Source of the DNA: Amoebophrya sp. A120
Lineage: Eukaryota > Protista > Dinoflagellata
Reading direction: 5' to 3'
Length of the DNA: 64,000 nt
Assembly (NCBI GenBank): GCA_905178155.1
Contig: CAJINV010000005.1
Coordinates: 6,435,207-6,499,206, forward strand
In this document: positions 1 through 64,000 of the stretch, piece after piece
Layout of the letters: every line of letters starts with the position of its first letter
How positions within the stretch are numbered: the stretch's first letter is position 1
Made by a program: the position numbers and the translations under genes
The notes under the pieces: model-generated
Told to the model about the DNA's origin: nothing
The model's database searches: none
What the model saw: only the letters and a program-made list of their open reading frames with translations

Positions 1-3000
1 TGTGAGCTCTCCCTTGCTTTTCGCTTCTCTTCTTCCGCTAAAGATTGTGCTTCTCGAATCGTCTCTTGGATTCTCCGCTGTTCCAGTTCTTGGTCAAACT
101 GGGGGCCTCGGCCGATCACCAAATCGGACGAAGAGGAGGAGGAGACAACATCATCGGCGGTGTTTTCCTCATGCTCCCTCCATCCTCTGTTCTCATACAG
201 TTCCGGAGACAGAAACTCCATTTTCCCGATCATTTTCTCGACCCGCTTCCCAGCCGCTTCCATCTTCCGCTGCAAGTCCGTGTCGATCTGCGTTAAGACT
301 TTCGGGGATAAATGGTTTTTATCAATGAGGTTCTGAAGATCAAATTCGTTGAACTCCTGTTTTTCTGCTAGTTGTTTTTGGAGAGAAAATTCCTGTTCTT
401 CAATCGTCATTTCCCCGTAGTTGCGAAGAAACTCTGGGTTGTCGATTTCTATTCCGAAGTTTTCCGTTTCTAATTTTTCCAATTCTAATTTCAATTCGTA
501 TTCATCGTAATCTGTCACACCCCCTGGCTTCTGCTCGTCTAAGTAAAATCGCTTCAGTTGTTCTGCTTTTTGGAGTCTTTTTTCTTGGATCACGTTCTGG
601 AAGAAGTCTCTGCGGAGCTGTTTGTCGCGGGTGGGAAAGTCCCAGATGTTGGTATTTTCTTGGTCGGTTGTTGTTTGCGCCTCATTCTCATGGTCCAACA
701 TTTGTTTCAGACCATCGCCGTCGTCGTGTTTTCTTCGCGTTACTTGCGTCTGCTCCATCTCTGCCTTCAACCTCTCCAGCGCTTCCTTGATCCGGCCGGG
801 TGAAGCGATATCCAGCGGGTGGACGGATATGCGTTGCAAATCTGTCTGGGTCTGCAAACTTGTGATGCTGGTTGGCGAATCTTGACGACGCGCCAATTGA
901 TGGCCCAGCATGACAGGTTTCGGAGGTACTAGGTGTTGTAAATTCTGCATGCGAAACTGCGTTTTTGCATGACAGAAAAGTGAGGCTCCTTTTGGATGAC
1001 GTGCATGACAGTTTTGAGAATCATGCTACCCGAGCATCACAAGTCGCGCACTCTCCCGGACCCAGACATATTTGCGATGCATAACGGAAACCACAGATCG
1101 ACTGTCGTTACTGTTGGCGTCGTCCCAGTCCACAGAAGTTTCTTCGTCATAGAAACGCTTTTTCGATTTGAAGTTGTTTTTTATCGTATTGTTCAGCATC
1201 GGTATCTGCGACGCAATGGGGTGCTCGATCCGGTGGAGGGTTGTCGGGTGGAGAGGCTGTCGCTGTAGTTCTTGCTTATTGATACTTTCGTCCTGCTCGG
1301 TGGAATTTGTATTGCGATTTTTCATCCCAAGACCACTGTCGCTGTCGTGCTGGGACAGTTCGTCGTGAACAGATCCATCTTCACCGCCCTCGCCGGCGCC
1401 CAACTCCCGAAAGCTGGATACAACCACAGTTTCGACGAAACTCCTCGCCGCTTTCCGGCCTTCGAACCAATCCAACCGGTCTTGCAGTTCTTTTTGGATT
1501 TCCTCGTTTGCGATGCGGTCGCAGGACGCTTGGAGGACGGAGTGGACGTAGGAGTGGATGATGTGAGCCTGGAGTTGATGATGTTCCGCATGTTCTAGTA
1601 GTTGGTCCTTCTCACCATCTTGTTCATCTTCCGACGGTAAAAATGCTTCCACAATGTCGACTGCAGGAGCTGCACCAGATCCAGAACTACGAGCATGCGT
1701 CTTCATCTTCCCCTGACGTTCTTCAGACATCAACCTGGAAGACGCAGAGGCAGATGAACTCGCACTGTCACTGCTGCTAGAGCTGGAAAATATTGAACCA
1801 CCACCGCCACGCCTCCTCCGCGCAGCACGACTTGCTTTCTCCAAGTTCCGTCTTCCCAGTTCGCGGGCCAACTGGTCCTGGCTCGGCTGCACGATGTCCG
1901 AAGGACGGGCGGTCGGGGACAAGCCAAAAGTAGAAGCGGAAGCTTTTTGTAATGCTGCACCGGCTCTTCTTGCGGGAACACCGGTTCTCCTGTCATGCGC
2001 AATATCCACCCTGACAACCGGCGACTCCAGTCGGTCCTCCAGCTGTAACAGTTCGTCCTCGCCGTCGTAGTTCTTCTCCCTAGTACTGGAAAGATTCCTA
2101 TTCTCGCCATGAGGAAGATTCTTCTCATAATATCTCCCGCTGCTCCCCTGCAGCTCCAAATCGCCAGTCGCCTGGTACAGATTCCACTTCAAATTCTCCG
2201 CCCGCTCCGCCCAATATTTCCTCCACGACTTCAGTCGCTGCTTCATATCCTGTCGAAACTCTTTCGCCCGGTTTTTGAAGAAGTAGTCGTAGATAGTCTC
2301 GCGGAAAAATTTTCGGAAATTTTTGTCCAACTCTTTTCTCACTTCCCTCCCGTATTCTTTTTCGAACCCGAAGGGAGAATTGTCGAAAGAAGGACTGTCG
2401 TGAGTTGTTGTTTCCTCGTTATGTTCAAGGTCTCCGATGGCTTGTTGTTCTACTGTTCCTACTTCACTATCCGCTGTCTTGTTCCGGTTTTTTCCAACTA
2501 CCTTCCCGCTCTTCATTTTCGAACTACCGCCTGCTCTTTTCGTCCTGCAACAAAACCTAATCCTCGGTACACCCAAACAGCAGCAACACCAGCACCCGTA
2601 GCACATCCCGTAAAACACCCCCTTGGCTCGCGCGTCAACGACTCTGGTGTCGAAGTTTTTGTTTTCGACGAAGTACGGTCGCCAACAGAAGTGCTTCAAG
2701 CAGCAGTAGTCGAAACAGGTGGTCAAGTAGTACTCCTTCGGGCGCTTCTCGATCTCCTCCACGGTCCTGAGGATCTTCCGCATGTGCAGGAAGATTAAAC
2801 CGGAGAGTAAAAAGATGGCGAGGAGCGTCATCGGGACAATGACTTTCAAGAAGTGCCATTGGTTGTACCACAGGAATTGGTCACTGGTGTCTTCCGTGTT
2901 TCTCGTATCTAAGTTGTTGGGCGCCGGGTAGAAGTAGAGGGTGATGTTCCCGACTTTCACCTCTCTTCGGAGTATGTGGTTAGACTGCCAGGTAGTGGTG

Positions 3001-3044
3001 GTGGTGGTGGTAGTGGTGGTGTTGAGAGACAGAAGTGCGGACAT
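1..3044 (-). CDS. Hypothetical protein with N-terminal TM helix and Cys-rich patch; 1 non-canonical intron; 3' end runs off window
   Basis: ORF 1026..3044 continues in frame (SRSVVSV|HPLDIASPGRIKEALERL...) after removing 828-1083 plus one ACGGA copy. Confidence 0.8.
828..1083. mobile_element. Introner family A (TIR ~TATCAAATGCAAATATGTCTGGGTCTGGAA)
   Basis: TIRs; DR ACGGA/ACGGA. Confidence 0.9.
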
Positions 3045-3648
3045 CTTGAAGCGTGAGGCTTTGACCCTTGTTGGTTCGTAAAAGTAAAACTGTTTAGATG
3101 CTGTTGAAAAAAACTTTTACTCAATAGAGCAAGGACCACGACGCACAGCTTGTTCTACAAAAACTACACACTACTGACGCTCTAGCAGAATCCTAGTGTT
3201 GCAAATAGCGAGATCATAACATCGGCCGACTTCGCACTTTGAATGTTGACGCACTTGCTTTACTAGCAATCCATGACAACGCGAGGCGAATACGGCGAAA
3301 CCTAGTCACAAAAGCAACACGACTCGACGACAAATGCCAGACACAACTTCGATAGTACACGAATTTATGACTCGACGAACGATACGAACGATATATGGTT
3401 TGAAAAAAAAAGAGAAAACTGCGAAACAACGCTTTTGTTTTGCGGCGACCGGAGGAGAAAATGACCAGACTCGTGGACCTGATTCGACGAGAACTGGAGG
3501 GATAGAACAAGCACCAACGCTTCTACTTTCAGGTGGTGTTACTTCGATCGTGGCTGTACCCTATCCTATGGAAAGGATAACGATAAGGAAAGAAATAGTG
3601 TCGCTTTCATATCAATTTGCAACGAATATACGTGCAATCCGCTGCTCT

Positions 3649-5103
3649 TCATTTACTTCTGTCGTCTTTGACGACAAAGTGGCACACGTCGCGCAATGTG
3701 ACACTTTCTTTCACCTTTTCGCCAGTATCTTTATTCACGTACTTTATTTTCACATAGTCCTTATCCTTATCCACCTCCAGCACGTCGACGATACTGTGTT
3801 CCAGCTTCTCATTCCCGGTTCTTATCCTCTTCGCCTGCTTTGCGTCTATTGGCAAAGTTGGCTCCAAGTACTTTTCGGAGATATTCTCATAAACATTCTG
3901 CTTGATCTTCACACTGGCGCGGATTTTTCCGGACGAGGAGGACGTGTCGATGGTCAACACCTCGCCTTTCTTGCAGTAGATCGCACTCATTCTCTCGTCG
4001 GTCACTTTCACGACTAAACCAGGGAGAAGCCACGTTTTATTCACAGCGTCGTCGTTACTTTTTCTCCTTCGCTTATTCGACGCAAAAGTAGTAGAATCGG
4101 CTTCTTTGCCTTGTTCACCATTAGCTACAGTTTTCTCCTTCTTCTTCTCCTCCTCTGCTGCGGGTGGTGCTGGTACTACCAAAAAATCCGTCGGTAACAG
4201 AACATCCTGTGCCCCTAAACCTAACCCCTTTCGCTTCCACGCGTTTTGTTCAACCATCTGCACGTGGTGTTTCTTCGGATCGTAGCCTAAACCGCGGAGG
4301 TACGCGAGTCCAAAATCCTGGATGGGTAAGTTCTCGAAGTCGTCTTGCCGCATATCGGATTGTTTTGCGGAAGCATTTTTATCTGTGTGTTTGTCCTTGT
4401 CCGCCAGAATTGGCCGGGAGGAAGAGGAAGCGGAGGTAGTTGGTTTTTTGACGTTCAAGAACAAGGATTTCTTCAGCTTCATCTTCGGATCTTGTTCAGG
4501 CTCTTCTTCTTTCTTCTGGTTCTCGTCGGTCTTTATGTTGTTTTCAGCATTTGTAATTGTTGTACTCGTCTCTCCAGTACCACCAGCTGCGACCACGCTA
4601 TTCGCTGCAGGAGCTCCTGCGCCGTTGTCCTTCTCCACCTGCGCAGCTTTCGCTAAACCCATAATGGGCGCGATGGTTTCTAGCTTCGCCGTGTTGGTCA
4701 GCAAGTTGATTTCCCCGTTCGCATCCTTATTTTGCAATTCCGCGAGAATCGCCGCCGCCGCGTCTTGGTCGGTGGTTTTCCCACCTGTTTCCTTGCTCTC
4801 CGTGTCCAAATTGATGATGTTTTTGTTCTCGCTTGCAGCTTTATCCGGGTCGTCAGTGTCCACTGCCATCGCTTTTCTCCTCCTCTCCTCCCGCAGCTTC
4901 TGGAGCGCTTCATCCTGCTGCTTCAACGCCTCTAGATCTAGGCCAAAGTCGAGTTTTGGTAGGTTCCTTAGGTTGATGTCCACCGAGCCGTCGAACGTCG
5001 TTATGGTTTCGACTTTCGACTCCTCTTTGTACTGCGCGCCGACGTTTTCTCTTTTCGGCTGGATGTCTGCCGCGGTCTTCTTGAAGGAGAATCCTTTGAA
5101 CAT
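3649..5103 (-). CDS. GPKOW: Spp2/MOS2-type G-patch and KOW domain splicing factor (GPKOW-like)
   Basis: DFENLPIQDFGLAYLRGLGYDP...RKGLGLGA (Spp2/MOS2 G-patch) and WLLPGLVVKV...YCKKGEV (KOW); probable start MFKGFSFKK; no intron seen. Confidence 0.8.
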   Translation of the reverse strand: MFKGFSFKKTAADIQPKRENVGAQYKEESKVETITTFDGSVDINLRNLPKLDFGLDLEALKQQDEALQKLREERRRKAMAVDTDDPDKAASENKNIINLDTESKETGGKTTDQDAAAAILAELQNKDANGEINLLTNTAKLETIAPIMGLAKAAQVEKDNGAGAPAANSVVAAGGTGETSTTITNAENNIKTDENQKKEEEPEQDPKMKLKKSLFLNVKKPTTSASSSSRPILADKDKHTDKNASAKQSDMRQDDFENLPIQDFGLAYLRGLGYDPKKHHVQMVEQNAWKRKGLGLGAQDVLLPTDFLVVPAPPAAEEEKKKEKTVANGEQGKEADSTTFASNKRRRKSNDDAVNKTWLLPGLVVKVTDERMSAIYCKKGEVLTIDTSSSSGKIRASVKIKQNVYENISEKYLEPTLPIDAKQAKRIRTGNEKLEHSIVDVLEVDKDKDYVKIKYVNKDTGEKVKESVTLRDVCHFVVKDDRSK

Positions 5104-6018
5104 TTTGAGGATGTTAGACTGGGGAAATAAACTTGTGATGCTGGTAGTACTTAGGTCGTGCCAGAAAAATGAATGACTATGAAAGTTGTACAGACATATC
5201 CTATTTCTGTCGCCTCCTGGTCGCTGTGGTTGTGTTTGAAAAAGAGTGGATTGCGTTTGGGTAGTCACGTTAACTGAGTTTTCGTATATTTTGGAAAACG
5301 AGAAGCCAAAGGCGATGGACTTCTTCTGGTCGTATTGATGGAAAGAACTTCTCGAAGGATCACATTTCTTTGCTCTTGATCTACGATTACGGTTTGAAGG
5401 AGATTTTGACCATAACAGGAAGGGATCGCCTAAGTACTTCGGAACCAAGCAATTTTGCCTTTGATCCGATTTATTGGACTTGTGTGAAACTAAACCATTC
5501 TTAACGTCGAACAGAGCATTGTTCACGGCCTTGTTCTGCGTCCACCACGGCCAGGGCGCGAATTTTTTCGGATATTTTTCATTTTTTCAGAAGTTGTGTA
5601 CAGTCGGTTTCAACTTTCGCGCATCGTGCAAACCTGCGTCTGCTCGCCGTCGCTCGAGCCTTCAATACAATACAGCTTTATAATTCGCGATGAATCGTAA
5701 CAATTATCGAAAATGCAACAAAGCAGTAGATACAAAAATCCGCCTGCCAATCCGCACAATTTTTCCGATCCTTTGGTGTCTTTCTTCGAAACAACTACGT
5801 GCTTGTACAGTGAAACTGGTTTTGCTTTTTGATAAAATTCAAAATTTTACAGCTAGCGACCTGCGCATGATCTTCAGAGATCTTCTCCTAGTATCCTCCT
5901 ATTTTTACACGACGACAGGTGCTAAGGCTGACTAGTGCAGATTGTTCTTGAAGAGCATGATTACTATGCCCCTGTAGTTGCCTACCAGCCCGACAAACTG
6001 TTCATCCTCTCCCCCTAC

Positions 6019-7579
6019 TTACTTCTTCACCCGTTTGCTCGGTCGGATGGCATATCCACTGCAAACATGTCTGGGTCTGGAAAGATGCCACGAATTTGTG
6101 TTGCTGAGCCTTGCATGACGGAGCGATGCTTCGTACGACATGAACGCATCACAAATTTTTCGGTTGGTATTGCAAGTTCCACCGTGTTTTGCATGACAGA
6201 CAGGCTTCCAGCACGACAAAGACCGTGGTCAACATTCGTATTCATGCATTACAGATCTCGCTGTCTTTCAGAATTGTGCATCACAGATCCAGATCCACAC
6301 ATATTTGCGATGCATATGGGAAACGCGCAGTCATCTTCTCCGTCGTCCATGGTCGAGCTGCTCATGTAGAACATTTCATCCAGACCCGTGGAGGTTCCGC
6401 AATACAAATCGTCATTTCCCCCGTCGTACATGTCGAAATCGTCCGAGACCGAAACCTATGGATATGCAAAAGCATCGCACAAGTTGTATTGCAATACAAA
6501 TTTGCTGGTATAGAGAAAAACTGAGTTTGTCATGCAGGTTCAGGTCACAAACAAGATCTGTCATGCAAAAAATGCAAGTAGTGCGATACTTTTTGCAAAC
6601 GATAACCCCTCCTCATCATCTTCGTCCGACATCTCCTGCAACCCGAGCTGCGTCTGGTCCTCCGAGATTGGCGAAGTGGCGTTTTTGATCGCTAACTTTA
6701 TCGTGTCCTGGGGCTGCATCAACCCGGTCGTAGGATGCTGGGAAGTAGTACTCGGGATTTGGAACTCGTAGAACACGGTCGTTGTGGTGTCATTACTGTG
6801 TTTGCTGGAACAAGACGACTTCAACCCGGAAGATTCGAACCCGATGCCGCCACCGTTGGAGGAACAGGACGAGGACGACACGTTTCCGTCTTCCTCCGAC
6901 ATCGAGAAAACGTTGGTCGAGCACGTGCTGTCGAAATGGCCGTTGTTCATGAAAGTGCACAACTCGTCCCCCTCCCTCTCACTTGTCATGCAAAATTCCA
7001 AATCCACCCTTTGCCTGTTAGCACTGTTTGCGTGACAGATTCCGGAATGATCCAAAACAGCACTACAATCCTCTAGGAATTTGCCATGCTAACGCTGCAT
7101 CTTTGCCAGCGCTTGTGTTGCTGTTCATGCAACACAAATGAGGGGGAGGGGGAGTTGTGCACAACTCTCATATTGTTGTTCCCGTTCATGTTACTACCGC
7201 TCATCTTCGGCATCCAGAGCAAATCGTCTAATTTCTCCAGAATCACCTGCTCCGAAACGACGTGCTGGTACTCGTCTTTCAGCCAGTTGACGATCTCGGA
7301 GACCGTTGTGATGTTGCGCAATTCTTTGTTTGGTTGCAGGGCTTGCGGTGTTGTTGCAGAAGTAGTAGAAAACGCGTTGATACCAGTACTGGCAGAAGTA
7401 GCACCTCCGCTCATCTGCTGCTCGATGATTACGGTAAACGGCTTGAATTGCTTTTTTCCCCAAAGTTGGGGCTGCTTGTTCTGCTGCACCGGGACTGGCA
7501 TCATCACGTACATGCCTGAGGAAGAGGGAGGACCGCCGAGCATCGGCGCCTCACGCTTGTTACTCGACATGGAGAGCAT
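6019..7579 (-). CDS. Hypothetical low-complexity protein ending in basic NLS-like PSKRVKK; 3 introners
   Basis: Four ORF pieces join in frame under the element+5-bp rule (GNN|NGHFDS; EEG|SVSDDF; CAFP|IRPSKRVKK*). Confidence 0.75.
6053..6316. mobile_element. Introner family A
   Basis: TIRs; DR TGGCA/TGGGA. Confidence 0.85.
6457..6604. mobile_element. Introner family B (TIR ~TATGCANTGCAAAAGTATCGYACT)
   Basis: TIRs; degenerate DR AAACC/ACCCC; frame restored. Confidence 0.8.
6948..7172. mobile_element. Introner family C (TIR ~TATGACAGTGCACAACTCCCCCTCCCCCTCA)
   Basis: TIRs; DR TTGTT/TTGTT. Confidence 0.9.
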
Positions 7580-9099
7580 ACTGGGCGGAACAGGAGGCGT
7601 TTTTGAATTCGCGATATTGATTGTACGATAAAAAAACCGTCTCAACAAAAACACGTCTTGCGCTGCTAGATCGAACTTTTTAAGAACTAGCTGCTGTAGA
7701 GCAAAGCTTTTGGGAAGTTGCAATTGCTTTCAGTTCATCGAACTTGTTCGAACCCGATTGCAGAACCAGATTGCAGACACGATCACGAATGAACATGTGC
7801 CCCCGAAGTGCAGACACGATCACGAATGAACATGAACCCACGAAGTGCATCAACACGAATTGCCACGATTCAAGTTTCTTTTTCTCCCCCACTGATTACT
7901 GACGATGAGTGTTGAAATAGTGCGAACACGACAGAAGTCTGATAGCGATGGCACTTGGTTAGCACCACGACAATCTGCAGGACTTAGAAGTAGTTCCTCA
8001 AGAAATTGATGCAGGCGCAGGCCTACCGTCCCTTATACACGACAAGCGATGTTGTTCACTGAAGTATTCAACATCACAGCGATTTCTCTTTCTTAGTCTT
8101 CACTGCTGCACATCATACGATTTCAAAATATTGCAGTCTGTTCGTCGCGACTGTTCTTACCCTCTGTCCGCAACAACTGCCGCGAGACAAGTAAGGGCTG
8201 CGACTACTTCTAGGCACTTAATAGATCATAGCACACTCGAAAAGAAAAGCCGTACCATCTTCACGCTGTCCCCTCGATTTGCTATGTGAGAAAATGGAAA
8301 GAAAGTACGTGTGAAACTCGCACTCTATCTTGCTAACCGCAGGGAGTGTTCTGAGGTGTTGTTCAAGTGGGCGCCAACTCGTTTGGCGATAAAAACCCCC
8401 ACGACGAGTTGGACCAAGTTCCAGACCCCGTACAGGGCTGCGAAGAGGAGGTACTGCATTTTTTGGGTGGATTTTCCAGTAGACGACGTTGGTCAACAAC
8501 TATCCGAGCGAGACAGCCCTTACTATTCCCGTTTGTACCTACTTACGGGTCACCAGTGTTTACGAATATAAACCTACGGGTAGAGCTGCATTATCACGGG
8601 AAGCTCCTGGAGAGTTGGTCGTGGTTGATACGATTCAGATTGACAGGCGCTTTAGGATCCCTCGTGGGTGCAGTTAGATTGGAAGACTGTTCGATACCGA
8701 TTCGACTGCAGCTAGAAAAGTACTTCTGCGTGTGGTCTCGTATGCTACCAAAAGCTTCAGGCAAAGAACTGCAGTAAACAAAAAACGCGAGGAGCTGAAC
8801 CGATCTGCTTTTGCCTGTGCCCAAGAAATAAACCGAATGACGTTCTGTAAACCGAAAATTTTTCGCAGCTCGTAGGCTCGTTTACCACTCTTGCCACAAC
8901 GAGTGCTAGTACTCTGTCAGAACACCGTAGACTCGACGTCGGTACGAAGTTGTGAGTTACTGCTGGTGTGGGTTGAACTTGAAGTTGTGCGCAATGGCCA
9001 TAAAAGTACAGATACACGGAAAACAAGGTCACAACTCGTTCCGCACACCGTAGAGCTGTTGTGCAACACGACAAATCAATACGTGTTTCATCTTTAACT

Positions 9100-10665
9100 T
9101 TATCCTTCCACCGCAAAGTCGTTCATTCCGAGCCACGGGAATTCCGCGTGTGGCTTCTTCTCCTCCACCAAACTCTTTTTCAAGCAGTAGTTGAAACTCC
9201 CGTTCCCCAGCCTCGCATTCTCCCCGACGGGGGCGGAAAACTCCCGCACTTTTCCCCTTCCATCCCGCAAATACCAAATCCCGTCCTTCCCGGTAATTCC
9301 CCCGCATAAAGGCGTGTTCTATTCTGAGTAAAAACGTCCCCACCCTAGAGCTGTCATGCGGTTTTGCCTCTACAGGAATATTTGTAATCCGCATCCCTAT
9401 AAGATGAGGCATGTCTAGTCGACGTGTATAATTCGCATATATTTGTAATGCTGTAAACAGGATAAGCGGATGGGTTTCTGATGCGGCTGTCCTTCGACAA
9501 ACATGCACCACACTACGCACTGAAACTTGTCATGCGTGACTTCCAAAACTTGGAGATTTGTGTTGCAGATGTACCAATCGTTGACTATGGGGTGGGGACG
9601 TTTTATTTGCTCAGGATATGGTCGCGCACAGTTTCTCCGCGTTCGTCCTTTCAATAACCGCACAATCGGACTGCAGGTTGTTATGCATTGCAATTATGTC
9701 TGGGTCTGGAAACTTGTGTTGCTGAAGCTTGCATTGCAGAGTAGCCACATTTACGGCATAACAGCATCAGAAATTTTGCGAGGCTCATTGCATATTCATT
9801 CGTAAAACGCATCACAAATTGGCGTCCAGCACGACAAAAAAGCTGGCCCATCGCATTCATGCATTACAGATCCCTCTGCCCTTCCAAATTCGCATCACAA
9901 ATTCAGAGTCAGACATATTTGCAATGCATAGTTGTGGTTGTTCATGGATTTGCAGTTGTTTTGATCATAGTCCCACTTGAATTGTTTCACCGGACCGCGT
10001 TCCAGATACGCGTTCGCGAAGCACTTGAACAGGCTGGTGTGGTCAGTTGGTGGCGATAAAGGTGGGGAAGTGGCTAGTTCGTTGTCCTCCGGGTCGCCTT
10101 TCGGTGTATTTCCTCCTTCTTCTGGATTGTTCCCGCCCGTTTCTTCTACAGGTTCCTCCACCGGCTGCTCCGGTGGGGGTTCTAGTTCCGTATCCACCGC
10201 TTCCATCTCGGGCTCCCCCGGCCCGAGCTTCTCGTCCTGTCTCGCCTGGATTCCGTCGCACCGACTGCAGTTCGGGCGGGCTTCCGATTCTTTCCCGAGG
10301 CAGTGTTCCAGGCAATCTTCCTCCTGATTCGAGGAAGAGACGAAGACGTCCTTGATGTTCTTCAACAATGCTGCTGGGTTCAGTGCGGCGAAAGAAGTGG
10401 AAGATGAGGCAGTTTTTATGCCAGCTCGATCATGCCGGTGCAGCTTGGTGAAAAATGCAGTCTTTCTGTGGTTGGGCTTTAATACTATTTCCTCGTGGTA
10501 CCAGTCGCGTAGTGTAAGCCCGTGAAGATCCTCGTCGTGGTTAATTGCAGTGCTACTACTGTGGAAAACGTCACTCCAGGGGGACCCTGCTGCAGTTGAA
10601 CCGGATGGGAAAAAGGTCGGGAAAAACCTCGTGGCTAGGTGCTCGGAAATGTTGTTGGCCTTCAT
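9100..10665 (-). CDS. Hypothetical protein with acidic Pro/Glu linker and C-terminal Cys module (PAN/apple-like); 2 introners
   Basis: Spliced C-terminus: NNHN|LQSDCAVIERTNAEKLCAT|TPLCGGITGKDGIWYLRDGR...DFAVEG*. Confidence 0.7.
9320..9618. mobile_element. Introner family E (TIR ~TATCCTGAGTAAAAACGTCCCC)
   Basis: TIRs; DR TGTTC/TGGTC. Confidence 0.85.
9682..9930. mobile_element. Introner family A
   Basis: TIRs; DR GTTGT/GTTGT. Confidence 0.9.
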
Positions 10666-11112
10666 CTTCTGCTTGTTGAAAGAGTGAGTGTGTAAAAAGC
10701 CCCCAAGCAATCAAGATTACGAAAGTACTTTTTTCAAGTAAAATAGCTGAGTGCAGACGAGAAATGAAAAACGAATTTCAGAAGCGAGGCATGCGCTTTT
10801 TGGTTAAAGCTCCGAAACGAGAACCAGCACGATACCATACCGTACTAAACGAAAAGGCTATCCGATGTCGATTTCATTTCTTGCACAACCAGCGAAAAAT
10901 TAATCCTCACGATAGAAAAAGCGCTAGCGATTAAGCCGAGAAATGACGAAACAGACGCAAACGCCATGCGTCAAGAAGTTGTGGCAGGGATCATTGTTCG
11001 TAGTTGTTTGCACGGCAACGTTCACTGGCTGATTTATTTCCAGTTGAAGATCATACTTTATTTGCTTTTACAGAAAAAACCTGCTTTATTTGTTATTCAA
11101 AATCGTAAATTC

Positions 11113-11946
11113 TCAATCCTTGTCATCTTCATCATCACTGCCCGCGGATTCATCGTTGCTACTCGCGGACTTCACCGAAGCACTATCTTCGTCCAACTTC
11201 TTCTCCTTTCGCTTCTTTCCAGATCCACCGCTCGAATCACTATTATCCGAGTCAGAACCACTGCTCCCGATCTCTGACTTCAACAAACTCGCGTTCAATT
11301 CTTCTATCATCGCATCGTCAATATTCTTCCTCTGCAGCTTCATGACCATGTTATGCACCCCGAACGCGAACCCGAACACGGCGATGGAAGTGCCGTAAAT
11401 CACCGTTTTGAACAAGTTCTCCTGCATCAAGAGCCTGTATTTGGTCCCCGCGTTCCACCTTTCGGGTGGCATCAGCATGGTACTCGCGGACGTGGAGTAG
11501 GATTCTGGCAACGTGTACTCTCCGTCTAGAGAATCTTCGATCGGCGGAGCTGGGGGTGGTAAATACGCGTTCGCCTGGGCGGAGTAGGGGTAAAGAGGTA
11601 AAACGTATTTCTCCCGCTCTTCGGATGTGATCGTCACGCCATCTTGTCTTGGTTTGTTCGTTTTCTGTTGCTGTTCTATCTGCTGTTGCTGTAAATGCGC
11701 TAATGCCGCCGGGTTCTGCTGGGAATGCGGGTTGGAAGTCGGGATGGGCGGGGGGAGAGTCATGTCTTCGGCGAGAAAATTGTTCCAGGTGTAAGGGCGG
11801 GAGGGGGACTCGTCGGAATGGACGAAGGAAGTTGGAGTTGATCGGTCGCCTGCATGACAAGCTCCTTGGTACAAAAAAGCGGCATGATCAGCGTCATGGT
11901 CCTCCCCAGCAAGGAGCTCGGAAAGGACAACGTGCAGGCCTGGCAT
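11113..11946 (-). CDS. Hypothetical single-pass membrane protein (real start may be ATG at 11763)
   Basis: 277-aa ORF; hydrophobic TVIYGTSIAVFGFAFGV; acidic tail. Confidence 0.65.
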   Translation of the reverse strand: MPGLHVVLSELLAGEDHDADHAAFLYQGACHAGDRSTPTSFVHSDESPSRPYTWNNFLAEDMTLPPPIPTSNPHSQQNPAALAHLQQQQIEQQQKTNKPRQDGVTITSEEREKYVLPLYPYSAQANAYLPPPAPPIEDSLDGEYTLPESYSTSASTMLMPPERWNAGTKYRLLMQENLFKTVIYGTSIAVFGFAFGVHNMVMKLQRKNIDDAMIEELNASLLKSEIGSSGSDSDNSDSSGGSGKKRKEKKLDEDSASVKSASSNDESAGSDDEDDKD

Positions 11947-12663
11947 TTTTGCTTATGCTCTGCTGATTTTCATTTTCTATTTTTTTTCTCTGAAACGCAT
12001 CAAAATAAAACGACAGGGCGAAGCTGTCCCAACGCCAATTGAAGATCGTTTGACACTCTCGGACACGGATTACCACCTGTCCTGCATTCGCATAATTTTG
12101 TGTGCCTGTACTGCGTCTGCGTGGAGATCTTCGCATGACAATCTTCCACCACGAAAGACCATCGAAAAGTGGACGAAAATAACGATATCGACAGCAAGCG
12201 ACGATGGGAGCGAAGCGTCGAATCTTTTCGATCTACCTTTCCGCGACAGTACAACTTACTTGCACAAGGTCTGTGTGTCGCTCAGTACTACGTGCTCGCC
12301 ACAGAATATTACCTTTACCAGCGATGGACCGCTAAATACCATTACATTCCAGTGGTCTCCGACACCGACGGTTTAGTCTACTACTGCGACATCACGAAAA
12401 GAGATCGATCTGGCTGCACGGTTGGTGCAAAAGTAGATGCAGGCGGAACAGTTAGTATTGCTTAAGTAGTAGGTAAGGGATTATTAACAAAGGTCGACTT
12501 CGCCCTGCTCTTGTCGATGGCGCTTTTTCTCTTTGGTAGATGGCGCGGTGATTCATTTTTTCATGATGGTGACAACAGAACACGTCGTGCGTTTATTGCA
12601 TGTCAATGTATCTATCGTGTTGTTCCTGTTCCATGCGCTAAAATATATTCTCGTTGATCATAT

Positions 12664-14421
12664 TCACAGTATGCGAAACAGTAGAAAGTAAAAGAGCATC
12701 ATCAAAAAGTAGAAGAGACAACTGCATTTCGTCCTGAGATTGAGAAAGAGGTAGAAGTGCACCCCGTAGTGATTATCCAGTATGAAATTGTAAAATAACC
12801 CATACAACCCCGCGAAGAAGTAGCCGGCGGACAGGTCGGGTAACGTAAAGGAGCTGTCGCTCTTTGGAAAATGATTTGATGTCATGCTCATGTCAACTGC
12901 GGAGAGGGCGCGATGAAACTGATCAAACACTTTATCCGGAAACACCGCCAATCCCAAATTCAGCAAGTGCACGTTGAGAAAAAACGGGCTGAGATTCGCT
13001 TGCAACCACGGAACCACCGCTTTTTTCCAGTTTTTTAACCCTAAGGTTTGCAATCGGAGAACGACGATCGTCGGCACAACAACGCCCCACCAAACCGCAA
13101 CGGTGATAAAGTTCTGCGCGATGGAGGGGAAGCGGAGGAGGTGGAAGAGATTGGATGTGACCGCTAAAAGAAGCGCTTTGCTACTGAGCGGAAGGTAGTT
13201 GTTCATGTTCTCGTCGTCGTGTACTATTGCTCCTGATGTGCTGGTGGCGGAAGGCGAAGTCGTAGGAGAAGTGCTGGTAGAAGACGCAAGCACGCAAATT
13301 ACAAATCCCAACAGAATCCTGAAACTCGCAAGAGACCAGGAACACAGCGTGAAACTCGCCAGTGCCCAACGGCAGGTCGTCCAGACGTAGAGGAGAAGGG
13401 ATAGTGAGTAGAGTGTGCCGAACGCGAGAAGTGCTTGTGCCGTTTGTATTTCGATGCTCGCGTCCGTCTCTGGATGAAGTTTAGAAGGTTCTGCTGCCTG
13501 CATTGACGCCTGATGCAGCTCCATAATTCCTGGCGTAGTTGTTCCTCCCGCTGTTGTGCTTGCTATCGGCGTCTCGCAATAGAAGTAGCAATACAGGGGT
13601 AAAACCAGTAGCGCCAGGAGCTCCGCTAGGAGAAAAACCGCTAGAGGAAGCAGCGCGTACTTCTCCTTCCTCAAAAGCAAATATTCCGGGACGCCGTTGG
13701 CCTTCAGAGTGGAGCGGAAATGCTTCCCGACTTTGTGGAAGTCGAAACAGGTCTTGTTCTCGGATTTTGGTGGATGAACGGCAGCTATTCGTGATCCCGG
13801 TCGTCCTGGCTGTTGTGCATTTTTAGAAGTACCACCTTCCACTTCACTACTCTCCTCCGTCGAAGAAACTGTTGCATTCTCCTCACTGAAGTCCAGATCG
13901 AACAGCGTCGGCGGGGAGCGCCAATCGGACAGGATTTTCTGGAAGAAGGACGAGATTTTTTTATTTGCAGCATGCTGTTGGTTCGACCCCTGTGTTGAAG
14001 TTGTACCCGACTTAACTATACCGGTATTTTTGCTCGCAGTTCCTCTTCGCCGCACTGTCGCAGTGGATAATTGTGTACAGCTCTTTTGGCCTGTACTAGT
14101 ACTACTATCGCCACGTATTATAGCACCATCCTCTGCTGTAGTTGTAATCTCGTCTATCTCTTCTAGGTCCGCATTCCGATCCGCTTGGAGATTTTCCTGT
14201 ATCTTACTCCGGTTTCGGTGGCTCACCCAGGTCACGGCAATGAGGACCACCCAGTGGCAGGATTCCGGGAAATAGAGCCGCTCCATAGTTTGTGTGTGGT
14301 TGCTAATGCCGGCTGAGAGAGCAGGAGGAAAGTGCGTGTTCAAAAATCTTTTCAACAATATTTCTCCATTGAAAAGTACGTCGTAATGCTGAGCATGAGA
14401 AAGTGTCTGAGCAGAGAACAT
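12664..14421 (-). CDS. Multi-pass membrane protein, possibly FAR-17a/AIG1-like
   Basis: 585-aa ORF, several TM helices; ITVAVWW, VHLLN and YGVHFYLFL resemble the FAR-17a/AIG1 motif order (family call tentative). Confidence 0.6.
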   Translation of the reverse strand: MFSAQTLSHAQHYDVLFNGEILLKRFLNTHFPPALSAGISNHTQTMERLYFPESCHWVVLIAVTWVSHRNRSKIQENLQADRNADLEEIDEITTTAEDGAIIRGDSSTSTGQKSCTQLSTATVRRRGTASKNTGIVKSGTTSTQGSNQQHAANKKISSFFQKILSDWRSPPTLFDLDFSEENATVSSTEESSEVEGGTSKNAQQPGRPGSRIAAVHPPKSENKTCFDFHKVGKHFRSTLKANGVPEYLLLRKEKYALLPLAVFLLAELLALLVLPLYCYFYCETPIASTTAGGTTTPGIMELHQASMQAAEPSKLHPETDASIEIQTAQALLAFGTLYSLSLLLYVWTTCRWALASFTLCSWSLASFRILLGFVICVLASSTSTSPTTSPSATSTSGAIVHDDENMNNYLPLSSKALLLAVTSNLFHLLRFPSIAQNFITVAVWWGVVVPTIVVLRLQTLGLKNWKKAVVPWLQANLSPFFLNVHLLNLGLAVFPDKVFDQFHRALSAVDMSMTSNHFPKSDSSFTLPDLSAGYFFAGLYGLFYNFILDNHYGVHFYLFLNLRTKCSCLFYFLMMLFYFLLFRIL

Positions 14422-15321
14422 GTAGTCCGCTCAGCGGAAAATTCTACTTTCTAATGATAGCTACGAATTTCTATGCGTGGGTGGGAAAAAATTATAGATA
14501 CGTATGAAGTGGTGAGGTCCTGCAGTTCGTTATTTTTCCTTGAGAAGTCGTGAGAATGAAAGCTGATGGTTCACCCCGACACGACGTACTCTCACTCAAG
14601 ACCTTCGCGCAAGGATGTCTGTTGCACTTCTTATTTAGACTTAAAGTCAGTACGACTACTATCTTGTAGCCCCAGATCTTCCAAAATATGCCTGGTGACT
14701 ACAACCGGAAAAAATGGACCGACATGTATTTTTGGACCACACTCTGCCGCTCGTGTCTCTCGCCTGCCCCTTCGCATGCAACATTCCCTGAAGAATTGAA
14801 GGAAGTGTGCTGAGCACCAGTCCGTGTGGAATTGCAAAACGGAAGAGAACAGAACGAGGGTATTTTTCGAGCAGAAATAAAAGGCACAGAGGACAAACAC
14901 TTCGTGGCCCGAAGCGTTGCTACTTAACTGCTGCTGCTTGTACTACAACCAACTATCTCTTTTATTCAGATGAGTAACGTAGTGTCTTTTTTATTCGTAC
15001 AAACATACATTGCAAATCGAAATTGTCGCGCTTTTGAAAAAAAGAAAACAAAGTTCCATGGTTGTTTTCAAGCTTCGTTTTTATTCCCTCTGGCTACAAG
15101 GATGCCGTAGAATTTTGCCGTAGAAGTTTTAAAAAAACACACAACTAAGTAGTTTGTGAAAGGACCACGACCTCAGGCTGCCGCAAATCCATAAAGCTTT
15201 TACTTGAAAAATTCCAACATCATGACGAGGAAACATGCAATCTTGAAAGTTAGACGAGCACCAGCACATCATACTGCCAGCGTACTCACACAATTTCCAT
15301 CAAACTCCAAACTCCCCTCTC

Positions 15322-16499
15322 CTACCCCGCAAACGTTTCCCCATCAGTTTCTTTCCACAAATGGTCGCATTTCAGGCAGCGCAGAGTGATCACGGGTTCG
15401 TCGCTCTGATCCTCTTTCCGGTGCGTGCCAACGGTCGCGAGCATCAGAATCTCCTCGCTGTTGTTGCATTTCGGGCAGTTATGAGAGTGCGCAACCTCTC
15501 CTCCCCCTCATTTGTCATGCGAAATGCCAAATCCAGTCGCTTTCCTGTGGCACTGTTTGCATGACAAATTTCGAAAGCCCAAACAGTTCTACAGTTGGCA
15601 CTTAAATTTGTCATGCATAGGCTCAACGTGTGCTGGTGTTTGTATTGCTGTTCATGCAACACGCATGAGGGGGAAGGAAATTGCAATTGTGCATTCTCAT
15701 AGCAGTGGTAATAACTGTTTTTCGCAACTTTGGTCCATCTCGGATCGTCCCGCGGGTCAATCGCCATCGCTTCTTGTAGGACTTTCTCCTCCAGATTTGT
15801 TCGTTTCGCGGTCATTTCCTCGGATTCTAACTCTGCTTGTGAGAGGAAACAGAGATTATAGCAGCTCTGGACGTTGATTTTGTTAGTCGTTTTGTTGAAG
15901 CAGCTTTGGTTGGTTTTCTCCACTAATGTCTTGTTGCTGCGGAAGAACTGCACTAATCTCCGGTACTCGATCTGGTACTCACTGTACTCCTGTTTGGTCA
16001 GCATTTTGGACGAGTTCGGGGCAGAGGGGACTACTGGCTTATTTTTCTCCGTAAAAACCGCTTTGTCGCACAGCCCGCGCTCCACTTCCACCGCGATGGG
16101 CTTCAGTAGCCCTTTCGTGGTCAGGTTCTCAATCACCTTCTTCCTCCTCTCGTCCTGGGGGAGGTGGGTGGTTTGCTGCATGGGTTGATTTTGGGATGAC
16201 GTTGATGTGACTGCCTGTTTACTGTTGCCGCTGGTGCTGTTTGGCGCATTCGAAGCCGAGGTTTGGGTCGTTCTCCGCGGACTTCTTAAGCGCACAGGCT
16301 GAGCAGCGGACGATCCTGCAGGACCTCCTCCGGGGCCTTGAAGATTATTTCTCGATCCAGCTAGACCAGCACTGGTTGTACCGGCAGGACGGGCTGCTGC
16401 AGCCCGCTTGCTCTGCTGGTCCTGTGAAGTAGTGGTCGTCGGGTCCGCCATCTTCTTGGACATAGATGTGCTTTGGTCCGCAAGCACGGCCATTACCAT
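15322..16499 (-). CDS. Transcription elongation factor TFIIS-like (central domain + Zn ribbon); 1 introner
   Basis: After removal of 15480-15701: YYHC|PKCNN...DQSDEPVITLRCLKCDHLW = CxxC...DE P...CxxC ribbon. Confidence 0.85.
15480..15701. mobile_element. Introner family C
   Basis: TIRs; DR GCAGT/GCAGT. Confidence 0.92.
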
Positions 16500-17794
16500 A
16501 ATCTGCTTGATGTTTTAGACCTCCTGCAAAACGACCTGCACTTGTTTTCGCGAATAGAATAAATCAGTTTATGGTCCTGTGTGAAATTACTACAAGCGGT
16601 TTAAAATCTGTTCATTTTTGGCTGCTATGTATGTCCATGTTCTTTACAGGTGGTCTCCAAACTTCGGCGTCACTGGAATTTGATTCAACAAGAAGTGATC
16701 ATATCCAGAGAAGTAACTACAGTGCTCTATCTGTTAAGATGAGGGCGCTATCCTCCAGTTTCATGGCCCAGCTGCTCTCCCTAGAAGTGGCCAAGTGCTC
16801 CATGCGGATATTATTGAGAGCGACCCGCTAGTAAGTACTTATTCCGGAGCGCGCGGTAAGAACTCTCTCGTCAAGTGAAGAAGTCTATGCTCAGGTGAAT
16901 TATCATGTGCTGCGACGGTTCTGACAAGTCAGCATCGACGGAAGTAGACACCAGTTAGACGACTTGGACTGCAGCTATAATGTGCTTCAGCATCGTGTAG
17001 GTACTCAATCCTGAACAAATTTTTTGTCCCTCATCGGAGCTGCACCCAGACAAGCTTGACAATTGCAGCTCCAGGTGGCAACAGGCAGGGAAATAACCAT
17101 TTAGGTTTCGGGTTCTGGGAGTGAATCTGGTGCCACGAGTTAAGGTAAAAAAACTGAAGGTTAAGATTTTTCTTGCAGGATATGCTACCTTTCTTCTCGG
17201 TTCTTGGGGTACTGATTACGGATAGCTTCAAAGTTTCATTCGTGGAGGGAATTTTTCTTGATGGAAAAGGGATACAGACTTCCTTGTAGTACTTGCTTAA
17301 ACTAAGTTGATAAAAATGAACCTGAGGGTATCAAAATTTGGTGATCTTGCATATGGTACTTCCTTGTACTCGGATAAAAATTTAAGGTAAAAATAGAATG
17401 CAATTTTAGAAAAGAGACATCAAATCCGCACTGCTTGGAGTGCTGTTTTATCTTCAGACAAAGCTGCTATAATTTTGGACATGATTATAATCGTAAAACC
17501 TATACTTGTGAATTTTTGTGAATTAAGCTATTTGACGCGTGTTAGATATTACAAAGCAAAACCAGATAGTTGTGAATGTGATAAAACGATAAAGGGACAA
17601 ATGTTGAAAAAAAATAAATGCCTAGAAGTCATTTGAAAAGGCCGCAACGCCTCGCACTGAGCGAGGACAGTAGCTAGCCTGCTCTGTGACTGTGTGCATC
17701 ATGATCAGAAAAGAAACATCAACAGATGATTTTACGACTCTTTAGTAGTTCAGTCTACCTGAATAAGTGCACTTCCTCCGCTTGGTGGACATGT

Positions 17795-20700
17795 TCAACC
17801 GACGACCGCTTTCCCCTGTTCATCCGTGACTTTCACCCACTTCCCCTGCTGATTTTTCCGCCTATTCCGCGCCCGTTTCCCGCCCCGTCTCCCCCTGTGC
17901 CTTTTCTTCGCCCGCTGGAAAATTGGGTGTTGCTTCCCGTCGTTCCCGGTGACAGCAGATTTCCTGCTCACTTGGCAGTCATCTCCCTGCTCCAAAGCCC
18001 ACTTAATCGCCTCGGACAAAGTTACGGTTTGATGCGCTAAGTCGACCCCGACGGGGTGTAAATCCGCGAAGAAGATTTCCGCGTGCTCATCATCCGTCGG
18101 CAAGCCCCAATTTCGAAACGTCGCGAGCAGTTTTTTAAACAAATTCATGTCGATCTTGTCGTCAAAAGCGTCAGGGATCAGGATGAAATCGTCGTCGGAA
18201 GTTGAAGTGTCCATAGCAGAATTTTCCGTATTCGTTTTCACGTTCTGCTCGTGGACGTTCCGGACTTTAATCTCGTAGAACAACTGCGAGGCGTCGTACA
18301 AATAGAACAACAACGCGTAGAACCCGTCATACCGCAGTTCGTCGATATCATCCTCGTCATTCCCACTTTCATTGAAACCAAACTCCTCGGCCGCGTGGTC
18401 GAATGCCGCGAACAAAGTTTCGTTCCCCAATGGTAATTCCAGTCGGAAATTCATGATTTGCGGCAGTTTCACGACGTCTTCCCGTTTCAGGATCAAATCG
18501 TCTTCATCCTCCGACCCGGAATGGTAGTTATCGTCCCTATCCGACAAGTCCCCATTCGGTTTCACTTCAGAATTCTTCGTCGCAAGTTTCTTGAAAATTG
18601 CATCCCGCTTTTTCTCATCGGCGTCGTCGGATTCTAGTGGGAGGACTGCAAGGAAGCGGACCCAATTTTGAAACAGATTGTGGTGGTGGTCGACAACCTC
18701 AGGTTGTTGTGTGGGAGGAACGGTGGGTTGTTCTGCAGTGGCTTTGTCTTTCTCACCATCAGCTGCAGTGGTCTGTGAAGTTCTCGGTTTTTTCCCGTGC
18801 GTCTGAATTCCGTTTTCCGCGTTTTTCAAATGAACGTTGTCATGTAAAGCGTCCAACATGTCCTCCGAAACTTCTTTATGTCGTTCCCACTCGACCACGA
18901 TCTCCCCCATTTCTCCGCCCGATTCCTCGTTAACCACTTTCAAAACCACCTGTTTCGCCCGTTTCAAAAACGCGCCGGAGGAATCTTTCCGGACTTTGAG
19001 TTTGCAAGACCCGATTAACTTCTCCTGCACGAAGCTGTCGCGCATCAGTTCCAACGGGGATGATTTTTTGTTCTCGTCTGCGTTTTCTGGTGCTGCGGTT
19101 CCCTCATTATCCTTCGAGAAATACAGCGGGCTTTCCCAAACTTCAAACACCACCTCACTGGCCCCTGGGTGCGGGAACATCAGAGTCATCTTCCAATCCG
19201 GATTTGCGGTGTTCGGGATGACATGCGTGTGTTTCTCCTCGGTGCCGAAAATCACCTTTACAAAAGTGTTCAGCGCCTGGAATTTCGAGGGCGTGGTCGA
19301 AACCAATTTCGTCGCACGTAAGACTGAGACTTCCCCCATGTCGGGGAGTTTCGACTTGTCCAGTAACTGCGCTGCTTGCTTCACGGTTTTTAACGATTTG
19401 GTGACAATGTTCACGTTTTTCTTGAATTTCTCCAGAGCGGGGGATTTCTTCACGGATAGGGACTTTGCAGCCAAGTCAGCGGAGGTCGTATTTAAAGTTG
19501 ATTCACCGGGCAACCTCTCCGCGGCGGAATCCCTCGCGGCAATCTGTTCCGCAAATTTTTGTGCCAATTCTTGGTCTTGCACAGACGGCCCGCGGTGCTT
19601 TTCTTCAAGAACCCGCTTCTCTTCCTCCTCCTTCTCTTCGATTTGGAGTTTCAGCAATTTTGCGATCTCCACATCCTCATCATGAGGTCCCCTTTTCTCC
19701 TGTTCTTCCTGTTGGTCGGCGATTTGCTTTTGCAAATCCTCCGCGATCTTCACATCCGTGACCGACGGCCCGCGGTTCTGCTCCTCTTTCTCCCGAGATT
19801 CAATCACTTGGGACAGTTGCTTCGCGAGCAGAATGTCTCTCTTGCTCGGGCCTCTCTGCTTTTGCTGCGCGGCGGTTTCGGGGTCAGCGGATGATGCAGC
19901 TGCTTCGTCGGTATTGTAGTCGAGCATGTCGGCGAATTCGCCTGCATCTTTACCATCTGTCTTTTGATCCGTAGAAGAACTGCCAGCCGCGGCAGAAACC
20001 GCAGCGCCCGCACTCCCGGCTAGATCAGTGACAGCATCGTAGATCTTTTTCGACTCATCCGACACCGCTTCGATGACTCTCGGACTCAACTCTCTCGCAG
20101 ATTCTGCAACCGAATGGGCGCTATCAAATGCAAAAAGTTCTGGGTCTGGAAGAATTCGAGATTTGTCATGCAGTTTTGCCTGACCCGGATTGTCTGGCAT
20201 GCACGCCCTAGCATCACAGATTTCGAGCAGGTCTCCCAATGCCTAATACGCATGACAAATCCCCTCTTTCGGTAACAAGAAGCCGGGCCTTTTGCTGGCC
20301 ATGCATGACAGAATTTCTCATGATGTAGAATTCGCATCACAAGTTCGGATCCTTCCAGACCCAGACATTTTTGCAATTGATAAGCGCGCTGGTTCATCCA
20401 CTCCCGGATTTTTCCCAGGCGCGCAGCCTATGCATTGCAAAAATGTCTGGGTCTGGAAGATTGGTAGGTTTGTCATGCAGGTTTTCCATGACCCACGCGG
20501 TCTGTCATGCACGGCCTAGCATGACAGGTTCTGTGAGACCTCTATCATGCCGCTCTTGCATGAGAAACTGCCTCTAAACTTGATCAAAAGTGGGCAGCAT
20601 TTGGTAATCATGCAACACAGATTTTTGCGTGATTCAGATTTAGCATGACAAGTTACACTCTTCCAGACCCAGACATATTTGCAATCCATACAGCCCCAGT

Positions 20701-23700
20701 CATCGCCACGTTGGTCAAAGTGTAGATGTTTTTGGTGCTTTTTCTCGTTGCGTCCTCGGCGCCGACACTGTCTCGCGGATTATTGTTCTTCGCAGCTGAA
20801 ATGGACGAAGCGACCGCGAGTTGGTCCTTCAGGTCCAAATCTGCCTCCTGTACGTACTCCATCTCATCCTGGATATGCTCCATATTGAATTTCACCGAAG
20901 ATCTCTTCGACGCGTTACTGCTCGCTGCGTCCGTCAATACTGCATTATTAGCAGCAGCATTATCGTCGTCTTGACCACCTCCTGCAAGAACTGTCCTGTT
21001 TCCGTCGGATTCTAGGTTCATCTTGTTCATGCTGTGTCCCACGCCGGAGGACACTCGTTTTTTGTCCTTATCGTAGATTTTTTCCTCCGCCTCCGCCATC
21101 TTCTTCGAGGAAACATCACTTAATTGCAAATCGTTCTGCAAACTCGAGCTTAGGCCAGACAAAGCGTTTTCCTCTCCGATTTTACTCTCTTTCAAATCCA
21201 ACAACTGCTGCGCCGCCCCGTAGCTGATCCTTACCCCGGAGCTGCTGATCGCCCCTTCAGAGCGGTTGAGGACCTCTTTACTGGATTTACGCGCCTCCGA
21301 GTTTATTTCTTTCACTAATGATTCCCGGATCGTGTTGGACACAGCGGCGATCGTGGCGTTATGCTGGCTTTTTGTGATATCACCGTTGTCATCCGCATTT
21401 TCATCCTCGTCGTCGTCCAGACTCAAGAAATCTGAATGCGCAACCGTCATGTAAACATCCTGCATGAACGTTTTTCGCGCTTGCTTCTCGGTTTCAGTCA
21501 GAGCCGCCGAATAATTGTCGTGCTCCTCTCTTGCGGAGGAACTGCTGATAGCATTCGAAGGTAGTACTAGCGAAGAAGTAGTCCCCACAGCGGGGGCAGA
21601 ACTACTCGGGAAAGAGATTTCTTCCGTGGCTTCCTCCCCTGCAAGATTGATTTTCACGCCCTTGGCACCACCAGCACCTGGTGCTAATGAATCTGGTGCT
21701 TCGACGTCAGCTGCATCTTCTTCTTTCGTGATATCTACCACCTGTTTCGAGAGTCTCTTGTGTTTCTCCTTGTCGATGGCCTCGTCGACGTTGAATATTT
21801 GGAATTGCTTCTGATCGGCGTCGTCGTCCGCATTTTTGTCGTCTTCATCTGGTGCAATGGTTTGCTGGGACAAAGGATATAAACCGTCAGCCGGACCATT
21901 ACCGCTGCTCACCACGTTTGATATTTTCCCCGCTACAACACTCCCCCGCGACGATCTCCTGCCCAGAATCCCCGCAACCGATTCTCCTTCCTGCGCCGCC
22001 ATTGCGGCAGATTTCCGTACCGACTTCAGCTGCTGCTTCCGGTTTCTTTCCGCCACCGTCAGTTCCCCATAGTGGCTGTCTTCCGACTCCGTTTTGTCCT
22101 CCTCTTTCGGAATGGTTTCCGTGACGGATTGCCGCAGCGTTGCGCTCGCAGCATCCTTTGCAGTCGTCGTCGTGTCTTTTTCGGAAGACGCCGACACGAT
22201 CGTGCCAGCCAGTAATGGAGTTGGGTGCAAATCCCGGATTTTTTGCATCTGCTCTAGTTCCTCAGCCGTTGGGATCGACAGTGCGGAATCGGCGATCCCA
22301 AACAGCTCTTTGGACTGAATGTTCGCCAGAGCGCGGTGCAAGTTCATCGGCTGCAGCAAGTTCGCGTTCTGGTTGTGTTGCGCGTGCAGCATCTGTATGG
22401 ATTGCAAATATGTCTGGGTCTGGAAACTTGTAATGCTAAAAGTCAATGGTAGACGCACTGCAATACGCAGCTATGCATGACAAATTTTTTGGCTCCAATG
22501 TCTTACGTATTCCGCATGGCAAACTGCGTTTTTGCATGACAGGCAAGAGGGCCTTTTCGTGCCTATGCAACACAGATGCTCGAGTCATGCCAGACAAGCA
22601 TGACAAACTTGCACTCTTCCAGACCCAGACATTTTTGCATTTGATAATCTGCGTGTGGTCTTTCATCTGGGAGAATTCCAACTTCCGGAGATACTCAATC
22701 TGTTGCACCTGCTCCTTCGTGGGCTGCTCGATTTCGAAGGCAGCATCAGTGGTGGAACTGGGTGGAACAGCAGGAGCTACATTTGTAGTCAACACTTCAG
22801 AAGAGACTGCCGCGGCCGCGGCCGCAGCAGCACCTGGACTGCTGCGCGGTGAAGTCGCTGTAACTCCACCCCCGGCACCTCCCTGCTGCAAAAACCCACT
22901 CGCCGGCAGTTTTCCCTGCTTCGCCTTCAACGCTCCTGTCGCGGCTAGTTGCGCGTTATTCTGCAGGTAGTTTTCTTTCGAGCGAATCGGCTCGGGGTAA
23001 GGCTTCGGCGGGGTTTGCTGGTTTATGGCGAGGGCTTGGGACGATGCGGTTCTTGCACCATCCTGTGGCAAGTTGTTCTCCAGGAGAATCTGCTGGATCT
23101 GCAGCTCATGCTCCGATAGCTGCATCTGTTCTTTCTGCGCCGAGACATTTGTCGTAGTTGTTCCTGCAGCCGCGGCTGCGTTGGCCGCTCGAAGGGACCC
23201 AGGAGCAGGAGCGGAAGTTGTAGATCCCGCTTTAATTGCATTACCGGCTTTGCCGGCGAGAACAAGAGGCTCACTTCCTTCCTCCTCCACTGGTTGCAGC
23301 GGTACGAAGTTCATGTTGACCGTTTGGCTCGCATACTGCTGGCTCTCCTCCCCAAACAAGCGCGAAGGTGCCATTTTCTGCAGCTGCTGTTGCTGTGCTT
23401 GTTGCACGACCCGATTGTTGCTCTTCACATCCATCGTCGCAGGTCCTGCTTGAATCGCCGCGACAGACGGAGATGATCCACCAACCGCCGCCGACGTTGA
23501 CGTCCCGCTAAAATCACTCGTTCCAAGCAACACCGCAAGCAAATCTTCCGCGGTTGCCAACTCATGGTACTTGATCGGCCATTTTCGTTCCAATCTCCGG
23601 ACCACCTCCTGCCGCTCCCGGTATAACAAATCACACACATTGACGCAGTTTTTCTTCAACAAATTCACAAACTGGTCCATCTGGAGCTCAATCGTCGTCA

Positions 23701-26700
23701 CAATCTGCTCCAACTTTTTACACCGTTGCTTTTCCATGCTTAACTCATATTCCCACTGGATCGAGGTTTTGAACGCCGGTAAGTGGTAGCACTGCCCGTC
23801 TTATCAAATGCAAAAATGTCTTGGTCTGGAATGTTGCAGGGTTTGTCATGCATATTTTGCATGACCCAGGATGTCTGTAATGCACGACCTAGCATCACAG
23901 ATTTTTTGAGGGCATCTTGATGCCTATTCCGCATGACAAATGCCCTCCCCATCTAGCACAAGAAACTAGACTCCTCTTGCTGGTCACGCAATACAGATTT
24001 TTTTAGAGTCCAAAGTTAGCATCACAAGTTACAACCTTCCAGACCCAGACATTTTTACAATTGATACGTCTTGCCCGTTCGTCACCATAACGATGTCCTT
24101 TTGCTGGTTCTCCTTTATGTTCTCCTTCCCGTTTTTTAATGATCCATCCTCGTTTTGGAGGTAATTCGCGGGGATAAACGCATTGTGGATCGAGGGGTAA
24201 TCCAGTTTGGCCGGGACAGATAAGCCAAATTTGTTCGCTAGGGTGCCTTGTTGTGTGTTGTTATCCTTCTTGCCGGTGTGGAGCGACTGGATGAAGTCGA
24301 CGAGGGAGATTTTTTCGATCACGTCTAATTCCTGCTGTTGTACGGGTGTTGTGTCAGAAATCGCGTTTGTCATAACACCAGCTGCAACAACAGCAGTGCC
24401 CAGAGTTGTGTTGCTAGAGCTGGTGCCGGTGCCCGTATTGTAATTATTTCCGACTAATTTACTGACACGGTCTTCCGGGTTGTAGAGGAACGTGGACTTC
24501 TCAGAGGTTGTAGATGCAGCTGAAGTCTGCTTGTTCATCTGCCCGTTACTAGCACTGACACCTGTAGAAGAAGGAACAGCATTCTGTTGCTGCGACACCA
24601 CCGCCAGTTGTTCCGCCTCGTTCTTCGTTTTCAGCAGCCACCCGCAGTACTGGTCCAAGTAGTGCAATTTTTCCTTTGCCTCCCCCAATTCCGCCTGGAG
24701 ATTCCGTGTCACTTCCTCCGTGTTTTTCCGGAGCTTTTCCTTCAATTTCTCCTGCTCATTCTGCGCGTTCCTGCGTTTTTTCTCATACAGCAACACCTGG
24801 AACATTGTATGGAAGCGTCAGGATCGCAATCAGCAAAGTTGAAAAACTTGTAATGCATAAAATGCAAGCCACAAAATCCCTGTCTTGCAAAATAGGCAAG
24901 TGAGGCAGGTTGTCGCTGTAGGCCTGTTCTTGAGGGGTAGAAATAGAGCTGGTGAAGTAGCATGACAAAAGGCGTCCTCCTTACCCAAACAGCATGACAA
25001 ACTGGATTGAGGTTCTACCCAAATTTGTCATGCGCCACCTGGAAACTGGGCACCAACTGGTATCTGTTTTATGCATCACAAAGTATCTCAGCTGTGTCGA
25101 TTTCGATCCTGACGCTTCCATACATTGCCCGCCATTTGTAGTATTTTTCCGCGTTCACGGAAAAGGCGCGGAGTTGCAGGTAGTAGTCGTTCACCTCGTT
25201 CAGTTCTTTCAACAAAGTTTCCGTGAACTCCTGCAGCGGCTGCTTCAATTCCGGCAACTCCTGCACGTACGCCAGCATCTTCGCGGACTCCTCGGAAAAG
25301 GTTTGCTTGTTGCTGTGTAGTTGCATATTTTGCTGCTGCTGGAGTAACTGCGCAATGGCGGTGGCGCCGGTGAGATTCGAACTGGCATGAGAAGTAGCGT
25401 TGTTCTCGGGAGTCGTGAGTGCTTTCAGCAAGTGAGGGAACGTGCACGTCTGTTCCTTCAGAAGCGCGATTTCCTGCTCGGTCTGGGCGATGTCGAGAAC
25501 AGTGGTGTCAGCGCCGTTATCCATTGCAAATATCTCTGGGCTCTTTGAAAGTTGTGATGCAAGAAAGGGAAGAGTGAGCGCACTGTGATGCGCTGCCCAG
25601 CATGACAAGTTTTCCCGTGGTTCTGAGTTGCGAACTCCGCATGAGAAATTGCGTTTTTCCATGACACACAAGAGGAGCTGTAGTACGCGGCCACGCAATA
25701 CAAAGTTCAGAGTCGTGCCGGACTAGCATGACAAATCTCGCAATCTCCCAGACCCAGACATATTTGCATTTGATATCCGTCGACCGTGAACAACCCCCCA
25801 CCAGCCTTCTGTTTGCTCCGGTTTAGTTTGCTCTGCTGTTGAAACGATAACAACAAAGGTGCGAACCGAAAATTCACTTTTTGCGGCATCTGCGGCTTCG
25901 CAGGCTCCTCGGCGAGAAGGCCACCAGCCTGGTTACCAGTGGTCGTCATTTTTAAGGCTGCCTGCTCCCGCAGTTCCTTCTCCAACTCTTCCTTTTGCTT
26001 GTCCGTCTTCTGCATGCCCTGCACCGCGAGCGCTAACTTCCCCGCGGTGGAAGCTTTTTTCCGGAAGGTCTGCAGCAAGCTCAGCTTTCGTTGCGCGGCA
26101 CTGGTTGTGCCGGCTCCATTCTGGCCGTTTGCGTCTTCGTTTTGCTGTTGTTCCCCGCTATCGTTTGCGCTGTTCAACATCTCGCCAGCCGCACCTTGTT
26201 CGGCGGAATTATTATTGCCAGAACCATCGGCTCCGGCTGGTGCGCTGTCCGCTTTTGTTTTCTTCCCCCCAGCGGCTGCACCACCTGTCGCACCCGCTTT
26301 CTTTTTCGGCGCCGCTCCGCTTGCACCCGCTTTTTTCTTGTTGCCGGCGGTTTTTTCTAACGACTGCAGCTTCGGGAGTTCCACCCCGGTTAAGTGACTG
26401 TCGTCTTCCATCTTTTTCCGGACTTTACTGTGCAAGTCCTGCTTTTCGGAAGTCACTTGCGCGCCGCCGTTGTTCTCCTTACCCCCCTTCTTCCCACCTT
26501 GTTTGCCACTATTCTCCCCGTGCAGACCTTTCTCTCCGTGCACGACCTGTTGGTGCAACTGCTCTTGCTTTTGTTTCATGTCCAGGTATTCCGCCTGTTT
26601 CAGCTCCTCCGCCGTGATTTCGGTAATTGGCACCTTCTCGCTCATGCCACTCAGTGCCTCCATCATTTTGGACAGCGTTTCATATAGGGTTCGCACCTTC

Positions 26701-27407
26701 GCCTCGGATTCGAAATCCCCGTACTCTTTCGCGAGCAACTTTTCGGTCGCAAAATCCATAAATTCCGACTGAAATTTCCCCAGAACCGACAGACTCGCCC
26801 CGACCTTCTCCCGGAGGAGAGTGTTCTCGTTGCGCAGCTTCTTGATGACGGAGAGATTGTCGGTGTGTTGCCCAAGGGTGGTGGAGCTCAGCTCCAGGCG
26901 CCACTGCTGCTTCTCGGATTCGAGCTCCTTGCGCTCGCCGTCGATAATTTTGATGTCTTCCTGCAGCCGCCGCTGCATCTGGAAGAGCAACAACGACTCC
27001 TGCGACCGCTCCTCGTGCTCCGCGTTAAGAGGACCCCCGGAGGAAGTAGCCCCGGAAGACATCAGGGCCCGCATGTGGTCGCCGGAAATGGTCTGCAGGC
27101 TGCTCGCCGTTCCTGCTGCGAGTCCCCCCGGAAGTGGCCCACCACCCATCATTCTCGACGTGCCCGCCCTTGCGCCGGCACCACCGCTTGTAGCTGTTCC
27201 CCCAAGAAGATCGGACGACCCGGCACCAATGGAACCCGAGGCCCCCGTCGCGGCGGACAGTTTGGGCGCGCGGAGGTAGGACTGCGCCAGCCGCTGCTTC
27301 AGAATCTCCGCATCCTGTGGGGAAAGTTGCTGCAGCAGGTCGGTGCCGGAAGGAACCAGCTGCACCTGAAAGTAGCTGTTTTTGTTTTGCCCCCGCGCGT
27401 CGGCCAT
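17795..27407 (-). CDS. Large (~2,656 aa) coiled-coil protein with C2 domain; 6 introners
   Basis: 9,613 bp minus 1,642 bp (elements + DRs) = 7,971 bp = 2,657 codons; C2 motif NTFVKVIFG...THVIPNTANPDWK...VVFEVWE...LIGSC. Confidence 0.85.
20122..20382. mobile_element. Introner family A
   Basis: TIRs; DR GGCGC/AGCGC. Confidence 0.9.
20429..20690. mobile_element. Introner family A
   Basis: TIRs; DR CAGCC/CAGCC. Confidence 0.92.
22396..22646. mobile_element. Introner family A
   Basis: TIRs; DR ATCTG/ATCTG. Confidence 0.92.
23802..24066. mobile_element. Introner family A
   Basis: TIRs; DR CGTCT/CGTCT. Confidence 0.92.
24808..25122. mobile_element. Introner family I (TIR TATGGAAGCGTCAGGATCG)
   Basis: Perfect 19-bp TIR; DR CATTG/CATTG. 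Confidence 0.92.
25518..25775. mobile_element. Introner family A
   Basis: TIRs; DR GCCGT/TCCGT. Confidence 0.88.
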
Positions 27408-28235
27408 CTTTTTTTATTTCTGTTTGCAATTGTAAAACTGTACAAGAAGCAGCAAAGTATGACTTAGTAAAAAATCTCAACCGCTAGCTGTACCAGCCGC
27501 CAGGAGAGAGATTCCTAGCGCCTCCGCCCCCAACAGGAGCTTCCGGGCGACGGCGTACTTAGTTAGACTAGTATACTGGCGCCAACACAAAACTTTAAAA
27601 AATTGAAAAGAGACTAGTGTGGAAATTTCTCTTGGGGTTCTATGTCTATCAAGATCATCCGCCTGGTGAAATTGTGCGTTTTTGTTGAAGAAGTGTGCGC
27701 TAGAAAAGAAACGAAAGGCAGCAGGACGAGAAGCACGATTGTGTTCTTGATTTTTGCACGAAAGTGAGAACAACATGTGAACGACGAGGGAAAGAGAAGA
27801 ACTCAGACGAGAACGAAATACGCACGAGAACCACGAACGAAAGCGTCTAGTTCTTCCTGTATGTGCACGGAGTTACACGTTGTACGAATGAGGTGCGAAA
27901 ACTTGTAGACCGAAATTTTCTTTTGCTGCAGAAGCTTCTTCTAGACATTCAAGCAATGTTGACGGCACCAACCGATGCATTAAAGATGAACTTCTCGGGG
28001 ACAACATGACTGAAAAAGAACCAGGCACAGTATACCACCCAATCATCGATTGCTGTGAAAATTTTCTCCGAAACTTCTGACGAAATCAAAACTTCCCCTT
28101 TGTAGGCTCCTCCTGGCCCATAACTACAAGGTGAGGAATTGCTGCTTTAATACATCAGCCAGTGCAATATACAGAGCTCAAAAAACCACATAAACCAGTG
28201 GTCATTTACTTACAAAGAGTAAGTGCTTATGATCT

Positions 28236-31200
28236 TCATGCAGTCTTCTCGCACCCAGGTGCTGCGGCTCGTCTACCATGCATCCCCCGCAGTAGTTCGT
28301 CTACGTGTCGACTCAGTTGGCTCCCCGACAGAAGCTCGTCTTTCGCGCTTGAGTCATCTTCAAAAGGCCGCCCATTGTCTCCCTCAAAAAGGTCGGAGAT
28401 GCTGTCGAAGCAACTCAGCAAATTCCGCCCACGCGGTGGAAGCTGAAGTTCTTTTTGCTGTGGATAGTTATTTTCAACTTTTTTGCTAATAATTTTTCCG
28501 TCGCCGCTCGCAAAATGAATTTCCCGGCCCCCCTGTTGTCCCGCGTTTAATATTTCTGTCATTTCTGAAGATGTCGCCGGCTTTATTGCCTCTTGCGCCA
28601 AGTCTCCCTCTTTTGATCGGCCGCGAAGCCGCACCGGCTCATAACCTCTCCGCCCTGATAGACCGGCCCTTCGCGCGACCGGGCTTCGCGTCTGCGGCGT
28701 TTATCAAATGTAAAAGTGTCTGGGTCTGGAAGAGTCATGCTGTTTTTGCATGACACAGAAGGTCTGGCATGGAAGCTCTAGCATTACAGGTTTCGAGAAG
28801 CTTCCGCAATGCCGAATCCGCATGACAAATCCCCCACTTTGGTGACAGAAAGTGGGCAGCTTTTGCTACCCATGCATAAGAGATTTTTCTGTGTTCTGAA
28901 ATGTGCATCACAAGTTTGTATTCGTCCAGACCCAGACATTTTTACATTTGATAGCGTTCGTTGCGCGACGATTGGGTCGGAGTCGGCAAGAACCTTCTTC
29001 CCGGGCTCAACATCGCTGCGTTCGTTGGAACGACTGGCAGCATCTTCAACTAACCGGGTGGTTGTCTTGTCCGTTTTTCCCCCTCGCCTCCCCGAGTCTG
29101 TGGACCTTGGAGTGCCGCCACAAGAAGAGGAATTATTCCGGCGGAGGTTTGAGAACCCACCACCTCGTTCAGGATTTTTATCGCCTTCGCCTGCCGACGT
29201 AGTGGCCTTTTTACTGCCATTGCGCCGCCCCCGCATTTCTTCTCGACAGCGTGCACCAGGCTCACGAACTGGATGACGAGGACGCCGCCGGGGGGTCGTG
29301 AAGGCTTCCGACGTGGTCTCAGCTCGTGGTCCCCCTCTCGCTCGTGTTCTTCGCCCCGAGGGGGTCCCCTCTACTTCCGTGCCAATAGTCGCACCTCCTG
29401 CTACTTCTTCAGCACCTGCACGCGCTTTGCTCCTACTTTTCCCCTCAACAGGAGAAGGCGAGACTACGCATCGAGCAGCAATAAAATCACGAGCAGAGGA
29501 CTTGGTAGTTCTAGTGGATGTGGAGTTATTTCTAGAAGCCCGCTGCACTCGACGTCCGGCTTCCTTGTTTCTACCGAGCTGCGACGGAGTTCTTGTCCCT
29601 GAAGACGTGCAAAAACTTATCCCAGAGAAAAAAGCTGGCAGGGCACATTTGTAATGCAAAAATAAACACACAGAAACATTTGCTATGGGTGGCCCCATAG
29701 CATGCTGTTTCGGATATGCAATACAGATTATTTCTTTGTGTGTTTATTTTTGTACTACAAAGATACCCTGCCAGCTTTTTTCTGTGTGATAGAACTTGTC
29801 CGCTGCGAAAGTGTTTTCGACATCCTCAACACCGGTTCATCTTCACGATCCCCACAGGAATTATCAACTTCCAGGACTCCACGACCTCGCAGGCCAGGAT
29901 TCGGATTCAGGTATTTATTTTTCTTGTTCCACCTATGATCTCTCTTCTTCGTATCCAACGAGCCATTTTTGTTTCTCATCTTCGTATCATCATGCTGTGA
30001 TTGGATACTACTAGCAGTAGTAGCCACTTCTTCTTGCTCGATCCGCTTTTCCTGCAAAAACGAGCACATCTGCTCCACGTGCCGCAACTGCTTCTCCAAG
30101 CTGAACCGCAGATCCCGCTCCGTGGCCAGCTTCTCCTGCAGCTGCAAAACCTTTGCCTTCAACTGCAGAAAGACAGTTTTGGACGCCATTTTTGTTTGTG
30201 CATCCATAGAAGAAATCTCGCGTTGTTTATCCTCATCTGCGCGGACATATAATTCCCGAACAGCAGGAGCTCCAACTTCTACTGTTTCCTCATTTATTCT
30301 ACTTCTGCACCACGGCAGCAACTTTTCCTTTCCCCGCTCACTGGGAACTACAACTCTCGGCGCACCACCAACTGCTGGAACCATGCAGTTCCTGTTTCTC
30401 TCGTCCCCATTGCGACGGCCCTGGGCACCGAGAACCTCCGTCAGCTTTCCGTCCAGCGCGCGCAGCCCGCGGGCCTGGTGCCGAATTTTGCCCGCCTGCT
30501 GCTCGATCGTTTTTCGCTGGTCCCGAATCGTGACGCACTGCTGGTACAGCCGGCGGTACAAAGCCTTCCTTTCCACATCAATGGGTAGTCGACCACGTGC
30601 TTGTAGTTCTTGTTTCTCGCAGTAGTTCTTGATGTTGTTGTCCCTCGTCGTGCTGCTGGCCCCCACTGGTTCGTTTTGTTCAACAATGTCTTTCTCCAGC
30701 GGCCGCAAGGCAGAAGAGGAAGAGCCCGTACTACAACTTTGGGTGAAAGAACTGGAGCTACGAGCGTCCCGAGAGCTCGGTCGTGCTGGTTCCCGCGGAT
30801 TATAAACACGCTCCTCCGGCGGCCCGCCCACTAACTCGCGGTCCTGCTGCTGCTCGTCGTGTAGTGCCGCGGGCTGCGTAGTTGTGCCTTCGCCTGAAAT
30901 ATTTAATCGCCCATGATGCTGTTCTTTATCTGCTAGCTTCTGCGTCAGCGCTTTATTTTCCTCGGCCAACAGCACATTCCGCTCGTTCAGACGAAGGTTG
31001 CGCTCGTATCAAATGCAAATATGTCCCGGTCTGGAAGAATGCAGGTTTTCCATGACCCATGACGTCTTTCTAGAATGCAGCACTGAGCATGACAAATGCT
31101 GTGAGATCTCTCTCATGCCTATCCTGAATGAGAAACCTCCTGTCAACCTTGTCAGGAGCGGGCATCTTTTGGCAATCATGCAACAGAGATTTTTGCATGA

Positions 31201-33210
31201 TCCAGACTAAGCATGACAAGTTGCAGCATCCCCCCAGACCCAGACGTATTTGCAGTGCATAGCTCGTTCCCCTTCGCAATCCGGTCGTTGGCATCTTTCA
31301 CACAGTCGGCCAGCTTTTCCTCGTAGGCAAAAATCACGCGTTTCAGCCTGCTGATGTCGGAAGCGGCACTATTTTGTTCCCCCCTCTGCTTGTCAGCATC
31401 CGGTTGGTGAAAGCAGATCCGGTATCCTGTGTGAAAGCGTCACCCCCCAGAGTTATTGTGCAGATTTGCGATTACAGAAACGCATGCAATGCGCATCTCC
31501 ATGAGAGGCATTTTCAGTCGTGTTTTGGAATCTGTAATGCTCTAAACAGACTGCGCAAATGGCTTTCTCATGCGGCTTCCCTTGCTAAACAGCACTACAC
31601 AGCAGATGTTGGAAACTTGTCATGCACAACTCCCAAACCTTGGAGATTTGTGCTGCAGATTCACCAACTTGACTCTGGGGCGGACTCCTTTTTACTCAGG
31701 ATATCCGGGGCGAAGAGAACACCGTGTGCGACGCTGCTCCAACACCCTCTTGGTCGTGCGGCACAAGACCAACATTTGCAACCTCGCGCTCGTCGGCCAG
31801 TGTAGTCTTCGGAGTGACGGGAGCACTGGCCAACCTAGAAAGGGGGGCCCGAGGCTGATTACTCCTCCTAGTCGAGAAACTACACGAAGAAACAGAACTC
31901 CGCTCTCCTGCGCCAGCAGAAGAAAGAACCGTCCCGATCCTATTGAGGCTCGCGAGCGGCAGTTTGGGTACGACCGGTTCAGCAGGCCAGGTGCGGTTAC
32001 TGTAGTTCCTTCCACCCGGAGGTGCAGTTCCCCTTCGCTCGTCCGTCGCTGCTGCGGATGAGGGACAACATGCGGTCTTGCTAGAGGTAGGGATGGGAAG
32101 AAGCAGCCGCCGCGGGGAGCAGCCACGCGGATCTCCAATTTGTTGTGGTCTACTCCTTCGAGAAAAAGAAGAAGTCGCAGCGCCCACTGCACCAGCCGCC
32201 CGACGAGGCACACCTTGCAGGGCGTGGATCCGAGAAGTGCTGGTGGTTGTCGCGTTAACAGTACCTCTCTTTTCCGCGGGCGGCGTGGATCCGGTGCAGG
32301 AGAGGCGTTCTTCCTGACTGTTCCTCAAGAACAGGTGCTTCTCTAAGTTGAGGCGGAGATCGCTCAGCGTGTTGCTCTTCCGCCGCCGGCGCTCTGCTTT
32401 TCTTCTCGTCCTTGTTGCTTTTCGTTTATTTCCATTCTTGTCTGCATCTGCAACACAGAGGATGGACTTCTTCAAGTAGGAATTTTTACTGGTAGTAGTT
32501 ATCATCTTCTTCCGATATCCGAAGTTCTTCCGTAATGGGGAGGGGGCTGCAATATCCTGCGAAGACGTCGCCCATGGTCTTTGCCCTTCCGCAGTTTCCG
32601 CTCGGTCCACGGAAAAGTCCTCGTCCTGCTCGAAGGGGGCGCCGTCGTCGCTGCTTCTAGAAGGATCTTCGTGGACGCCGCAACAACTGTAACCGCTGGG
32701 CACTTCCGCAATCACTGGAATAGGCTCCAGTTCCTTGATGGCCGACAGAAATAAATCTGTCGTGTCGTCCGCCTGGTCGTTGTGGTCTATGTTGTAGTTG
32801 CCCGCACCATGATCTTGATGTTCATCTTCTTGTACAACTACATCTGGCGCAAAAAAGGATGGCGCGGAGGGTCCTCGTGGTACTTCTACACCGGTTCTGC
32901 AAATGCGCGTGTCCTCGCGTTCATCTCGTGCACCACTGGTGCTTTCGTTCCGCCCCGGAGCAGTGCCCACAGCTTGCGTTTGATCGTTTGCTGTCCTCGG
33001 CTGTGCTGCTCCCCCGGCCGCAACCACCACGGCCGCCGCTGCTGCTTCGGCCGCTCGACAGAGGTGGGTCCGGTTTAGGTTTTTGTTTGCGCGTGGGCCG
33101 GAAAGTAGAAGATCCTGGCCAGCGGATTCTTGTGCGGCTGGGGGATGTTCCCAAGAGCAAACTGGAGGATGTTCCCAAGAACAAACATCCTCTGCTTCAT
33201 CCGTGGCCAC
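28236..33210 (-). CDS. Hypothetical coiled-coil/low-complexity protein (~1,330 aa); 4 introners
   Basis: 4,975 - 982 = 3,993 bp = 1,331 codons; last junction checked in frame. Confidence 0.75.
28702..28953. mobile_element. Introner family A
   Basis: TIRs; DR GCGTT/GCGTT. Confidence 0.92.
29618..29791. mobile_element. Introner family F (TIR ~TATCCCAGAGAAAAAAGCTGGCAGGG)
   Basis: TIRs; DR AAACT/GAACT; similar to 46217-46387. Confidence 0.9.
31007..31261. mobile_element. Introner family A
   Basis: TIRs; DR GCTCG/GCTCG. Confidence 0.92.
31423..31703. mobile_element. Introner family E
   Basis: TIRs; DR TCCGG/TCCGG. Confidence 0.9.
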
Positions 33211-33503
33211 GTCTCGGAGGATGCGTTACGTATCCAGGCAGAAAGACTGCGTCAGTGTGCTGTTGAAAGTGAATGCACTTGCACATGCAGCACATGTTGC
33301 ACGACAAAACAGTAATAAAAATGGAAATACCAGATTAAAGTACGTTTGTCATCCTGCCTTCAGGGAGGAACCTTTACGGCCTCCTCGCATGTTGAAAGAG
33401 TGACTTCGAATTGCACCAACTAGCGGCACAGGAGAACTTTTTTCTCTTATCCAGGGTACACTTGTGTTGATACTGTGCGTCCACCCAGGAGGTGGACGAG
33501 CAA

Positions 33504-36500
33504 CTACACTGACACAGTGTTTTGTTTTCCGGGAACATATTCCGTATGGAAAGAAAAAAACTTAGTCACCGTCACTAAGTTCAAGTTGCAGGCTTTGCAT
33601 CACAAATTTTTCTAGCATCACAGCCTTTTCTTGTATTGCACAAACGCAAGGGAATAATAATAAATCGCGTATGAAATAATTTGACACGACTGCGCTGCAT
33701 TTCTACGCATGATAGACATTTTTGTATTGCGAAAATGCACATGAGTGATCGTGACGAACTTTTCTCTTTGCATATTCCGCCAGCTGCTCGTAGTACTCGG
33801 AAGACCGGGATTCGATATCCTGTGCAAAAGTATCGTACTCGTAGTAATCGCAGTCATGCATATACAAATTTCTTTGCCAAGGTAAAACAGCATGACAAAT
33901 TCCGTTTGTCATGCTGAGGAAATTTGTCATGTGATTTATACTAGTACGATTCTTTTGCGGTTCATACTCGACCCGCAGCGCCGATAGGCTTTTCAAGCAC
34001 TGAGACGACGGCAGGGCAGGCGCTGTGGTCTTCCCCCCGGAATAAAATGGCGCGAGGTCCATGTATATCAAATGTAAAAATGTCTGGGTCTGGAAGATTC
34101 TAAACTTGTAATGCTGTCTCTGGATTCTAAAAAAATTCCTATTGCATGACCAGCAAAAGGACTCCAGTTTGTGCTACGTGGAGAGGGCATTTCTCATGCG
34201 GTAGAGGCATCACAAAGTACTCTAAAAATCTGTGATGCTTGGGCATGCATCACAGACATCATGGATCATTCAAAATATGCATGACAAACCCGGCAATCTT
34301 CCAGACCCAGACATTTTTACATTTGATAATGTAGACATGCTCAAAAAGGTGGTCGTGGCAAGAAGTTCCTGTACTAGTATCACAATGAAAAACGCCCCCA
34401 TCCCCGAACTACTTCTTGGGAGCATTTGTATTGCAAACCTTTCCAAGTGAAACGCTCGCCCTCCTGCATCTATCAGCATCACAGGTTTCCGGTCGTGAAT
34501 AGCAAAAATTTGTATTGCAAAAGACCCCAGCAAGAGCGGCGCTTGTCATGCAAGCGGTGCGATACAGGCCTAGATTCTGTACCAGAAAGATTCATACTCC
34601 TTGCACGCATAGATAAAAAGTTCTTCATTTGAAAACCTTAATGCATCACAAATTTTTGCAATTTCAGGGGTGCGGCGCATTTTTCACTGTAATAACTAGC
34701 TTGCGTTCTTCCCCCCGCGTCGTCCTGCTCTTCAACCTTTTCATCCAGTACCTCCAGCGAGAACGCCGACACGCGGCCAGAACACCGTTCCAGGGGCGAA
34801 AGCGGTCGTGCCGCAAGGCTGCCACCGAAGCCGTACGAACGTATTACAGTGAAAAGTGCCCCCCACCCCCAAAGTTGCAAAAATTTGTGATGCGAAGTTT
34901 CCAAATGAAAACTTTTTGTCATGCATGCTGCATGCATGAAAGGAGTATGAATCTTTCTGATGCAGATTCTAGTCGTGTTTCGCATCGCTTGCATGACAAG
35001 CACAGCTCTTGCTGGGATCTTTTGCAATACAAATTTTTGCTATTCACGCTTGGAAATCTGTGATGCTGATACATGACGTCGTTTCGCTACTCGTGTAGTT
35101 TCGGTGTCAAATACGTATTGATAGAGCGAACCTAGAAGAAGTTCTTCTAGGCCACGATACGGAGCACCACATCGAAACTGGATTTCGTGCGGTCGTCGAG
35201 AACGAGCAGGGTGACACCGAAACGGCCGGCTCGGTGCGCGACCCAGTATTGCAGGCGGGGAAGGCGAGGCCAGTTTCGGTGCGCCACACAGTATTGCAGC
35301 GGGGGCGCAAAATCTCGCCCGCGCAGAGAAAGATCGGCGCCCAGCCGTCCCGAGTTCCGGACGGCACGCCCGTCGGCCTGCTCGGGTACTCTTTGGGCCT
35401 GTCGGGTGGCTGCTACTCTCTGGGCCTGTCAGGAGCCGGCTGTCGCAGCACGATTTGATGGCCGCCACGCGCCTGCAGGCGCGGGCGGGCACAATCTCGG
35501 CGCGCCAATAGTATTCTCCTGCGTGCCGGGCCCCGAGCGCCGGCGCGCAACCAGCTTGCCTGTGTGAAGGCGGTGGGGTCGGCGGTGTTTCCACGCGGCA
35601 ACCTAAGGCCGACGGCGTTGCCCTCTTTGCGGGCATTGCGCACGTGGGTGGAGGACGGGGCGCGGGCAGACCGCGCGCGAAAAAACACAAAATCAAAGGC
35701 CGGCCGCTTCCTAATGTGCGCCGGTTGCTCCGCTTGCCTTTCCTGTTTTCTTCTCTTCCCCGGTGGCCTTCTGCGTGTGCCTTTCGCGCCCATAGGGCCC
35801 AAACCCGGGGGGGGGCGGGGGGGCACGCAACGGCGTCGCACTGCGGGCAGTTTCGGTGTGCTATTCAGTATGTATCGGGAAGGGCGGCGCCATAGTCTCG
35901 ATGCGCTAGCCAGTATGTATTGCAATTTGTATCAATACATACGAATTTGTATGCTTTTTTTTTGTATTCCCGGCCAGGCTCGGCGTCGTCGTCGTGCAAT
36001 TCCAAGCCAGTTTCGGTGTGACGGAGTTGGCCGATTTCCCGATGAGAAAGTGCAAAAAAATGTATTGTATTTTGTATGCAAGTGACACCGAAACGTATGG
36101 TAGAGCGAAACCGCCACATACATGCAAGAGGGCGAATGTTTCATTTGGAAAGGTTTGCAATACAAATGCTTTCAAGTTCGGGGGTGGGAGCACTTTTCAT
36201 TGTATTAGAACGTCGGGTCTCTTCGTCCCGAGTGGAGGTCTTCTGCCGCCCTTCGCACGTCACCTCCAGGAGGAAATTGTCTTGCAACAACTCGTATCAA
36301 ATGCAAATCTGTCTGGGTCTGGACGAGGAGAAGTTTGTCATGCACATGTTCCATGATCCATGATGTCTGTGATGTATGCCACAGCATCACAGATTTTTTG
36401 AGCGCTTATCTATGCGCATCCAGCATGATAAATGCCATCTCCGCGTAGCCAAATTTGAATTCTACTCTACTTGCGGGTCATGCAATACAGGCTTTTTTAG

Positions 36501-37119
36501 CATCCAAATGCAGCATCACAAGTTTGGCTCTTCCAGACCCAGACATGATTTTTGCATTTGATAACTCGTGGTCTTCCGCCCCGGGCGGCGTCGAACTGTC
36601 TCGTCTACCCACGCACGCCGGGAGGCCCGCAGGAGCGCCGTTCCCGCCTAATGCGGGGGCTCCTGCAGATGCAGAGCTTTGGTGGAACAGCACTAGATCA
36701 TCGCGCGCAGCGGGCAGGGGCAGCAGCTGCGCCACATTTCCTTCGCGGCGCACTGCCGGTTCTTCTGCATGGAGTTGCGAGGATATTACATTCTGCTGAG
36801 TTCTGGAAACCGAAACTGCACCTGCTGGATTGCCGGCCGCTGCTGGTGGGTCGTCCTTAATTTGCGGGTCTTGCGGCTGCTCCACGCTGGACTCGAACGC
36901 CGAGGTGGGGATTGAGCTTTCCTCCTTGCTCCGTTATGCTCTGCAAAAGTATCGCGCCCGTACTAATTGCACATATGCATGACAAATCTTCGTCCTCAGG
37001 TAAAACAGCATTACAAATTGCATTTGTCGCACTGAGCTAATTTGCAATGCAATTTATACTACTAGTTACTACGATACTTTTCCAATTAATACCCGTGCTG
37101 TTCTTTCGGCATTTCTCAT
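33504..37119 (-). CDS. Hypothetical 275-aa protein in 8 exons; 7 introners
   Basis: MRNAERTARG|KEESSIP...HE|LLQDN...TRR|SYGFG...QAS|TGTSCHDHLFEHVY|MDLAP...RVE|SRSSEYYEQLAE|YVPGKQNTVSV*; 828 bp coding. Confidence 0.75.
33545..33774. mobile_element. Introner family J (TIR ~TATGSAAAGARAAAA..GTCAC..TCACT)
   Basis: TIRs; DR TTCCG/TTCCG. Confidence 0.85.
33816..33966. mobile_element. Introner family B
   Basis: TIRs; DR TTCGA/CTCGA. Confidence 0.88.
34066..34328. mobile_element. Introner family A
   Basis: TIRs; DR ATGTA/ATGTA. Confidence 0.92.
34378..34694. mobile_element. Introner family H (TIR ~TATYACARTGAAAA), 317 bp
   Basis: TIRs; DR ACTAG/ACTAG. Confidence 0.9.
34842..36207. mobile_element. 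Introner family H, inverted relative to 34378 copy, carrying a nested element
   Basis: DR GAACG/GAACG; 317 bp remain after removing the insert and its TSD. Confidence 0.9.
35074..36118. mobile_element. Nested non-autonomous TIR element (TG...CA, probable 4-bp TSD TACA)
   Basis: Subterminal IR GTTTCGCT-N9-GTTTCGGTGTCA at both ends; about 6 copies of GTTTCGGTG; ATACATG duplicated at the junctions. Confidence 0.8.
36295..36563. mobile_element. Introner family A
   Basis: TIRs; DR ACTCG/ACTCG. Confidence 0.92.
36935..37091. mobile_element. Introner family B
   Basis: TIRs; DR TCCGT/CCCGT. Confidence 0.85.
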
Positions 37120-38669
37120 CCCGGTCATCTACTTGTCAGCCAAGAAAGAAAAAAGTATGTTGTGGAAACCATTTTCATTGCTTAGATGCGGCGGCTCTCA
37201 ACCCAATTAGTATAATCGAGGAACCAGGTTTAAATCACAAATCTTACACTTACTCTATTGATTGATGCTAAAAAATGAGAAGACGATACAAATCTCACTC
37301 TATTGACAGACTGATGCTGCAATCATACTGATGCTTTTAAAAAGACGATACTAAACACAATATGAATATTAGTAGTAGCTTCGCTAAGTACTTCATAGAC
37401 ATCAACCGAAAGGAATCAAAGTGTCGCGAAAATTATCCTGGGGCAAAAACACAACCACGAAAACACAGAAGCAATTCCTCTACTACATAAAAACAGAACA
37501 TAATTCAGTGCACCTGAGTTTTGAATCTTTCCGAGTAAATCTTGGCAGGCGCATATCGATCGCATGAGGGGGCCAGCGTCTGTTCACGTAGTTTTCTGCG
37601 CGCCGACAAATGCACGCGTTTCGTTTACTGCTTCATCGAAGGTTTTTACTTATTAACATCAACCGCCCTCGCAGATCATGCGAACAGGAAGATTTTGATT
37701 TCGGCCGACGCGTGTGTAGTAAAATGCCGCTGAACTTGACGCTGTGTCGCCAGCACTCAGTGCCTGCTTGTGCTTCCTCGAACGAGGGTCGCCTTCTCGC
37801 ACGGCTTCCTCGGAATAGATCCAACCAAAGAAACAGAAAGCCCGGCACTATTTTGTAGATGACACTAGCTACATTTTTACGTGGCGGCTTTGGTGACGGT
37901 ACCACGCAACTTAATCAAAGAGGATCTCATCAACAAAGAGCCGATAGATCTAGTGCGGCTCAAATGACAGGCATCTTTCTTCGGAGTGCGCATGATCTTC
38001 AATCGAGGACAGATCAGAAGTTGTCCTCTGAACTATTCAACATTTTTTGTGCTACTACTCACTCCCGCCCAGATCTTACAAGGAATACATCTTCGTTATG
38101 AATTTAGCTACACAAAGCTCAAAAGCCCAAAAGCCCACTCTTTCGCGGCTGCCCGAGCCAGTAGAGCGGGCGCAAGGACGCAAAAGGCCGTCACTTGGTC
38201 AGGAACACAACTACGGCGCCACGGCCCTTCAAGTGGAAAACGAAATCAATGATCCTAGCAGCACAACAGCCGGACCAGCAGCACACTGCTTGATGTTACT
38301 AGTAGAAAAAGTTTCAGCTTCGGCCTAGAAACTTATAAATATTTCATACTGTGTGCCGTCTTGGCTGATAATTTTCGACAAGTGCTTTTCTACTTACAAC
38401 TACCCAACGAGCCACTGATGCCTGTTCTCTGTATCAGTAGCATTCGGTTTTACTCATTTTCCTATCCATAGGGCGAATACGAATCAAATAGTGCACTGTC
38501 TTTGATGTAATAGAGCGAATACGAATCGAATAGTGCGCTGTCTCTGATGAAGAGGTTTTTGTTTTTCGGGAGAAATAAAATAAGTATCACAGCTGTGGGG
38601 CGAGAGCTTTAATTAAGTGGAAAGGAACGGGCTCTATTATCCCTCTCGACGAAGCTGCAACGTAAACAA

Positions 38670-41600
38670 CTACGTGTCGACGAGTTTCTTGCGTGTCATG
38701 GGCCTAGTACTCACATCGTGTTTTTCACCCTGCTTTGACGTCGAGGTTGTAAATGTAGTCGTCTTCTTTCCGTTTGTATCCAAGAAAAAAACTGTGTTCG
38801 GGCAACTTTCATCTTTGGCTGACAGCATCACAAGTTTGCTCCACATGACAGAGAAAAGCTGTCATGCGTGGGTTGTAAATAAAAACACACATGAAAAGAG
38901 GACTTCATGGTCGTCTGGCATGAAGACAGGTGTAAGAACTCTGCTGGCGCAACATATTCTGCAGTACAAAGTTACACTTTATACACAGTTTTTTTCTTGC
39001 ATAGTTTGCTTGTCTTCGGGTTCGGCCCGCGGGGGGATTACTGTCCGACAAGAGGAGGAACGCGTTCGCTCTTGAAATCGCTGTTGCGGTAGTGGACGAC
39101 GAACTCGTTGTCGAAGTAGTCGTCGTATAGTAGGTATCAAATGCAAATATGTCTCGGAAAGGGTCGTGTAAACTTGTCATGCAGGTTTTCCATGACCCAT
39201 GAGGTCCGGACTGCGTGACCAAGCATGACAGACTCTGTGCGATCTCTGCCATGCCTATCCTGCATGAGAAACTTCCTCCCAAGAACTTGGTCGTGAGTGG
39301 ACAGCTTTTGGCACTCATGCAACACAGAATTTTGCATGGTTCGGATTTAGCATGACAAGTTGCAACCTTCGAGAGGACCTAGACATATTTGCAATGCATA
39401 GTAGGTTGGATTGAGGTTTCGCCACTGCGTTTCATTTATGTGGCCGTGGTATCAAATGCAAAAATGTCTGGGTCTGGAAGATTCTGACACTTGTCACGCA
39501 CGTTTTGCATGAGCCATGATGTCTGTGATGCATACCCTAGAAATAAAGATTTTTTGACGGCTTCTTGATACGTATTCCGCATGACAAATGCCTTCTCAGC
39601 GTAGCAAGAATTGCATTTCCTTTGGTACCCATGCAATACAGATTTTTTTGGAATCCAAATGCAGCATCACAAGTTCCGATTCTTCCAGATCCAGACATTT
39701 TTGCAATCCATACATGGTCGGAGCTGCAGTCACAGGTGCTGGTTCCGTCATCTCCGGGTTCGCATATCAAGTGCAAATATGTCTGGGTCTGGAAGAGGAC
39801 TGCTGGACTTGTCATGCAGGTTTTCCATGACCCATCTGCTCTGCAATGGAGGACCTAGCATGACAGATTCCACGAGATCCCTAGCATGCCTATCCTGCAT
39901 GAGAAACTGCGTCTCGACTTGACCAAAAGTGAGTAGCATTATGGTAATCATGCAACACAGATTTTTGCATGTGAATCGGTTCGAGAGTGTACCCCAGTTC
40001 ACGAACTAGTTCGTGAAGGTTCTGGGCATACGAAAAAGAGCAGAACCATACGTAGTGCACGTGCCAAACCCCGAAAAAAAGAGCGGGCAACGGGAGAAAA
40101 GAATCCCGATGAGCTACAGGGCATTTCTTGCGGGCACCATATGTCGCAAAAAGTATGTGCACGCAACAAGCCCCGAAAGATCTTGTATTTTGGCGCGCGC
40201 GCGCGCGATTTTGGTTTGTGAGGCGCGAAGCGCTGCGCGACTATTGTTTACGGTGGGACGGCTGCCGGCCATAGGATTTAGGGACGCTGCTTCCGATCAA
40301 TGGGCGCACGAAGACCGAAGCTGTCCGCGCGGCAATGGTTTCAAACAGAAAGCGGTCGAACGCTAGGGCCGATCGCAGTCATGGCTACTGTTTTCTGTAG
40401 TGACAGACTTGAGGCCTTTGGCGCCCATCACGGTGCGCGCAGCTGTGCTGCAGCACCATCTAAAACGACGGCGCTGCGGCATTGCAGGCACAGACCCGAA
40501 CCGGGGGTCAGGTAATACCTGGCCCCCCGGATCGACTAAGTACCACTGAGATCAGGAGCGTACCTTTGGGTCAGGAACGCCCCCCCTACTCCTTCCTCCA
40601 CCTGCATACTTTTTTGGCGCCGAGCATATCAAATGGCCTGTTTGTTCTAGGATATTTAGGCCCCGGGGCGGTATTGAACTGGTAGGTACATTGCTGAACC
40701 GCGGGCCCTGTTGAACTGATACACATGATTCAGATTTAGCATGACAAGTTGCAGAATCCCAGACCCAGACATAATTGCAATGCACATCGCAATTGCACAG
40801 GCAACTGGTCCGGCCCGTGCGCCCCGCGTTGGGATTGGCGCAGTCACAGGTAAAATATGCAAAGAAAAAAGTGTATACAGTTACACATTTGTATGTCAAT
40901 TCAGCAACACAAATTTATCTGCATGAGGAAGAAAACTTGTAATGCAGAAATCCTACGGGAAAACACCTATGAAACGTAAACGAGGCTGCTATGCATATCC
41001 GGCATGACAGAGCTTGTCTGTCTTGCTTGGCCTGCAACACAATGTGTAACTGTAGCACTGTTTTCTCGCGATATAAAACCAGAGCACCCCATTATTCCGA
41101 ACAGCAACACCAGGAATCCCAGGCACCCAAAAATCAAGTTACACCGCAGGTATATCAAATGCAAATGTGTCGTCTGGGTCTGGTGGAAGATTGATGCCAG
41201 GTTTGTCATGCATATCTTGCAGGGCGGCCCATGATGCCTGTATGTACATGCACATGCCCGAACATCATAGATTTTTGGAGGGCTTCCCGATGCCGATTCC
41301 GCATGACAAATGCCTTCCCCACGTAGCACAAACTGGACTCCTCTTGCTGGTCATGCAATACAATTTTTTTCACAATCCAAAAATAGCAACACTACAAGTT
41401 GCGACCTTCCAGAGGACCCAGACATATTTGCAGTGCGTAAGGGAACGGAAGTTGCAAAACGTGTTGTGCAGACAGAACTCCACCTGGGCCAGCTCTTCGC
41501 TATCAAATGCAAACACGTCTGGGTCTAGAAACTCGTGATGCTAATAAAGCATGGATGATTTTTATGGTGCTTTCAAGTGCAGCCAAGCATGACAATTTTA

Positions 41601-43438
41601 TTCGACGCCGTCGGATGCGTAGCACGCATGACAAACTCTGTCTGTGCATGACAAAACAGTAACGCCTTTGCTGGCTATGCAACGCAGAAGATTTTTCAGG
41701 AATTATGCTAGAAGAGATTGCAACAAAAATAAATCCTGTTTGTTTTCCTGAACCCAGACATATTTGCACTGGATATTCGTCTGAAGATATCGCAAGGAAA
41801 AATCCCCCCTCCCCATATTGACGAGGTAGCTTTTCGAAAATTTGCGTTGCTGATTTGTGACCACAAATCGCGTCTGTCGTGCAAGATGGCAAGTCCACCG
41901 GCTCCGCCGCATTATGCAGGCGGTTTGTCATGCTGCTGGGCCTACAGCACGGACGTTTGTCATGCTAAGCGTCTAGGTCAAAGCCTCTCTACTCAGGCTT
42001 GATATGGGTGTGCAGTCCTCTCCAGCAAGAAAACTCTGACCTGTGTACTCAAATCCAGCATCAGAAACTTCGTTTTGATATGGGGAGGGGGGATTTTTCC
42101 TTTTGATAGAAGACAGCGAATCCTCGACATCCCGGGCTTCTTCGTCCGCCCCCCGCTCCCAAGATTATCCAGTCCAAAAACGTCCCCAACACAGACTCAA
42201 ACTGGGAACTTGGCAACACAAGGCCAAAATTTTGGGAGTCACGCATGACAAGTTTCGCTCTGTATTGTATACAATGCAGTTTAGCAAGGACGGCCGCATC
42301 ACAAAACCATTTTCCTATGCTATTTACAGCATTACAAATTCCGAAACTACACGCCTGGAAATGCCTGCCATGGGGTCGGGGCGCATTACAAATGTTCCTG
42401 CTGTAATTACAAATCTGCACGACAACTCTGGACTCGGGACGTTCTTGCTCAGGATAAAGATTCCTCGTTCTTCTGCTGCTGCCTCTCTTCCCGGAAAAAC
42501 TCATCTACGTCGTTATGGCTTGCTCAGATGCTCGATACAATCTTCTCCTCAATCGTTTCAGTTGAGACCCGATTTTGTCTTGCATAAACAGCATAACTAG
42601 CATACAAGGCCTTGCACTTTTTGCAATACAGATTTCGCCAGATAATTTCAGTGTGGTTTGAACTCCGCAACTTGTCATGCGCAATCCTGTGAGAGTTCTT
42701 CGAGTTGGCTAGGTAAAACAAAATCCACTTTTTGCATCACAGATTTATTTCCATTTCTACTGCAAGAACGGTTGAAAAATTGTATTACGTCTGAGCTGCA
42801 GGTCATAGTCTTTCTTCTTGAAGTATCCTGTGCAAAAGTATCGCACTCGTAATAATTGCAATCATGCAAATTTTTTGCTGAAGCTAAATCCGCATTACAA
42901 ATTTATTTCTCAAAGAAATTTGTAATGCATTTATACGAGTACGATACTTTTGCAATGCATATGAACCCCCGGGCTGCTTCGATCCTCTGGGCGGCGGTAG
43001 TCTGGTAGATGCTCGGTTGCGTGCTCCGCTATCAACTGCAAATGTGTCTGGGTCAGGGAACTTGTGATGCTGCTTGGCGAATCATGAGGAAGCCACAAAT
43101 GACGGCTCAGCTTGACAAGTTTCTGAGTTGCTAGGTGTTCTTGTCTATCCAGCATGACAAACTGCGTTTTTGCATGACATAAAGCTGTCGCTTTAGCTTT
43201 TGGGTAACGTGCATGACAGACTTAAGAGTCATGCTAGCCAAGCAAGACAGACTTGCATTCTTCCAGACCCAGACATTTTTGTAGTGCATATCCGCTGCGT
43301 CTGGTTTATAATTCCGCGGCCTGGCTGCCCGCCCTGTACCTGCGGTTCCACCAACAGTCCGCGCGAGCGAGCGGGCATGCTCGTTGGTTCTTGGCCAAGT
43401 AGTCGCTCTGTAGTTGCTTGCGCATCTATTTCCCCCAT
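38670..43438 (-). CDS. Hypothetical 281-aa single-pass membrane protein with Cys-rich and Thr/Ser-rich segments; 13 exons, 12 introners
   Basis: All 12 junctions translate in frame; TM LIFGCLGFLVLLFGIMGCSGF then TCDCANPNAGRTGRTSCLCNCEPGDDGTSTCDC. Confidence 0.8.
38777..39003. mobile_element. Introner family K (TIR TATSCAAGAAAAAAACTGTGT)
   Basis: TIRs; DR GTTTG/GTTTG. Confidence 0.9.
39135..39400. mobile_element. Introner family A
   Basis: TIRs; DR GTAGG/GTAGG. Confidence 0.9.
39450..39712. mobile_element. Introner family A
   Basis: TIRs; DR CGTGG/CATGG. Confidence 0.9.
39765..40786. mobile_element. Introner family A carrying a nested element
   Basis: DR TCGCA/TCGCA; 266 bp remain after removing the insert and its TSD. 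Confidence 0.9.
39972..40723. mobile_element. Nested non-autonomous TIR element (TG...CA, 4-bp TSD CATG)
   Basis: TIR TGAATCGGTTCGA / TTGAACTGATACA; CATG on both sides. Confidence 0.85.
40856..41073. mobile_element. Introner family G (TIR ~TAT...AGAAAAAAGTG.TACAGTTACACA)
   Basis: TIRs; DR TAAAA/TAAAA; similar to 51567-51780. Confidence 0.9.
41153..41439. mobile_element. Introner family A
   Basis: TIRs; DR AGGTA/AGGGA. Confidence 0.88.
41501..41775. mobile_element. Introner family A
   Basis: TIRs; DR TTCGC/TTCGT. Confidence 0.88.
41788..42108. mobile_element. Introner family D (TIR ~TATC..AAGGAAAAATCCCCCCTCCCCATAT)
   Basis: TIRs; DR GAAGA/GAAGA. Confidence 0.92.
42166..42456. mobile_element. 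Introner family E, inverted relative to 9320 and 31423 copies
   Basis: TIRs; DR AAGAT/AAGAT. Confidence 0.9.
42514..42807. mobile_element. Introner family L (TIR ~TATGACCTGC..CTCAG)
   Basis: TIRs; DR GTCGT/GTCTT. Confidence 0.85.
42824..42961. mobile_element. Introner family B
   Basis: TIRs; DR TGAAG/TGAAC. Confidence 0.88.
43030..43290. mobile_element. Introner family A
   Basis: TIRs; DR TCCGC/TCCGC; similar to 828-1083. Confidence 0.92.
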
Positions 43439-44693
43439 CACTTGTATCCTTCACAACTACCGATAGAGGGTATCGCAGTACGTAGCCATCATGCTATGTC
43501 TTCACCGGATCGGCATGAAAATACTGATGAAAAAGGCATAGTAAAACTAAAAACCCAAGAAGTGACCCAGTTTGTTTCTCTTCGGTTTTGCTTTTCCTTT
43601 TCATCCAAAAAGAAAAATGCTACAAGGAAATAAATAAAACCCGGCGACAGCACTGGATCATGAATACTACGTTATCACCTCCTGCTCCTGCTAGAGAATC
43701 ATCATAATCACACCGCAGGAGCGGCACCAGCGATAAAATCCGTCACAAAATAACTTTCCCTATTTATGTCGTTACAGCTTTGCACAGCAGGTGCGAGTCA
43801 TTCATTTCACTTGTATTTCTCCGCCCTACTCGTACATCTACCAGGGCGGTTCTACATAGGGTACTTACTCACTTCTATTTTCGCCTGCAGCACTTCGATT
43901 ACAGCAGCAGCATAAGCAAACTATGCTCAAAACAAACATCTTCATCATGCCGCACGACATCACAACAATGCCGATGTACTACCTAGGTAAAAAGTAGCGA
44001 GTTATATATACCAAGATTCCGAATCGAAGATGATCCGAAGATCACATGATAGTTCGTGCTGTTCCACACCGAAATTTGTGTTCCACTAGAACATGATCAC
44101 CGACGAGAGGTGGGATTGGGAAGTACTTACCTCCATCGTTGGGAACCACCATACTTCTACACTCTTTCTTCTGTGCAGGACCTACCGACATGATGTTGAT
44201 CACCAGCGCGATGCGCTTTCCGAATCCGAAAATGAATCATGAGAGCACGGCAGTAGTTCAGATGCTTGCTAGAAAGCAAAAATGTTGATCCAGGAATGAT
44301 AAAATGACCGACTGAGCATTCTTGTATTGTTCAACAGCAGTCGTTGTTGACCGATTCATGTTCCGCCTTGATGCGCGGGAAAAAGAAGAAGAGTGTTCCT
44401 GACTTGTTTTTATACTTTTCTTTCTTCTTCTCTACAGACCTCCATCGTGTTGTACAGTGTGAATCACGTAGCAGCTGGGTACTAGAAGTCGTTTTATTCT
44501 TATTCATTGGCCACGGCCTACTTAGTAAAACTATGCTGTTCTTGTTTATCACTCTTTAATATTTTCACTTTTCACACGACAGCTGCCAACCCCACCCACT
44601 GCTGATCCCCACAAGAACTCTCGTCGTGCGTCCCCGGTTACGAATTTGAGGCCGTTCCGCCCGGAAGATTCGGATTGGTCACGCTCTCCGCTA

Positions 44694-45021
44694 TATCAAA
44701 GTGAAAAAAGCCCCCACCCCATATTCAAAAGACAATTTGCGTTGCTGGATTTGCGTTGCTGGATTTGTGTACACAAATGAGCTCTGTATTGCAGCAAGAG
44801 CATGTCGGCATATTTCCTCAGCCCATTTGGGTACGCATCCGGCTAGCAGCTGAGCATGAGAAACAAGTCTGCCATATGCGAAAACGCATGACAGACTCGC
44901 TGTACAATGCGCCACATGGGTGCCGTTTGCCTTGTACGCAAGACAAAGCTGATTTGCGGTCACAAATCAGCATTACAAATTCTCGTTTCGATATGGGGAA
45001 GGGAGACTTTTCCTCTCAGTA
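44694..45021. mobile_element. Introner family D with degenerate DR, apparently downstream of a stop codon
   Basis: Family D TIRs and interior; flanks CGCTA/CTGCT. Confidence 0.8.
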
Positions 45022-45063
45022 CTGCTGCTCACCACACGAAATGCTCTCGTCGTGCGTCCCTGA

Positions 45064-45438
45064 TTACGAATTTGAGCCCTTATCGCCCGGAGGATTCGCC
45101 TCAGCCGCGCTCTTCGCTGCCGACGTCCCCTCACTCGTCGTGGAGTTTTTGTGTTTTGTGCCGCCGCTCGGACTAGCACTTCTTCCAGCGCCGTTCGTGG
45201 TGGTTTGCGAAAGAACTCTGTTGCTCGAAAGAAAACTTCTACCGAAGGAGTTTGTGGCGGAGCTTCCGGCTTGCCCAGCTTGCAGCTGATATGCCTGGTC
45301 TAGTACTTCTGCGTCTGCCGCCGTCCCTTTAGTACTAGGTGGCAGAGCGTCTTCCAGGCTGCTTCTGCTCGCGCTCAGGTTCGAGTCGCCCTCGTTGTGA
45401 AAGCTGCCGATCTCAGCCAATCTTATGCGAGAAAACAA
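45064..45438 (-). CDS. Short Ser/Thr/Ala-rich ORF without ATG; possible gene fragment or terminal exon
   Basis: 124-aa ORF whose composition resembles neighbouring proteins. Confidence 0.35.
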   Translation of the reverse strand: MFSRIRLAEIGSFHNEGDSNLSASRSSLEDALPPSTKGTAADAEVLDQAYQLQAGQAGSSATNSFGRSFLSSNRVLSQTTTNGAGRSASPSGGTKHKNSTTSEGTSAAKSAAEANPPGDKGSNS

Positions 45439-45647
45439 GGAGATAAACTGCGTTTACTGCGTGTATTGTTTGGTCTTCTTTTGGACGAGGATTTCTATTC
45501 TAGGATTCTTGTTAGTGCGAAAAACTACGTAGACACGTCCATAGTCAGTCGTCTGATGTGACACATGGAGTATTTTTTACAGTTAGCTGTGCAAATCTTT
45601 ATTCGCATCACACATTTCATGTTCGACGTCCATTCAAGAACTACATA

Positions 45648-48600
45648 TTACACAGTTTCCATTTTTCTCGCTTGGATAAACGTTCCCGAAAAATCGTTGA
45701 CGGAATGAAATACGTGGTCCCGGCTCTTCAGCTGTCGTGGCCGCGTATGCAATGCAAAAGCATCGTACTCGTAGTCATTCCGATTATGCATTGCAAATCT
45801 TTTTCCGAAGGTCAATCAGCATTACAAACTCCATTTCTCATGCTAGCTGAGGGCGAAATCATTTGTAATGCAATTCACACTACTAGTACGATGCTTTTGC
45901 AATGCATACCCCGCGGATTGCGACAATTGCGATTTCCACTGTGCGGGCCCACTATTCGGTCCTCCCCCACTGGCGCTGTTCTCCCCTTGGCCGGTTTTCC
46001 GCAGGTCCTGTGGGTCGGACGTGGCGAGGGCGTGGAACAGCCCCGTGGCGGTCCCAGCGCTGGTCTCCGATTTCCTTCGTTGGGGCGTGGAGAGATTAAA
46101 CTTCTCGGCGTCAAGTTGTGCTCCGGTCAGCATCTGTCCATTATCTTTCGCCCCGCCGTAGTTCTTCCGTCCGCGACCACCGTCTAGGGAAAGCGTCTTG
46201 GCGAGCGAGGACAGGGTATCCCAGAGAAAAAAGCTAGCAGGGCATGTTTGTAATGCAAAAACACATACACAGAAAAATTTGTCATGCGCGGCCCCATAGC
46301 ATGCTGTTCAGGATATGCAGCACAGATCTTCCTGTGTATTCATTTTTGCATTTCAAATATGACCTGCCTGCTTTTTTCTGTGTGATACAGGGATCCCTGC
46401 AAGTCGCTGTGCTCCGCGCCACGTCCTCCCGTGCCCGACGTCGAACTGTGGTCTCCCGCTCCTCCCACGCTCGTCCCACTTCCCCCCTGGTGTAGGTTTT
46501 GTGCCGGCGGCGCGCCGCCGTCCTGGGCGCTCGCGAGCGAGCTGCTGGCGGTCTCCTCCCGCAATTTCAGCATTTTCGCGCCCGCAGAACTGGTGGGCGC
46601 CAGCAAGGCTTCGTCCTCTTCTTCCAGACTGGAGGATTGGCCCGTGACAGAGTTTATGCACTGCAAAAGTACTATCGCACTTGTTGTACTAATTACATTT
46701 ATGCATTACAAATCTTTTTCTTAAGGTAAATCTGCATTACAAATTTAATTTGTGATGCTGGGCTGATTTGTGATGCAATTTATACTAGTACGATGCTTTT
46801 GCATTGCATAGAGTTCTTCCGCAGCGCGTTTTGCCGCACGTGCGTATCGCGCAGGTTCGGGCCCCCGTTCTGTTGCTGCTCTACCATCTCTTTCTGGATC
46901 GCCTCCTTCTGCTCTACCTCCGCCTGAATACGCGTTATCAAAATGAAAAATCCCCACTCCCCATGTCAATAAAACGGAAATCTGTGATGCGGGATTTGCG
47001 TACACAAATCAGATCTGTCTTGCAGTAGAGCACTGCACGCAGATGCTAAGCCTGAGCAGGGGTCTTCTGGTGTAGGCACTTGGCACGGCAGACGTCTGCC
47101 CCGTAGGCCTTACAGTATTACAAATCGCCTCTATAACGCGGCGGACTCTCCGGATTTGCATTCTTGCAAGACAGACAGGATCTGTGGCCACAAATCTGCA
47201 TCACAAATTTTCAGAAGGCTGCGTTCTTAATATGGGGAGGGAAGATCTTCCGCTTGAATACGCGTTTCCAGATATTTGTTCTCTAGCACCGTGGTCCGAA
47301 ATGTTTTTTGCACTTTGCTGATCTCGCTCATCTGGTTCTCCACGAGCGACTGGAAGTTTTGCTTCATCGATTCCAAATTTTCACACGCGAGCAGCAATTC
47401 CTTGCGTTGCTTTTCCGCCTCGTCCTCTAACAGAACGGTTGACTCCGTTTGAATGCCGATCGATTGGAACTCCTTCTTGAACACCGCAGCGGCCTCTTGC
47501 TCTTCCCGCTTCTTCCTCTCCTCGGGCGTTTCCTTGTCCTTGTTCAAAAACTTCTCCCGGTTGTAGTTCGTGATGTAGCGAATTCGTGGTAGATAGCGGT
47601 TGATGATCCGTAAATCCTCGAGAAACAAATTCACCCGCTTGATGTGACTGTTCAACCGCTTGACCTCCTTTTCCCGCACGGAGAAAGGACTGAAGCCGCC
47701 GGCTTTACTTTGCCCGCCCCGACTGTTATGCAACAAGCCAGCAGGATCGGCACCCGCGGAAAATCTTCGGTGGTCGGTACCTTGCTTGTCGTTCAGTCGA
47801 AGCTGATGCCTCTGCGCGAGCGACGGCTGCTCGTACTCCAAGCGGCCGGTGCTCGCTAAACTTGGATCGTCGTAGAAGTCGTCGAGCAGTGGGTGGCTAC
47901 CTTTCAGCGACGACACAGCCCCTCCCAACGCTGCGCTGCCCGCGGCTCCGGAGGAGGAACTACTCCCGGTGGTGGAGGAACTCCCGCCGATCCCGGCCCC
48001 GGAAGGAGAGTTGTTGGTGTTGGTCCCCATGTTGCTTTTCGACACGGTGGATAGCACCAGTTTCTCTACCGCCTGCCACTGTGGCACGGAAATTTTCTCG
48101 AACTCGTTTACCACGTTCCAGGTGACGAGATACAGTGCGTGCGGGGAGATGCTCCGGCACTTCACGCACGCGTGTAACGCCGCCTCGATGTAGTCCTCAA
48201 AAAAACACAACTTGAACTGGAAGGACTGATTCTGTTTGCTGTCCGAAATCTGCAGCGAGGAAGAGTTATGCAGCAGCGACGCCGCATTCCCACTCGCGAC
48301 CGCACCAGCACTGAAGCTAGTCGTCGGATATAACCCTTTGTGGTGATGCCCCGCCCCTCCTCCCGCCCCGAAAGCGTGATGCAGGTGCAGCTGCTTTTGG
48401 TGGTAAGCCGTCGAAAGGGCGTTGTACCCCTGGGCGGCACTTTGGACGTAGCCATACGTGCGGTCCAGGTTTTGTACCACGTGAATGTACACGCACTCTA
48501 TCACCTCGGGACACTCGTCGAGCTGAGAGATTTTGTTGTTTCAGACTTGTTTAATCAAACCTGTGATGCATAGAATGTACCACAGAAGTGTTTGTCTTGC

Positions 48601-51600
48601 CGTTTATGTTCCCTATAGGAAATGCACGCATGGCAAGTTTCGCCTATTTCTTTTGACATGTGTAACGCGATCGCGAACTTGTGATGCAGAACCTACTATA
48701 CAGATCTCTATCTTCGTTTCAGAGCCCATGCGCATAGGAATCAAAGTTGTTCTCATCGCTGCACCCCAGCCGCTGCAAAAAATCGCAGCAACTGGCGTGA
48801 GGACAAACTTGTGATGCATAGAATGAATCACAGAAGTGTTTGTCTTGCTAGTACACATGCTAGACACTGGATATCTTCTAGTAGTTGCGAACTTGTGATG
48901 CAAAACGTACTATACAAATCTCTATTGTTTCAGAGCCCATGCGCGTAGGAATCAAAGTTGTTCTCATCGCTACACCCCAGCCGCCGCAAGAAATCGCAGC
49001 AACTGGCGTCAGGACTCAAACCTTTTACTAAATCTTCGGGTCATCATGCGATAATCTTGTTTACACTGTTGTCTGCTCTAGTGTGTCAACTTCTCAAGAG
49101 GATCTTCTTCATGTATCAGCATGTGTACAGTACATGCTTGTTTTTCCTGATCGACATGAATTTTCGGGCGGAACTACCGCGGGCTGGATCTCTATTCTTT
49201 CAAAACGGCATCATATTAAAGTAAGATCTCACTCGAATACCTTCATCGACAAAAAGATGAAAATACAACGCCTGCTCTAAAGACCAAAACTCCTATACCA
49301 TTTTCGTGGCCGTGTAGTAGTCCGCTTGGCCATTGTCGCCGATAAAGATGTATGCATTGCCAAGATGTCTGGGTCGGGAAACTTGTGTTGCTGATACTTG
49401 CATTGCAAACTTGCTGCTTGTACGGCATAGCAGCACGACAAATTATCCTCGGCTTATTTTTGCGGTTCAAGTTTATTCGTGTTTAGCATGACAAGCTGAC
49501 TTCCAGCACGACAAAAAAAATTGTCAATCGTATTCATGCATCACAGACCTTGTTGTCCTTGAGGTCTTGCAATACAAATCCAGACCCAGACATATTTGCA
49601 ATGCATAAGATGAATTTGAATTCCGGGTAGAGCGATTGGTATTCGACAAAGTTCGCAAACTTTTTGTCCCCCAGTGGCCCGTAATCCCCGCTCATGATGA
49701 ACTGCGTCGCTGTCACGATCCCGCCGGGCAGCAGCGCCGGCATGCAGTGCAACCCGTTTTCCATCCGCATCATTTTGGAAAACGAGGAAAACAGCCCCGA
49801 CTCCACGTAGTCCGAGACAATGTGCGGCCGAGCGGAAAAGCCCACCAAATGGCCGAAATTCCCGCCGCAGTCCAGGTTTTCGGTCTGCTTTATCGTGAGG
49901 AAGAATCCCCCCTCCCCATATCAAAGTGGCAATCTGTGTTGCGGGATTTGTGTACACAAATCAGCTTTGTCTTGCAGTATAGAAGTGCAGGCAGATAAAA
50001 AGCCTGGAAGGGGCTGGCTAGAGGTGGGCGCTCAGCATGGCAGACGTCTGCCCTGTTGGTGCAGCAGCATTACAAATCGCCTGCGTAAAGCGGCGAAAGC
50101 TCTGGCTTTGCTCTCTTGCAAGACAGACCTGATTAGTGACCACAAATCAGCATCACAAATTTTCAAAAGGATGCCTTTTCAATATGGGGAGGGGGATTTT
50201 TCCTTTCAATATGCTTCCGTAATTGCTCCGTCGTGCTGTCGTTCTCGTTTTGGTCGCTTTCTGATTCCTCTTCCGAGGAACTCAAGCCGCTGAGCTCCGA
50301 ATCTGACAGCTCGCTGTCGTGGTCGTTTTCCGACGAAAACAGTTCGTCATCCGCCATCGCGTGCTTATCCGATACGGGGCTGCTAGGGGGGGAAATCGGG
50401 ATGTTATCGTCGACAAGAACGGCAGCTGGTGTGCCACTGTCCGGAAGATGAGGACCTAGAAGATGGCCTTCTTGTTGCTCCAAAACTGCTGTTGCGACCG
50501 ACGCAGCACTACTGGCGCTACTGTCTGTTTCCTTCTGCGATAATGAAGATCCTGGCTCTACTGCTTGCGCATTTATTCCGCCCTGTGGCGTTTCCCCTGG
50601 TCGTGTGGTTTTCATCGACACAGGACCGTCTTGCACACCGCTCTCGCCTGCGGAAGACTCTGCGGAGGTCAGGAAGGCAGTGGACTCTGGTGGAAGACTC
50701 TGCTCTCCACCCGCTGACGAGGTCGTGGGTGCCGCCGAAAACATCTCGGTCGGCGGAATGGATTTCAGCTCGTCGTTGTTATCAGACGTAGACTCTTTCG
50801 CGGACAAAAGCGGCTCGTTCTCCGAGGAAAGGTCGACTGCCCCTTGATGTGCGGCCACCCCGGTAGTGGGGTCTTGGTCTGCCAAGGTAGAAGTCGCGCC
50901 TGCTAACAGAGCGGTTGACTTCGTGGGCGAAGATGCGCCGCTCAATATTCCTGCTTCTCGTGTGTTCCCTGCGACTGCTACCGGCTGGTTCAGTTCCTGC
51001 TGGCCGCCTGGTGTTGCAGGTCCGGCAGCTCCCGAAGAAAACGTACTTTCTTGATGTCCATTCTGTGTAGATTGGTTTCCTACGATACTCGGCTCGCCAG
51101 CACCAGAACCGGTCAGATATATATTTGCCGCGGTCAGTGGCTCGCCCACTGCGGCAGTTACTTTCTCAAAACTAGACACTGCCGACGTTGTTGTGAGATT
51201 CAAGTGTGAGCCATCGGACGAAACGCCGGTGTTGATACTGCTACTGGACTATGGATTGCAAATATGTCTGGGTCTGGAAGACGAAGATTCTGAGACTTGT
51301 CATGCACGTTTTGCATGAGCCATGAGGTCTCTGACAATGCGAGACCTAGCATGACAGATTCTTTGAGGTCACTATCATGCCTTTCCTGCATGAGAAACTC
51401 CCTCTGAATTTGGTCAAAAGTGGACAGCCTTTGGTTCTCACGCAACACAAATTTTTACACCATTCAGATTTAGCATGACAAGTCTTGATCTTCCAGACCC
51501 AGACATTTTTACATTTGATATGGACGCGGATGAGACCACGCCGGTGGTGTTGGCAGCCGTCGAGGGTATCATGAGAAAAAAGTGTTACAGTTACACATTT

Positions 51601-54600
51601 GTTGGAGTTTCTGCATCACAAATTTTCTCTGTATAGCAGAGAAAACTTGTAATGCGAAGATCATAAGGGAAAACAGGAAGGAAACGAGGCCCCCAAGCAT
51701 TTCCTGCATGAGAGAGGTTGTCTGTGTTGCCGGTCTTGCATAGACTATGTGTGTAACTGTAACACTTTTTTCTTGCGATAGAGGGGGCGTTGTCCTTACT
51801 GCTATCCTGCTGCTGGCTGCTGCTCTTCTTCAAGTCTGTGATCTGGGTACTATTAACCGCAGTGCCCCCAGCACTCGGCGCTTTATTTCCTTGTTGTAGC
51901 TGTTTGCTCTGAGCACCGGGCAGCTTCGTAACGCCGCCCTTACCCGCCAGTGGCGACCCGCTGCTATTGGAAGAAAAAAACGAGCTGGTAAACTGGGGGT
52001 AATTTTCCCGCCACTTCGAGGTCAGCATGGGTGTGCAGCGGTTGGCCAGGGCCGAGGGACACCGCATCCACCATTTGTCCACCCGGTACTGCTCCACTTC
52101 GGGCGCATCGTAGTGCTCCAGAACGCGGTAAAACGTGGTAACCCCGGGGTAAATCTGTTTCCGCGGGTACCTCTTGTCCACGCCCGCGATGTGGTTGCCG
52201 CCGGAACAGTAGAGCGTATCGTCGATATCGGTCAAGATCTTCAGCCACTGGTGTCTGGCAGAGAGCCCCTGAAAGGTCGGGGACATGTTCAGAAACCCGG
52301 CCAGGTCCAGGTCGGCGCCCAGGTAGTGCTGCGCATCCTCGCCGATGGAAGAGAGAGAGGGGGGTTGGGAAATGAGGGTGCTGTTGTTCGCGGCAGTTGT
52401 TGGCGGTGCTCCAGGTAGTTGTAAACCTCCCGGGTGGCCTTGCATACCACCAGTAGACGAATTGTTCATCATCGGTGGGTTTAACCCGCCTGCGAGCTTT
52501 CTTTTCAGAACACTATCGGTGGAAGAAGATGGTGGTCCCACATTTGTTCCTGTTGCGCTGATAGTGTTGTTCCCGATAGAGGTAGTGGTCCCAATTGTGC
52601 CACTCCCGATTTGGTCGTGCGGCTCCGAGGTGCTACCCGACGTAATGTCGTTGTGTTTCGAGGTTCCGGACGCGTTGTGAATTGTCGACGTTGTGCTCGC
52701 ATCGCTATCCGGTTCCCGATCGTGCAAAAAGGAAGTTGGCCCGCCGGGGGCACCGCCAAGCTGCACCTGCTGGTGGTAGCCAAACTTCATCTTGTTCATG
52801 CCCAGAGTTGTTGTGCTGTTTGGATGTTGGTGGTGGAAGGGGGAACGAAGCTTGTGATTCCCCACAGAGCCAATATAACTTGCTCAGGTGTTACAATCTC
52901 AAGCGTTGCAATAGAATATGGAAATCTGTGATGCAGGAAGTGCATGATCACCGTAGTCCCAGCATCGGTTTGCGCATGACAAGTTGCGGCACCCAGAACC
53001 CCATAAATATCCGGCGAAATTTGTATTGCGAAAGGCGCAACTCTACACACGTTCCTCATGCTCTTCATGTAAGACAAAATCCAGACTCTATTGTAACGTT
53101 TGAGATTGTAACGGTTCAGCAGGTCATAGCCAAAAGCCGGACCATTTTGCTGGTCTGAGGACAGAATCCCGTCCTCCGATGGCGTTCGGGATCTCGTCGG
53201 GGTCTGCATCCGGAAATTAGAGGCACCTCCAGCAGTAGAAGACACTATACCCCCCCGGTTCAGCATGGATTGCGGATTCGTCATTAGCGTGGATTTATCA
53301 AATGCAAAAATGTCTGTGTCTGGAAGAATGCAAGTTTGTCATGCTTGTCTGGCATGACTCGAGAATCTGTTATGTTGCAGAGGCACGAAAAGGCCCTCTT
53401 ACCTGTCACGCAAAGACGCAGTTTGCCATGCGGAATACGTAAGACATGCCAGCCAAAAAATTTGTTATGCATAGCTGCGTAATATTGCAGTACGTCTATC
53501 ATTCACTTTTAGCATTACAAGTTTCCAGACCCAGACATATTTGCATTTGATACGATTGGAATTGCGGTGAAAATTCCTGCAAAGCGTGGTTTGAACTCTC
53601 CTTTTTGTTCAGTAAATACCTCAAATGGAGATCCCGGCCGATCAAGCGGGTGTAAACCTGCAACGTGGCTTATGACAGTGCACAACTCCTCCCTCCCCCT
53701 CATTTGTCATGCAAAAACCCAAATCCAGTTGCTACCTTGTGGCACCGCGTGCATGACAAATTCCGGAAATCCAAACAGTGCTACAGTTGGCGCATGAACT
53801 TGTCGTGCACAGGGTCCACCTGCACTGGTGTTTGTAATGCTGTTGATACCATGCAAATGAGAGGGAGGGGGAGTTGTGCACTGTCATATCGCCTGCTGAA
53901 GTATGTGCTTCTGGACTTGATTCCGTTTCCCGTAGCTCAAGTCGGAAAAAACCAGTTTCCAAAACCCGTGTACCGAGCCTTTGGAATCGGTCATGGATTT
54001 CAAATTCGTCAAGTCGTCTCCCAGTGTGTTCAACACAATCCGGGTGACCGCCTCCTCGGCTTCGGGCGAGCAGGAAAATTTCAAAACCTGCAGTGCGTTG
54101 ATGATGAGAACTCTCGATCTGACCGTCAGTTCGTCGACCGCGTCGAAGCAGAGAAATTTTATCAGCTGCGTCCTGGACCCACCGGTGTTGCTGCCCCTAG
54201 AAGTAGATCCACTCATGGCCGTCTGGTGTTTCTGCCCGAAACTCCCGCTGACCACACTGCTATGTCCAGGATGATGATGAACCCCGACGATGCTTGGCAC
54301 GACGGAATACCGCTTGTTGTTGTTTTCCTTCGCAGTATAGAACCAGGAGAAAATGTTGAAAAAGCTAGGAACAGAGAAGTTCATGCTGGTATCGTCGTGC
54401 AACCGGTCCAACAGAATTATCAAATGCAAATATGTCTGGGTCTGGGAGAGTGTAAACTTGGCATGCAGATTTTTCATGGCCCATGAGGTCTGAAGTGCGG
54501 GACTTAGCATGACAGACTCTGCGAGGTCTCTGCCATGCCTATCCTGCATGAGAAACTCCTCCCCAACTTGGTCGAAAGTGGACAGCTTTTGGCACTCATG

Positions 54601-56442
54601 CAACACAGATTTTTACATGCTTCAGATTTACCATGACAAGTTACCACCTTCCAGACCGAGACATTTTCGCATTTGATAAAAATCTCCAAGTCGCAATTTT
54701 GCACCAAGGCGTTGAAGGTATCCCCCTTTCCCAGTAGCAATTTCTCGTGTTCGTCCACAAAAATCTGCCGGATCTTGTTTTCCTGCTCGCGCTTCTTGTC
54801 CTTTCGGGAAGAGGGGAGAAACGGCGCGATCAGCTTATCAGATAGAAAGAACGACGCGAAGTAGCTCACCTTGCTACTTTTGAAATAGTCCCGCTCGGTC
54901 AATAACCGTTGGATTTCCGCGGTGAGATTTTTCACTTCCTGCGACGGCGTCGCGAGCCGGGTCGACCGGATCGACTGCGCGTGTTTTAACAGGCTGCTTT
55001 CCCGCATGATCGAGGCATAGGAGAAAACGATGATAGGGATCAGGAGCAGCATGAACAGGACAATCGCCGGATGATTCAGCATGGAATCCGAATTAATCGG
55101 CGAGTCCGGCGGCACGAAGAAGGTTACCTGGATTATCCACAATGATGTTCACAATCACAACACTGACTACGCGTGTATCAAAGAGTTTTGGTAGTTTCTT
55201 CCGTTGGGAATGACATGAATGTTCGCTCTATTGCATGACAGAATCAACCTTCAACTGATCATCATGATGTTTCTACTTCAATACTCATACATAGATACCA
55301 GTATTATGTATGCACTGCAAAAGTATCGCACTCGTAGTATTGCAATACAAATTAGCTCAGCATGACAAATGGAATTTGTCATGCTGATATAGCTTGAAAA
55401 AGAAATTTGTAATGCATAACTGCAACTCGTACGAGTACGATACTTTTGCAGTGCATATCATGACGCCGAGTGCAATCTGCGGTCCCTCGTCCAGTGTCGA
55501 CCGAAAGTCCTTCATGGACAGCAACGCCCGTCTTAGAAACCGCAAGAAATGCCGCCGCTTTTTGTTCCGGGAGTCTTCCATCTGCCGCGCTACAATCGCG
55601 ATCGTGGTCTCCTCGGCGAACAGGTAAATTAACCCCATGAGCAACGTCGCGAGTAAGAAACTGGTGAAGAGCGTCATGTAGATAAACCCGAGCGTGATGA
55701 AGATCGAAATGCTCGCGAAGAAACAGAACACGAAAACCCGCACCGCCGACAACGCCCTCGCGGTCCCGTGGTGCTGCCACTTCTGGATGTTCTCCACAGA
55801 ACTCTGCCAGGCCGCCGTGGCGGCGTTGCGGGAGAAGGACGAGGAGGAGGAGGAGTTTTTAGCTGATGATGTTCCCTGATCACTTGTCGTCGACTTCGCC
55901 GAAGCGTGAGACCCTGTGCTCTCCAAAGAATCGCGGATATTGGCATTCTTATTGCCCCCGGTCTTCTTCTTTTTCGACGTTGAGGATTTATTGTTTGCGC
56001 TCTTGCCTGTCGTGGTAGTACGACTTGTAGTTCCCCCGACCGCGCCATCGTGATCGGCGGTTTTAGAAGTGCTCGCCGCGGCGCTATGGTCCTTTGTAGC
56101 TGTTCCTGTTCCAACACCTCCCAGTCCCGCATTCTTGTCCCGGTAGTTGTTCCTCTCCTTATTACTCGACCTGATCCCTGTCCTCTCCTTCGTGGCAGAT
56201 GCAGCGAGCCGCGTCTTCTTCGGGACTAGACCTCCATCCATAATATGCTCGCCGACTGTCCCAGTTGCACCACCTGCTTCGTTGCTCATGCCGGAGCTTC
56301 TAGTTCCACTTGGGTCCGACTGCCGTCGGGTCCGCATATTCACGACCGGCATGGTCATCCCGATACCACCAGGATCGGGACCTCCCGGGCCTCCTCCTGC
56401 GCCCCGGTTGGACGAGGACATTTGTTCAGCAGAAAAGACCAC
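45648..56442 (-). CDS. App1-like (HAD superfamily) phosphatidate phosphatase domain protein with N-terminal TM helices, ~2,250 aa; 13 introners + 2 GT-AG introns
   Basis: Motifs LTDIDDT, FSARP, KFANFVEYQSLYPEFKFI|FIGDNGQAD, VYIH; 10,795 - 4,030 = 6,765 bp = 2,255 codons. Confidence 0.8.
45746..45908. mobile_element. Introner family B
   Basis: TIRs; DR CCGCG/CCCCG. Confidence 0.9.
46217..46387. mobile_element. Introner family F
   Basis: TIRs; DR CAGGG/CAGGG. Confidence 0.9.
46655..46810. mobile_element. Introner family B
   Basis: TIRs; DR GAGTT/GAGTT. Confidence 0.9.
46936..47260. mobile_element. Introner family D
   Basis: TIRs; DR CGCGT/CGCGT, extendable to 18 bp. Confidence 0.9.
48523..49298 (-). 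other. Canonical GT-AG intron (776 bp) containing a ~250-bp tandem duplication
   Basis: ATG|GTATAG...TCTCTCAG|CTC gives GDNGQADYYTATKM|LDECPEVIECVYIH. Confidence 0.75.
49351..49607. mobile_element. Introner family A
   Basis: TIRs; DR AGATG/AGATG; similar to 9682-9930. Confidence 0.92.
49891..50211. mobile_element. Introner family D
   Basis: TIRs; DR TGCTT/TGCTT. Confidence 0.92.
51250..51520. mobile_element. Introner family A
   Basis: TIRs; DR TGGAC/TGGAC. Confidence 0.92.
51567..51780. mobile_element. Introner family G
   Basis: TIRs; DR GAGGG/GAGGG. Confidence 0.92.
52874..53128. mobile_element. Introner family L (long ~45-bp TIR)
   Basis: TIRs; DR GCCAA/GCCAA. Confidence 0.9.
53296..53552. 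mobile_element. Introner family A, inverted near-copy of 22396-22646
   Basis: TIRs; DR GGATT/CGATT. Confidence 0.92.
53671..53888. mobile_element. Introner family C
   Basis: TIRs; DR TGGCT/TCGCC; frame restored. Confidence 0.88.
54418..54678. mobile_element. Introner family A
   Basis: TIRs; DR AGAAT/AAAAT. Confidence 0.9.
55128..55298 (-). other. Probable canonical GT-AG intron (171 bp)
   Basis: CTG|GTATCT...ATCCAG|GTA joins GVMIL|VTFFVPP in frame. Confidence 0.6.
55309..55457. mobile_element. Introner family B
   Basis: TIRs; DR TTATG/TCATG. Confidence 0.9.
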
Positions 56443-57742
56443 AAATTTCTACATTTTCACTGTCGAAAAGTACGTACACACACGCTCTGTGCAACAACAA
56501 GATTTGCGGTCGGATGACAAACCTGTGTTGCACAGAGCCAGGCGGTTTTAGTCGTACAAAATGAGGACCTGTTGTGCTTTTGCAGTTGTAGTTCGTGATC
56601 TTTGTTTTTTTTTCAACTATCTTTGGGAAAACTTCTCACACAATAATACGACTTTGGGTAAAAAGTACAGCGATGTTATGGGTAGCCGAACTTTGTCACG
56701 GGGTAGATACTTTTGAGGGTATTATGGCTTTTCAGTAGAAGGTTCTGAATTCACTGCAAAAAAGTGAAGTCGTGAGAACGAATTGAAGTAAGGACCACAA
56801 GGCCGGGGCACAACAGGAGCTGAAGCCGGTGTCACCCGAAGCTTTTTTACCAGGACAGAATGGTGTCTCCGATAATTTTCTCCGTGCTTTGATATCTCAG
56901 ATCCTTTTTTGGGGAACGAACAATTTTTTCTTCTGTTTTTATAATCAAACACTGCGCAGAGGCTATCCATTCCAGCGCCGGTGGACACGCGCCTCCTCTT
57001 GGCAGAAGCTCATATTGTCCTCAATGGATTAAGGAGTTGCGCACTAGGGACTGAAAATACCGAATTGGTACTGCCAAAAGTGGCAGTACTATACTTACTA
57101 TCTGTATTGTGCTTATTGCTTATTGTCAAAATCTGAAAAAATTCGTGAAAATCTGCAACTGGAAAAGCTGTCCAGATGAAAAGTGCTCACCGATATTAAG
57201 AAAGACAATTGCTAGACGTGGTCGAGCCTAGCCACTACAGTAGTGGTGGAGGAACACAATTACTCACTTCCACCGAAAAAGCCCAGCGTTCAAACTGTTT
57301 CCGTCGTGTCGTGCATCCGCAAGTTATATTTCCGCTTCAGCCCTACAGCCGAAATCGCACTTAGTGTACAGATATGAATTTTTCAACATCGTCCCTCGCG
57401 GCATCAAAGGGATTGTTGTCACAGTAAAGGTTTTTACAGCAAAAAGCGTTTTTCACGGGCCCGAATCCTAATGTTCTTCTTATCTTACATTCCTAGAGTG
57501 CTCAAATCTGCATCTTTATTGCAATGTCAATCCTACAAATGGTCTTATTTTCTGGGAAACTTATTTGCCGAACCTAATTTTGACGTCGAAGTTCCGGTGT
57601 TCTGTAGTTAAGAACCTGATGTAAAAATCTAGCTGCTAATTTTGACAAAGCAAAGCTGATATCATGGTTTGCATCATTTTCGCACACAGCTGCACGGCCG
57701 GACACGACACGAAGTCCGCTTAAAAATATTCTCCTTCCTTTA

Positions 57743-60700
57743 CTAACTCCTCTTTCCCTGTGGCGACTGCACGGCGAAGAGCCCGCTGCTCTTACTCGTC
57801 CCGTTTCCGCTCGTACTCGCCAAAGCAGAACCTCCGCCAGCTTGCTGCTCTTTCAGCAACAGATTCTTGTTTTTCTTGCGGGTTTTCCGCTCGCGGCTGG
57901 GGAGCGGTATCACAAAGTCAGAAAGTGGTGTCTGGCTGTCTTGTATTATATACTGCATGACAACTTTCCTCAGCATGAGAAATGGAATTTGCAATGCCGA
58001 TTTACCTCGAGAAAGAAATTTGTAGTGCATGACTCCGATTACACCCTTTTTTCTCTTGATACGCTCCACGAAGTCTTGGTCCATATTCGACTGCAGGAAA
58101 TCCATCATCTGATGTAGTTTTGATGTTTTTTTCACATTCGCATTCATTTCCGCATGACAGAGTGCGGTGAGTATGCCTCCCACGCATGACAAAATCCCAC
58201 AAAACGCGACAACTTCGTCTTCGTCATTGCTCATGAACGATGCGCATGACAAACAGCATCGCGCGCAATAGTTTTGAGCCATTTCGGGCCGCCGACCGGT
58301 GAGCAGACAGGAGTCGGTGGCCTGGCTCTGCTGCGGGCGCACGGGCGAACCGCGTACCAACGGCAGCAGACCAAGGCTGCCAAGCCTGCGCTGCACCTGA
58401 CTTCTCAAGGCAACGCCCGGTCTACTATACGAAAACATCGACCGCCCTAGGTCGCCAGAATAGGGGTCGCTAAAAACACAAATTCGGGCAAATCCCAGAA
58501 GCAACAACTTCTGTACTACCCAAGGTCGACATGCATGAGCCTTTGACTACCTAAGTAACCCGTAGGCGAAATAGTTTTTAGCCGTTTCGGGCCCCCGGCC
58601 GGCCAGGAGGGATGGGAGTCGCCGTGGAACAGCGCCTTCACATTCATTCCCGCATGACAAAGTGCCGTGAGTATGCCTCTCACGCATGACAAAATCCCCG
58701 TCTTCGTCATTGCTCATGCACGATGCGCATGACAAACAAAACCCACGCCAATAGTTTTTAGCCGTTTCGGGCCCCCGGCCGGCCAGGAGGGATGGGAGTC
58801 GCCATGGAACAGCGCCTGCGACGCGAGCACTGCTTGCGCCCCGGCCTAAGATAAAGATCAGCGCGAATCCCGGGTAGCCAGAATAGGGCTCGCTAAACAC
58901 TGCATTCGGGGAAAAATGTTGGAACCATGTCCGACCACAACACAACTTTGTCATGCAACTACACACTGAAAAAACATGTTATTTTCATCATGACTAGCCA
59001 AAAATGAAAAATCCTGATTTTAATACGTCTTGCTCGTTTCGGATGTGCGATTGGGGCTGCTGCGCCGCTACGGCAGGTGTCCTCATTGTTGGATTCTGCA
59101 TTATATTCTGTTCCGCCAGACCTCCGCCTTGGACGGCTGCGAACCTGTTCTCCGTGGCCCTCGAAGTAGTTCCAGTAGTTGCACTATCTCCTGCAGGTCG
59201 TGGTGGTCCACCTCCACGCTGCGCGGCAAATTGTTCTTCGGTATTGCTGCTATTATCGCCATAATTTGCATTCCCATCTTCAAACGAAGACGACAGCGTC
59301 GCCGGATCCTGATCGGTCTCCACCCCGACCAGATCTCCCTCCATTTCTCCGAAGGTAGTGTTACTGTGACCACCGGGAAACAGCTCGATAAATCCGTTGT
59401 CGTTCATAACCGCTGGGTATGACAGTGCACTACAACTCCCCCTCGCCCTCATTTGTAATGCAAGATCCGAAATCCAGTTGCTGCCTTGTAGCACTCTTTG
59501 CATGACAAATTCTGGAAGCCCAAACAGTATTACAGTCGGAGCGTGATTTTGTCATGCTCAGTCTGCACGTATCTTGGTGTTTGTATTGCTGTTCATGACA
59601 AACAAATGAGGGGAGGGGGAGTTGTGCAATCTCGTACTGGGAACACATTACTCTCCCCGGTGAAGTTGTCCTCCTCCCCCGGTCCGACTCCGATCACTTC
59701 CGACTCCAATAAATTCGCGCTTGCATTAATCGCCTCGTGCCGTTCGTCCTGCGACCGAACCGAGATCGCTGTGCCGGCCCGGCTGGTGGAGAAGGGAATG
59801 TTGGAAAACAATCCGTTGTAACTCCCATTCACATAATTCGAGTTTGTCCAATTGGAATACTGTGTGGACGAAGGGCTGTTGCTCGACGTCCACATCCGGG
59901 CCTGTTTCCGTTATCCTGGGTAAAAACGTACCCACGACACCGTAGCTGTCATGCAAATCTGCATGCTCAGAATGTTTCTCATGCGGAGCCGCATGAGGAG
60001 CGTTTTCTAGTCGTTTTTCGGAATTTGTTATGCTTCGGCCAGGATCAATAAGCTAGGGCTGTGACGCTGCTGAACTAGCTTAACAGGACTACACCACGAA
60101 GCCAAACTTGTCATGCGCAACAGCCAAAGCTTGCTGATTTGTCTTGCAGATTTCCCAACCTGACTATGGTTGCAGTGGGGACGTTTTTACATATGATATC
60201 CGTTTCCAAATGTTCTGCTCCGACTCCGACATCAAGTCTGGGTTCACCTGCTTCACCGGACTCTGCCGCTCTTGTAGCTGTATCGCGGAAATCTGCACCA
60301 GGGATTTCTTCTTTTTCTTTTTCGGCGACTGGTTGTGCTGTTCCTGCAGTTGTATGAATTGCAAAAGTATCGCAGTAGTAGTAAAATTGCATTACAAATT
60401 TTACCTCAGCATGATGACAAATGGAATTTGTCATGCTGTTTTACCTTGGGATGGAGATTTGTAATGCATATATTGCAATTATTACAAGTACGATACTTTT
60501 GGTGCACTGGATAAGTTGCAGCTTCTGCAGCGCGTTCAACGCCTGTTGCTCCGTGATCGGGACGCTGTTCGGGTCGTTGTACGCGTGGCTCGAATTCGTG
60601 TTTGTCGTTCTCGGCGAGTACCGATGATCCCTGGTGTTTTGATTTTGTTCCTGCTGTCTCTGCAACGTCGTTATCCCCGCCTGTTGCACGATCGGCGGGA

Positions 60701-63700
60701 GCTTGTTTTGCTGCTGCTGCAACTGCTGCATCACCCGCATGTTCGGCGACCGAGATCGGCTGTTTTCTGATCTTCGGTTCATCGCGACGGAATGCTCAAG
60801 AGCCAGCTCGATGGTCTGCTTGTGCACCTGAAAAGCGAGGGTGTTATTCGGTGTGGACAGGTTTCTTCGGTCTCCTGGATTTGTTTCAAATCCATTCTCC
60901 GCGATAGAACCACCACCCGCACCCGTGTTCGAGGACCGGGAGTTCAATTTGTTCCGTCTTGGGCTGTTACTATTTCCTGTTCCTCGCGTTGGCGACGGAG
61001 AATTTAGCATCTGTTGACCCGCCAACACCTGCGCTCGCGTGCTCCGGAGCTTCTGGTCGCGGAGCGTCGTGTTGAGCGGGGACTTTGTCATCAGATTCGG
61101 ATTTGTCCCCGGTCTCGACTGGAACAAAGGTGAGTTGCTCCGCGTTCTGTCGAAAGCTAGGAGTTGTTCTCCTGTGTTCGTCCGGCTTCTACCTCCACCG
61201 GGTGCTAGCATGAAAAAATCCGTCCCGTCGGTAGCCGAGTTGATGTTCAAGGTTCTTTCAAAATTCTTATCCACCACCGTTTTCGCCGGAGCGGTCCCTG
61301 TCCGTCTACCCCCAGTGATTGGACCTTGTTGGTTCAAGCTTGTAGCCCCGGCTTGCATCCCGCCATTCGCCGTGCTGATACCACGAAAGGAGCTCCGCCC
61401 GAGAGCCCTCCGGGCCGCTGGGCTGGCTAACCTCTGCGCCGCTGTTCCCGCGTTCGCGAAAATTTGCGTTTTTGTCGTCCGTGCGGAATCCAAGAATTGT
61501 GTGCTGTGAGTGGAATTCTGCGTGCTCGCATGGTGCATCTGGTTCGCACTGTTGTTATATTCCCGGGAGTAATACGGTCCTTCCTGTGAATTCTCGCCAA
61601 ACACGTGGCTGTCGTGCAAATCCATGCTGTCTTGCACAGAGCTGTTCGTAAAATGGTCCTCCTGCGAAGCCGTTGAAGCCTGGTGCTTTTTCGGACTCCG
61701 ACTGCTGCCATGCTCCCGAGTCATACCGGCTTTTGGCGAGATCACCACCCCAGTCGGACTGTGCACGGAAATTTTCCGACCCTTCATGGGGTTTTGCTGC
61801 GCAAGAACATTCGCAGCCGGAAGCACACCCGAAGTGGAATTCGTCGGGAACTCAAACACGGATAGCAACGAGCCGTTTTTGTCGTTCAAATGGATCGAAG
61901 AGTGCGTCTTGTCCAACGACCCCGCAGGCGCGCCGCCATGCTGACTCCCCATGTAGACGCTGGTCACGATGGAGGAAACCAAGTTGTCCATATCGTTGTT
62001 TTCCGCTTGGTTATTTTCCGATAACTTTTTCCACTTCGAGCCCTCTAAAGCTTTGACTACATCCACCTGCGTCGTGGCGAACTTCGCTGACTCGTCGTGT
62101 TCCCGCAGCATAGACATGTTGTTCACCTTTCCGGCCGCCAGGGTGGTGCTCTGCTCGTCGGGCAGGATAATCATCGAAGAGTTCCCGCCGGTGGAGAGTT
62201 GCTCCTTGGAAAGCACAGCTTGAGTTGTAGAATTGGCTGGAACAGTAGGGAACTGGTGTGAACCAAGACCTTCACCTTCTGCCTTTTCTTTACTTGTAGA
62301 AGTCGTCCTTGTATTTTTCGTCGCGGCTTTGTTCTTCAATTTCTCAGCCAAATCTTTCTGCAAGGACTCCGCGGGGTCGACCTCTCTAACCGGTTTCACC
62401 TTCTTCGACCCAAGAACTTTCTGCTTGTTTTTCGGCGACACCGACTCCTGTTTTGCAACCGCTTTTGCGTAACTCGTCATATCTTTCGCAGGTAGAACTT
62501 CCACCTTCGCCTTTCTCGCTTGCAAGCCCGGGATGTCGATTACTAGAGATTCTTCGTGGTTTTTCCGCCGATTCCAGGTGTAGGATGCCTTCAGTAACGG
62601 TTGCCCCCGACCAGCTGTGTGAGTGTTGTTGCTGTAGTTGTCCCCGCTTTTCTTTTTTTTCGACGTCCCGCGATTAATACCTTTCGTGTTGAAATTATTC
62701 ACGTTCTGCTTGGAACTACCGTAACCAGAGGAGGTTGCGTAATTCGCATCCACAAAGTCTTTCCCCTCGTCCTCATCTAACCACAAGGATTTTTCATGCT
62801 CGTCAAACCAGGGCGTTTTCTGGTTCAAGGCCTGCAAATTATCTCCCCGCCGGTAGGTCGCATCGGGCAAGCTAGTCGGTAAACCGGTGGAATACGGGTT
62901 GTGCAGTAGTCTCCGCTGCACAATCTTGCTCATGGGGGAGAGGTGGACCGGGTACGGTTTTCCGGTGCTCGGATTCACCTGCTGGTTGATCAAACTGGTT
63001 GTTTGGAGATGTTGCAACTGTTGTTGCTGCTGCTGTTGCTGCAACTGCGCATTGTAAAGTTGCTGTGCGAAGGGGGAGGGATTTCCAGTGCCGTTTCCTG
63101 GGAGAAGAGGATCGCCTGGAGCAGGCCCAGCACCCGGAACTATTGCACCTCTTCCCGCTTGGTCTTGCAATTGCGCATGAGAAAGAGCTTGTGGTCCATC
63201 CTGCTCCTTACTGGTCGTTCCCGCAGCGCCAGCAACTGGACTTTGCTCCAACCACTTGTCCAATTTGTTCTTTTGCAAAACCGTGGAGTTTTTCTTCATC
63301 TTCAGATACTGTTCGAATTTTGCGTCCTCCGAATCTGCTTCCGCGACCTGATCATTGTTCCCGTCGTCAAAAATCTCCCGTCGCGTCGCATCGACAGCGG
63401 CGCGGGTGAATTTTTTCGCACCGGCTAGGTAGTGCGGAACCGGAGCAGAAGCTATGGCTGGAGTCTGCTGAAGTGAAGATCCTGGGGCACCAGCAGCTCC
63501 CGGGGCCATAGAGTGGTTGAAAAAGTTACTCCCCGTCGTGTTGGCACTTTGCAGAGCGCGGAGCTCCGCTTCTTCCTGCGCGGTCAAATCCTGTTTCAGC
63601 AACTGCTGCGTCACTGGACTCGTCAACTGCTGCGGCACTGGTTCGTACACAGCGATGTTTGCAGGATTTTCGTTGAAATCCACGGGTGAGTTTTGTCCCT

Positions 63701-64000
63701 CCTGCGCAGAAGAGTTATCCACCCCAACTCCCGAGTAGGAATTGTCATCTGCGGATGTTCCACCACCTGGGTTGATGTTTACCCCGTGGCACACTTCGTC
63801 TTCCAGAATCTGCCGCCCGGACTTGTCATGGAATCGGATGCTGTTCGGCGGTGTGATCCCGTCGCTTAACTTCTTTGTAGCATTATGTCCTTTCGCACCA
63901 CCACCAGGAACGATATTTTTCAACGATAAATTGCCAGTTCCGGCGCTAGACCCAGTGGTTCCTGCAGTTGACTCTCTGGTATTTGGTTTGGTGGAAACGG
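57743..64000 (-). CDS. Large low-complexity hypothetical protein; 5' end outside window; 3 introners + 1 GT-AG intron
   Basis: 1160-aa ORF joins in frame: KLQL|QEQHNQ...WKR|KQARMWTS...VFP|AVMNDN...NEQD|MMDFLQ; exact 3' end uncertain. Confidence 0.75.
58109..59026 (-). other. Probable canonical GT-AG intron (918 bp) with mosaic internal duplications
   Basis: GAC|GTATTA...ACATCAG|ATG in frame; 58131-58320 resembles 58637-58810, and 58570-58636 is repeated at 58750-58816. Confidence 0.6.
59418..59636. mobile_element. Introner family C
   Basis: TIRs; DR CTGGG/CTGGG. Confidence 0.92.
59912..60198. mobile_element. Introner family E-like
   Basis: TIRs; DR TCCGT/TCCGT. Confidence 0.9.
60353..60513. 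mobile_element. Introner family B
   Basis: TIRs; DR AGTTG/AGTTG. Confidence 0.92.

Follow-up and report, generated by a model that had tools for sequence, protein, structure and literature searches.

The elements reported here have their closest described counterparts in Amoebophrya, a parasite of algae, whose strain A120 harbours introners with TAT ends, 5-bp repeats and a hairpin (Farhat 2021, PMC7789003). These introners measure about 240 nt, carry the motif TAT + 7 nt + three A, have direct repeats (DRs) of 3-5 nt (5 bp in the example of the Fig. S19 legend) and show RNA-supported non-canonical junctions; their splicing is called distinct, a distinct mechanism is already suggested in the Conclusions, and no transposase was found in A120. 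The elements of our window, a 64,000-nt stretch from the same strain, agree in motif, hairpin, size, repeats and junctions. However, where that study has variable borders (Fig. 3 legend) and varying DR length, the window has one DR length and what appears to be one cut, 1 nt before TAT and 4 nt after ATA (the 1/4 register), along with a shared internal motif and removal in both orientations. Gozashti et al. 2025 (PMC12130899) sort A120 introners into 58 families, mostly TIR DNA elements similar in size to those of the window but treated as diverse in origin and with mixed TSD and splice-site calls, unlike the single rule seen here; family 38 is described as 'Ginger, 5-bp TSD, TA/TA termini' with Copia/Gypsy-like ORFs, and no cross-family rule is given among the 38 of 58 families listed. 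Further afield, Euglena nonconventional introns are likewise MITE-like, without GT/AG, with a stem that joins their ends, three conserved closing pairs and a short 5' plus a longer 3' overhang, and their circular excision has been shown; they differ in having CAG/CUG at offsets 3 and 5-6 rather than UAU/AUA at offsets 1 and 4, and a purine after the cut, for which the window has no bias (27/56) (PMC12501133; PMC11282704). Fritillaria borealis also has transposon-derived TIR/TSD introns on a genome scale, handled there by a changed U2 spliceosome, but keeps AG-AC and AG-AT as preferred ends, and U1, whereas A120 has no preferred terminal bases and U1 is undetected (PMC13326754; PMC11282704).

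Between positions 828 and 60513 we find 56 elements of 138-1366 nt, which cover 24% of the window (Table 1). A strict scan (TAT...ATA pair, arm match of at least 11/15, DR of at least 4/5) returned 36 pairs, against 0-1 in each of five Markov controls, and was extended to the full set by relaxed scans, BLAST and RNA data. The original prediction, made from the sequence alone, had proposed 53 elements in about 12 families; its core, TAT...ATA ends with 5-bp DRs whose removal restores the frame, holds, while the families number 10 (2-19 members each) with 6 singles (n=55), 57908 being a seventh single. Ends are exact in 50/56 and changed at one base in 6/56, much as predicted. Its count of 34 perfect DRs is reproduced, but in place of 18 with one or two mismatches there are 17 with one, three with two, one with three (57908) and one off-register by one base (44694). 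Among its example repeats, AACAA (6948) and ACAAC (9682) are indeed perfect, whereas TCCCA (6053) belongs to a pair that is imperfect. That junctions lack GT and AG is borne out; only 2/55 elements can be slid to GT/GC-AG. Across 110 ends the consensus reads TAT + 7 nt + AAA (T 109, A 109, T 106; A 89, 100, 95), which is the A120 motif of PMC7789003, and the annotated proteins P0004, P0005 and P0006, all named Amoebophrya sp. A120, match the window's exons at 100%. On both grounds it is virtually certain that these are the published A120 introners, an identity where the prediction had drawn a likeness, and the system therefore counts as already known. Three details have no match in the literature searched. 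One is a likely common cut, seen at four unequal-repeat junctions and giving an intron N-TAT...ATA-NNNN; another is removal of both orientations, and also of a copy whose repeats match at 2/5 bases; the third is a motif that would make the families related.

Table 1. Positions of elements (F1-F10, families), nested inserts and GT-AG introns in the window, with the evidence for removal.
Coordinates	Strand	Feature	Repeat and ends	Evidence
828..1083	-	element F1	DR perfect	ORF only
6053..6316	-	element F5	DR 4/5	ORF only; P0004 reads into element
6457..6604	-	element F2	DR 3/5	absent from P0004; DR position 3 read from upstream copy
6948..7172	-	element F3	DR perfect; 3' end ATG	absent from P0004
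9320..9618	-	element F4	DR 4/5	ORF only
9682..9930	-	element F5	DR perfect	ORF only
15480..15701	-	element F3	DR perfect	ORF only
20122..20382	-	element F1	DR 4/5	ORF only; 2658-aa ORF over 6 elements
20429..20690	-	element F1	DR perfect; slidable to GC-AG	ORF only
22396..22646	-	element F1	DR perfect	ORF only
23802..24066	-	element F1	DR perfect	ORF only
24808..25122	-	element, single	DR perfect	ORF only
25518..25775	-	element F1	DR 4/5	ORF only
28702..28953	-	element F1	DR perfect	absent from P0005
29618..29791	-	element F7	DR 4/5 (position 5 mismatch)	absent from P0005; downstream-copy residue
31007..31261	-	element F1	DR perfect	ORF only
31423..31703	-	element F4	DR perfect	ORF only
33231..33539	-	element, single, without internal motif	DR 4/5, shared with 33545; weak TIR	ORF only
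33545..33774	-	element, single, abuts 33231	DR perfect	ORF only
33816..33966	-	element F2	DR 4/5	ORF only; in frame even if retained
34066..34328	-	element F1, minority orientation	DR perfect	ORF only
34378..34694	-	element F8	DR perfect	ORF only
34842..36207	-	element F8 reversed, with nested insert	DR perfect; 5' end TAA	ORF only
35074..36118	.	nested insert within 34842-36207	TG...CA ends; 4-bp TSD	
36295..36563	-	element F1	DR perfect	ORF only
36935..37091	-	element F2	DR 4/5	ORF only
38777..39003	-	element, single	DR perfect	absent from P0006 (281/281 as model)
39135..39400	-	element F1	DR perfect	absent from P0006
39450..39712	-	element F1	DR 4/5	absent from P0006
39765..40786	-	element F1, with nested insert	DR perfect; 5' end TGT	absent from P0006
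39972..40723	.	nested insert within 39765-40786	TG...CA ends; 4-bp TSD	
40856..41073	-	element F9	DR perfect	absent from P0006
41153..41439	-	element F1	DR 4/5; 5' end TAC	absent from P0006; upstream copy at position 2
41501..41775	-	element F1, adjoins 7-nt exon	DR 4/5	absent from P0006; position 1 read from upstream copy
41788..42108	-	element F6 reversed	DR perfect	absent from P0006
42166..42456	-	element F4 reversed	DR perfect	absent from P0006
42514..42807	-	element F10	DR 4/5	absent from P0006; upstream copy at position 2
42824..42961	-	element F2	DR 4/5	absent from P0006
43030..43290	-	element F1	DR perfect	absent from P0006; RNA record 10 ends at 43291
44694..45021	-	element, single, 3' UTR	DR off-register; 5' end TAC	removal suggested by record 11 depth sum
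45424..45678	-	element, single	DR 3/5; slidable to GT-AG	RNA depth 31.5 vs 31.49 predicted; DNA contig spans
45746..45908	-	element F2 (opposite to 55309)	DR 4/5	RNA depth sum
46217..46387	-	element F7	DR perfect	RNA depth sum
46655..46810	-	element F2 (opposite to 55309)	DR perfect	RNA depth sum
46936..47260	-	element F6	DR perfect	RNA piece starts at 47255 as predicted; depth sum
48523..49298	-	GT-AG intron, element-motif arrays inside	GTAT start	exact 776-nt skip, RNA record 11
49351..49607	-	element F5	DR perfect	exact gap, RNA record 11
49891..50211	-	element F6	DR perfect	exact gap, RNA record 11
51250..51520	-	element F1	DR perfect	exact gap, RNA record 11
51567..51780	-	element F9	DR perfect	exact gap, RNA record 11
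52874..53128	-	element F10 reversed	DR perfect	exact gap, RNA record 11
53296..53552	-	element F1, minority orientation	DR 4/5	exact gap sum, RNA record 11
53671..53888	-	element F3	DR 3/5, informative	RNA holds upstream copy through position 4
54418..54678	-	element F1	DR 4/5, informative	RNA holds upstream copy through position 4
55128..55298	-	GT-AG intron	GTAT start	exact 171-nt skip, RNA record 11
55309..55457	-	element F2, adjoins 5-nt exon	DR 4/5, informative	RNA holds upstream copy through position 4
57908..58061	-	element, single	DR 2/5, informative	RNA record 12 stops at 57903, with position 5 from downstream copy; DNA contig spans
58109..59026	-	GT-AG intron, element-motif arrays inside	GTAT start	donor: depth 0.27 vs 0.271 predicted; acceptor placed by frame
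59418..59636	-	element F3	DR perfect; 5' end TAC	ORF only
59912..60198	-	element F4	DR perfect	ORF only
60353..60513	-	element F2	DR perfect	ORF only

The shared motif, GCAWNACA, was overlooked by the original prediction, as were three ordinary GT-AG introns. It occurs in 55/56 elements, with 205 matches against a mean of 3.6 in 200 shuffles (maximum 8), at 13.2 per kb in elements where exons and spacers have 0.3-0.6 per kb, and 44/107 intervals between matches measure 31-33 nt. Its presence and spacing speak for one lineage of elements rather than the 'unrelated families' originally proposed. The motifs are likely transposase sites, although no transposase is seen in the window, and the elements are probably non-autonomous DNA transposons, in keeping with the transposon origin first suggested. 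Like MITEs of TIR transposons with repeated subterminal transposase sites, they combine TIRs, a fixed TSD length and many dispersed copies (single element ends are left by 87-178 contigs in the DNA run) with no evident coding capacity; unlike them, they sit in exons (55/56 within gene spans) and undergo removal by splicing. Family F1 is skewed in orientation (17:2, p 0.0007), for which the symmetric ends offer no explanation.

Turning to removal, 54/55 elements lie inside long minus-strand ORFs. Taking out the element plus 5 nt, rather than 3, 4, 6 or 7, gives the longest ORF at 47/55; the eight misses lie near ORF ends, in the pair 33231/33545 with its shared DR, or in the 3' UTR (44694). With elements retained, no ORF of at least 20 aa runs across the element in 49/55. 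Frame cannot separate 5 nt from 2 or 8, but the RNA contig settles on exactly 5, so that the predicted loss of one repeat's worth along with the element, and the restored frame, both stand. In one spliced RNA contig 15 elements are missing, their lengths exact, and 16 are missing from three annotated proteins. Altogether RNA or annotation supports removal of 32/56 elements; the RNA data come from a single sample of cDNA contigs whose label as RNA is a guess. Gaps of 325, 41, 276 and 452 nt in RNA record 11 (run X3) equal those predicted for nine elements plus 5 nt each and two GT-AG introns, 5/5 predicted record positions match, and depth bins (30.09/30.1; 31.49/31.5) support six further elements, including one within a 3' UTR. 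P0006 agrees with a 12-element removal model at 281/281 residues, while P0004 reads into element 6053, which is either retained or unannotated. For F1 and F2, both orientations are removed within one RNA contig. Elements are thus absent from an RNA contig that has also lost GT-AG introns, and they are kept in DNA contigs: among the listed X1 pieces, 8/8 run across borders between element and exon with 0 differences, and two of them contain an entire element (45424, 57908).

Where exactly is the cut? Only junctions with unequal repeats are informative, and these are few, four from RNA (53671, 54418, 55309, 57908) and five from annotation. The first three RNA junctions permit cut values of 4-5 and the last 2-4, so that 4 is the sole value to fit all four; 10/10 RNA piece boundaries agree with this model. 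At the four junctions, the mRNA holds the upstream copy at repeat positions 1-4 and the downstream copy at position 5, the position-5 call coming from one RNA junction (57908, of which the left side is listed) and a single residue in the annotation. The latter, a downstream-copy residue of P0005 at 29618, matches what was predicted in advance, keeping in mind that it is also compatible with an AG-ending placement and that the 5' end of P0005 is doubtful. We consider it probable that the 1/4 register is the general rule, in line with the single end rule across families originally proposed. Together the offsets, 1 and 4, equal the length of the target duplication, so removal is scarless; it would be the ends that are read and not the repeat. 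That the RNA contig leaves 57908, with its 2/5 DR, at the expected place likewise suggests that the DR is a by-product and is not itself recognised as a signal.

Our best explanation, to which we assign a probability of about 0.5, is that A120 introners of one lineage are removed by a 1/4 cut, most likely by a loosened U2-type spliceosome; taken by itself, spliceosomal catalysis is slightly better than an even bet. One transposase acting on shared GCAWNACA sites, whose 31-33 nt spacing would equal three DNA turns, would insert elements either way round, duplicating 5 bp of target each time. The cut would leave an intron N-UAU...AUA-NNNN, with NUAU read as a 5' splice site in which G+1 is relaxed and U+2/A+3 retained, while the 3' cut might be placed at a fixed distance, without AG, by the terminal stem or an end-bound protein. 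Palindromic ends would supply identical signals on both strands. The spliceosome is favoured here because 3/3 RNA-backed GT-AG introns begin GTAT (4.7% of GT on that strand) and elements have U at +2 and A or G at +3 in 55/55, with four of four position-3 mismatches on the 5' arm. Two of the three GTAT introns hold element motifs and may therefore not be independent of the elements. Also in favour, A25 introns (TT start, repeat TTA-R-R) keep U+2 and A+3 despite other transposon ends (PMC7789003 Table S4), U1 snRNA is undetected in A25/A120 but present in one GT-AG-only Amoebophrya (PMC12005148), and the Fritillaria U2 spliceosome takes out TIR/TSD introns (PMC13326754; PMC11282704). Conversely, the reading is weakened by +1, -2 and -1 being unconstrained in the 1/4 register (GT 13/56, AG 3/56), whereas Fritillaria retains AG-AC/AG-AT. 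By established splicing chemistry, losing these constraints is a large loss for a spliceosome. Neither a branch-point consensus nor +1/-1 covariation (p 0.26) is seen in the elements. The orientation skew of F1, the reading of P0004 into 6053 and the lack of a transposase also count against the explanation as a whole.

The same lack of constraint would suit a separate, non-spliceosomal machine that makes the same cut by reading the UAU/AUA stem, be it a stem-measuring endonuclease with a ligase or another RNP, along the lines proposed for Euglena. This was the original prediction, and we regard it as possible rather than probable. Stem positions 1-2 are paired in 55/55, both variants being G.U in the transcribed strand, which favours a reading by structure and counts against the spliceosome; removal of F1 and F2 in both orientations points the same way, as do exons measuring 5, 7 and 11 nt and one of zero length where two elements abut, and an identical staggered geometry, with circular excision, is found in the Euglena code N3-CDG...CHG-N5-6|R (PMC12501133). 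Yet a pathway other than the U2 spliceosome is not established: TAT at +2 to +4 occupies the normal A120 donor register, terminal pairing is predicted in just 44/54 elements and is weak in RNA-backed 46936 (0.09), 46217 (0.17) and 44694 (0.16), and at stem positions 4-8 pairing is limited to 34-42 of 55. If the 1/4 cut is true, a relaxed spliceosome rather than a new machine would be indicated.

The remaining scenarios dispense with a fixed cut or with intron removal altogether. Crossover anywhere in the repeat, for example by homology-guided joining, would have four junctions agree by chance; the small number of informative junctions, minor forms hidden by contigs and mixed published junction tables (PMC7789003 Table S4; PMC12130899) leave some room for it, but three junctions each rule out 0-3 and one rules out 0, 1 and 5, and homology is a poor guide where 2/5 and 3/5 repeats are removed, making it unlikely. 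Considerably less credible is programmed, ciliate IES-like DNA excision in a life stage outside the DNA run, with RNA made from excised templates. Transposon-derived ends, precise one-repeat removal and orientation independence would fit, but across element borders each of the 8 DNA pieces listed follows the window colinearly, and a single nucleus must transmit the elements; the joint table lists 15 of 2216 rows, which leaves some room for a rare joined DNA form. Least credible of all is reverse-transcriptase template switching in mRNA that truly keeps the elements: all RNA data are cDNA, and a hairpin with direct repeats is a known setting for this artefact, but most elements, if retained, would interrupt the ORF, removal still takes place where repeats match at 2/5 or 3/5 and stems are weak, and the 281-aa gene demands 12 removals.

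Scanned strictly for TAT...ATA pairs whose arms match and whose flanks repeat 5 bp, the window yields 36 elements, while five Markov controls yield 0-1 apiece; relaxed scans, BLAST among copies and RNA data brought the set to 56, with lengths of 138-1366 nt (median 258) and a share of 24% of the window. Ends are exactly TAT and ATA in 50 of the 56; the 5-bp direct repeats (DRs) are perfect in 34, carry one mismatch in 17, two in three and three in one, with one pair out of register. The candidates at 17007-17182 and 37156-37489, along with about 40 weak scan hits, were discarded as chance, the controls having yielded 19-41. All host open reading frames (ORFs) lie on the minus strand. Once each element and 5 nt are excised, the ORFs reach 2658 aa (over six elements), 1602 aa and 285 aa (12 elements each), 2364 aa (14 elements and two GT-AG introns) and 1498 aa (four elements and one GT-AG intron). 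In this ORF test, element + 5 nt outperforms +3, +4, +6 and +7 at 47/55 elements, no ORF crosses the unexcised element in 49/55, and a GT/GC-AG pair can be reached by sliding the borders in only 2/55. Together with the scan, these counts uphold the original prediction's description of the elements: TAT/ATA ends, 5-bp DRs, a frame restored by removing element plus 5 nt, and no GT-AG. One gene, at 3652-5103, is intronless and free of elements; it is G-patch/GPKOW-like, which we take to be a splicing-factor family. At 46915-46935, an exon flank copies at least the last 11 bases of an element end plus repeat, as if by partial end duplication.

The system is the known A120 introner class, in this very genome. 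Each of three exon queries returned a single protein at 100% identity, all named Amoebophrya sp. A120. Published A120 introners, 29,850 copies in 1,954 families, are described in the sections consulted of Farhat et al. (2021, PMC7789003) as having hairpins, DRs of 3-5 nt and repeats with a TAT start, seven variable bases and at least three A. Our pooled ends (n=110) agree overall (T in 109, A in 109 and T in 106 at the start; A in 89, 100 and 95 at positions 11-13), with the A run missing in families F3 and F10 and in some single elements. The 5-bp repeat falls within the published range, the copies form 10 families of 2-19 members, the DNA run showing numerous further flanks, and 15 elements are removed without GT-AG borders in one RNA contig, with two more at contig ends. 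Among the 38 of 58 A120 dataset rows of Gozashti et al. (2025, PMC12130899) considered, one family is labelled '5-bp TSD, TA/TA termini'. The class itself is thus published and no surprise. The cut register, shared internal motif and orientation-blind removal described here were absent from the literature searched, including the text consulted of PMC7789003 and PMC12130899; Figures 3, 4 and S19-S25 of Farhat et al. and the remaining Gozashti rows may bear on this.

Read mapping over 39700-59699 places removal at the RNA step. The RNA evidence is one cDNA sample in the form of contigs (runs X3-X5 were called RNA by guess), and, as other element copies dominated the joint listing (15 of its 2216 rows considered), junctions were taken from the coordinates of the pieces and from binned depth. 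One 7840-nt contig, record 11 of run X3, aligns as five listed pieces separated by 325, 41, 276 and 452 nt, the remainder predicted after excising nine elements with 5 nt each plus two GT-AG introns. Since these introns are missing from it (see the table), record 11 is spliced cDNA. From its predicted start at 44292, two clean depth bins come out as expected (30.09 vs 30.1 and 31.49 vs 31.5), and its depth bins add six removed elements, one of them in a 3' UTR, with 333 and 334 nt indistinguishable by depth at 44694. Among annotated proteins, P0006 is identical to a 12-element removal model at 281/281 residues, and two elements each are missing from P0004 and P0005. Support from RNA or annotation thereby extends to 32/56 elements. 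Counter-evidence comes from P0004, which runs into element 6053: the public gene model enters 6053-6316 and stops inside, the element having either stayed in the RNA or escaped annotation. The raw RNA runs gave 196 matching reads (X9) and three (X10), all partial and none over exons.

Three side observations concern the transcripts and gene models. At 51437-51521, about 175 X9 reads, from another sample, consist of an end of family F1 plus foreign flanks at 90-95% identity, and represent a copy at a different locus that is unspliced or retained. The public P0005 model omits about 53 nt at ~30478-30530 with a change of frame; the longer 1602-aa ORF needs neither, and a gene-model artefact is likely. 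RNA record 10 starts at an AG at 43885-43886 with four unaligned bases, which would fit a trans-splice acceptor.

Selected features of the window (- denotes the minus strand)
Feature	Position	Strand	Ends and repeats	Remarks
GT-AG intron	48523-49298	-		missing from RNA record 11
GT-AG intron	55128-55298	-		missing from RNA record 11
Element pair	33231-33774		one common 5-bp repeat	abutting; intervening exon length zero
Nested insert	35074-36118		TG...CA ends, 11/15 TIR, 4-bp TSD	inside element
Nested insert	39972-40723		TG...CA ends, 11/15 TIR, 4-bp TSD	inside element
ORF, 274 aa	35043-35864	-		in first nested insert; no Pfam match

Where is the intron cut? Unequal repeats reveal which DR copy survives in RNA, and a leftmost-joint model reproduces 10/10 piece boundaries. 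At 53671, 54418 and 55309 the upstream copy is retained in RNA through position 4, which places the cut after position 4 or 5, while at 57908 (DR match 2/5) the RNA piece stops one base into the downstream copy, which places it after 2, 3 or 4. These four junctions allow only a cut after position 4, so that the intron is N-TAT...ATA-NNNN, with one base before TAT and four after ATA. Position 5 is backed by one RNA junction and one annotation: at 29618, P0005 has the downstream-copy residue, as predicted beforehand, although a junction placed so that the intron ends in AG would yield that residue too. In P0004 and P0006, positions 1-3 come from the upstream copy. Of the seven position-5 mismatches, six are without an RNA call, most of them lying outside 39700-59699; 53296 lies inside and is not among the junctions listed. 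Because 57908 is removed despite its 2/5 repeat, we suggest that the cut is measured from the ends, the repeat serving only to make the product scarless. The abutting elements 33231 and 33545 would be excised recursively or as one piece.

Two further lines were considered and set aside. Published splice-site tables, considered as support for the register and as far as consulted (Table S4 of PMC7789003, where the A120 motifs are all NT-; the gt/at and ag/ac counts of PMC12130899), were rejected for A120, since high AG/AC beside high GT/AT counts suggests aligner placement and A stands at repeat position 3 in only 9/55 elements here. At position-5 mismatches, G is found in the upstream copy in 4/7 and in the downstream copy in 0/7, as though selection acted towards GT; this was dropped because the same skew holds over all unequal-repeat mismatches (14 upstream, three downstream; p 0.013, post hoc).

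Which catalyst respects these borders? By sequence and analogy, a loosened spliceosome is in our estimate the probable one (roughly 55%), and its conjunction with the 1/4 register is about an even bet. NUAU would be read as the donor, and the 3' site would be taken at a fixed distance past AUA. This reading builds on the U+2/A+3 register, the GTAT start of local introns, the pattern in strain A25, the distribution of U1 and the example of Fritillaria. Given the inferred register, U at +2 and a purine at +3 are present in 55/55 elements, the four variants at +4 all being on the 5' arm. The three RNA-backed GT-AG introns all start GTAT, a tetramer making up 4.7% of GT on that strand. A25 introns are tabulated with a TT start and TTA-R-R repeats, i.e. 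U+2 and A+3 (Table S4 of PMC7789003, in the part consulted), a pattern that may share the aligner-placement bias. U1 snRNA went undetected in A120, whose introner splicing mechanism 'should be distinct' according to the text of PMC7789003, and a GT-AG-intron Amoebophrya has U1 (PMC12005148, sections consulted). In Fritillaria, the U2 spliceosome has adapted to TIR/TSD introns (PMC13326754; PMC11282704, likewise in part).

The objections to a spliceosome are real. In the mapped register, GT opens just 13/56 elements and AG closes 3/56, the bases at +1, -2 and -1 are uniform, and near the 3' end, where A at -7 and T at -6 are both invariant, inspection shows no YTNAY branch-point consensus around them. 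Stem pairs 1-2 hold in 55/55 elements, both variants being G.U in the transcribed strand. Imagine instead a second, non-spliceosomal machine that removes tens of thousands of transposon introns by measuring from the UAU/AUA-closed stem (one nucleotide before, four after), blind to orientation and repeat. Such a machine, in line with the original prediction of a pathway other than the U2 spliceosome, is possible, if doubtful. In Euglena, a probably separate machine measures from the stem with a comparable stagger and releases the introns as circles (PMC12501133, as consulted), and the stem joining both ends is shared by A120 elements, where pairs 1-3 are predicted at p > 0.5 in 44/54 and pairs 9-13 in 43/54. 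A stem that is not always predicted (44/54) suits neither reading cleanly. Nor does A120 follow the Euglena code: N3-CDG...CHG-N5-6|R there contrasts with N1-TAT...ATA-N4 here, with A (18), C (15), T (14) or G (9) as the first exon base. The AG-AC / AG-AT end preference of Fritillaria is equally unmatched, A120 terminal bases being uniform apart from U+2.

A variable crossover within the repeat, with no fixed register, is unlikely beside four unequal junctions that converge on one cut. The gaps in record 11 might also reflect excision from DNA, as with ciliate IESs, or template switching by reverse transcriptase. The former is highly improbable, as 8/8 pieces among those listed from the DNA-like run X1, one DNA sample, cross element-exon borders with 0 differences; the latter we regard as the least credible of all.

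The mechanism of introner removal has been open since 2021, in part because the repeats hide the cut. A fixed register makes it directly testable, through the lariat start, the base met by U6/U5 and blocking mutations, and either outcome would be notable. Should the loosened spliceosome be confirmed, it would be one that works without G+1, without AG and without a detected U1; a separate machine, if true, would be a second nuclear splicing machine, convergent with that of Euglena, rendering a whole transposon lineage harmless in exons.

Some canonical introns may have originated as elements. The GT-AG introns at 48523-49298 and 58109-59026 contain element motifs in arrays spaced 31-32 nt apart, with internal duplications and no TAT...ATA ends, and may be elements decayed inside introns or elements turned canonical; two of the three GTAT introns may therefore derive from elements. 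Separately, 45424-45678 is an old single element whose diverged repeats would also fit GT-AG borders; it may represent conversion into a canonical intron.

The motif in question, GCAWNACA on either strand, has 205 copies in elements (13.2 per kb) and is present in 55/56 of them, while 200 shuffles gave 3.6 hits on average and at most 8; coding exons hold 0.58 per kb and spacers 0.34 per kb. Successive spacings are 31-33 nt in 44/107 cases. As this equals three helical turns, the sequence pattern suggests putative DNA-binding sites of one transposase. Given the shared motif, the ~2,000 families reported may all belong to a single transposon lineage, and the motif offers a way of finding its transposase. 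Both orientations are found in 6/10 families, and opposite copies are all absent from the same RNA contig, for F1 (53296 vs 51250 and 54418) as for F2 (45746 and 46655 vs 55309). The 19 F1 copies are nonetheless biased relative to transcription (17:2, p 0.0007); their ends are of few types (TATCAAAT, TATGCATT, TATGGATT), mixed between copies so that pairs 4-8 are broken.

TIRs with a fixed-length TSD are features that the elements share with MITEs, or non-autonomous TIR DNA transposons. Apart from hits below threshold, Pfam on 35 exons and ORFs of the window matched just G-patch and C2 and detected no transposase, the window holds no autonomous copy, and a homolog search among proteins of 705-2010 aa gave nothing. 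Each exon query for the interrupted genes returned one self hit and no homolog from other species, which precludes an empty-site comparison. Ginger transposons have TG...CA termini, a 4-bp TSD and an integrase-like transposase. The elements, with TAT...ATA and 5 bp, depart from the first two. Farhat et al. found no transposase in A120 (PMC7789003, text); family 38 of Gozashti et al., a candidate source of the cognate transposase, is without Ginger termini and TSDs in the rows consulted (PMC12130899). TG...CA ends with 4 bp are confined to the two nested inserts of the table. Both sit within elements and none in exons, and we take them to be Ginger-like.

Follow-up and report, generated by a model that had tools for sequence, protein, structure and literature searches.

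A short motif, GCANNACAR, that recurs inside intron-like elements of the marine parasite Amoebophrya sp. A120 is probably recognised by the DNA-binding domain of a single transposase lineage, a predicted binder that would mobilise all element families, and its copies are likely docking sites for the element-copying enzyme rather than a splicing signal. The elements themselves are introners of the already published A120 type; no published description of the motif was found in the literature searched. Across the window (the whole 64,000-nt stretch of DNA analysed), 271 matches were counted on both strands, 209 of them within 52 curated elements (14,538 bp; 14.4 per kb) and 62 in the remaining 49,462 bp (1.25 per kb). 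Dinucleotide shuffles of the elements yielded 8.4 ± 2.9 matches (maximum 18 in 200 shuffles), and enrichment over this composition-matched background, a check named in the original prediction, was present in 14 of 14 window groups, each above its own shuffle maximum, confirming that families share the repeated motif. All five sites first quoted as examples match (20470 -, 20502 -, 20519 +, 20612 + and 20643 +; spacings 32, 17, 93 and 31). The predicted scarcity in exons was borne out, with 4 matches against 2.6 expected in 7,703 bp backed by RNA-type contigs, which is background. Scarcity outside elements held only relative to element density, as the count of 61 beyond the 52 curated elements still exceeds the 16 in shuffles; much of this excess lies in initially missed elements and in decayed arrays (48.5-49.0 and 58.1-59.0 kb), and paired ends were looked for around the second array and not found. 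Consensus sequences of all 23 clusters (at least 3 elements each) contain 2-7 sites, longer families having more, and only 2 of 374 clustered elements lack an exact site. The features of the window are as follows; strand is unassigned unless given, and where a line names no evidence this consists of TIR, 5-bp duplication and sites.

828..1083, F1b element
6053..6316, F1c element
6457..6604, F2 element, decayed
6948..7172, F3 element
9320..9618, F4 element, sites all in one direction
9682..9930, F1c element
15480..15701, F3 element
20122..20382, F1a element; TIR, duplication, sites; absent from RNA-type contig
20429..20690, F1a element holding the five sites listed above; absent from RNA-type contig
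22396..22646, F1b element; TIR, duplication; removed as 251+5 nt
23802..24066, F1a element; TIR, duplication; removed as 265+5 nt
24808..25122, F10 element; TIR, duplication; removed as 315+5 nt
25518..25775, F1b element; TIR, duplication; removed as 258+5 nt
28702..28953, F1a element
29618..29791, F6 element
31007..31261, F1a element
31423..31703, F4 element
33545..33774, F11 element
33816..33966, F2 element
34066..34328, F1a element, reverse orientation; TIR, duplication
34378..34694, F8 element
34842..36207, F8 element with nested 1049-bp foreign insert (~35069-36117) lacking an exact site; TIR, duplication
36295..36563, F1a element
36935..37091, F2 element
38777..39003, F7b element
39135..39400, F1a element
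39450..39712, F1a element
39765..40786, F1a element with nested 750-bp foreign insert (~39971-40724) holding 0 refined-motif matches; TIR, duplication
40856..41073, F7 element
41153..41439, F1a element; removed as 287+5 nt
41501..41775, F1b element, 12 nt from the next element; precise removal
41788..42108, F5 element, orientation opposite to other F5 copies; precise removal
42166..42456, F4 element whose intact sites run antisense to the transcript; removed as 291+5 nt
42514..42807, F9 element; precise removal
42824..42961, F2 element; precise removal
43030..43290, F1b element; removed as 261+5 nt
44694..45021, F5 element; removed as 328+5 nt
45424..45678, decayed element, 0 exact sites and one mismatched site; removed as 255+5 nt
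45746..45908, F2 element; removed as 163+5 nt
46217..46387, F6 element; removed as 171+5 nt
46655..46810, F2 element; removed as 156+5 nt
46936..47260, F5 element; removed as 325+5 nt
48523..49298, - strand, canonical GT-AG intron of 776 nt, inside which lies a motif array, duplicated and decayed, with 6 exact sites; RNA-type contigs
49351..49607, F1c element; removed as 257+5 nt
49891..50211, F5 element; removed as 321+5 nt
51250..51520, F1a element; removed as 271+5 nt
51567..51780, F7 element; removal from contig coordinates (arithmetic)
52874..53128, F9 element; removal from summed contig coordinates
53296..53552, F1b element, reverse orientation; removal from summed contig coordinates
53671..53888, F3 element; removal from summed contig coordinates
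54418..54678, F1a element; removal from summed contig coordinates
55133..55296, strongly decayed element, ends uncertain; absent from RNA-type contigs
55309..55457, F2 element, orientation opposite to 45746 and 46655; removed
57908..58061, F2 element, decayed; sequence
58100..58990, duplicated array of the motif with 7 exact sites, paired ends not recognisable; motif matches
59418..59636, F3 element
59912..60198, F4 element
60353..60513, F2 element

The elements are defined by TAT…ATA ends and a 5-bp target duplication. TAT stands at the ends of 23 of 23 consensus sequences, a figure that is partly ascertained because the element finder demanded TAT or TAC ends, and most end-types carry an A-run at end positions 11-13 (absent or shifted in F3, F9, F10 and cluster C11). 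Border duplications in 368 locus elements, sought at a threshold of 4 of 5 bases, were perfect in 303 and had one mismatch in 65. Excerpts of two earlier reports (PMC7789003, PMC12130899) describe A120 introners with ends of TAT, seven variable bases and an A-run, direct repeats of 3-5 nt at the borders and non-GT-AG boundaries; window element lengths of about 150, 210, 255, 280 and 310-320 bp match A120 families listed there, and family 38 is annotated '5-bp TSD, TA/TA termini' (PMC12130899). In those excerpts the ends and direct repeats are described, whereas an internal motif, a lattice spacing and a fixed splice register were not found. Interior alignments scored 19-36 between end-types compared with 39-316 within families, and cross-end-type pairs stayed within a few score points of a null that keeps the motif. 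Since interiors cannot be aligned between end-types, common descent of the interior fails to account for the motif, and the end-to-end alignment of families that the original prediction set against its own reading was not found. Its description of the TIRs as unrelated holds only in part: nearly all of these ends start with TAT and most share the A-run. Matches to the F1 end pattern in viral contigs numbered 0. In the largest cluster the two orientations relative to the host gene were about equally frequent (12 vs 14), and some other clusters were skewed (C1, 11 vs 2; C4, 1 vs 5).

The refined motif reads GCA-W-B-A-S-A-R, often followed by AT. Spacer dinucleotides among the 209 element matches were TG (78), TC (39), TT (29), AT (20), AC (17), AG (9) and CG (7), with T or A at position 4 in 96% and A at position 5 in 2%, and positions 9-12 are also biased in base composition. 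The spacer is constrained rather than free, unlike that of a bipartite, methyltransferase-type site with its two fixed half-sites. Within-family mismatch was 2-5% at positions 1-3 and 8 and 25% at position 5, against a background of 22%, and GCA identity was 96% inside sites compared with 84% outside them.

Sites are arranged on a 16/32-bp lattice. Adjacent spacings cluster at 15-18, 30-34 and 46-50 bp, replacing the loose 15-40 bp first described and supplying the periodicity that had been named as a check; 67 of 94 spacings fell within these bins (null mean 22.7, maximum 37 in 5000), or 45 of 58 with one cluster per end-type (null 14.3, maximum 26), the bins having been picked after the window data were seen. 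Sites in the same direction lie ~32 bp apart and opposed sites ~16 or ~48 bp apart, so that orientation follows lattice position and is not free. A 10.5-bp period in site-to-site distances was unsupported (amplitude 0.13 vs 0.56 at 16). Weak sites occupy empty lattice slots, opposed weak sites at -16 occurring in 20 of 113 cases against a 2% median. The sites extend throughout the interior, beyond the end-proximal zones, and neither the distance of the outermost site from the end (31-36, 40-46 or 55) nor its direction is uniform, the site facing inward in several end-types; in F4-type consensus arrays all sites face one way.

It is very unlikely that the motif is a neutral relic of a single ancestor in which a 16/32-bp unit, repeatedly duplicated and inverted, made up the interior. 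The TAT start and 5-bp duplication common to nearly all families do suggest one transposon lineage, weak sites fill empty slots of the lattice, and non-alignment is compatible with old descent. However, conservation of core bases within families exceeds that of adjacent interior bases 5-10 times, with an identical tolerance pattern and the same variable position (5) in every family, and homology of interiors across end-types stays within a few score points of the motif-preserving null. Unalignable interiors, uniform tolerance and spacing in helical steps agree with the predicted single dsDNA-binding factor, the binder being deduced from these patterns.

All 29 elements bridged by RNA-type contigs, out of 56 in the window, are missing from those contigs and lack GT-AG ends, 28 of them being removed exactly as the element plus 5 nt, and the joined frames are open over 2658, about 2364 and 141 of 141 codons. 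These contigs come from runs X1-X3, one sample whose RNA nature is guessed; a GT-AG intron is missing from them too and their gene coverage is uneven, whereas DNA-type contigs (X4) extend into elements. In the comparison that bears on DNA elimination, none of the 15 joints listed is a precise excision, with 1,405 further joints outside that list. In raw RNA runs X8 and X9 coverage was confined to element-like sequence, with 0 joints. Only the faintest probability attaches to the motif as a methyltransferase or excision-factor mark for DNA removal, comparable to ciliate internal eliminated sequences: removal is precise, the status of X1-X3 is a guess and over 1,400 joints lie outside the list, but the missing GT-AG intron, the uneven gene cover, the X4 contigs and the RNA-seq support for such introns in Farhat et al. 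(PMC7789003) count against elimination, and the constrained spacer against a methyltransferase.

Somewhat less improbable, although still unlikely, is a splicing signal, acting as RNA sequence or paired stems or through a DNA-bound factor that recruits non-GT-AG machinery. The motif is present in every family, elements lacking an exact site are rare, every bridged element is absent from RNA-type contigs, and no U1 snRNA was detected in these genomes (PMC7789003). Against this, the element at 45424, which holds 0 exact sites, was still removed exactly, the element at 42166 was removed despite intact sites antisense to the transcript, and the motif core decays after insertion. Among 119 locus elements with a callable host strand, not RNA-checked, 17 lack a sense site and 12 an antisense site. 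Paired stems are further opposed by the outermost site pair of the largest cluster, where position 5 (G/G 43, G/C 42, G/T 11) has no pairing covariation, and by the one-way F4-type arrays, which cannot pair. Orientation to the transcript does not matter for removal, and for splicing the evidence points to the paired ends, with one fixed cut register. Mismatch at end positions 11-13 was 2.6% in older and 2.0% in younger elements (p=0.39), a rise that is not significant and too small to argue for selection by the host on these ends. The original prediction of one sequence-specific dsDNA factor, with mobilisation as its likely purpose, survives these comparisons, while its methyltransferase-type site, orientation-free layout and role as a mark for removal do not.

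Selection for mobility is suggested by decay of the core, in which mismatch was 5.1% in 53 elements with a mutated duplication compared with 3.6% in 278 whose duplication is perfect (p=0.002 by within-family permutation), similar in magnitude to the 3.5% per-site divergence of the duplications. Foreign inserts nested in elements contained 0 sites (one misaligned case left out). A scan of ~0.6 Mb covered 125 unspliced ORFs of at least 220 aa, 24 from the window and 101 from the loci (one in addition to the 100 longest of 160); none of them matched a transposase family, and neither a BED finger with a hAT catalytic domain nor an integrase-like DDE transposase occurred among them. Five longer pairs of ends and 9 ends without a partner held no long coding element; the candidate at L021:505-1608 proved to be an element with a foreign insert, its 238-aa ORF having no Pfam match, and the L072 end a short orphan stub. 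Farhat et al. reported no transposase in A120 and no family-specific end motif, and argued against transposase-driven mobilisation (PMC7789003), whilst the available portion of Gozashti et al. describes integrase-like ORFs in A120 family 38 (PMC12130899).

A co-opted host chromatin or architectural protein, bending or coating the element so that its ends pair for transposition, or shielding it from silencing, is unlikely but the strongest of these alternatives. Lattice, tolerance and post-insertion decay are alike in all families, sites run through the interior rather than only near the ends, their offsets to the ends vary, and the scanned ORFs hold no transposase; yet host sites would be expected elsewhere, and exons are at background with the outside excess largely element relics. 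The patterns would look alike if transposition required a DNA-binding protein of the host. Points that count against the transposase reading are the scanned ORFs with no transposase among them, the argument of Farhat et al., the variable outermost-site offset, the post hoc bins and a motif-free removal that concerns one element.

The best reading appears to be a transposase-binding array selected for mobility, resembling hAT subterminal repeats. Protein subunits would bind cooperatively to sites that alternate between head-to-head and tail-to-tail, 32 bp being about three helical turns, and could then pair the two TAT ends and integrate the element at a cut staggered by 5 bp. Families with differing end repeats and unrelated interiors would persist only if they carried the array, so that selection would act on jumping copies and not on landed ones; splicing would depend on the paired ends instead. 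More tentatively, one transposase lineage may read mainly this portable internal lattice, shared by at least 14 end-types, rather than the end repeats, with the paired ends alone serving as the ruler by which splicing is set, 1 nt before the hairpin and 4 nt after it.

Farhat et al. settled neither what mobilises Amoebophrya introners nor the way in which these are spliced. The present reading separates these two questions, assigning the internal motif to mobility and pointing to the paired ends for splicing; if the more tentative reading is true, mobility and splicing would be two separable codes in a eukaryote with mostly non-GT-AG introns. A shared site with mapped tolerant and intolerant positions and a spacing rule also provides bait for pull-down and a ready mutant set.

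hAT MITEs are not generally known to be spliced as introns. En/Spm TnpA has tail-to-tail sites, but a literature search on these found nothing and we do not lean on that likeness. The elements, and the general principle of transposase-bound subterminal repeats in MITEs, are already known. IS3EU and GingerRoot elements share TA...TA termini (PMC10045372, PMC6839031) but usually have a 6-bp duplication, compared with 5 bp here and joints that remove the element plus 5 nt, and the scanned ORFs included no integrase-like ORF. A hAT-like transposase is slightly favoured over an integrase-like IS3EU/Ginger enzyme because the hAT5 group makes 5-bp duplications (PMC12730594), as in the window and locus elements; typical hAT duplications are 8 bp. 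Like Hermes, Ac and Tol2, the elements carry short repeats inside both ends, in both orientations and as palindromic pairs, and excerpts on Hermes describe BED domains that bind phased subterminal repeats cooperatively and in a phasing-sensitive manner (PMC10368747). As described there, Hermes repeats are 4 bp, irregular and rigidly phased, whereas the site here is 9-11 bp on a regular lattice with variable outermost offset and direction. Emigrant, as far as the available text of PMC1636448 describes it, is likewise a MITE whose mobilising Lemi1 proteins cooperatively bind repeated subterminal motifs plus end repeats; it is a single, pogo-like family, whereas the internal site described here is common to many families with divergent ends.

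The motif is genuine: it forms a cis-element with a sharp pattern, within an intron-transposon system that is already known. By searching for inverted ends with flanking duplications, we curated 52 elements of 138-325 bp (two longer through nested inserts), to which those starting at 44694, 45424, 55133 and 57908 were later added, giving 56 window elements that start with TAT, finish with ATA and carry a 5-bp duplication on their flanks. The elements themselves are already published: they match the introners that Farhat et al. 2021 (PMC7789003) described from A120, in which the ends begin with TAT, followed by seven variable bases and three As. Window family lengths also agree with rows for A120 families in Gozashti et al. 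2025 (PMC12130899), within the 38 of 58 A120 rows of supplement file 8 that were compared, and the annotation of A120 family 38 there gives a 5-bp duplication and TA/TA termini. At the element ends, positions 4-10 vary within families and are often unlike between both ends of one copy, and positions 11-13 are nearly fixed. No description of an internal motif or lattice was found in the literature searched, which covered text of PMC7789003, PMC12130899 and PMC11453091 together with supplement text (files 1-12 for PMC12130899).

The motif GCANNACAR has 271 matches in the window, both strands counted, and all five coordinates quoted in the original prediction were correct. The 52 curated elements hold 209 of these in 14,538 bp, against 8.4 +/- 2.9 in dinucleotide shuffles of the same elements, and every one of the 14 groups exceeded its own shuffle maximum. 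The other 49,462 bp contain 62 matches. Exons backed by RNA-type contigs had 4 matches vs 2.6 expected. For non-element DNA as a whole the shuffle comparison was 61 vs 16; much of this excess sits in missed elements and decayed arrays.

Further copies were sought with the end pattern of one group, F1, which gave no match in viral contigs and 155 loci (584 kb including overlaps) in metagenome contigs, all from a single assembly, JACKZZ01. An element finder demanding TA[TC] ends, 4/5 duplication matches and an end score recovered 368 elements from these loci (303 with a perfect duplication, 65 with one mismatch), F1 being over-sampled. They fall in the window families with identity up to 97%, so the loci may, judging by this similarity, belong to the same species as the window and are no independent replicate. 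Clustering, which left out 22 elements from smaller clusters and those longer than 400 bp, yielded 23 clusters with three or more elements; all 23 consensus sequences contain 2-7 sites, longer families having more. With 30 nt trimmed off each end, interiors from one family gave mean local scores of 39-316, whereas interiors from different families gave 19-36, within a few points of a null with sites fixed and the rest shuffled, although some pairs reached z of 3-6. Simple common descent, the alternative named with the original prediction, thus does not explain the interiors; the families may nevertheless have an old shared ancestry, which is likely for the element ends.

Over 94 consensus sites from 18 clusters, mismatch to the family consensus at site positions 1-9 was 3.9, 2.1, 4.2, 7.8, 24.9, 9.5, 13.4, 5.0 and 12.1%; other interior bases showed 22%. 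GCA was 96% identical within sites, whereas GCA/TGC elsewhere reached 84%. At position 4 the base is T or A, at position 5 G, C or T, and at position 7 C, sometimes G. The site is therefore contiguous and degenerate rather than bipartite with an unconstrained spacer.

The spacing periodicity suggested as a check was borne out: 67 of the 94 adjacent consensus spacings fell at 15-18, 30-34 or 46-50 bp, in bins picked post hoc from the window spacings, compared with a mean of 22.7 and a maximum of 37 in 5000 random placements. With one cluster per end-type, 45/58 spacings fell in the bins (random mean 14.3, maximum 26), and a free period scan peaked near 16 bp (amplitude 0.56), the amplitude at 10.5 bp being 0.13. 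Neighbouring sites facing the same direction are mostly 30-34 bp apart (exceptions at 18 and 48-54), and opposed neighbours mostly 15-18 or 46-50 bp (exceptions at 33-34). As an independent line of evidence, a weak opposed site lay at -16 relative to exact sites in 20/113 cases vs a median of 2%, and weak same-direction sites peaked at -31 to -33. Where the outermost site faces outward, its distance from the end takes one of three values, 31-36, 40-46 or 55 bp, which differ by roughly one helical turn; in several end-types it faces inward instead. Separately, a canonical GT-AG intron at 48523-49298 contains a tandemly duplicated, decayed motif array, and 58100-58990 holds a duplicated unit with sites 32 bp apart and paired ends not recognisable, RNA-type cover being absent at 58264-58927.

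Foreign inserts within elements, and other features of the window and of the metagenome loci (L numbers), were as follows.

Window 35069-36117, foreign insert in an element, without motif
Window 39971-40724, foreign insert in an element, without motif
L021:505-1608, foreign insert in an element, without motif
L029:632-1465, foreign insert in an element, without motif
L033:6314-6770, foreign insert in an element, without motif
L059:571-1051, foreign insert in an element, without motif
Window 3652-5586, minus strand, G-patch_2 domain protein
Window 17798-20242, minus strand, C2-domain exon of the 2,658-codon gene
L018:591-2090, ORF with a C-5 cytosine DNA methylase domain
L072:5425-5477, orphan end of F5 type, roughly 50 bp long, inside a long open reading frame

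The inserts lie mostly at CAT/ATG, within or adjoining a site, and two finish in ATC/TGA-type repeats, suggestive of retroelements. The insert at 35069-36117 is a different element type, with its own degenerate inverted ends, a repeated short motif and a duplication of about 7 bp.

Contigs from runs X1-X3, one sample, skip elements, whilst DNA-type contigs (X4) run into them; the former are presumed to be RNA, and the absence of the GT-AG intron 48523-49298 from them supports this. One 8,366-nt contig with zero mismatches lacks 6/6 elements that lie in the gene spanning 17.7-27.4 kb, each as the element plus 5 nt. A further 16 were removed exactly at listed contig joints, including two closely set pairs with spacers of 12 and 16 nt, and 5 more removals were accounted for exactly from contig coordinates (one singly, four by sum). 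One joint takes out 55133 and 55309 together, the ends of 55133 being uncertain. Overall, 29/29 bridged elements were absent from RNA-type contigs among the 56 in the window, the remainder being uncovered or beyond the joints listed. Once joined, the minus-strand frames were open for 2658 codons (815 before joining), for about 2364, and for 141/141, and removal was seen in both orientations for groups F1b, F2 and F5. Since the spacers at 41776-41787 (12 nt) and 42808-42823 (16 nt) were kept, adjacent elements seem to be removed individually. Ten window elements combine mismatched duplications with displayed junctions (20117, 25513, 44688, 55456 and six others); in two the left duplication copy must supply one base or more, in two it can supply at most one, and 10/10 are consistent with exactly one. 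For minus-strand transcripts the intron would run from 1 nt before TAT through the element to 4 nt after ATA, with four informative cases. An F6-type copy at another locus, a relative of window 29615-29726, shows up with the same foreign flank both in X1 and in roughly 400 raw RNA reads from run X9, being retained in an abundant RNA.

Four tests point away from the motif acting as a splicing signal, a role that would accord with the exact site being wholly missing in just 2/374 clustered elements. Element 45424, a single case, has zero exact sites yet is removed exactly, and 42166, in which the intact sites run antisense to the transcript, is removed as well; the host strand could be called for 119 locus elements (not for 249), of which 17 lack a sense site and 12 an antisense site. 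Covariation at position 5 between potentially pairing sites was absent in two 16-17-bp dyads (34% vs 22% expected, 33% vs 31%). The overall pairing excess at this position (434 vs 375 of 1083) is chiefly a product of subfamily structure within the largest cluster, in which some same-direction site pairs agree equally strongly. Finally, core mismatch was 5.1% in the 53 elements whose duplication is mutated, on average the older ones, vs 3.6% in 278 with a perfect duplication (permutation p=0.002), and is similar in size to the duplication divergence of 3.5%. We therefore infer that cores are almost intact when elements insert and drift afterwards.

The array would serve as a cooperative loading platform for a DNA-binding protein, most likely the transposase. 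No transposase was detected among 101 locus ORFs (the 100 longest of 160 plus one) and 24 window ORFs, nor a long coding element among 5 longer end pairs and 9 unpaired ends. Published precedents are Hermes, whose subterminal repeats, which are short, are bound by BED domains in a cooperative, phasing-sensitive manner (PMC10368747), and the Emigrant MITE, in which Lemi1 proteins bind subterminal motifs (PMC1636448). IS3EU/GingerRoot elements share TA...TA ends with the window elements, although their duplications are usually 6-bp (PMC10045372, PMC6839031) rather than 5-bp, whilst hAT5 elements share the duplication size of 5 bp (PMC12730594).

What the first reader, a model, noticed from the sequence alone, without database searches (positions are those of the whole stretch)
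22396..53552. The same intron sequence works in either orientation
Seen: 22396-22646 and 53296-53552 are reverse-complement near-copies, yet both host genes are on the minus strand. The same holds for family H (34378 vs 34842, inside one gene) and family E (31423 vs 42166). Both orientations restore the frame. Known: spliceosomal introns need strand-specific donor, branch and acceptor signals. Inference: recognition is symmetric, by TIR hairpin in RNA or by binding double-stranded DNA.
Basis: partly seen in the sequence, partly recalled or inferred. Interest (0 to 1): 0.85.

Follow-up and report, generated by a model that had tools for sequence, protein, structure and literature searches.

The report
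Transposon introns spliced in either orientation
In a parasitic dinoflagellate (Amoebophrya), small transposon copies sit inside genes facing either way about equally often and cutting them out restores the protein frame both ways, likely because the signals for removal lie in their mirror-image ends; these introns were already described, but their tips hint at a testable, direction-aware splicing code.

Summary
Observation confirmed. 22396-22646 and 53296-53552 are reverse-complement copies (90% core identity), both in minus-strand genes. Removing element plus one 5-nt target duplication restores each frame. The H copy at 34842 really runs to 36207, with a nested 1045-nt insert. These are the published Amoebophrya A120 introner elements: TAT...ATA inverted ends, 5-bp duplication. 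The spliced 22396 gene equals the annotated A120 protein over all 2656 residues. In 697 kb of related contigs plus the window, 16 of 16 families with four or more called copies occur both ways, near 50:50. Only 11 of 270 could be GT-AG. Either-orientation introners are known (Polarella, Aureococcus), but those use splice dinucleotides. The tips vary with host strand (5' TA and 3' A(-3) held; post-hoc p about 1e-4), and arms show no G-U wobble excess. Best model: a polar, U1-less spliceosome reading signals within the ends. No RNA reads were seen.

The parts
22396..22646 (.). Introner element, family F1 (251 nt, TAT...ATA inverted ends), majority orientation in this window; host gene on minus strand
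   Evidence: junction present in annotated protein P0152 at residue 1303
22391..22395 (-). Downstream copy of the 5-bp target-site duplication of 22396 (upstream copy 22647-22651; 5 of 5 identical)
53296..53552 (.). Introner element, family F1 (257 nt), opposite orientation to 22396; host gene on minus strand
   Evidence: retention gives in-frame stops, removal with 5 nt gives a 1253-codon frame
53291..53295 (-). Downstream copy of the 5-bp target-site duplication of 53296 (upstream copy 53553-53557; 4 of 5 identical, difference synonymous)
17795..27413 (-). Host gene of 22396: C2-domain protein, 2656 aa, six introner introns (20122, 20429, 22396, 23802, 24808, 25518), none readable as GT-AG
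49293..55148 (-). Part of the host gene of 53296 (1253-codon frame across eight elements); ortholog of A25 protein P0001, which carries PF09949; homology continues to about 47269 and 55764
34378..34694 (.). Family H (F15) element, 317 nt, 5 of 5 duplication
34842..36207 (.). Family H element in opposite orientation, 1366 nt including a nested insert; 5 of 5 duplication
35074..36118 (.). Nested 1045-nt insert with TG...CA inverted ends and a 4-bp duplication, inside the H copy
31423..31703 (.). Family E (F4) element, 281 nt, in a 1335-codon minus-strand frame
42166..42456 (.). Family E element in opposite orientation, 291 nt, in a 285-codon minus-strand frame crossing 12 elements
34066..34328 (.).
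54418..54678 (.). Family F3 element whose removal with 5 nt gives a gap-free match to the A25 ortholog
48523..49298 (-). Ordinary GT-AG intron (begins GTAT) placed by the A25 ortholog, for comparison
   Evidence: boundaries inferred from homology

Best explanation
These are Amoebophrya A120 introner elements, small non-coding repeats with TAT...ATA inverted ends and 5-bp target duplications that lie in coding sequence facing either way about equally often, and they are likely removed from the RNA together with one duplication's worth of bases by a direction-aware spliceosome that would read only signals inside the inverted ends. Shown: anatomy, orientation tally, frame restoration by element+5, lack of GT-AG and of a target consensus. 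Inferred: they spread as non-autonomous DNA transposons blind to the host strand. Because the two ends are mirror images, a transcript meets TAT-N7-AAA first and TTT-N7-ATA last whichever way the element faces, so no symmetric recognition is needed. Inferred and untested: the 5' cut falls one base before TAT, so that the held U and A act as +2U/+3A of a GUA-like donor with a free +1; the held A three bases from the 3' end is the branch adenosine; the 3' cut is set by distance rather than by AG; end-to-end pairing may bring the sites together in place of the missing U1 but is not shown to be under selection.
For: 5-bp duplication 0.91 mean identity vs 0.24-0.30 for other lengths, 373 of 518 perfect. 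Removal of +5 gives a coding call for 260 of 475 elements in related contigs vs 23 (+4) and 16 (+6); window 26 of 48 vs 1 and 1. Both orientations in 16 of 16 families with 4 or more calls; F1 28:16; no departure from 50:50 across 17 families (chi2 16.8, p 0.47). Spliced 22396 gene identical to annotated P0152, whose pipeline took intron boundaries from transcript alignments (PMC7789003 section 25). Family F3 sits in one orientation in the RPB1 gene with exact continuity to yeast residues 830/831/832 and in the other in KIN17 within one residue. Tip polarity: in 399 elements re-detected without scoring the first three bases, position 1 changed 2 times at host-5' vs 12 at host-3' (p 0.012), position 3 changed 15 vs 3 (p 0.007). 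Published RNA-supported motifs are polar too: all nine leading A25 motifs start TT with varied 3' ends, all nine leading A120 motifs have T at +2 (PMC7789003 Table S4). U2, U4, U6 snRNAs and 83 of 89 spliceosomal proteins are reported present, U1 snRNA not found.
Against: No RNA reads, lariats or splicing efficiencies were seen. The annotated protein of the 53296 gene was not retrieved, and no F1 junction fell in a Pfam domain seen on both sides. The polarity rests on about 39 variant ends, the grouping of positions 1-2 vs 3 was chosen after seeing the data, position 2 alone is not significant (4 vs 7), and position 1 (p 0.004) would not survive correction for 26 positions. The sequence before the held A matches a branch consensus poorly. 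A fixed register predicts one free copy at each duplication position, yet 42 of 73 differences between copies are synonymous, more than that allows (p 0.012-0.049). Published motif tables may reflect aligner choice within the repeat. No G is enriched at the proposed +1 (obs/exp 1.06).
Confidence: 0.5

Rival explanations
1. The paired inverted ends form an RNA stem that is cut and ligated by a non-spliceosomal nuclease and ligase, as proposed for euglenid nonconventional introns; the first reader's hairpin reading.
For: Both focal introns fold with z -4.4 and -6.9; 126 of 130 elements pair end-to-end on either strand; no GT/AG, branch motif or target consensus; U1 snRNA not found; euglenid introns with inverted ends leave as circles, not lariats (PMC11282704 section 6). 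An asymmetric enzyme could also give tip polarity.
Against: No G-U over A-C excess in the arms; the commonest tolerated changes at positions 2 and 3 (3' ACA, 5' TAC) break pairing while the wobble-keeping changes there are rare; any inverted-repeat transposon folds, spliced or not.
Confidence: 0.27
2. A DNA-binding factor (for instance a domesticated transposase) binds the inverted ends or the repeated internal motif in double-stranded DNA and hands the ends to the splicing machinery during transcription.
For: A 9-nt motif occurs in 267 of 270 elements on both strands, 14.4 per kb inside vs 1.14 per kb outside; element interiors show almost no host-strand-biased words (one 5-mer at corrected p 0.034).
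Against: DNA binding alone has no host-strand direction, yet the tips do; such motifs are expected in any transposon end; no such factor was looked for or found here.
Confidence: 0.1
3. The cut site is not fixed: the machinery recognises the ends but slides within the 5-nt duplication from transcript to transcript, sometimes leaving an extra codon, so both copies are under coding constraint. This can combine with either the best model or the hairpin model.
For: 42 of 73 copy differences synonymous vs at most 44-47% if one copy were free; codon-phase skew 68:139:53 favouring sites where the middle three duplicated bases are a whole codon, not predicted by target sequence (33:35:33); the published figure legend calls splice sites variable relative to the hairpin.
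Against: The window alone shows no phase skew (9:9:8); leaving an extra codon cannot be the main product in RPB1 and would create stops at 2 of 270 sites.
Confidence: 0.3
4. The elements are cut out of DNA (as ciliate internal eliminated sequences are), or one orientation is poorly excised and its hosts are damaged genes.
For: No reads were examined; the window alone shows a 12:1 orientation skew in one large group and one ranking of close pairs gave 36 same vs 14 opposite.
Against: The skew vanishes in the larger sample (867:869 cross-contig pairs; 45:35 and 68:62 disjoint pairs); both orientations sit in housekeeping domains; the published introns are RNA-versus-genome differences; tip polarity follows transcription direction.
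Confidence: 0.06

Closest known systems
Amoebophrya A120 introner elements (Farhat et al. 2021, PMC7789003)
   Same: TAT start with an A-run seven bases on, about 240-260 nt, 5-bp direct repeats, non-canonical junctions, unidirectional genes; the 22396 host gene is identical to an annotated A120 protein. These are those elements.
   Different: In the passages, sections 10 and 25 and supplement hits that I read, orientation of elements to the host strand is not tabulated ('orientation' occurs only for genes in the places shown; 'strand' 0 times in the main text) and no tip polarity is described.
Polarella glacialis ILE classes 1, 2, 3, 6, 7, 8, 10 and Aureococcus anophagefferens introners (Roy et al., bioRxiv 10.1101/2020.10.14.339549, citing Huff et al. 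2016)
   Same: [quoted passage not shown]
   Different: They carry or recruit GT/GC/GA and AG from the element or a constrained duplication, and classes 6, 8 and 10 are reported with a bias to one orientation; here no dinucleotide or target consensus is needed and no bias is detected.
Euglenid nonconventional introns
   Same: Inverted ends, duplication-like repeats at junctions, no GT-AG, probable MITE origin.
   Different: Reported to leave as circles by an unknown route; here the excised form is unknown and the end motif differs.
Fritillaria borealis non-canonical introns
   Same: MITE-derived, non-GT-AG, removed by an adapted U2 spliceosome.
   Different: Dominant AG-AC/AG-AT ends and U1 retained; here junction dinucleotides are close to random and U1 snRNA was not found.

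Membership tests
Amoebophrya A120 introner elements | Inverted ends starting TAT, seven variable bases, then an A-run | tested here: met
   TAT at 262 of 270 host-5' ends; A at positions 11-13 in 85-92%
Amoebophrya A120 introner elements | 3-5 nt direct repeat at the boundaries | tested here: met
   5-bp repeat, 0.91 identity vs 0.24-0.30 for other lengths
Amoebophrya A120 introner elements | Repeated families within coding sequence of this organism | tested here: met
   52 elements in the window, spliced frame identical to annotated A120 protein P0152
Amoebophrya A120 introner elements | Junction supported by RNA reads | not testable with these tools
Non-autonomous TIR DNA transposon (MITE) | Short, non-coding, inverted ends, fixed-length duplication with free sequence | tested here: met
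   149-323 nt (5th-95th percentile), 5-bp duplication, near-background target composition
Non-autonomous TIR DNA transposon (MITE) | A cognate autonomous element with the same ends | tested here: inconclusive
   11 elements over 480 nt, longest stop-free frames 59-280 codons, not searched against protein families
Polarella/Aureococcus-type either-orientation introner | Forms introns in both orientations | tested here: met
   16 of 16 families, by frame restoration
Polarella/Aureococcus-type either-orientation introner | GT/GC/GA donor and AG acceptor carried or recruited from the duplication | tested here: not met
   GT-AG possible in 11 and GC-AG in 5 of 270
U2 spliceosomal intron | GT-AG ends | tested here: not met
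   none of six registers is GT-AG for 22396 or 53296
U2 spliceosomal intron | Strand-specific branch motif near the 3' end | tested here: inconclusive
   No sense excess of four branch-like motifs, but one A inside the end repeat is held on the host-3' side
U2 spliceosomal intron | Lariat intermediate, U2/U6 dependence | not testable with these tools
   needs experiment
Euglenid-type nonconventional intron | Selected RNA stem joining the ends | tested here: inconclusive
   Stem predicted but no wobble signature
Euglenid-type nonconventional intron | Excised as full-length circle | not testable with these tools
   needs experiment

The most novel reading that the evidence does not exclude
Amoebophrya has re-tuned a U1-less spliceosome so that a transposon's own mirror-image end supplies both a G-free donor (N-U-A) and, read at the other end, the branch A, with the acceptor set by counting. 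Any insertion of the element into any coding site, facing either way, is then born a perfect intron: a sequence-independent, orientation-proof intron cassette.
Probability: 0.35. Interest if true: 0.85.

Novelty: new variant of a known kind. Interest (0 to 1): 0.55.

Why it matters
How Amoebophrya removes tens of thousands of non-GT-AG introns without a detected U1 snRNA is an open question (PMC7789003). Orientation independence confines the needed signals to the inverted ends. The host-strand pattern at the tips names specific bases to test: a 5' cut one base before TAT and a branch at the A three bases from the 3' end. If right, it explains why these elements can invade even RPB1 without target-site limits, and it would be a splicing code with no exon-side requirement. 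The elements themselves and the idea of either-orientation introners are already in print, which caps the surprise.

Tried and rejected
RNA evidence: no reads were obtained. Orientation bias: 12:1 in one window group and 36:14 among close pairs ranked by local identity did not hold with global identity and unrelated flanks (45:35, 68:62) or by family; a mild same-orientation excess among the closest pairs is not excluded, and F8 is 2:11. Avoidance of opposite copies within a gene: 52 same vs 50 opposite within loci, rejected. Removal of element+2 as the main product: rejected at RPB1, TCP1 and the RRM junction. Duplication lengths other than 5: rejected. Extension of the stem into the duplication: at chance. 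G-U wobble as the cause of tip polarity: fits position 1 only. De novo search for ordinary introns to get the host's donor and branch consensus: too noisy to use. Rfam: 0 matches in the window. The A120 protein of the 53296 gene: not found (length limits apply). An edge error in my first frame caller was corrected (24 of 523 calls changed); searches use the first set of 270 calls. Huff et al. 2016 is not held.
Full report
Check of the observation. The two named stretches are reverse-complement near-copies: 239 of 277 columns are identical when one is flipped. With the terminal 30 nt trimmed so that the inverted ends cannot carry the match, identity is 0.90 flipped and 0.56 unflipped, far outside 300 shuffled controls. 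The same test gives 0.85 vs 0.59 for the H pair and 0.71 vs 0.57 for the E pair. One correction: the H copy at 34842 does not end at 35075; it runs to 36207 and holds a 1045-nt insert with TG...CA ends and a 4-bp duplication. The window has further opposite pairs, for instance 23802 vs 34066 and 33816 vs 55309.

Anatomy. I catalogued 52 elements in the window (48 by a structural scan and hand curation; 4 more by eye), 23% of its length. Each has TAT...ATA inverted ends and a 5-bp direct repeat. Removing element plus 5 nt gave a longer two-sided frame than +4 or +6 in 38 of 52 cases, with 3 ties and 11 worse. 22396 lies in a 2658-codon minus-strand frame over six elements and 53296 in a 1253-codon frame over eight; 2 of 729 and 36 of 6561 alternative combinations do as well. 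The E hosts score 1 of 81 and 66 of 5000; the H host is weak at 300 of 2187.

Identity. A search with one exon of the 22396 gene returned P0152, 2656 aa, named Amoebophrya sp. A120 by its sources. It equals my spliced frame at every residue, including the 22396 junction at residue 1303. None of its six element junctions can be read as GT-AG. The published pipeline took intron boundaries from transcript alignments because ab initio tools failed (PMC7789003 section 25), so this is indirect RNA support for one orientation of family F1. The 53296 gene matches the A25 protein P0001 on the minus strand. Junctions 54418, 53671 and 49351 give gap-free continuity, and the short exon after 53296 shows weak similarity in the frame that removal of 53296 yields. 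The A120 protein of this gene was not retrieved. The end motif, length and 5-bp repeat match the introner elements of Farhat et al. 2021 (passages; section 10; supplement hits and part 3 of 5).

Larger sample. No genome is held. After dropping 5 overlapping loci, 697 kb plus the window gave 523 distinct elements; the duplication is 5 bp (0.91 identity vs 0.24-0.30 for lengths 2-4 and 6-10; 373 of 518 perfect). A codon model trained on the loci called a host strand and frame for 260 of 475 locus elements with +5 removal against 23 and 16 for +4 and +6, and for 26 of 48 window elements, all minus (first version: 244, 22, 17; neighbours agreed in 195 of 196). 215 locus elements stayed uncalled. 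All 16 families with four or more calls occur in both orientations; the focal family F1 is 28:16. Across 17 families there is no departure from 50:50 (chi2 16.8, p 0.47). Retention would break the frame or hit a stop in 266 of 270.

Independent coding evidence. Of 141 junctions with flanks of 22 residues or more, exon pieces were scanned against Pfam (142 pieces from the first 75 junctions; 89 of 122 pieces from the other 66). Seven junctions had the same non-repeat model on both sides within two positions; four were exact. Family F3 sits one way in RPB1, with the upstream exon ending at yeast residue 830 and the downstream one resuming at 832, and the other way in KIN17, within one residue of the human protein. 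Family F6 sits one way in an SNF2 domain and the other way in RPB1. No F1 junction was among them.

What is read? No conventional signals: GT-AG is possible in 11 of 270 in any of six registers; target composition is near the coding background; four branch-like motifs are as common antisense as sense. Both focal introns fold strongly (z -4.4 and -6.9) and 126 of 130 sampled elements pair end-to-end on either strand, as any inverted-repeat element would. If the RNA stem were selected, G-U should exceed A-C on the transcribed strand; it does not (194 vs 210; 207 vs 203 for departures from family consensus). The outer three bases, however, depend on the host strand and not on the element's orientation. 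Among 422 elements the host-5' end varied as TAC 8, TAG 2, TGT 1 and the host-3' end as ATG 6, ACA 5, ATT 2, ATC 1, GTA 1. Re-detection that ignored the first three bases gave, in 399 elements, 2 vs 12 changes at position 1, 4 vs 7 at position 2 and 15 vs 3 at position 3; the two-by-two test gives p 9e-5, a grouping I chose after seeing the data. Positions 4-26 show no such difference. A strand-biased mutation process would push positions 1 and 3 the same way; they go opposite ways (inference).

Mechanism. Shown: anatomy, both orientations, exact restoration. Inferred: strand-blind DNA transposition. The tip pattern favours a polar reader. My best reading is a U1-less spliceosome that cuts one base before TAT, using U and A as the +2 and +3 of a GUA-like donor (consensus recalled; the one homology-placed ordinary intron here begins GTAT), branches at the A three bases from the 3' end, and sets the acceptor by distance. 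Published RNA-supported motifs agree in having T at +2 in all eighteen leading classes (Table S4), though aligner choice may shape that table. Against a fixed cut: differences between the two duplication copies are 42 of 73 synonymous, above the 44-47% ceiling for one free copy (p 0.012-0.049), and insertion phase is skewed 68:139:53 in the loci but 9:9:8 in the window. Both hint at a sliding cut. I give the polar spliceosome 0.5, a stem-cutting nuclease 0.27, DNA-bound marking 0.1 and DNA excision or failed splicing 0.06; sliding can ride on the first two.

Comparison and novelty. The elements are published. Either-orientation intron creation is published for Polarella classes and, by citation, for Aureococcus (bioRxiv 10.1101/2020.10.14.339549, passages; Huff et al. 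2016 not held), and one introner survey allowed for opposite-orientation copies (PMC9860276, passages). Those elements use splice dinucleotides. I found no statement on orientation or tip polarity of Amoebophrya elements in eight searches or in the passages read of PMC7789003, PMC12130899, PMC11282704 (passages and section 6), PMC12787238 and 10.1101/2025.08.15.670264; subscription papers are mostly outside the library. Earlier notes of this scan: none on this DNA; one on another genome with GT-AT introns did not bear on it. Verdict: real, a new variant in behaviour of a known kind, interest 0.55.

Noticed in passing
window 35074-36118: 1045-nt element with TG...CA inverted ends and a 4-bp duplication nested inside an introner; a different transposon type.
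   Followed up: partly
window 39765-40786: Introner of the F3 type expanded to 1022 nt by an internal insert of about 750 nt whose ends I did not define; the host frame is still restored.
   Followed up: partly
loci L001-L143 (called elements): Codon-phase skew 68:139:53 at insertion sites with no target consensus to explain it; absent in the window (9:9:8).
   Followed up: partly
270 called elements, window and loci: Differences between the two duplication copies are mostly synonymous (42 of 73), as if both copies were under coding constraint.
   Followed up: partly
all element families: A shared 9-nt internal motif, on both strands, 14.4 per kb inside elements vs 1.14 outside, in families with unrelated interiors; a candidate transposase or splicing-factor site.
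   Followed up: partly
L067:7880-14034: RPB1 gene carrying several introners, one in the region matching yeast residues 830-832.
   Followed up: partly
window 38670-43450: A 285-codon frame assembled across 12 elements with exons as short as about 12 nt; cysteine-rich segment after a hydrophobic stretch.
   Followed up: no
window 6457-6604: Element whose duplication copies match at only 3 of 5; an alternative boundary shifted by one base was also found.
   Followed up: no
window 44598-45118, 48556-49015, 57944-58817: Locally duplicated stretches and degenerate elements left out of the catalogue; the 48556-49015 duplication lies within an ordinary GT-AG intron.
   Followed up: no
window 828-60513: Within this window related copies mostly face the same way (12:1, 4:1, 4:0, 3:0), unlike the pooled loci; local clustering or chance.
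   Followed up: partly
window 3649-5586: Uninterrupted minus-strand frame with a G-patch domain and a weak GPKOW C-terminal match, a likely splicing factor gene.
   Followed up: no

Follow-up and report, generated by a model that had tools for sequence, protein, structure and literature searches.

The gene and its elements

On the minus strand of the window, by which we mean the whole 64-kb stretch of Amoebophrya sp. A120 DNA that was analysed, lies an open frame of 281 codons (846 nt) with its ATG at 43438 and a stop codon ending at 38670. The frame is obtained when 12 terminal-inverted-repeat elements are removed together with 5 nt each, which leaves 13 exons within 4.8 kb (Table 1); of nine uniform trims from 0 to 8 nt, only a trim of 5 nt gave a single stop at the frame end. 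Introns make up 82.3% of the gene and the elements alone 81.0%. The joined frame is identical to the annotated A120 protein P0001 in 281/281 residues (database comparison), an agreement that is maybe not independent of the transcript-type contigs X1, X2 and X4 described below, as these are possibly the data behind the annotation. Two genes of the window have 100% matches to A120 proteins. The element coordinates, the frame and the blastn grouping agree with the original prediction of 12 elements from seven families in 846 nt of coding sequence, the gene being 82% introner, and the predicted gaps of 12 nt (41776-41787) and 16 nt (42808-42823) correspond to net exons of 7 and 11 nt. The presence of a 12-element gene with two micro-exons is thus confirmed; the gene model and the class of element were already known and are not new.

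Table 1. Features of the 12-element gene in window coordinates. Exon borders follow the inferred cut register and may be shifted inside the 5-nt repeat.
Feature	Position	Strand	Remarks
Exon 1, coding part, 147 nt	43292..43438	-	From ATG 43438; in-frame stop 5 codons upstream; joint 43024->43291 in X1, X2, X4
Element 1, family A, 261 nt	43030..43290	-	Perfect 5-nt repeat
Exon 2, 63 nt	42963..43025	-	
Element 2, 138 nt	42824..42961	-	Imperfect repeat; first out in inferred intermediate
Exon 3, 11-nt micro-exon	42809..42819	-	8 letters between sides of joint 42511->42962; depth X1 144.6, X2 93.5
Element 3, 294 nt	42514..42807	-	Weakest arms; imperfect repeat; kept alone in minor X1 contig, depth 6.91
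Exon 4, 52 nt	42458..42509	-	
Element 4, 291 nt	42166..42456	-	
Exon 5, 52 nt	42110..42161	-	
Element 5, 321 nt	41788..42108	-	Strongest arms; first out in inferred X1 intermediate; kept with element 6 in X2 contig
Exon 6, 7-nt micro-exon	41777..41783	-	3 letters between sides of joint 41499->42109; depth X1 122.5, X2 93.5, X4 6.3
Element 6, family A, 275 nt	41501..41775	-	Imperfect repeat; kept in minor contigs, depth X1 9.27, X2 10.3
Exon 7, 56 nt	41441..41496	-	
Element 7, family A, 287 nt	41153..41439	-	Imperfect repeat
Exon 8, 74 nt	41075..41148	-	Codes for most of the predicted membrane helix
Element 8, 218 nt	40856..41073	-	
Exon 9, 64 nt	40788..40851	-	
Element 9, family A, 1022 nt with nested insert	39765..40786	-	Skipped whole as 1027-nt piece
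Nested 752-nt element in element 9	39972..40723	.	TG...CA inverted ends; between CATG copies 39968-39971 and 40724-40727; joint 39967->40724
Exon 10, 47 nt	39714..39760	-	
Element 10, family A, 263 nt	39450..39712	-	Repeat mismatch allows only 0 or 1 nt between cut and 5' arm; joint 39444->39713, 1 letter fits both sides
Exon 11, 44 nt	39402..39445	-	
Element 11, family A, 266 nt	39135..39400	-	
Exon 12, 126 nt	39005..39130	-	Thr/Ser-rich stretch
Element 12, 227 nt	38777..39003	-	
Exon 13, coding part, 103 nt	38670..38772	-	Stop codon at end; X1 contig continues to 38363

The protein is an orphan for which no homolog was found (7948 candidates, 1.84 billion representatives searched). In Pfam only DUF908 appeared, with an E-value of 0.1 that lies below the cut-off, and in the Atlas comparison there was no feature match (TM-by-query ≤0.25; pTM of the model 0.14). 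A single-pass membrane protein is predicted, its outer part being first Cys-rich and then Thr/Ser-rich.

All 12 elements have inverted ends of the TAT type and a direct repeat of 5 nt, which is perfect in seven and has one mismatch in five. TAT starts 22 of the 24 arms, and the ungapped arms match in 13-19 of 20 nt in 11 elements and in only 9 in element 3. Six copies were joined by blastn as family A, with no family-level link among the other six. Relatives elsewhere in the 64-kb window were found for five of these six and hence for 11/12 elements overall; element 12 has no relative within that window, to which the search was confined. A looser scan gave 39 elements in the window compared with 0, 0 and 3 in three shuffles, and introners account for 19% of the window. 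None of 72 placements has GT-AG borders on the coding strand, and the introns do not match a U2-type GT/GC donor with an AG acceptor. With TIRs, a target duplication and no apparent transposase, the elements have the features of MITEs (non-autonomous TIR DNA transposons); the Pfam scan of element sequence covered two frames in the nested 752-nt insert and gave no match, and Rfam gave none in 38000-44200.

The elements are the published introners of A120, described by Farhat et al. 2021 (PMC7789003) as non-GT-AG introns with TIRs starting from TAT and 3-5-nt direct repeats, of about 250 nt, falling into many families, making up 17% of the assembly and enriched in poorly conserved genes. Contig joints, non-GT-AG borders, TAT TIRs (8-20 nt), a 3-5-nt repeat and the A120 host were all found for the 12 elements, and membership in repeat families for 11 of them within the window. 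The difference is one of degree: this gene has about ten times the 1.42 introns per kb of coding sequence given in that paper. According to Gozashti 2025 (PMC12130899), a single A120 gene can hold tens of introner introns. The elements would have been inserted as DNA transposons of the non-autonomous type, each duplicating 5 nt of its target, and would have accumulated in a weakly constrained orphan gene.

That the micro-exons are too close for chance was considered and rejected. If 12 insertions fall at random in 846 nt, the chance of at least two exons of ≤11 nt is P=0.53, and the earlier claim that the spacing itself is surprising is not supported. The odd features are the element density and the absence of exons of 12-43 nt, not the micro-exons themselves. 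An argument that had been built on nucleosome linkers is weak either way: a linker bias would permit two insertions per linker, and Amoebophrya carries DVNP genes (bioRxiv 2024.02.09.579734), so that any nucleosome phasing would be hypothetical.

Inclusion of all exons in transcript-type contigs

Eight of ten runs were compared (X3 and X6 were left out). X1, X2 and X4 consist of contigs from probable RNA runs of a single study, X1 and X2 sharing one sample; their RNA status is a guess, the label being 'RNA? (a guess: may be DNA)'. In X1, ten joints at a depth of 114-177 cover all 12 elements, and X2 with five joints and X4 with three replicate this in part; the joints at 42160 and 42511 are missing in X4, where the depth is 4-6 (low cover). 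The GT..AG labels on the joints belong to the non-coding strand and were disregarded, and rare forms are lost from contigs. These joints support the mRNA of 13 exons, both micro-exons included, that was originally predicted. Among the RNA runs compared as raw reads, X8 gave 100 partial reads, every one of them in a bin that lies over a repeat element, X9 gave two and X10 none. X7 covered 17/30 bins in short pieces, and its zeros were left out as a control.

The guessed RNA labels would also allow the joined contigs to derive from an intronless DNA copy (a retrogene or allele), the locus being a dead, element-riddled copy. This is extremely improbable and largely refuted by the DNA-like X5, which has none of five spliced joints and an even depth over introns and exons, and which includes an unspliced 763-nt contig (42086-42848) with no other letters. 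Part-spliced forms are present, moreover, and the 846-nt frame is intact at the locus, with no differences from the contigs in the listed exon pieces.

Position of the cut

In 5/5 imperfect repeats the contig joints keep the transcript-upstream repeat copy at the mismatch. The register is bounded from above by one RNA joint (39444->39713) and from below by one annotated residue, in the neighbouring protein P0002, which requires a shift of at least 1 nt; among nine imperfect-repeat elements outside the gene, one gives an open frame with a register-informative residue change. The cut likely precedes the 5' arm by 1 nt and follows the 3' arm at a distance of 4 nt. The first T of the arm would then become intron position +2, and the target would be restored exactly. 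In this register 0/12 introns end in AG; read by eye, 10/12 start with N-T-A-T, the 3' spacer being 4 nt. Table S4 of Farhat has T at +2 in 9/9 predominant A120 splice pairs, which might reflect aligner bias. A window-wide orientation bias of G at arm position 4 did not hold (11 vs 5, P=0.21); inside the gene the 5' arm is favoured 7 vs 1, outside it is 4 vs 4.

Order of removal

Two minor X1 contigs, identified from length and geometry, bear on the order in which the elements are removed. Record 5 (336 nt from 41470) has the predicted length and start for element 6 alone being kept, and record 6 (356 nt from 42482) those for element 3 alone. At the 7-nt and the 11-nt exon, respectively, the reverse form is predicted at 381 and 199 nt and the form with both elements kept at 669 and 510 nt. 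Among the X1 contigs listed, these are the only two whole-element retentions, and they concern precisely the elements directly behind the micro-exons (1/66 possible pairs; post hoc). The single-element-retained contigs support the earlier claim that each element is excised on its own.

We assume, with a probability of roughly 0.65, that the gene has 13 exons interrupted by inverted-repeat introners without GT-AG ends and that these are removed one at a time, upstream first, each likely defined by its cognate terminal stem. A micro-exon would be joined to the preceding exon before the next cut is made, and an element that follows a 7- or 11-nt exon would be seen retained because it would wait until its upstream neighbour is gone. 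It is rather unlikely that the elements are excised singly in no fixed order, or nearly together, and that the two single-retained contigs are branches kept by the assembler. Just two intermediates were observed, and X2, from the same sample as X1, has a contig (record 2, 41470-41821, depth 10.3) that keeps elements 5 and 6 both at the 7-nt exon and is thus not the intermediate, while no X2 contig shows retention at the 11-nt exon. Single-removed intermediates are very rare for Euglena nonconventional introns (PMC6221363), and most SRRM4-dependent microexons of humans lose the downstream intron first (PMC10250204). However, the polarity is the same in both intermediates, and the confinement of whole-element retention in the listed X1 contigs to the positions behind micro-exons, even if noticed post hoc, argues for an order. 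Intermediates of the reverse order may be among the rare forms that contigs lose.

Local pairing of the arms

When each intron is folded alone its own arms pair, with 14-24 expected pairs in 25 nt, whereas only 6/12 cognate stems survive when the 4.8-kb pre-mRNA is folded as a whole. Across the two micro-exons, which are both flanked by different families, the arms reach -6.4 and -10.6 kcal/mol compared with -49.6 and -35.6 kcal/mol for the cognate pairs; there is no cross-pairing. The situation differs within family A, where duplexes of non-cognate arms (-17.4 to -39.6 kcal/mol) equal those of cognate arms (-20.8 to -37.9 kcal/mol) in stability, where the exons between adjacent copies measure only 44-56 nt, and where the global fold pairs the element at 43030 with that at 39765 (skip geometry) and the element at 41501 with that at 41153 (circle geometry). 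The six same-orientation copies might accordingly be expected to turn an appreciable fraction of the transcripts into exon-skipped mRNA or exon circles. We regard this as improbable: no non-adjacent or back-going exon joint is present among the rows listed (15/39 and 15/19), the weakest listed row of the X1 comparison having a depth of about 25 compared with 114-177, and the rows that go back lie within elements and have foreign letters in between. Skipped or circular forms could escape notice through poly(A) selection, through decay of products with a shifted frame or through assembly. The earlier idea of cross-pairing thus stands in so far as family A arms are able to pair in silico, but the skipped or back-spliced products are not among the listed joints. 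In the favoured explanation, the stem would fold during RNA synthesis, so that cognate arms would be paired before downstream same-family arms exist.

Possible catalysts

Farhat 2021 states as open how tens of thousands of non-GT-AG introns are removed in A120 without detected U1; U2, U4, U5 and U6 were detected, nearly all spliceosomal proteins are retained, and in the sections consulted the intron border is called 'unknown' and micro-exons and removal order are not treated (PMC7789003). Should ordered, stem-defined removal hold, the catalyst would on balance most likely be an altered U2/U6 spliceosome that works without U1. Removal might instead be non-spliceosomal, with a structure-measuring nuclease and a ligase cutting beside the stem and releasing linear or full-circle introns, as proposed for the nonconventional introns of euglenids. 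This doubtful alternative would fit the complete lack of GT-AG placements and, in the inferred register, of terminal AG, and the fixed offset from the stem (short 5', long 3') parallels the 3-nt and 5-nt spacers of Euglena (PMC12501133). The kept spliceosomal proteins and snRNAs speak against it, though canonical introns would explain them. The invariant T at +2 and the TAT[GC] start, which we take to resemble a spliceosomal donor, likewise count against a nuclease and ligase.

A bolder reading, which we regard as less likely than not, is a U1-free stem-measuring route with one geometry for all families (1 nt / 4 nt) that would run strictly 5' to 3' on nascent RNA and would need an upstream exon of more than about 30-35 nt. 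If this is true, a structural splicing code resembling that of Euglena would have originated a second time, independently; the stalling of elements after the 7- and 11-nt exons and the rarity of exons of 12-35 nt would both be accounted for.

Relation to known systems

Euglenid nonconventional introns (PMC12501133, PMC6221363, PMC11282704) share paired ends, the lack of GT-AG, target-duplication-like repeats and a longer 3' spacer with the elements described here, and excised circular introns have been reported for them. Their code, N3-CDG...CHG-N5-6 followed by a purine, contrasts with the long TAT...ATA arms and 1-nt/4-nt offsets of A120, an unrelated lineage; by eye, the intron ends do not match the euglenid signature. 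The spliceosomal introners known from Aureococcus, Micromonas and Polarella (PMC9860276, bioRxiv 2020.10.14.339549) are likewise non-autonomous, DNA-transposon-like and intron-creating, with target duplications, but they obtain canonical or GH-AG sites from the element or the duplication, for which the A120 elements have no need.

The gene is a natural substrate for studying the splicing mechanism: its five imperfect repeats report the cut position, the two micro-exons between unrelated families report removal order and exon-length needs, and the six same-family copies probe local pairing versus cross-pairing. In data that are already public, the present comparison finds initial signs of a fixed register and of removal that begins with the upstream element. 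Micro-exons are also known from animals and from the dinoflagellate Amphidinium carterae, in which exons go down to 3 nt (PMC10250204, PMC12584245); these, too, are too short for recognition of both ends at once, and ordered removal of the flanking introns has been invoked for them. Contrary to these, the micro-exons of A120 appear as by-products of two close insertions; they are part of the main isoform, their skipping shifts the frame, and they are accompanied by intermediates of the upstream-first type.

Structure and product of the gene

The structure of the gene, with its 12 elements and two micro-exons, is real, and its value is that of a test substrate that offers preliminary evidence for an upstream-first excision of the elements and for a fixed cut register. 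All 12 elements, located by sequence inspection and repeat scans of the window and named here by their window start, are flanked by 5-nt direct repeats (seven perfect, five with a single mismatch), and the inverted arms begin with TAT in 22 of 24 cases. Excision of each element together with 5 nt leaves 846 nt that are read on the minus strand as 281 codons and a stop; among trims of 0 to 8 nt, that of 5 nt alone restores this frame. Introns make up 82.3% of the gene span and the longest coding exon comprises 49 codons. According to blastn, six elements belong to family A and the other six are each separate (five of these have relatives elsewhere in the 64-kb window). Repeat scans, family grouping and the restored frame thus bear out the original prediction of 12 elements from seven families in an 846-nt CDS, and the gene is indeed essentially invisible in the ORF track, as the ORF list of the window holds no trace of it as a whole. 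Our scans counted 47 introner-type elements in the window, 19% of its length. The minus strand carries the longest open frames of the window (1–64000), in keeping with the co-oriented gene blocks that have been described in the genus.

Features of the locus and its surroundings (window positions)
Feature	Position	Strand	Remarks
Gene	38670–43438	minus	13 exons; ATG at 43438, stop ending at 38670
Elements	38777–43290		n = 12
Family A copies in the gene	39135, 39450, 39765, 41153, 41501, 43030		all in one orientation (39135–43290)
Family A copies outside the gene	34066, 53296		alignment reversed relative to in-gene copies
Exon 3	between elements 42824 and 42514		11 nt
Exon 6	between elements 41788 and 41501		7 nt
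X1 record 5	41470–41782		336 nt, depth 9.27
X1 record 6	42482–42822		356 nt, depth 6.91
GCATGAC-like motif	39135–43290		within elements of several families; 22-nt word, 11 copies
Nested element	39968–40727		752 nt, TG...CA inverted ends, two flanking CATG copies; inside family A copy 39765–40786
Tandem copies	38468–38549		two of 40 nt, 90% alike, spacing 42; under 3' end of X1 contig
Upstream part of X1 contig	43439–43800		at least 360 nt upstream of ATG
P0002 gene	28239–30578	minus	orphan-like protein, 617 aa, two elements
Short gap in P0002 gene	near 30478–30527		about 50 nt, not an element

The first exon retrieved a single protein, P0001, which is 281 aa long and recorded for Amoebophrya sp. 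A120 as an unnamed product; it equals the gene model in 281 of 281 residues provided that the transcript-upstream repeat copy is retained. The gene is already annotated, and its elements are of a published kind. Homology and domain searches found neither homologs nor domains. The protein features a single hydrophobic segment, whose best window of 19 residues begins at residue 134 (mean 2.37). It contains 12 cysteines in total, eight of them within 151–187, and after these a Thr/Ser-rich stretch; from this combination a single-pass surface protein is likely.

According to Farhat et al. 2021 (PMC7789003), the introner elements of A120 have arms beginning with TAT and direct repeats of 3–5 nt, account for 17% of the assembly and are found preferentially in genes of poor conservation; in some genes, introners have given rise to tens of introns (Gozashti 2025, PMC12130899). 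The present elements belong to this class by every feature that could be tested. Nonconventional introns of Euglena are alike in geometry (PMC12501133, PMC6221363, review PMC11282704), but their signature, as described there, is absent here. Polarella introners have GH-AG splice sites (bioRxiv 2020.10.14.339549), and canonical introns and U1 are described for a different Amoebophrya strain (PMC12005148). No placement tested for the 12 elements gave GT-AG borders. The recurrent GCATGAC-like motif might serve these families in common as a signal for a transposase or for splicing.

Spacing and density of the elements

The original prediction took the micro-exon spacing itself to be telling. This was not borne out: when 12 insertions are placed at random over 846 nt, at least two of the internal exons measure at most 11 nt with P = 0.53, and the shortest exon at most 7 nt with P = 0.71, so that the micro-exons require no special cause. 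Micro-exons as short as 3 nt are reported for Amphidinium (PMC12584245). An argument from nucleosome phasing can be made in neither direction, since DVNP genes are present in Amoebophrya (bioRxiv 2024.02.09.579734); linker-biased insertion is reported for many introners (PMC9860276). The element density of the gene is improbable under a uniform rate (P = 6e-9 to 2e-7) and presumably means that the gene, an orphan, is weakly constrained; a local insertion bias may contribute. Eight of the 11 internal exons measure 44–74 nt and none 12–43 nt (P 0.005–0.03, post hoc); outside the gene, the nine net inter-element gaps below 200 nt in the window range from 36 to 162 nt. In the gene and the window as a whole, the lengths of exons bounded by neighbouring elements cluster at 36–74 nt, with none of 12–35 nt, a hint possibly of a minimum exon length or of local insertion spacing.

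Transcripts and cut position

Ten sequencing runs are listed, eight of which were compared with the locus; no run that contains the locus is recorded as RNA. All transcript evidence comes from one study, possibly the data underlying the annotation. In contigs of X1, guessed to be an RNA run, ten joints (depth 114–177) together skip all 12 elements, and in two of them the extra letters are the unique cores of exon 6 (7 nt) and exon 3 (11 nt). X2, from the same sample, repeats all five joints within 41075–43440, four at one depth (93.5), with coordinates compatible with one 811-nt contig. X4, from a different sample, has three joints, that of the 7-nt exon among them. X5, taken for a DNA run on account of its size and even depth, lacks all five spliced joints within 41075–43440 and contains a 763-nt unspliced contig. 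By the look of the contigs the gene is expressed. The joints place both micro-exons (X1 and X2) or the 7-nt one (X4) in the predicted order; as contigs are graph paths, they do not phase all 13 exons of the predicted mRNA within one molecule. In the upstream part of the X1 contig, a short in-frame upstream ORF opens with two Met and ends just ahead of in-frame stops before the start.

The joined contigs carry the transcript-upstream copy at the mismatch of each of the five imperfect repeats. The repeat at 39450 limits the cut to the first T of the arm or the position 1 nt ahead of it, and in a neighbouring gene the annotated product P0002 contains a residue that calls for a shift of 1 nt or more. 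Provided that a single register applies, introns would start N-T-A-T and end 4 nt past the 3' arm; two sites are informative here, with a possible shared aligner bias.

Order of element removal

Two minor X1 contigs, records 5 and 6, show no differences to the window and each have an unaligned tail. Branch lengths for each isoform were computed assuming 31-letter words: retention of only 41501–41775 gives 336 nt from 41470, and of only 42514–42807 gives 356 nt from 42482, precisely as in records 5 and 6. For the opposite order the values would be 381 and 199 nt, and for retention of both elements 669 and 510 nt. These lengths suggest that at both micro-exons the upstream element had been removed and the micro-exon joined upstream while the downstream element was still present. 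Against upstream-first excision, X2 retains both elements at the 7-nt exon (depth 8–10) and has no coverage inside 42514–42807 at the 11-nt exon; contigs also lose rare forms. In X2 the bins inside elements 41153, 42166, 42514 and 43030 are empty, so that retention in this run is confined to the pair flanking the 7-nt exon. Ordered splicing of flanking introns is known for human micro-exons (PMC10250204); the literature searched, which covers few subscription journals, yielded no report that deals with Amoebophrya micro-exons or with the order of splicing in this genus.

Every intron folded alone forms its own terminal stem. In silico, arms of family A pair with those of other copies no less well than with their own. 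Exon-skipping or back-splice joints were absent among the rows listed (15 of 39 for X1, 15 of 19 for X2), though rare products of this kind may occur. Each micro-exon lies between elements of different families, whose arms do not cross-pair. A global fold of the 4.8-kb pre-mRNA, unreliable at that length, kept six of 12 cognate stems. Folding during transcription would lock each cognate stem first, which fits upstream-first intermediates.

Nested insert

The nested 752-nt element has no second copy within the window, and two of its frames gave no Pfam match. In X1 a second copy, 693 nt long and with 23 differences, extends 29 nt into the same family A flank; the composite of family A copy and insert may thus have multiplied as one unit.
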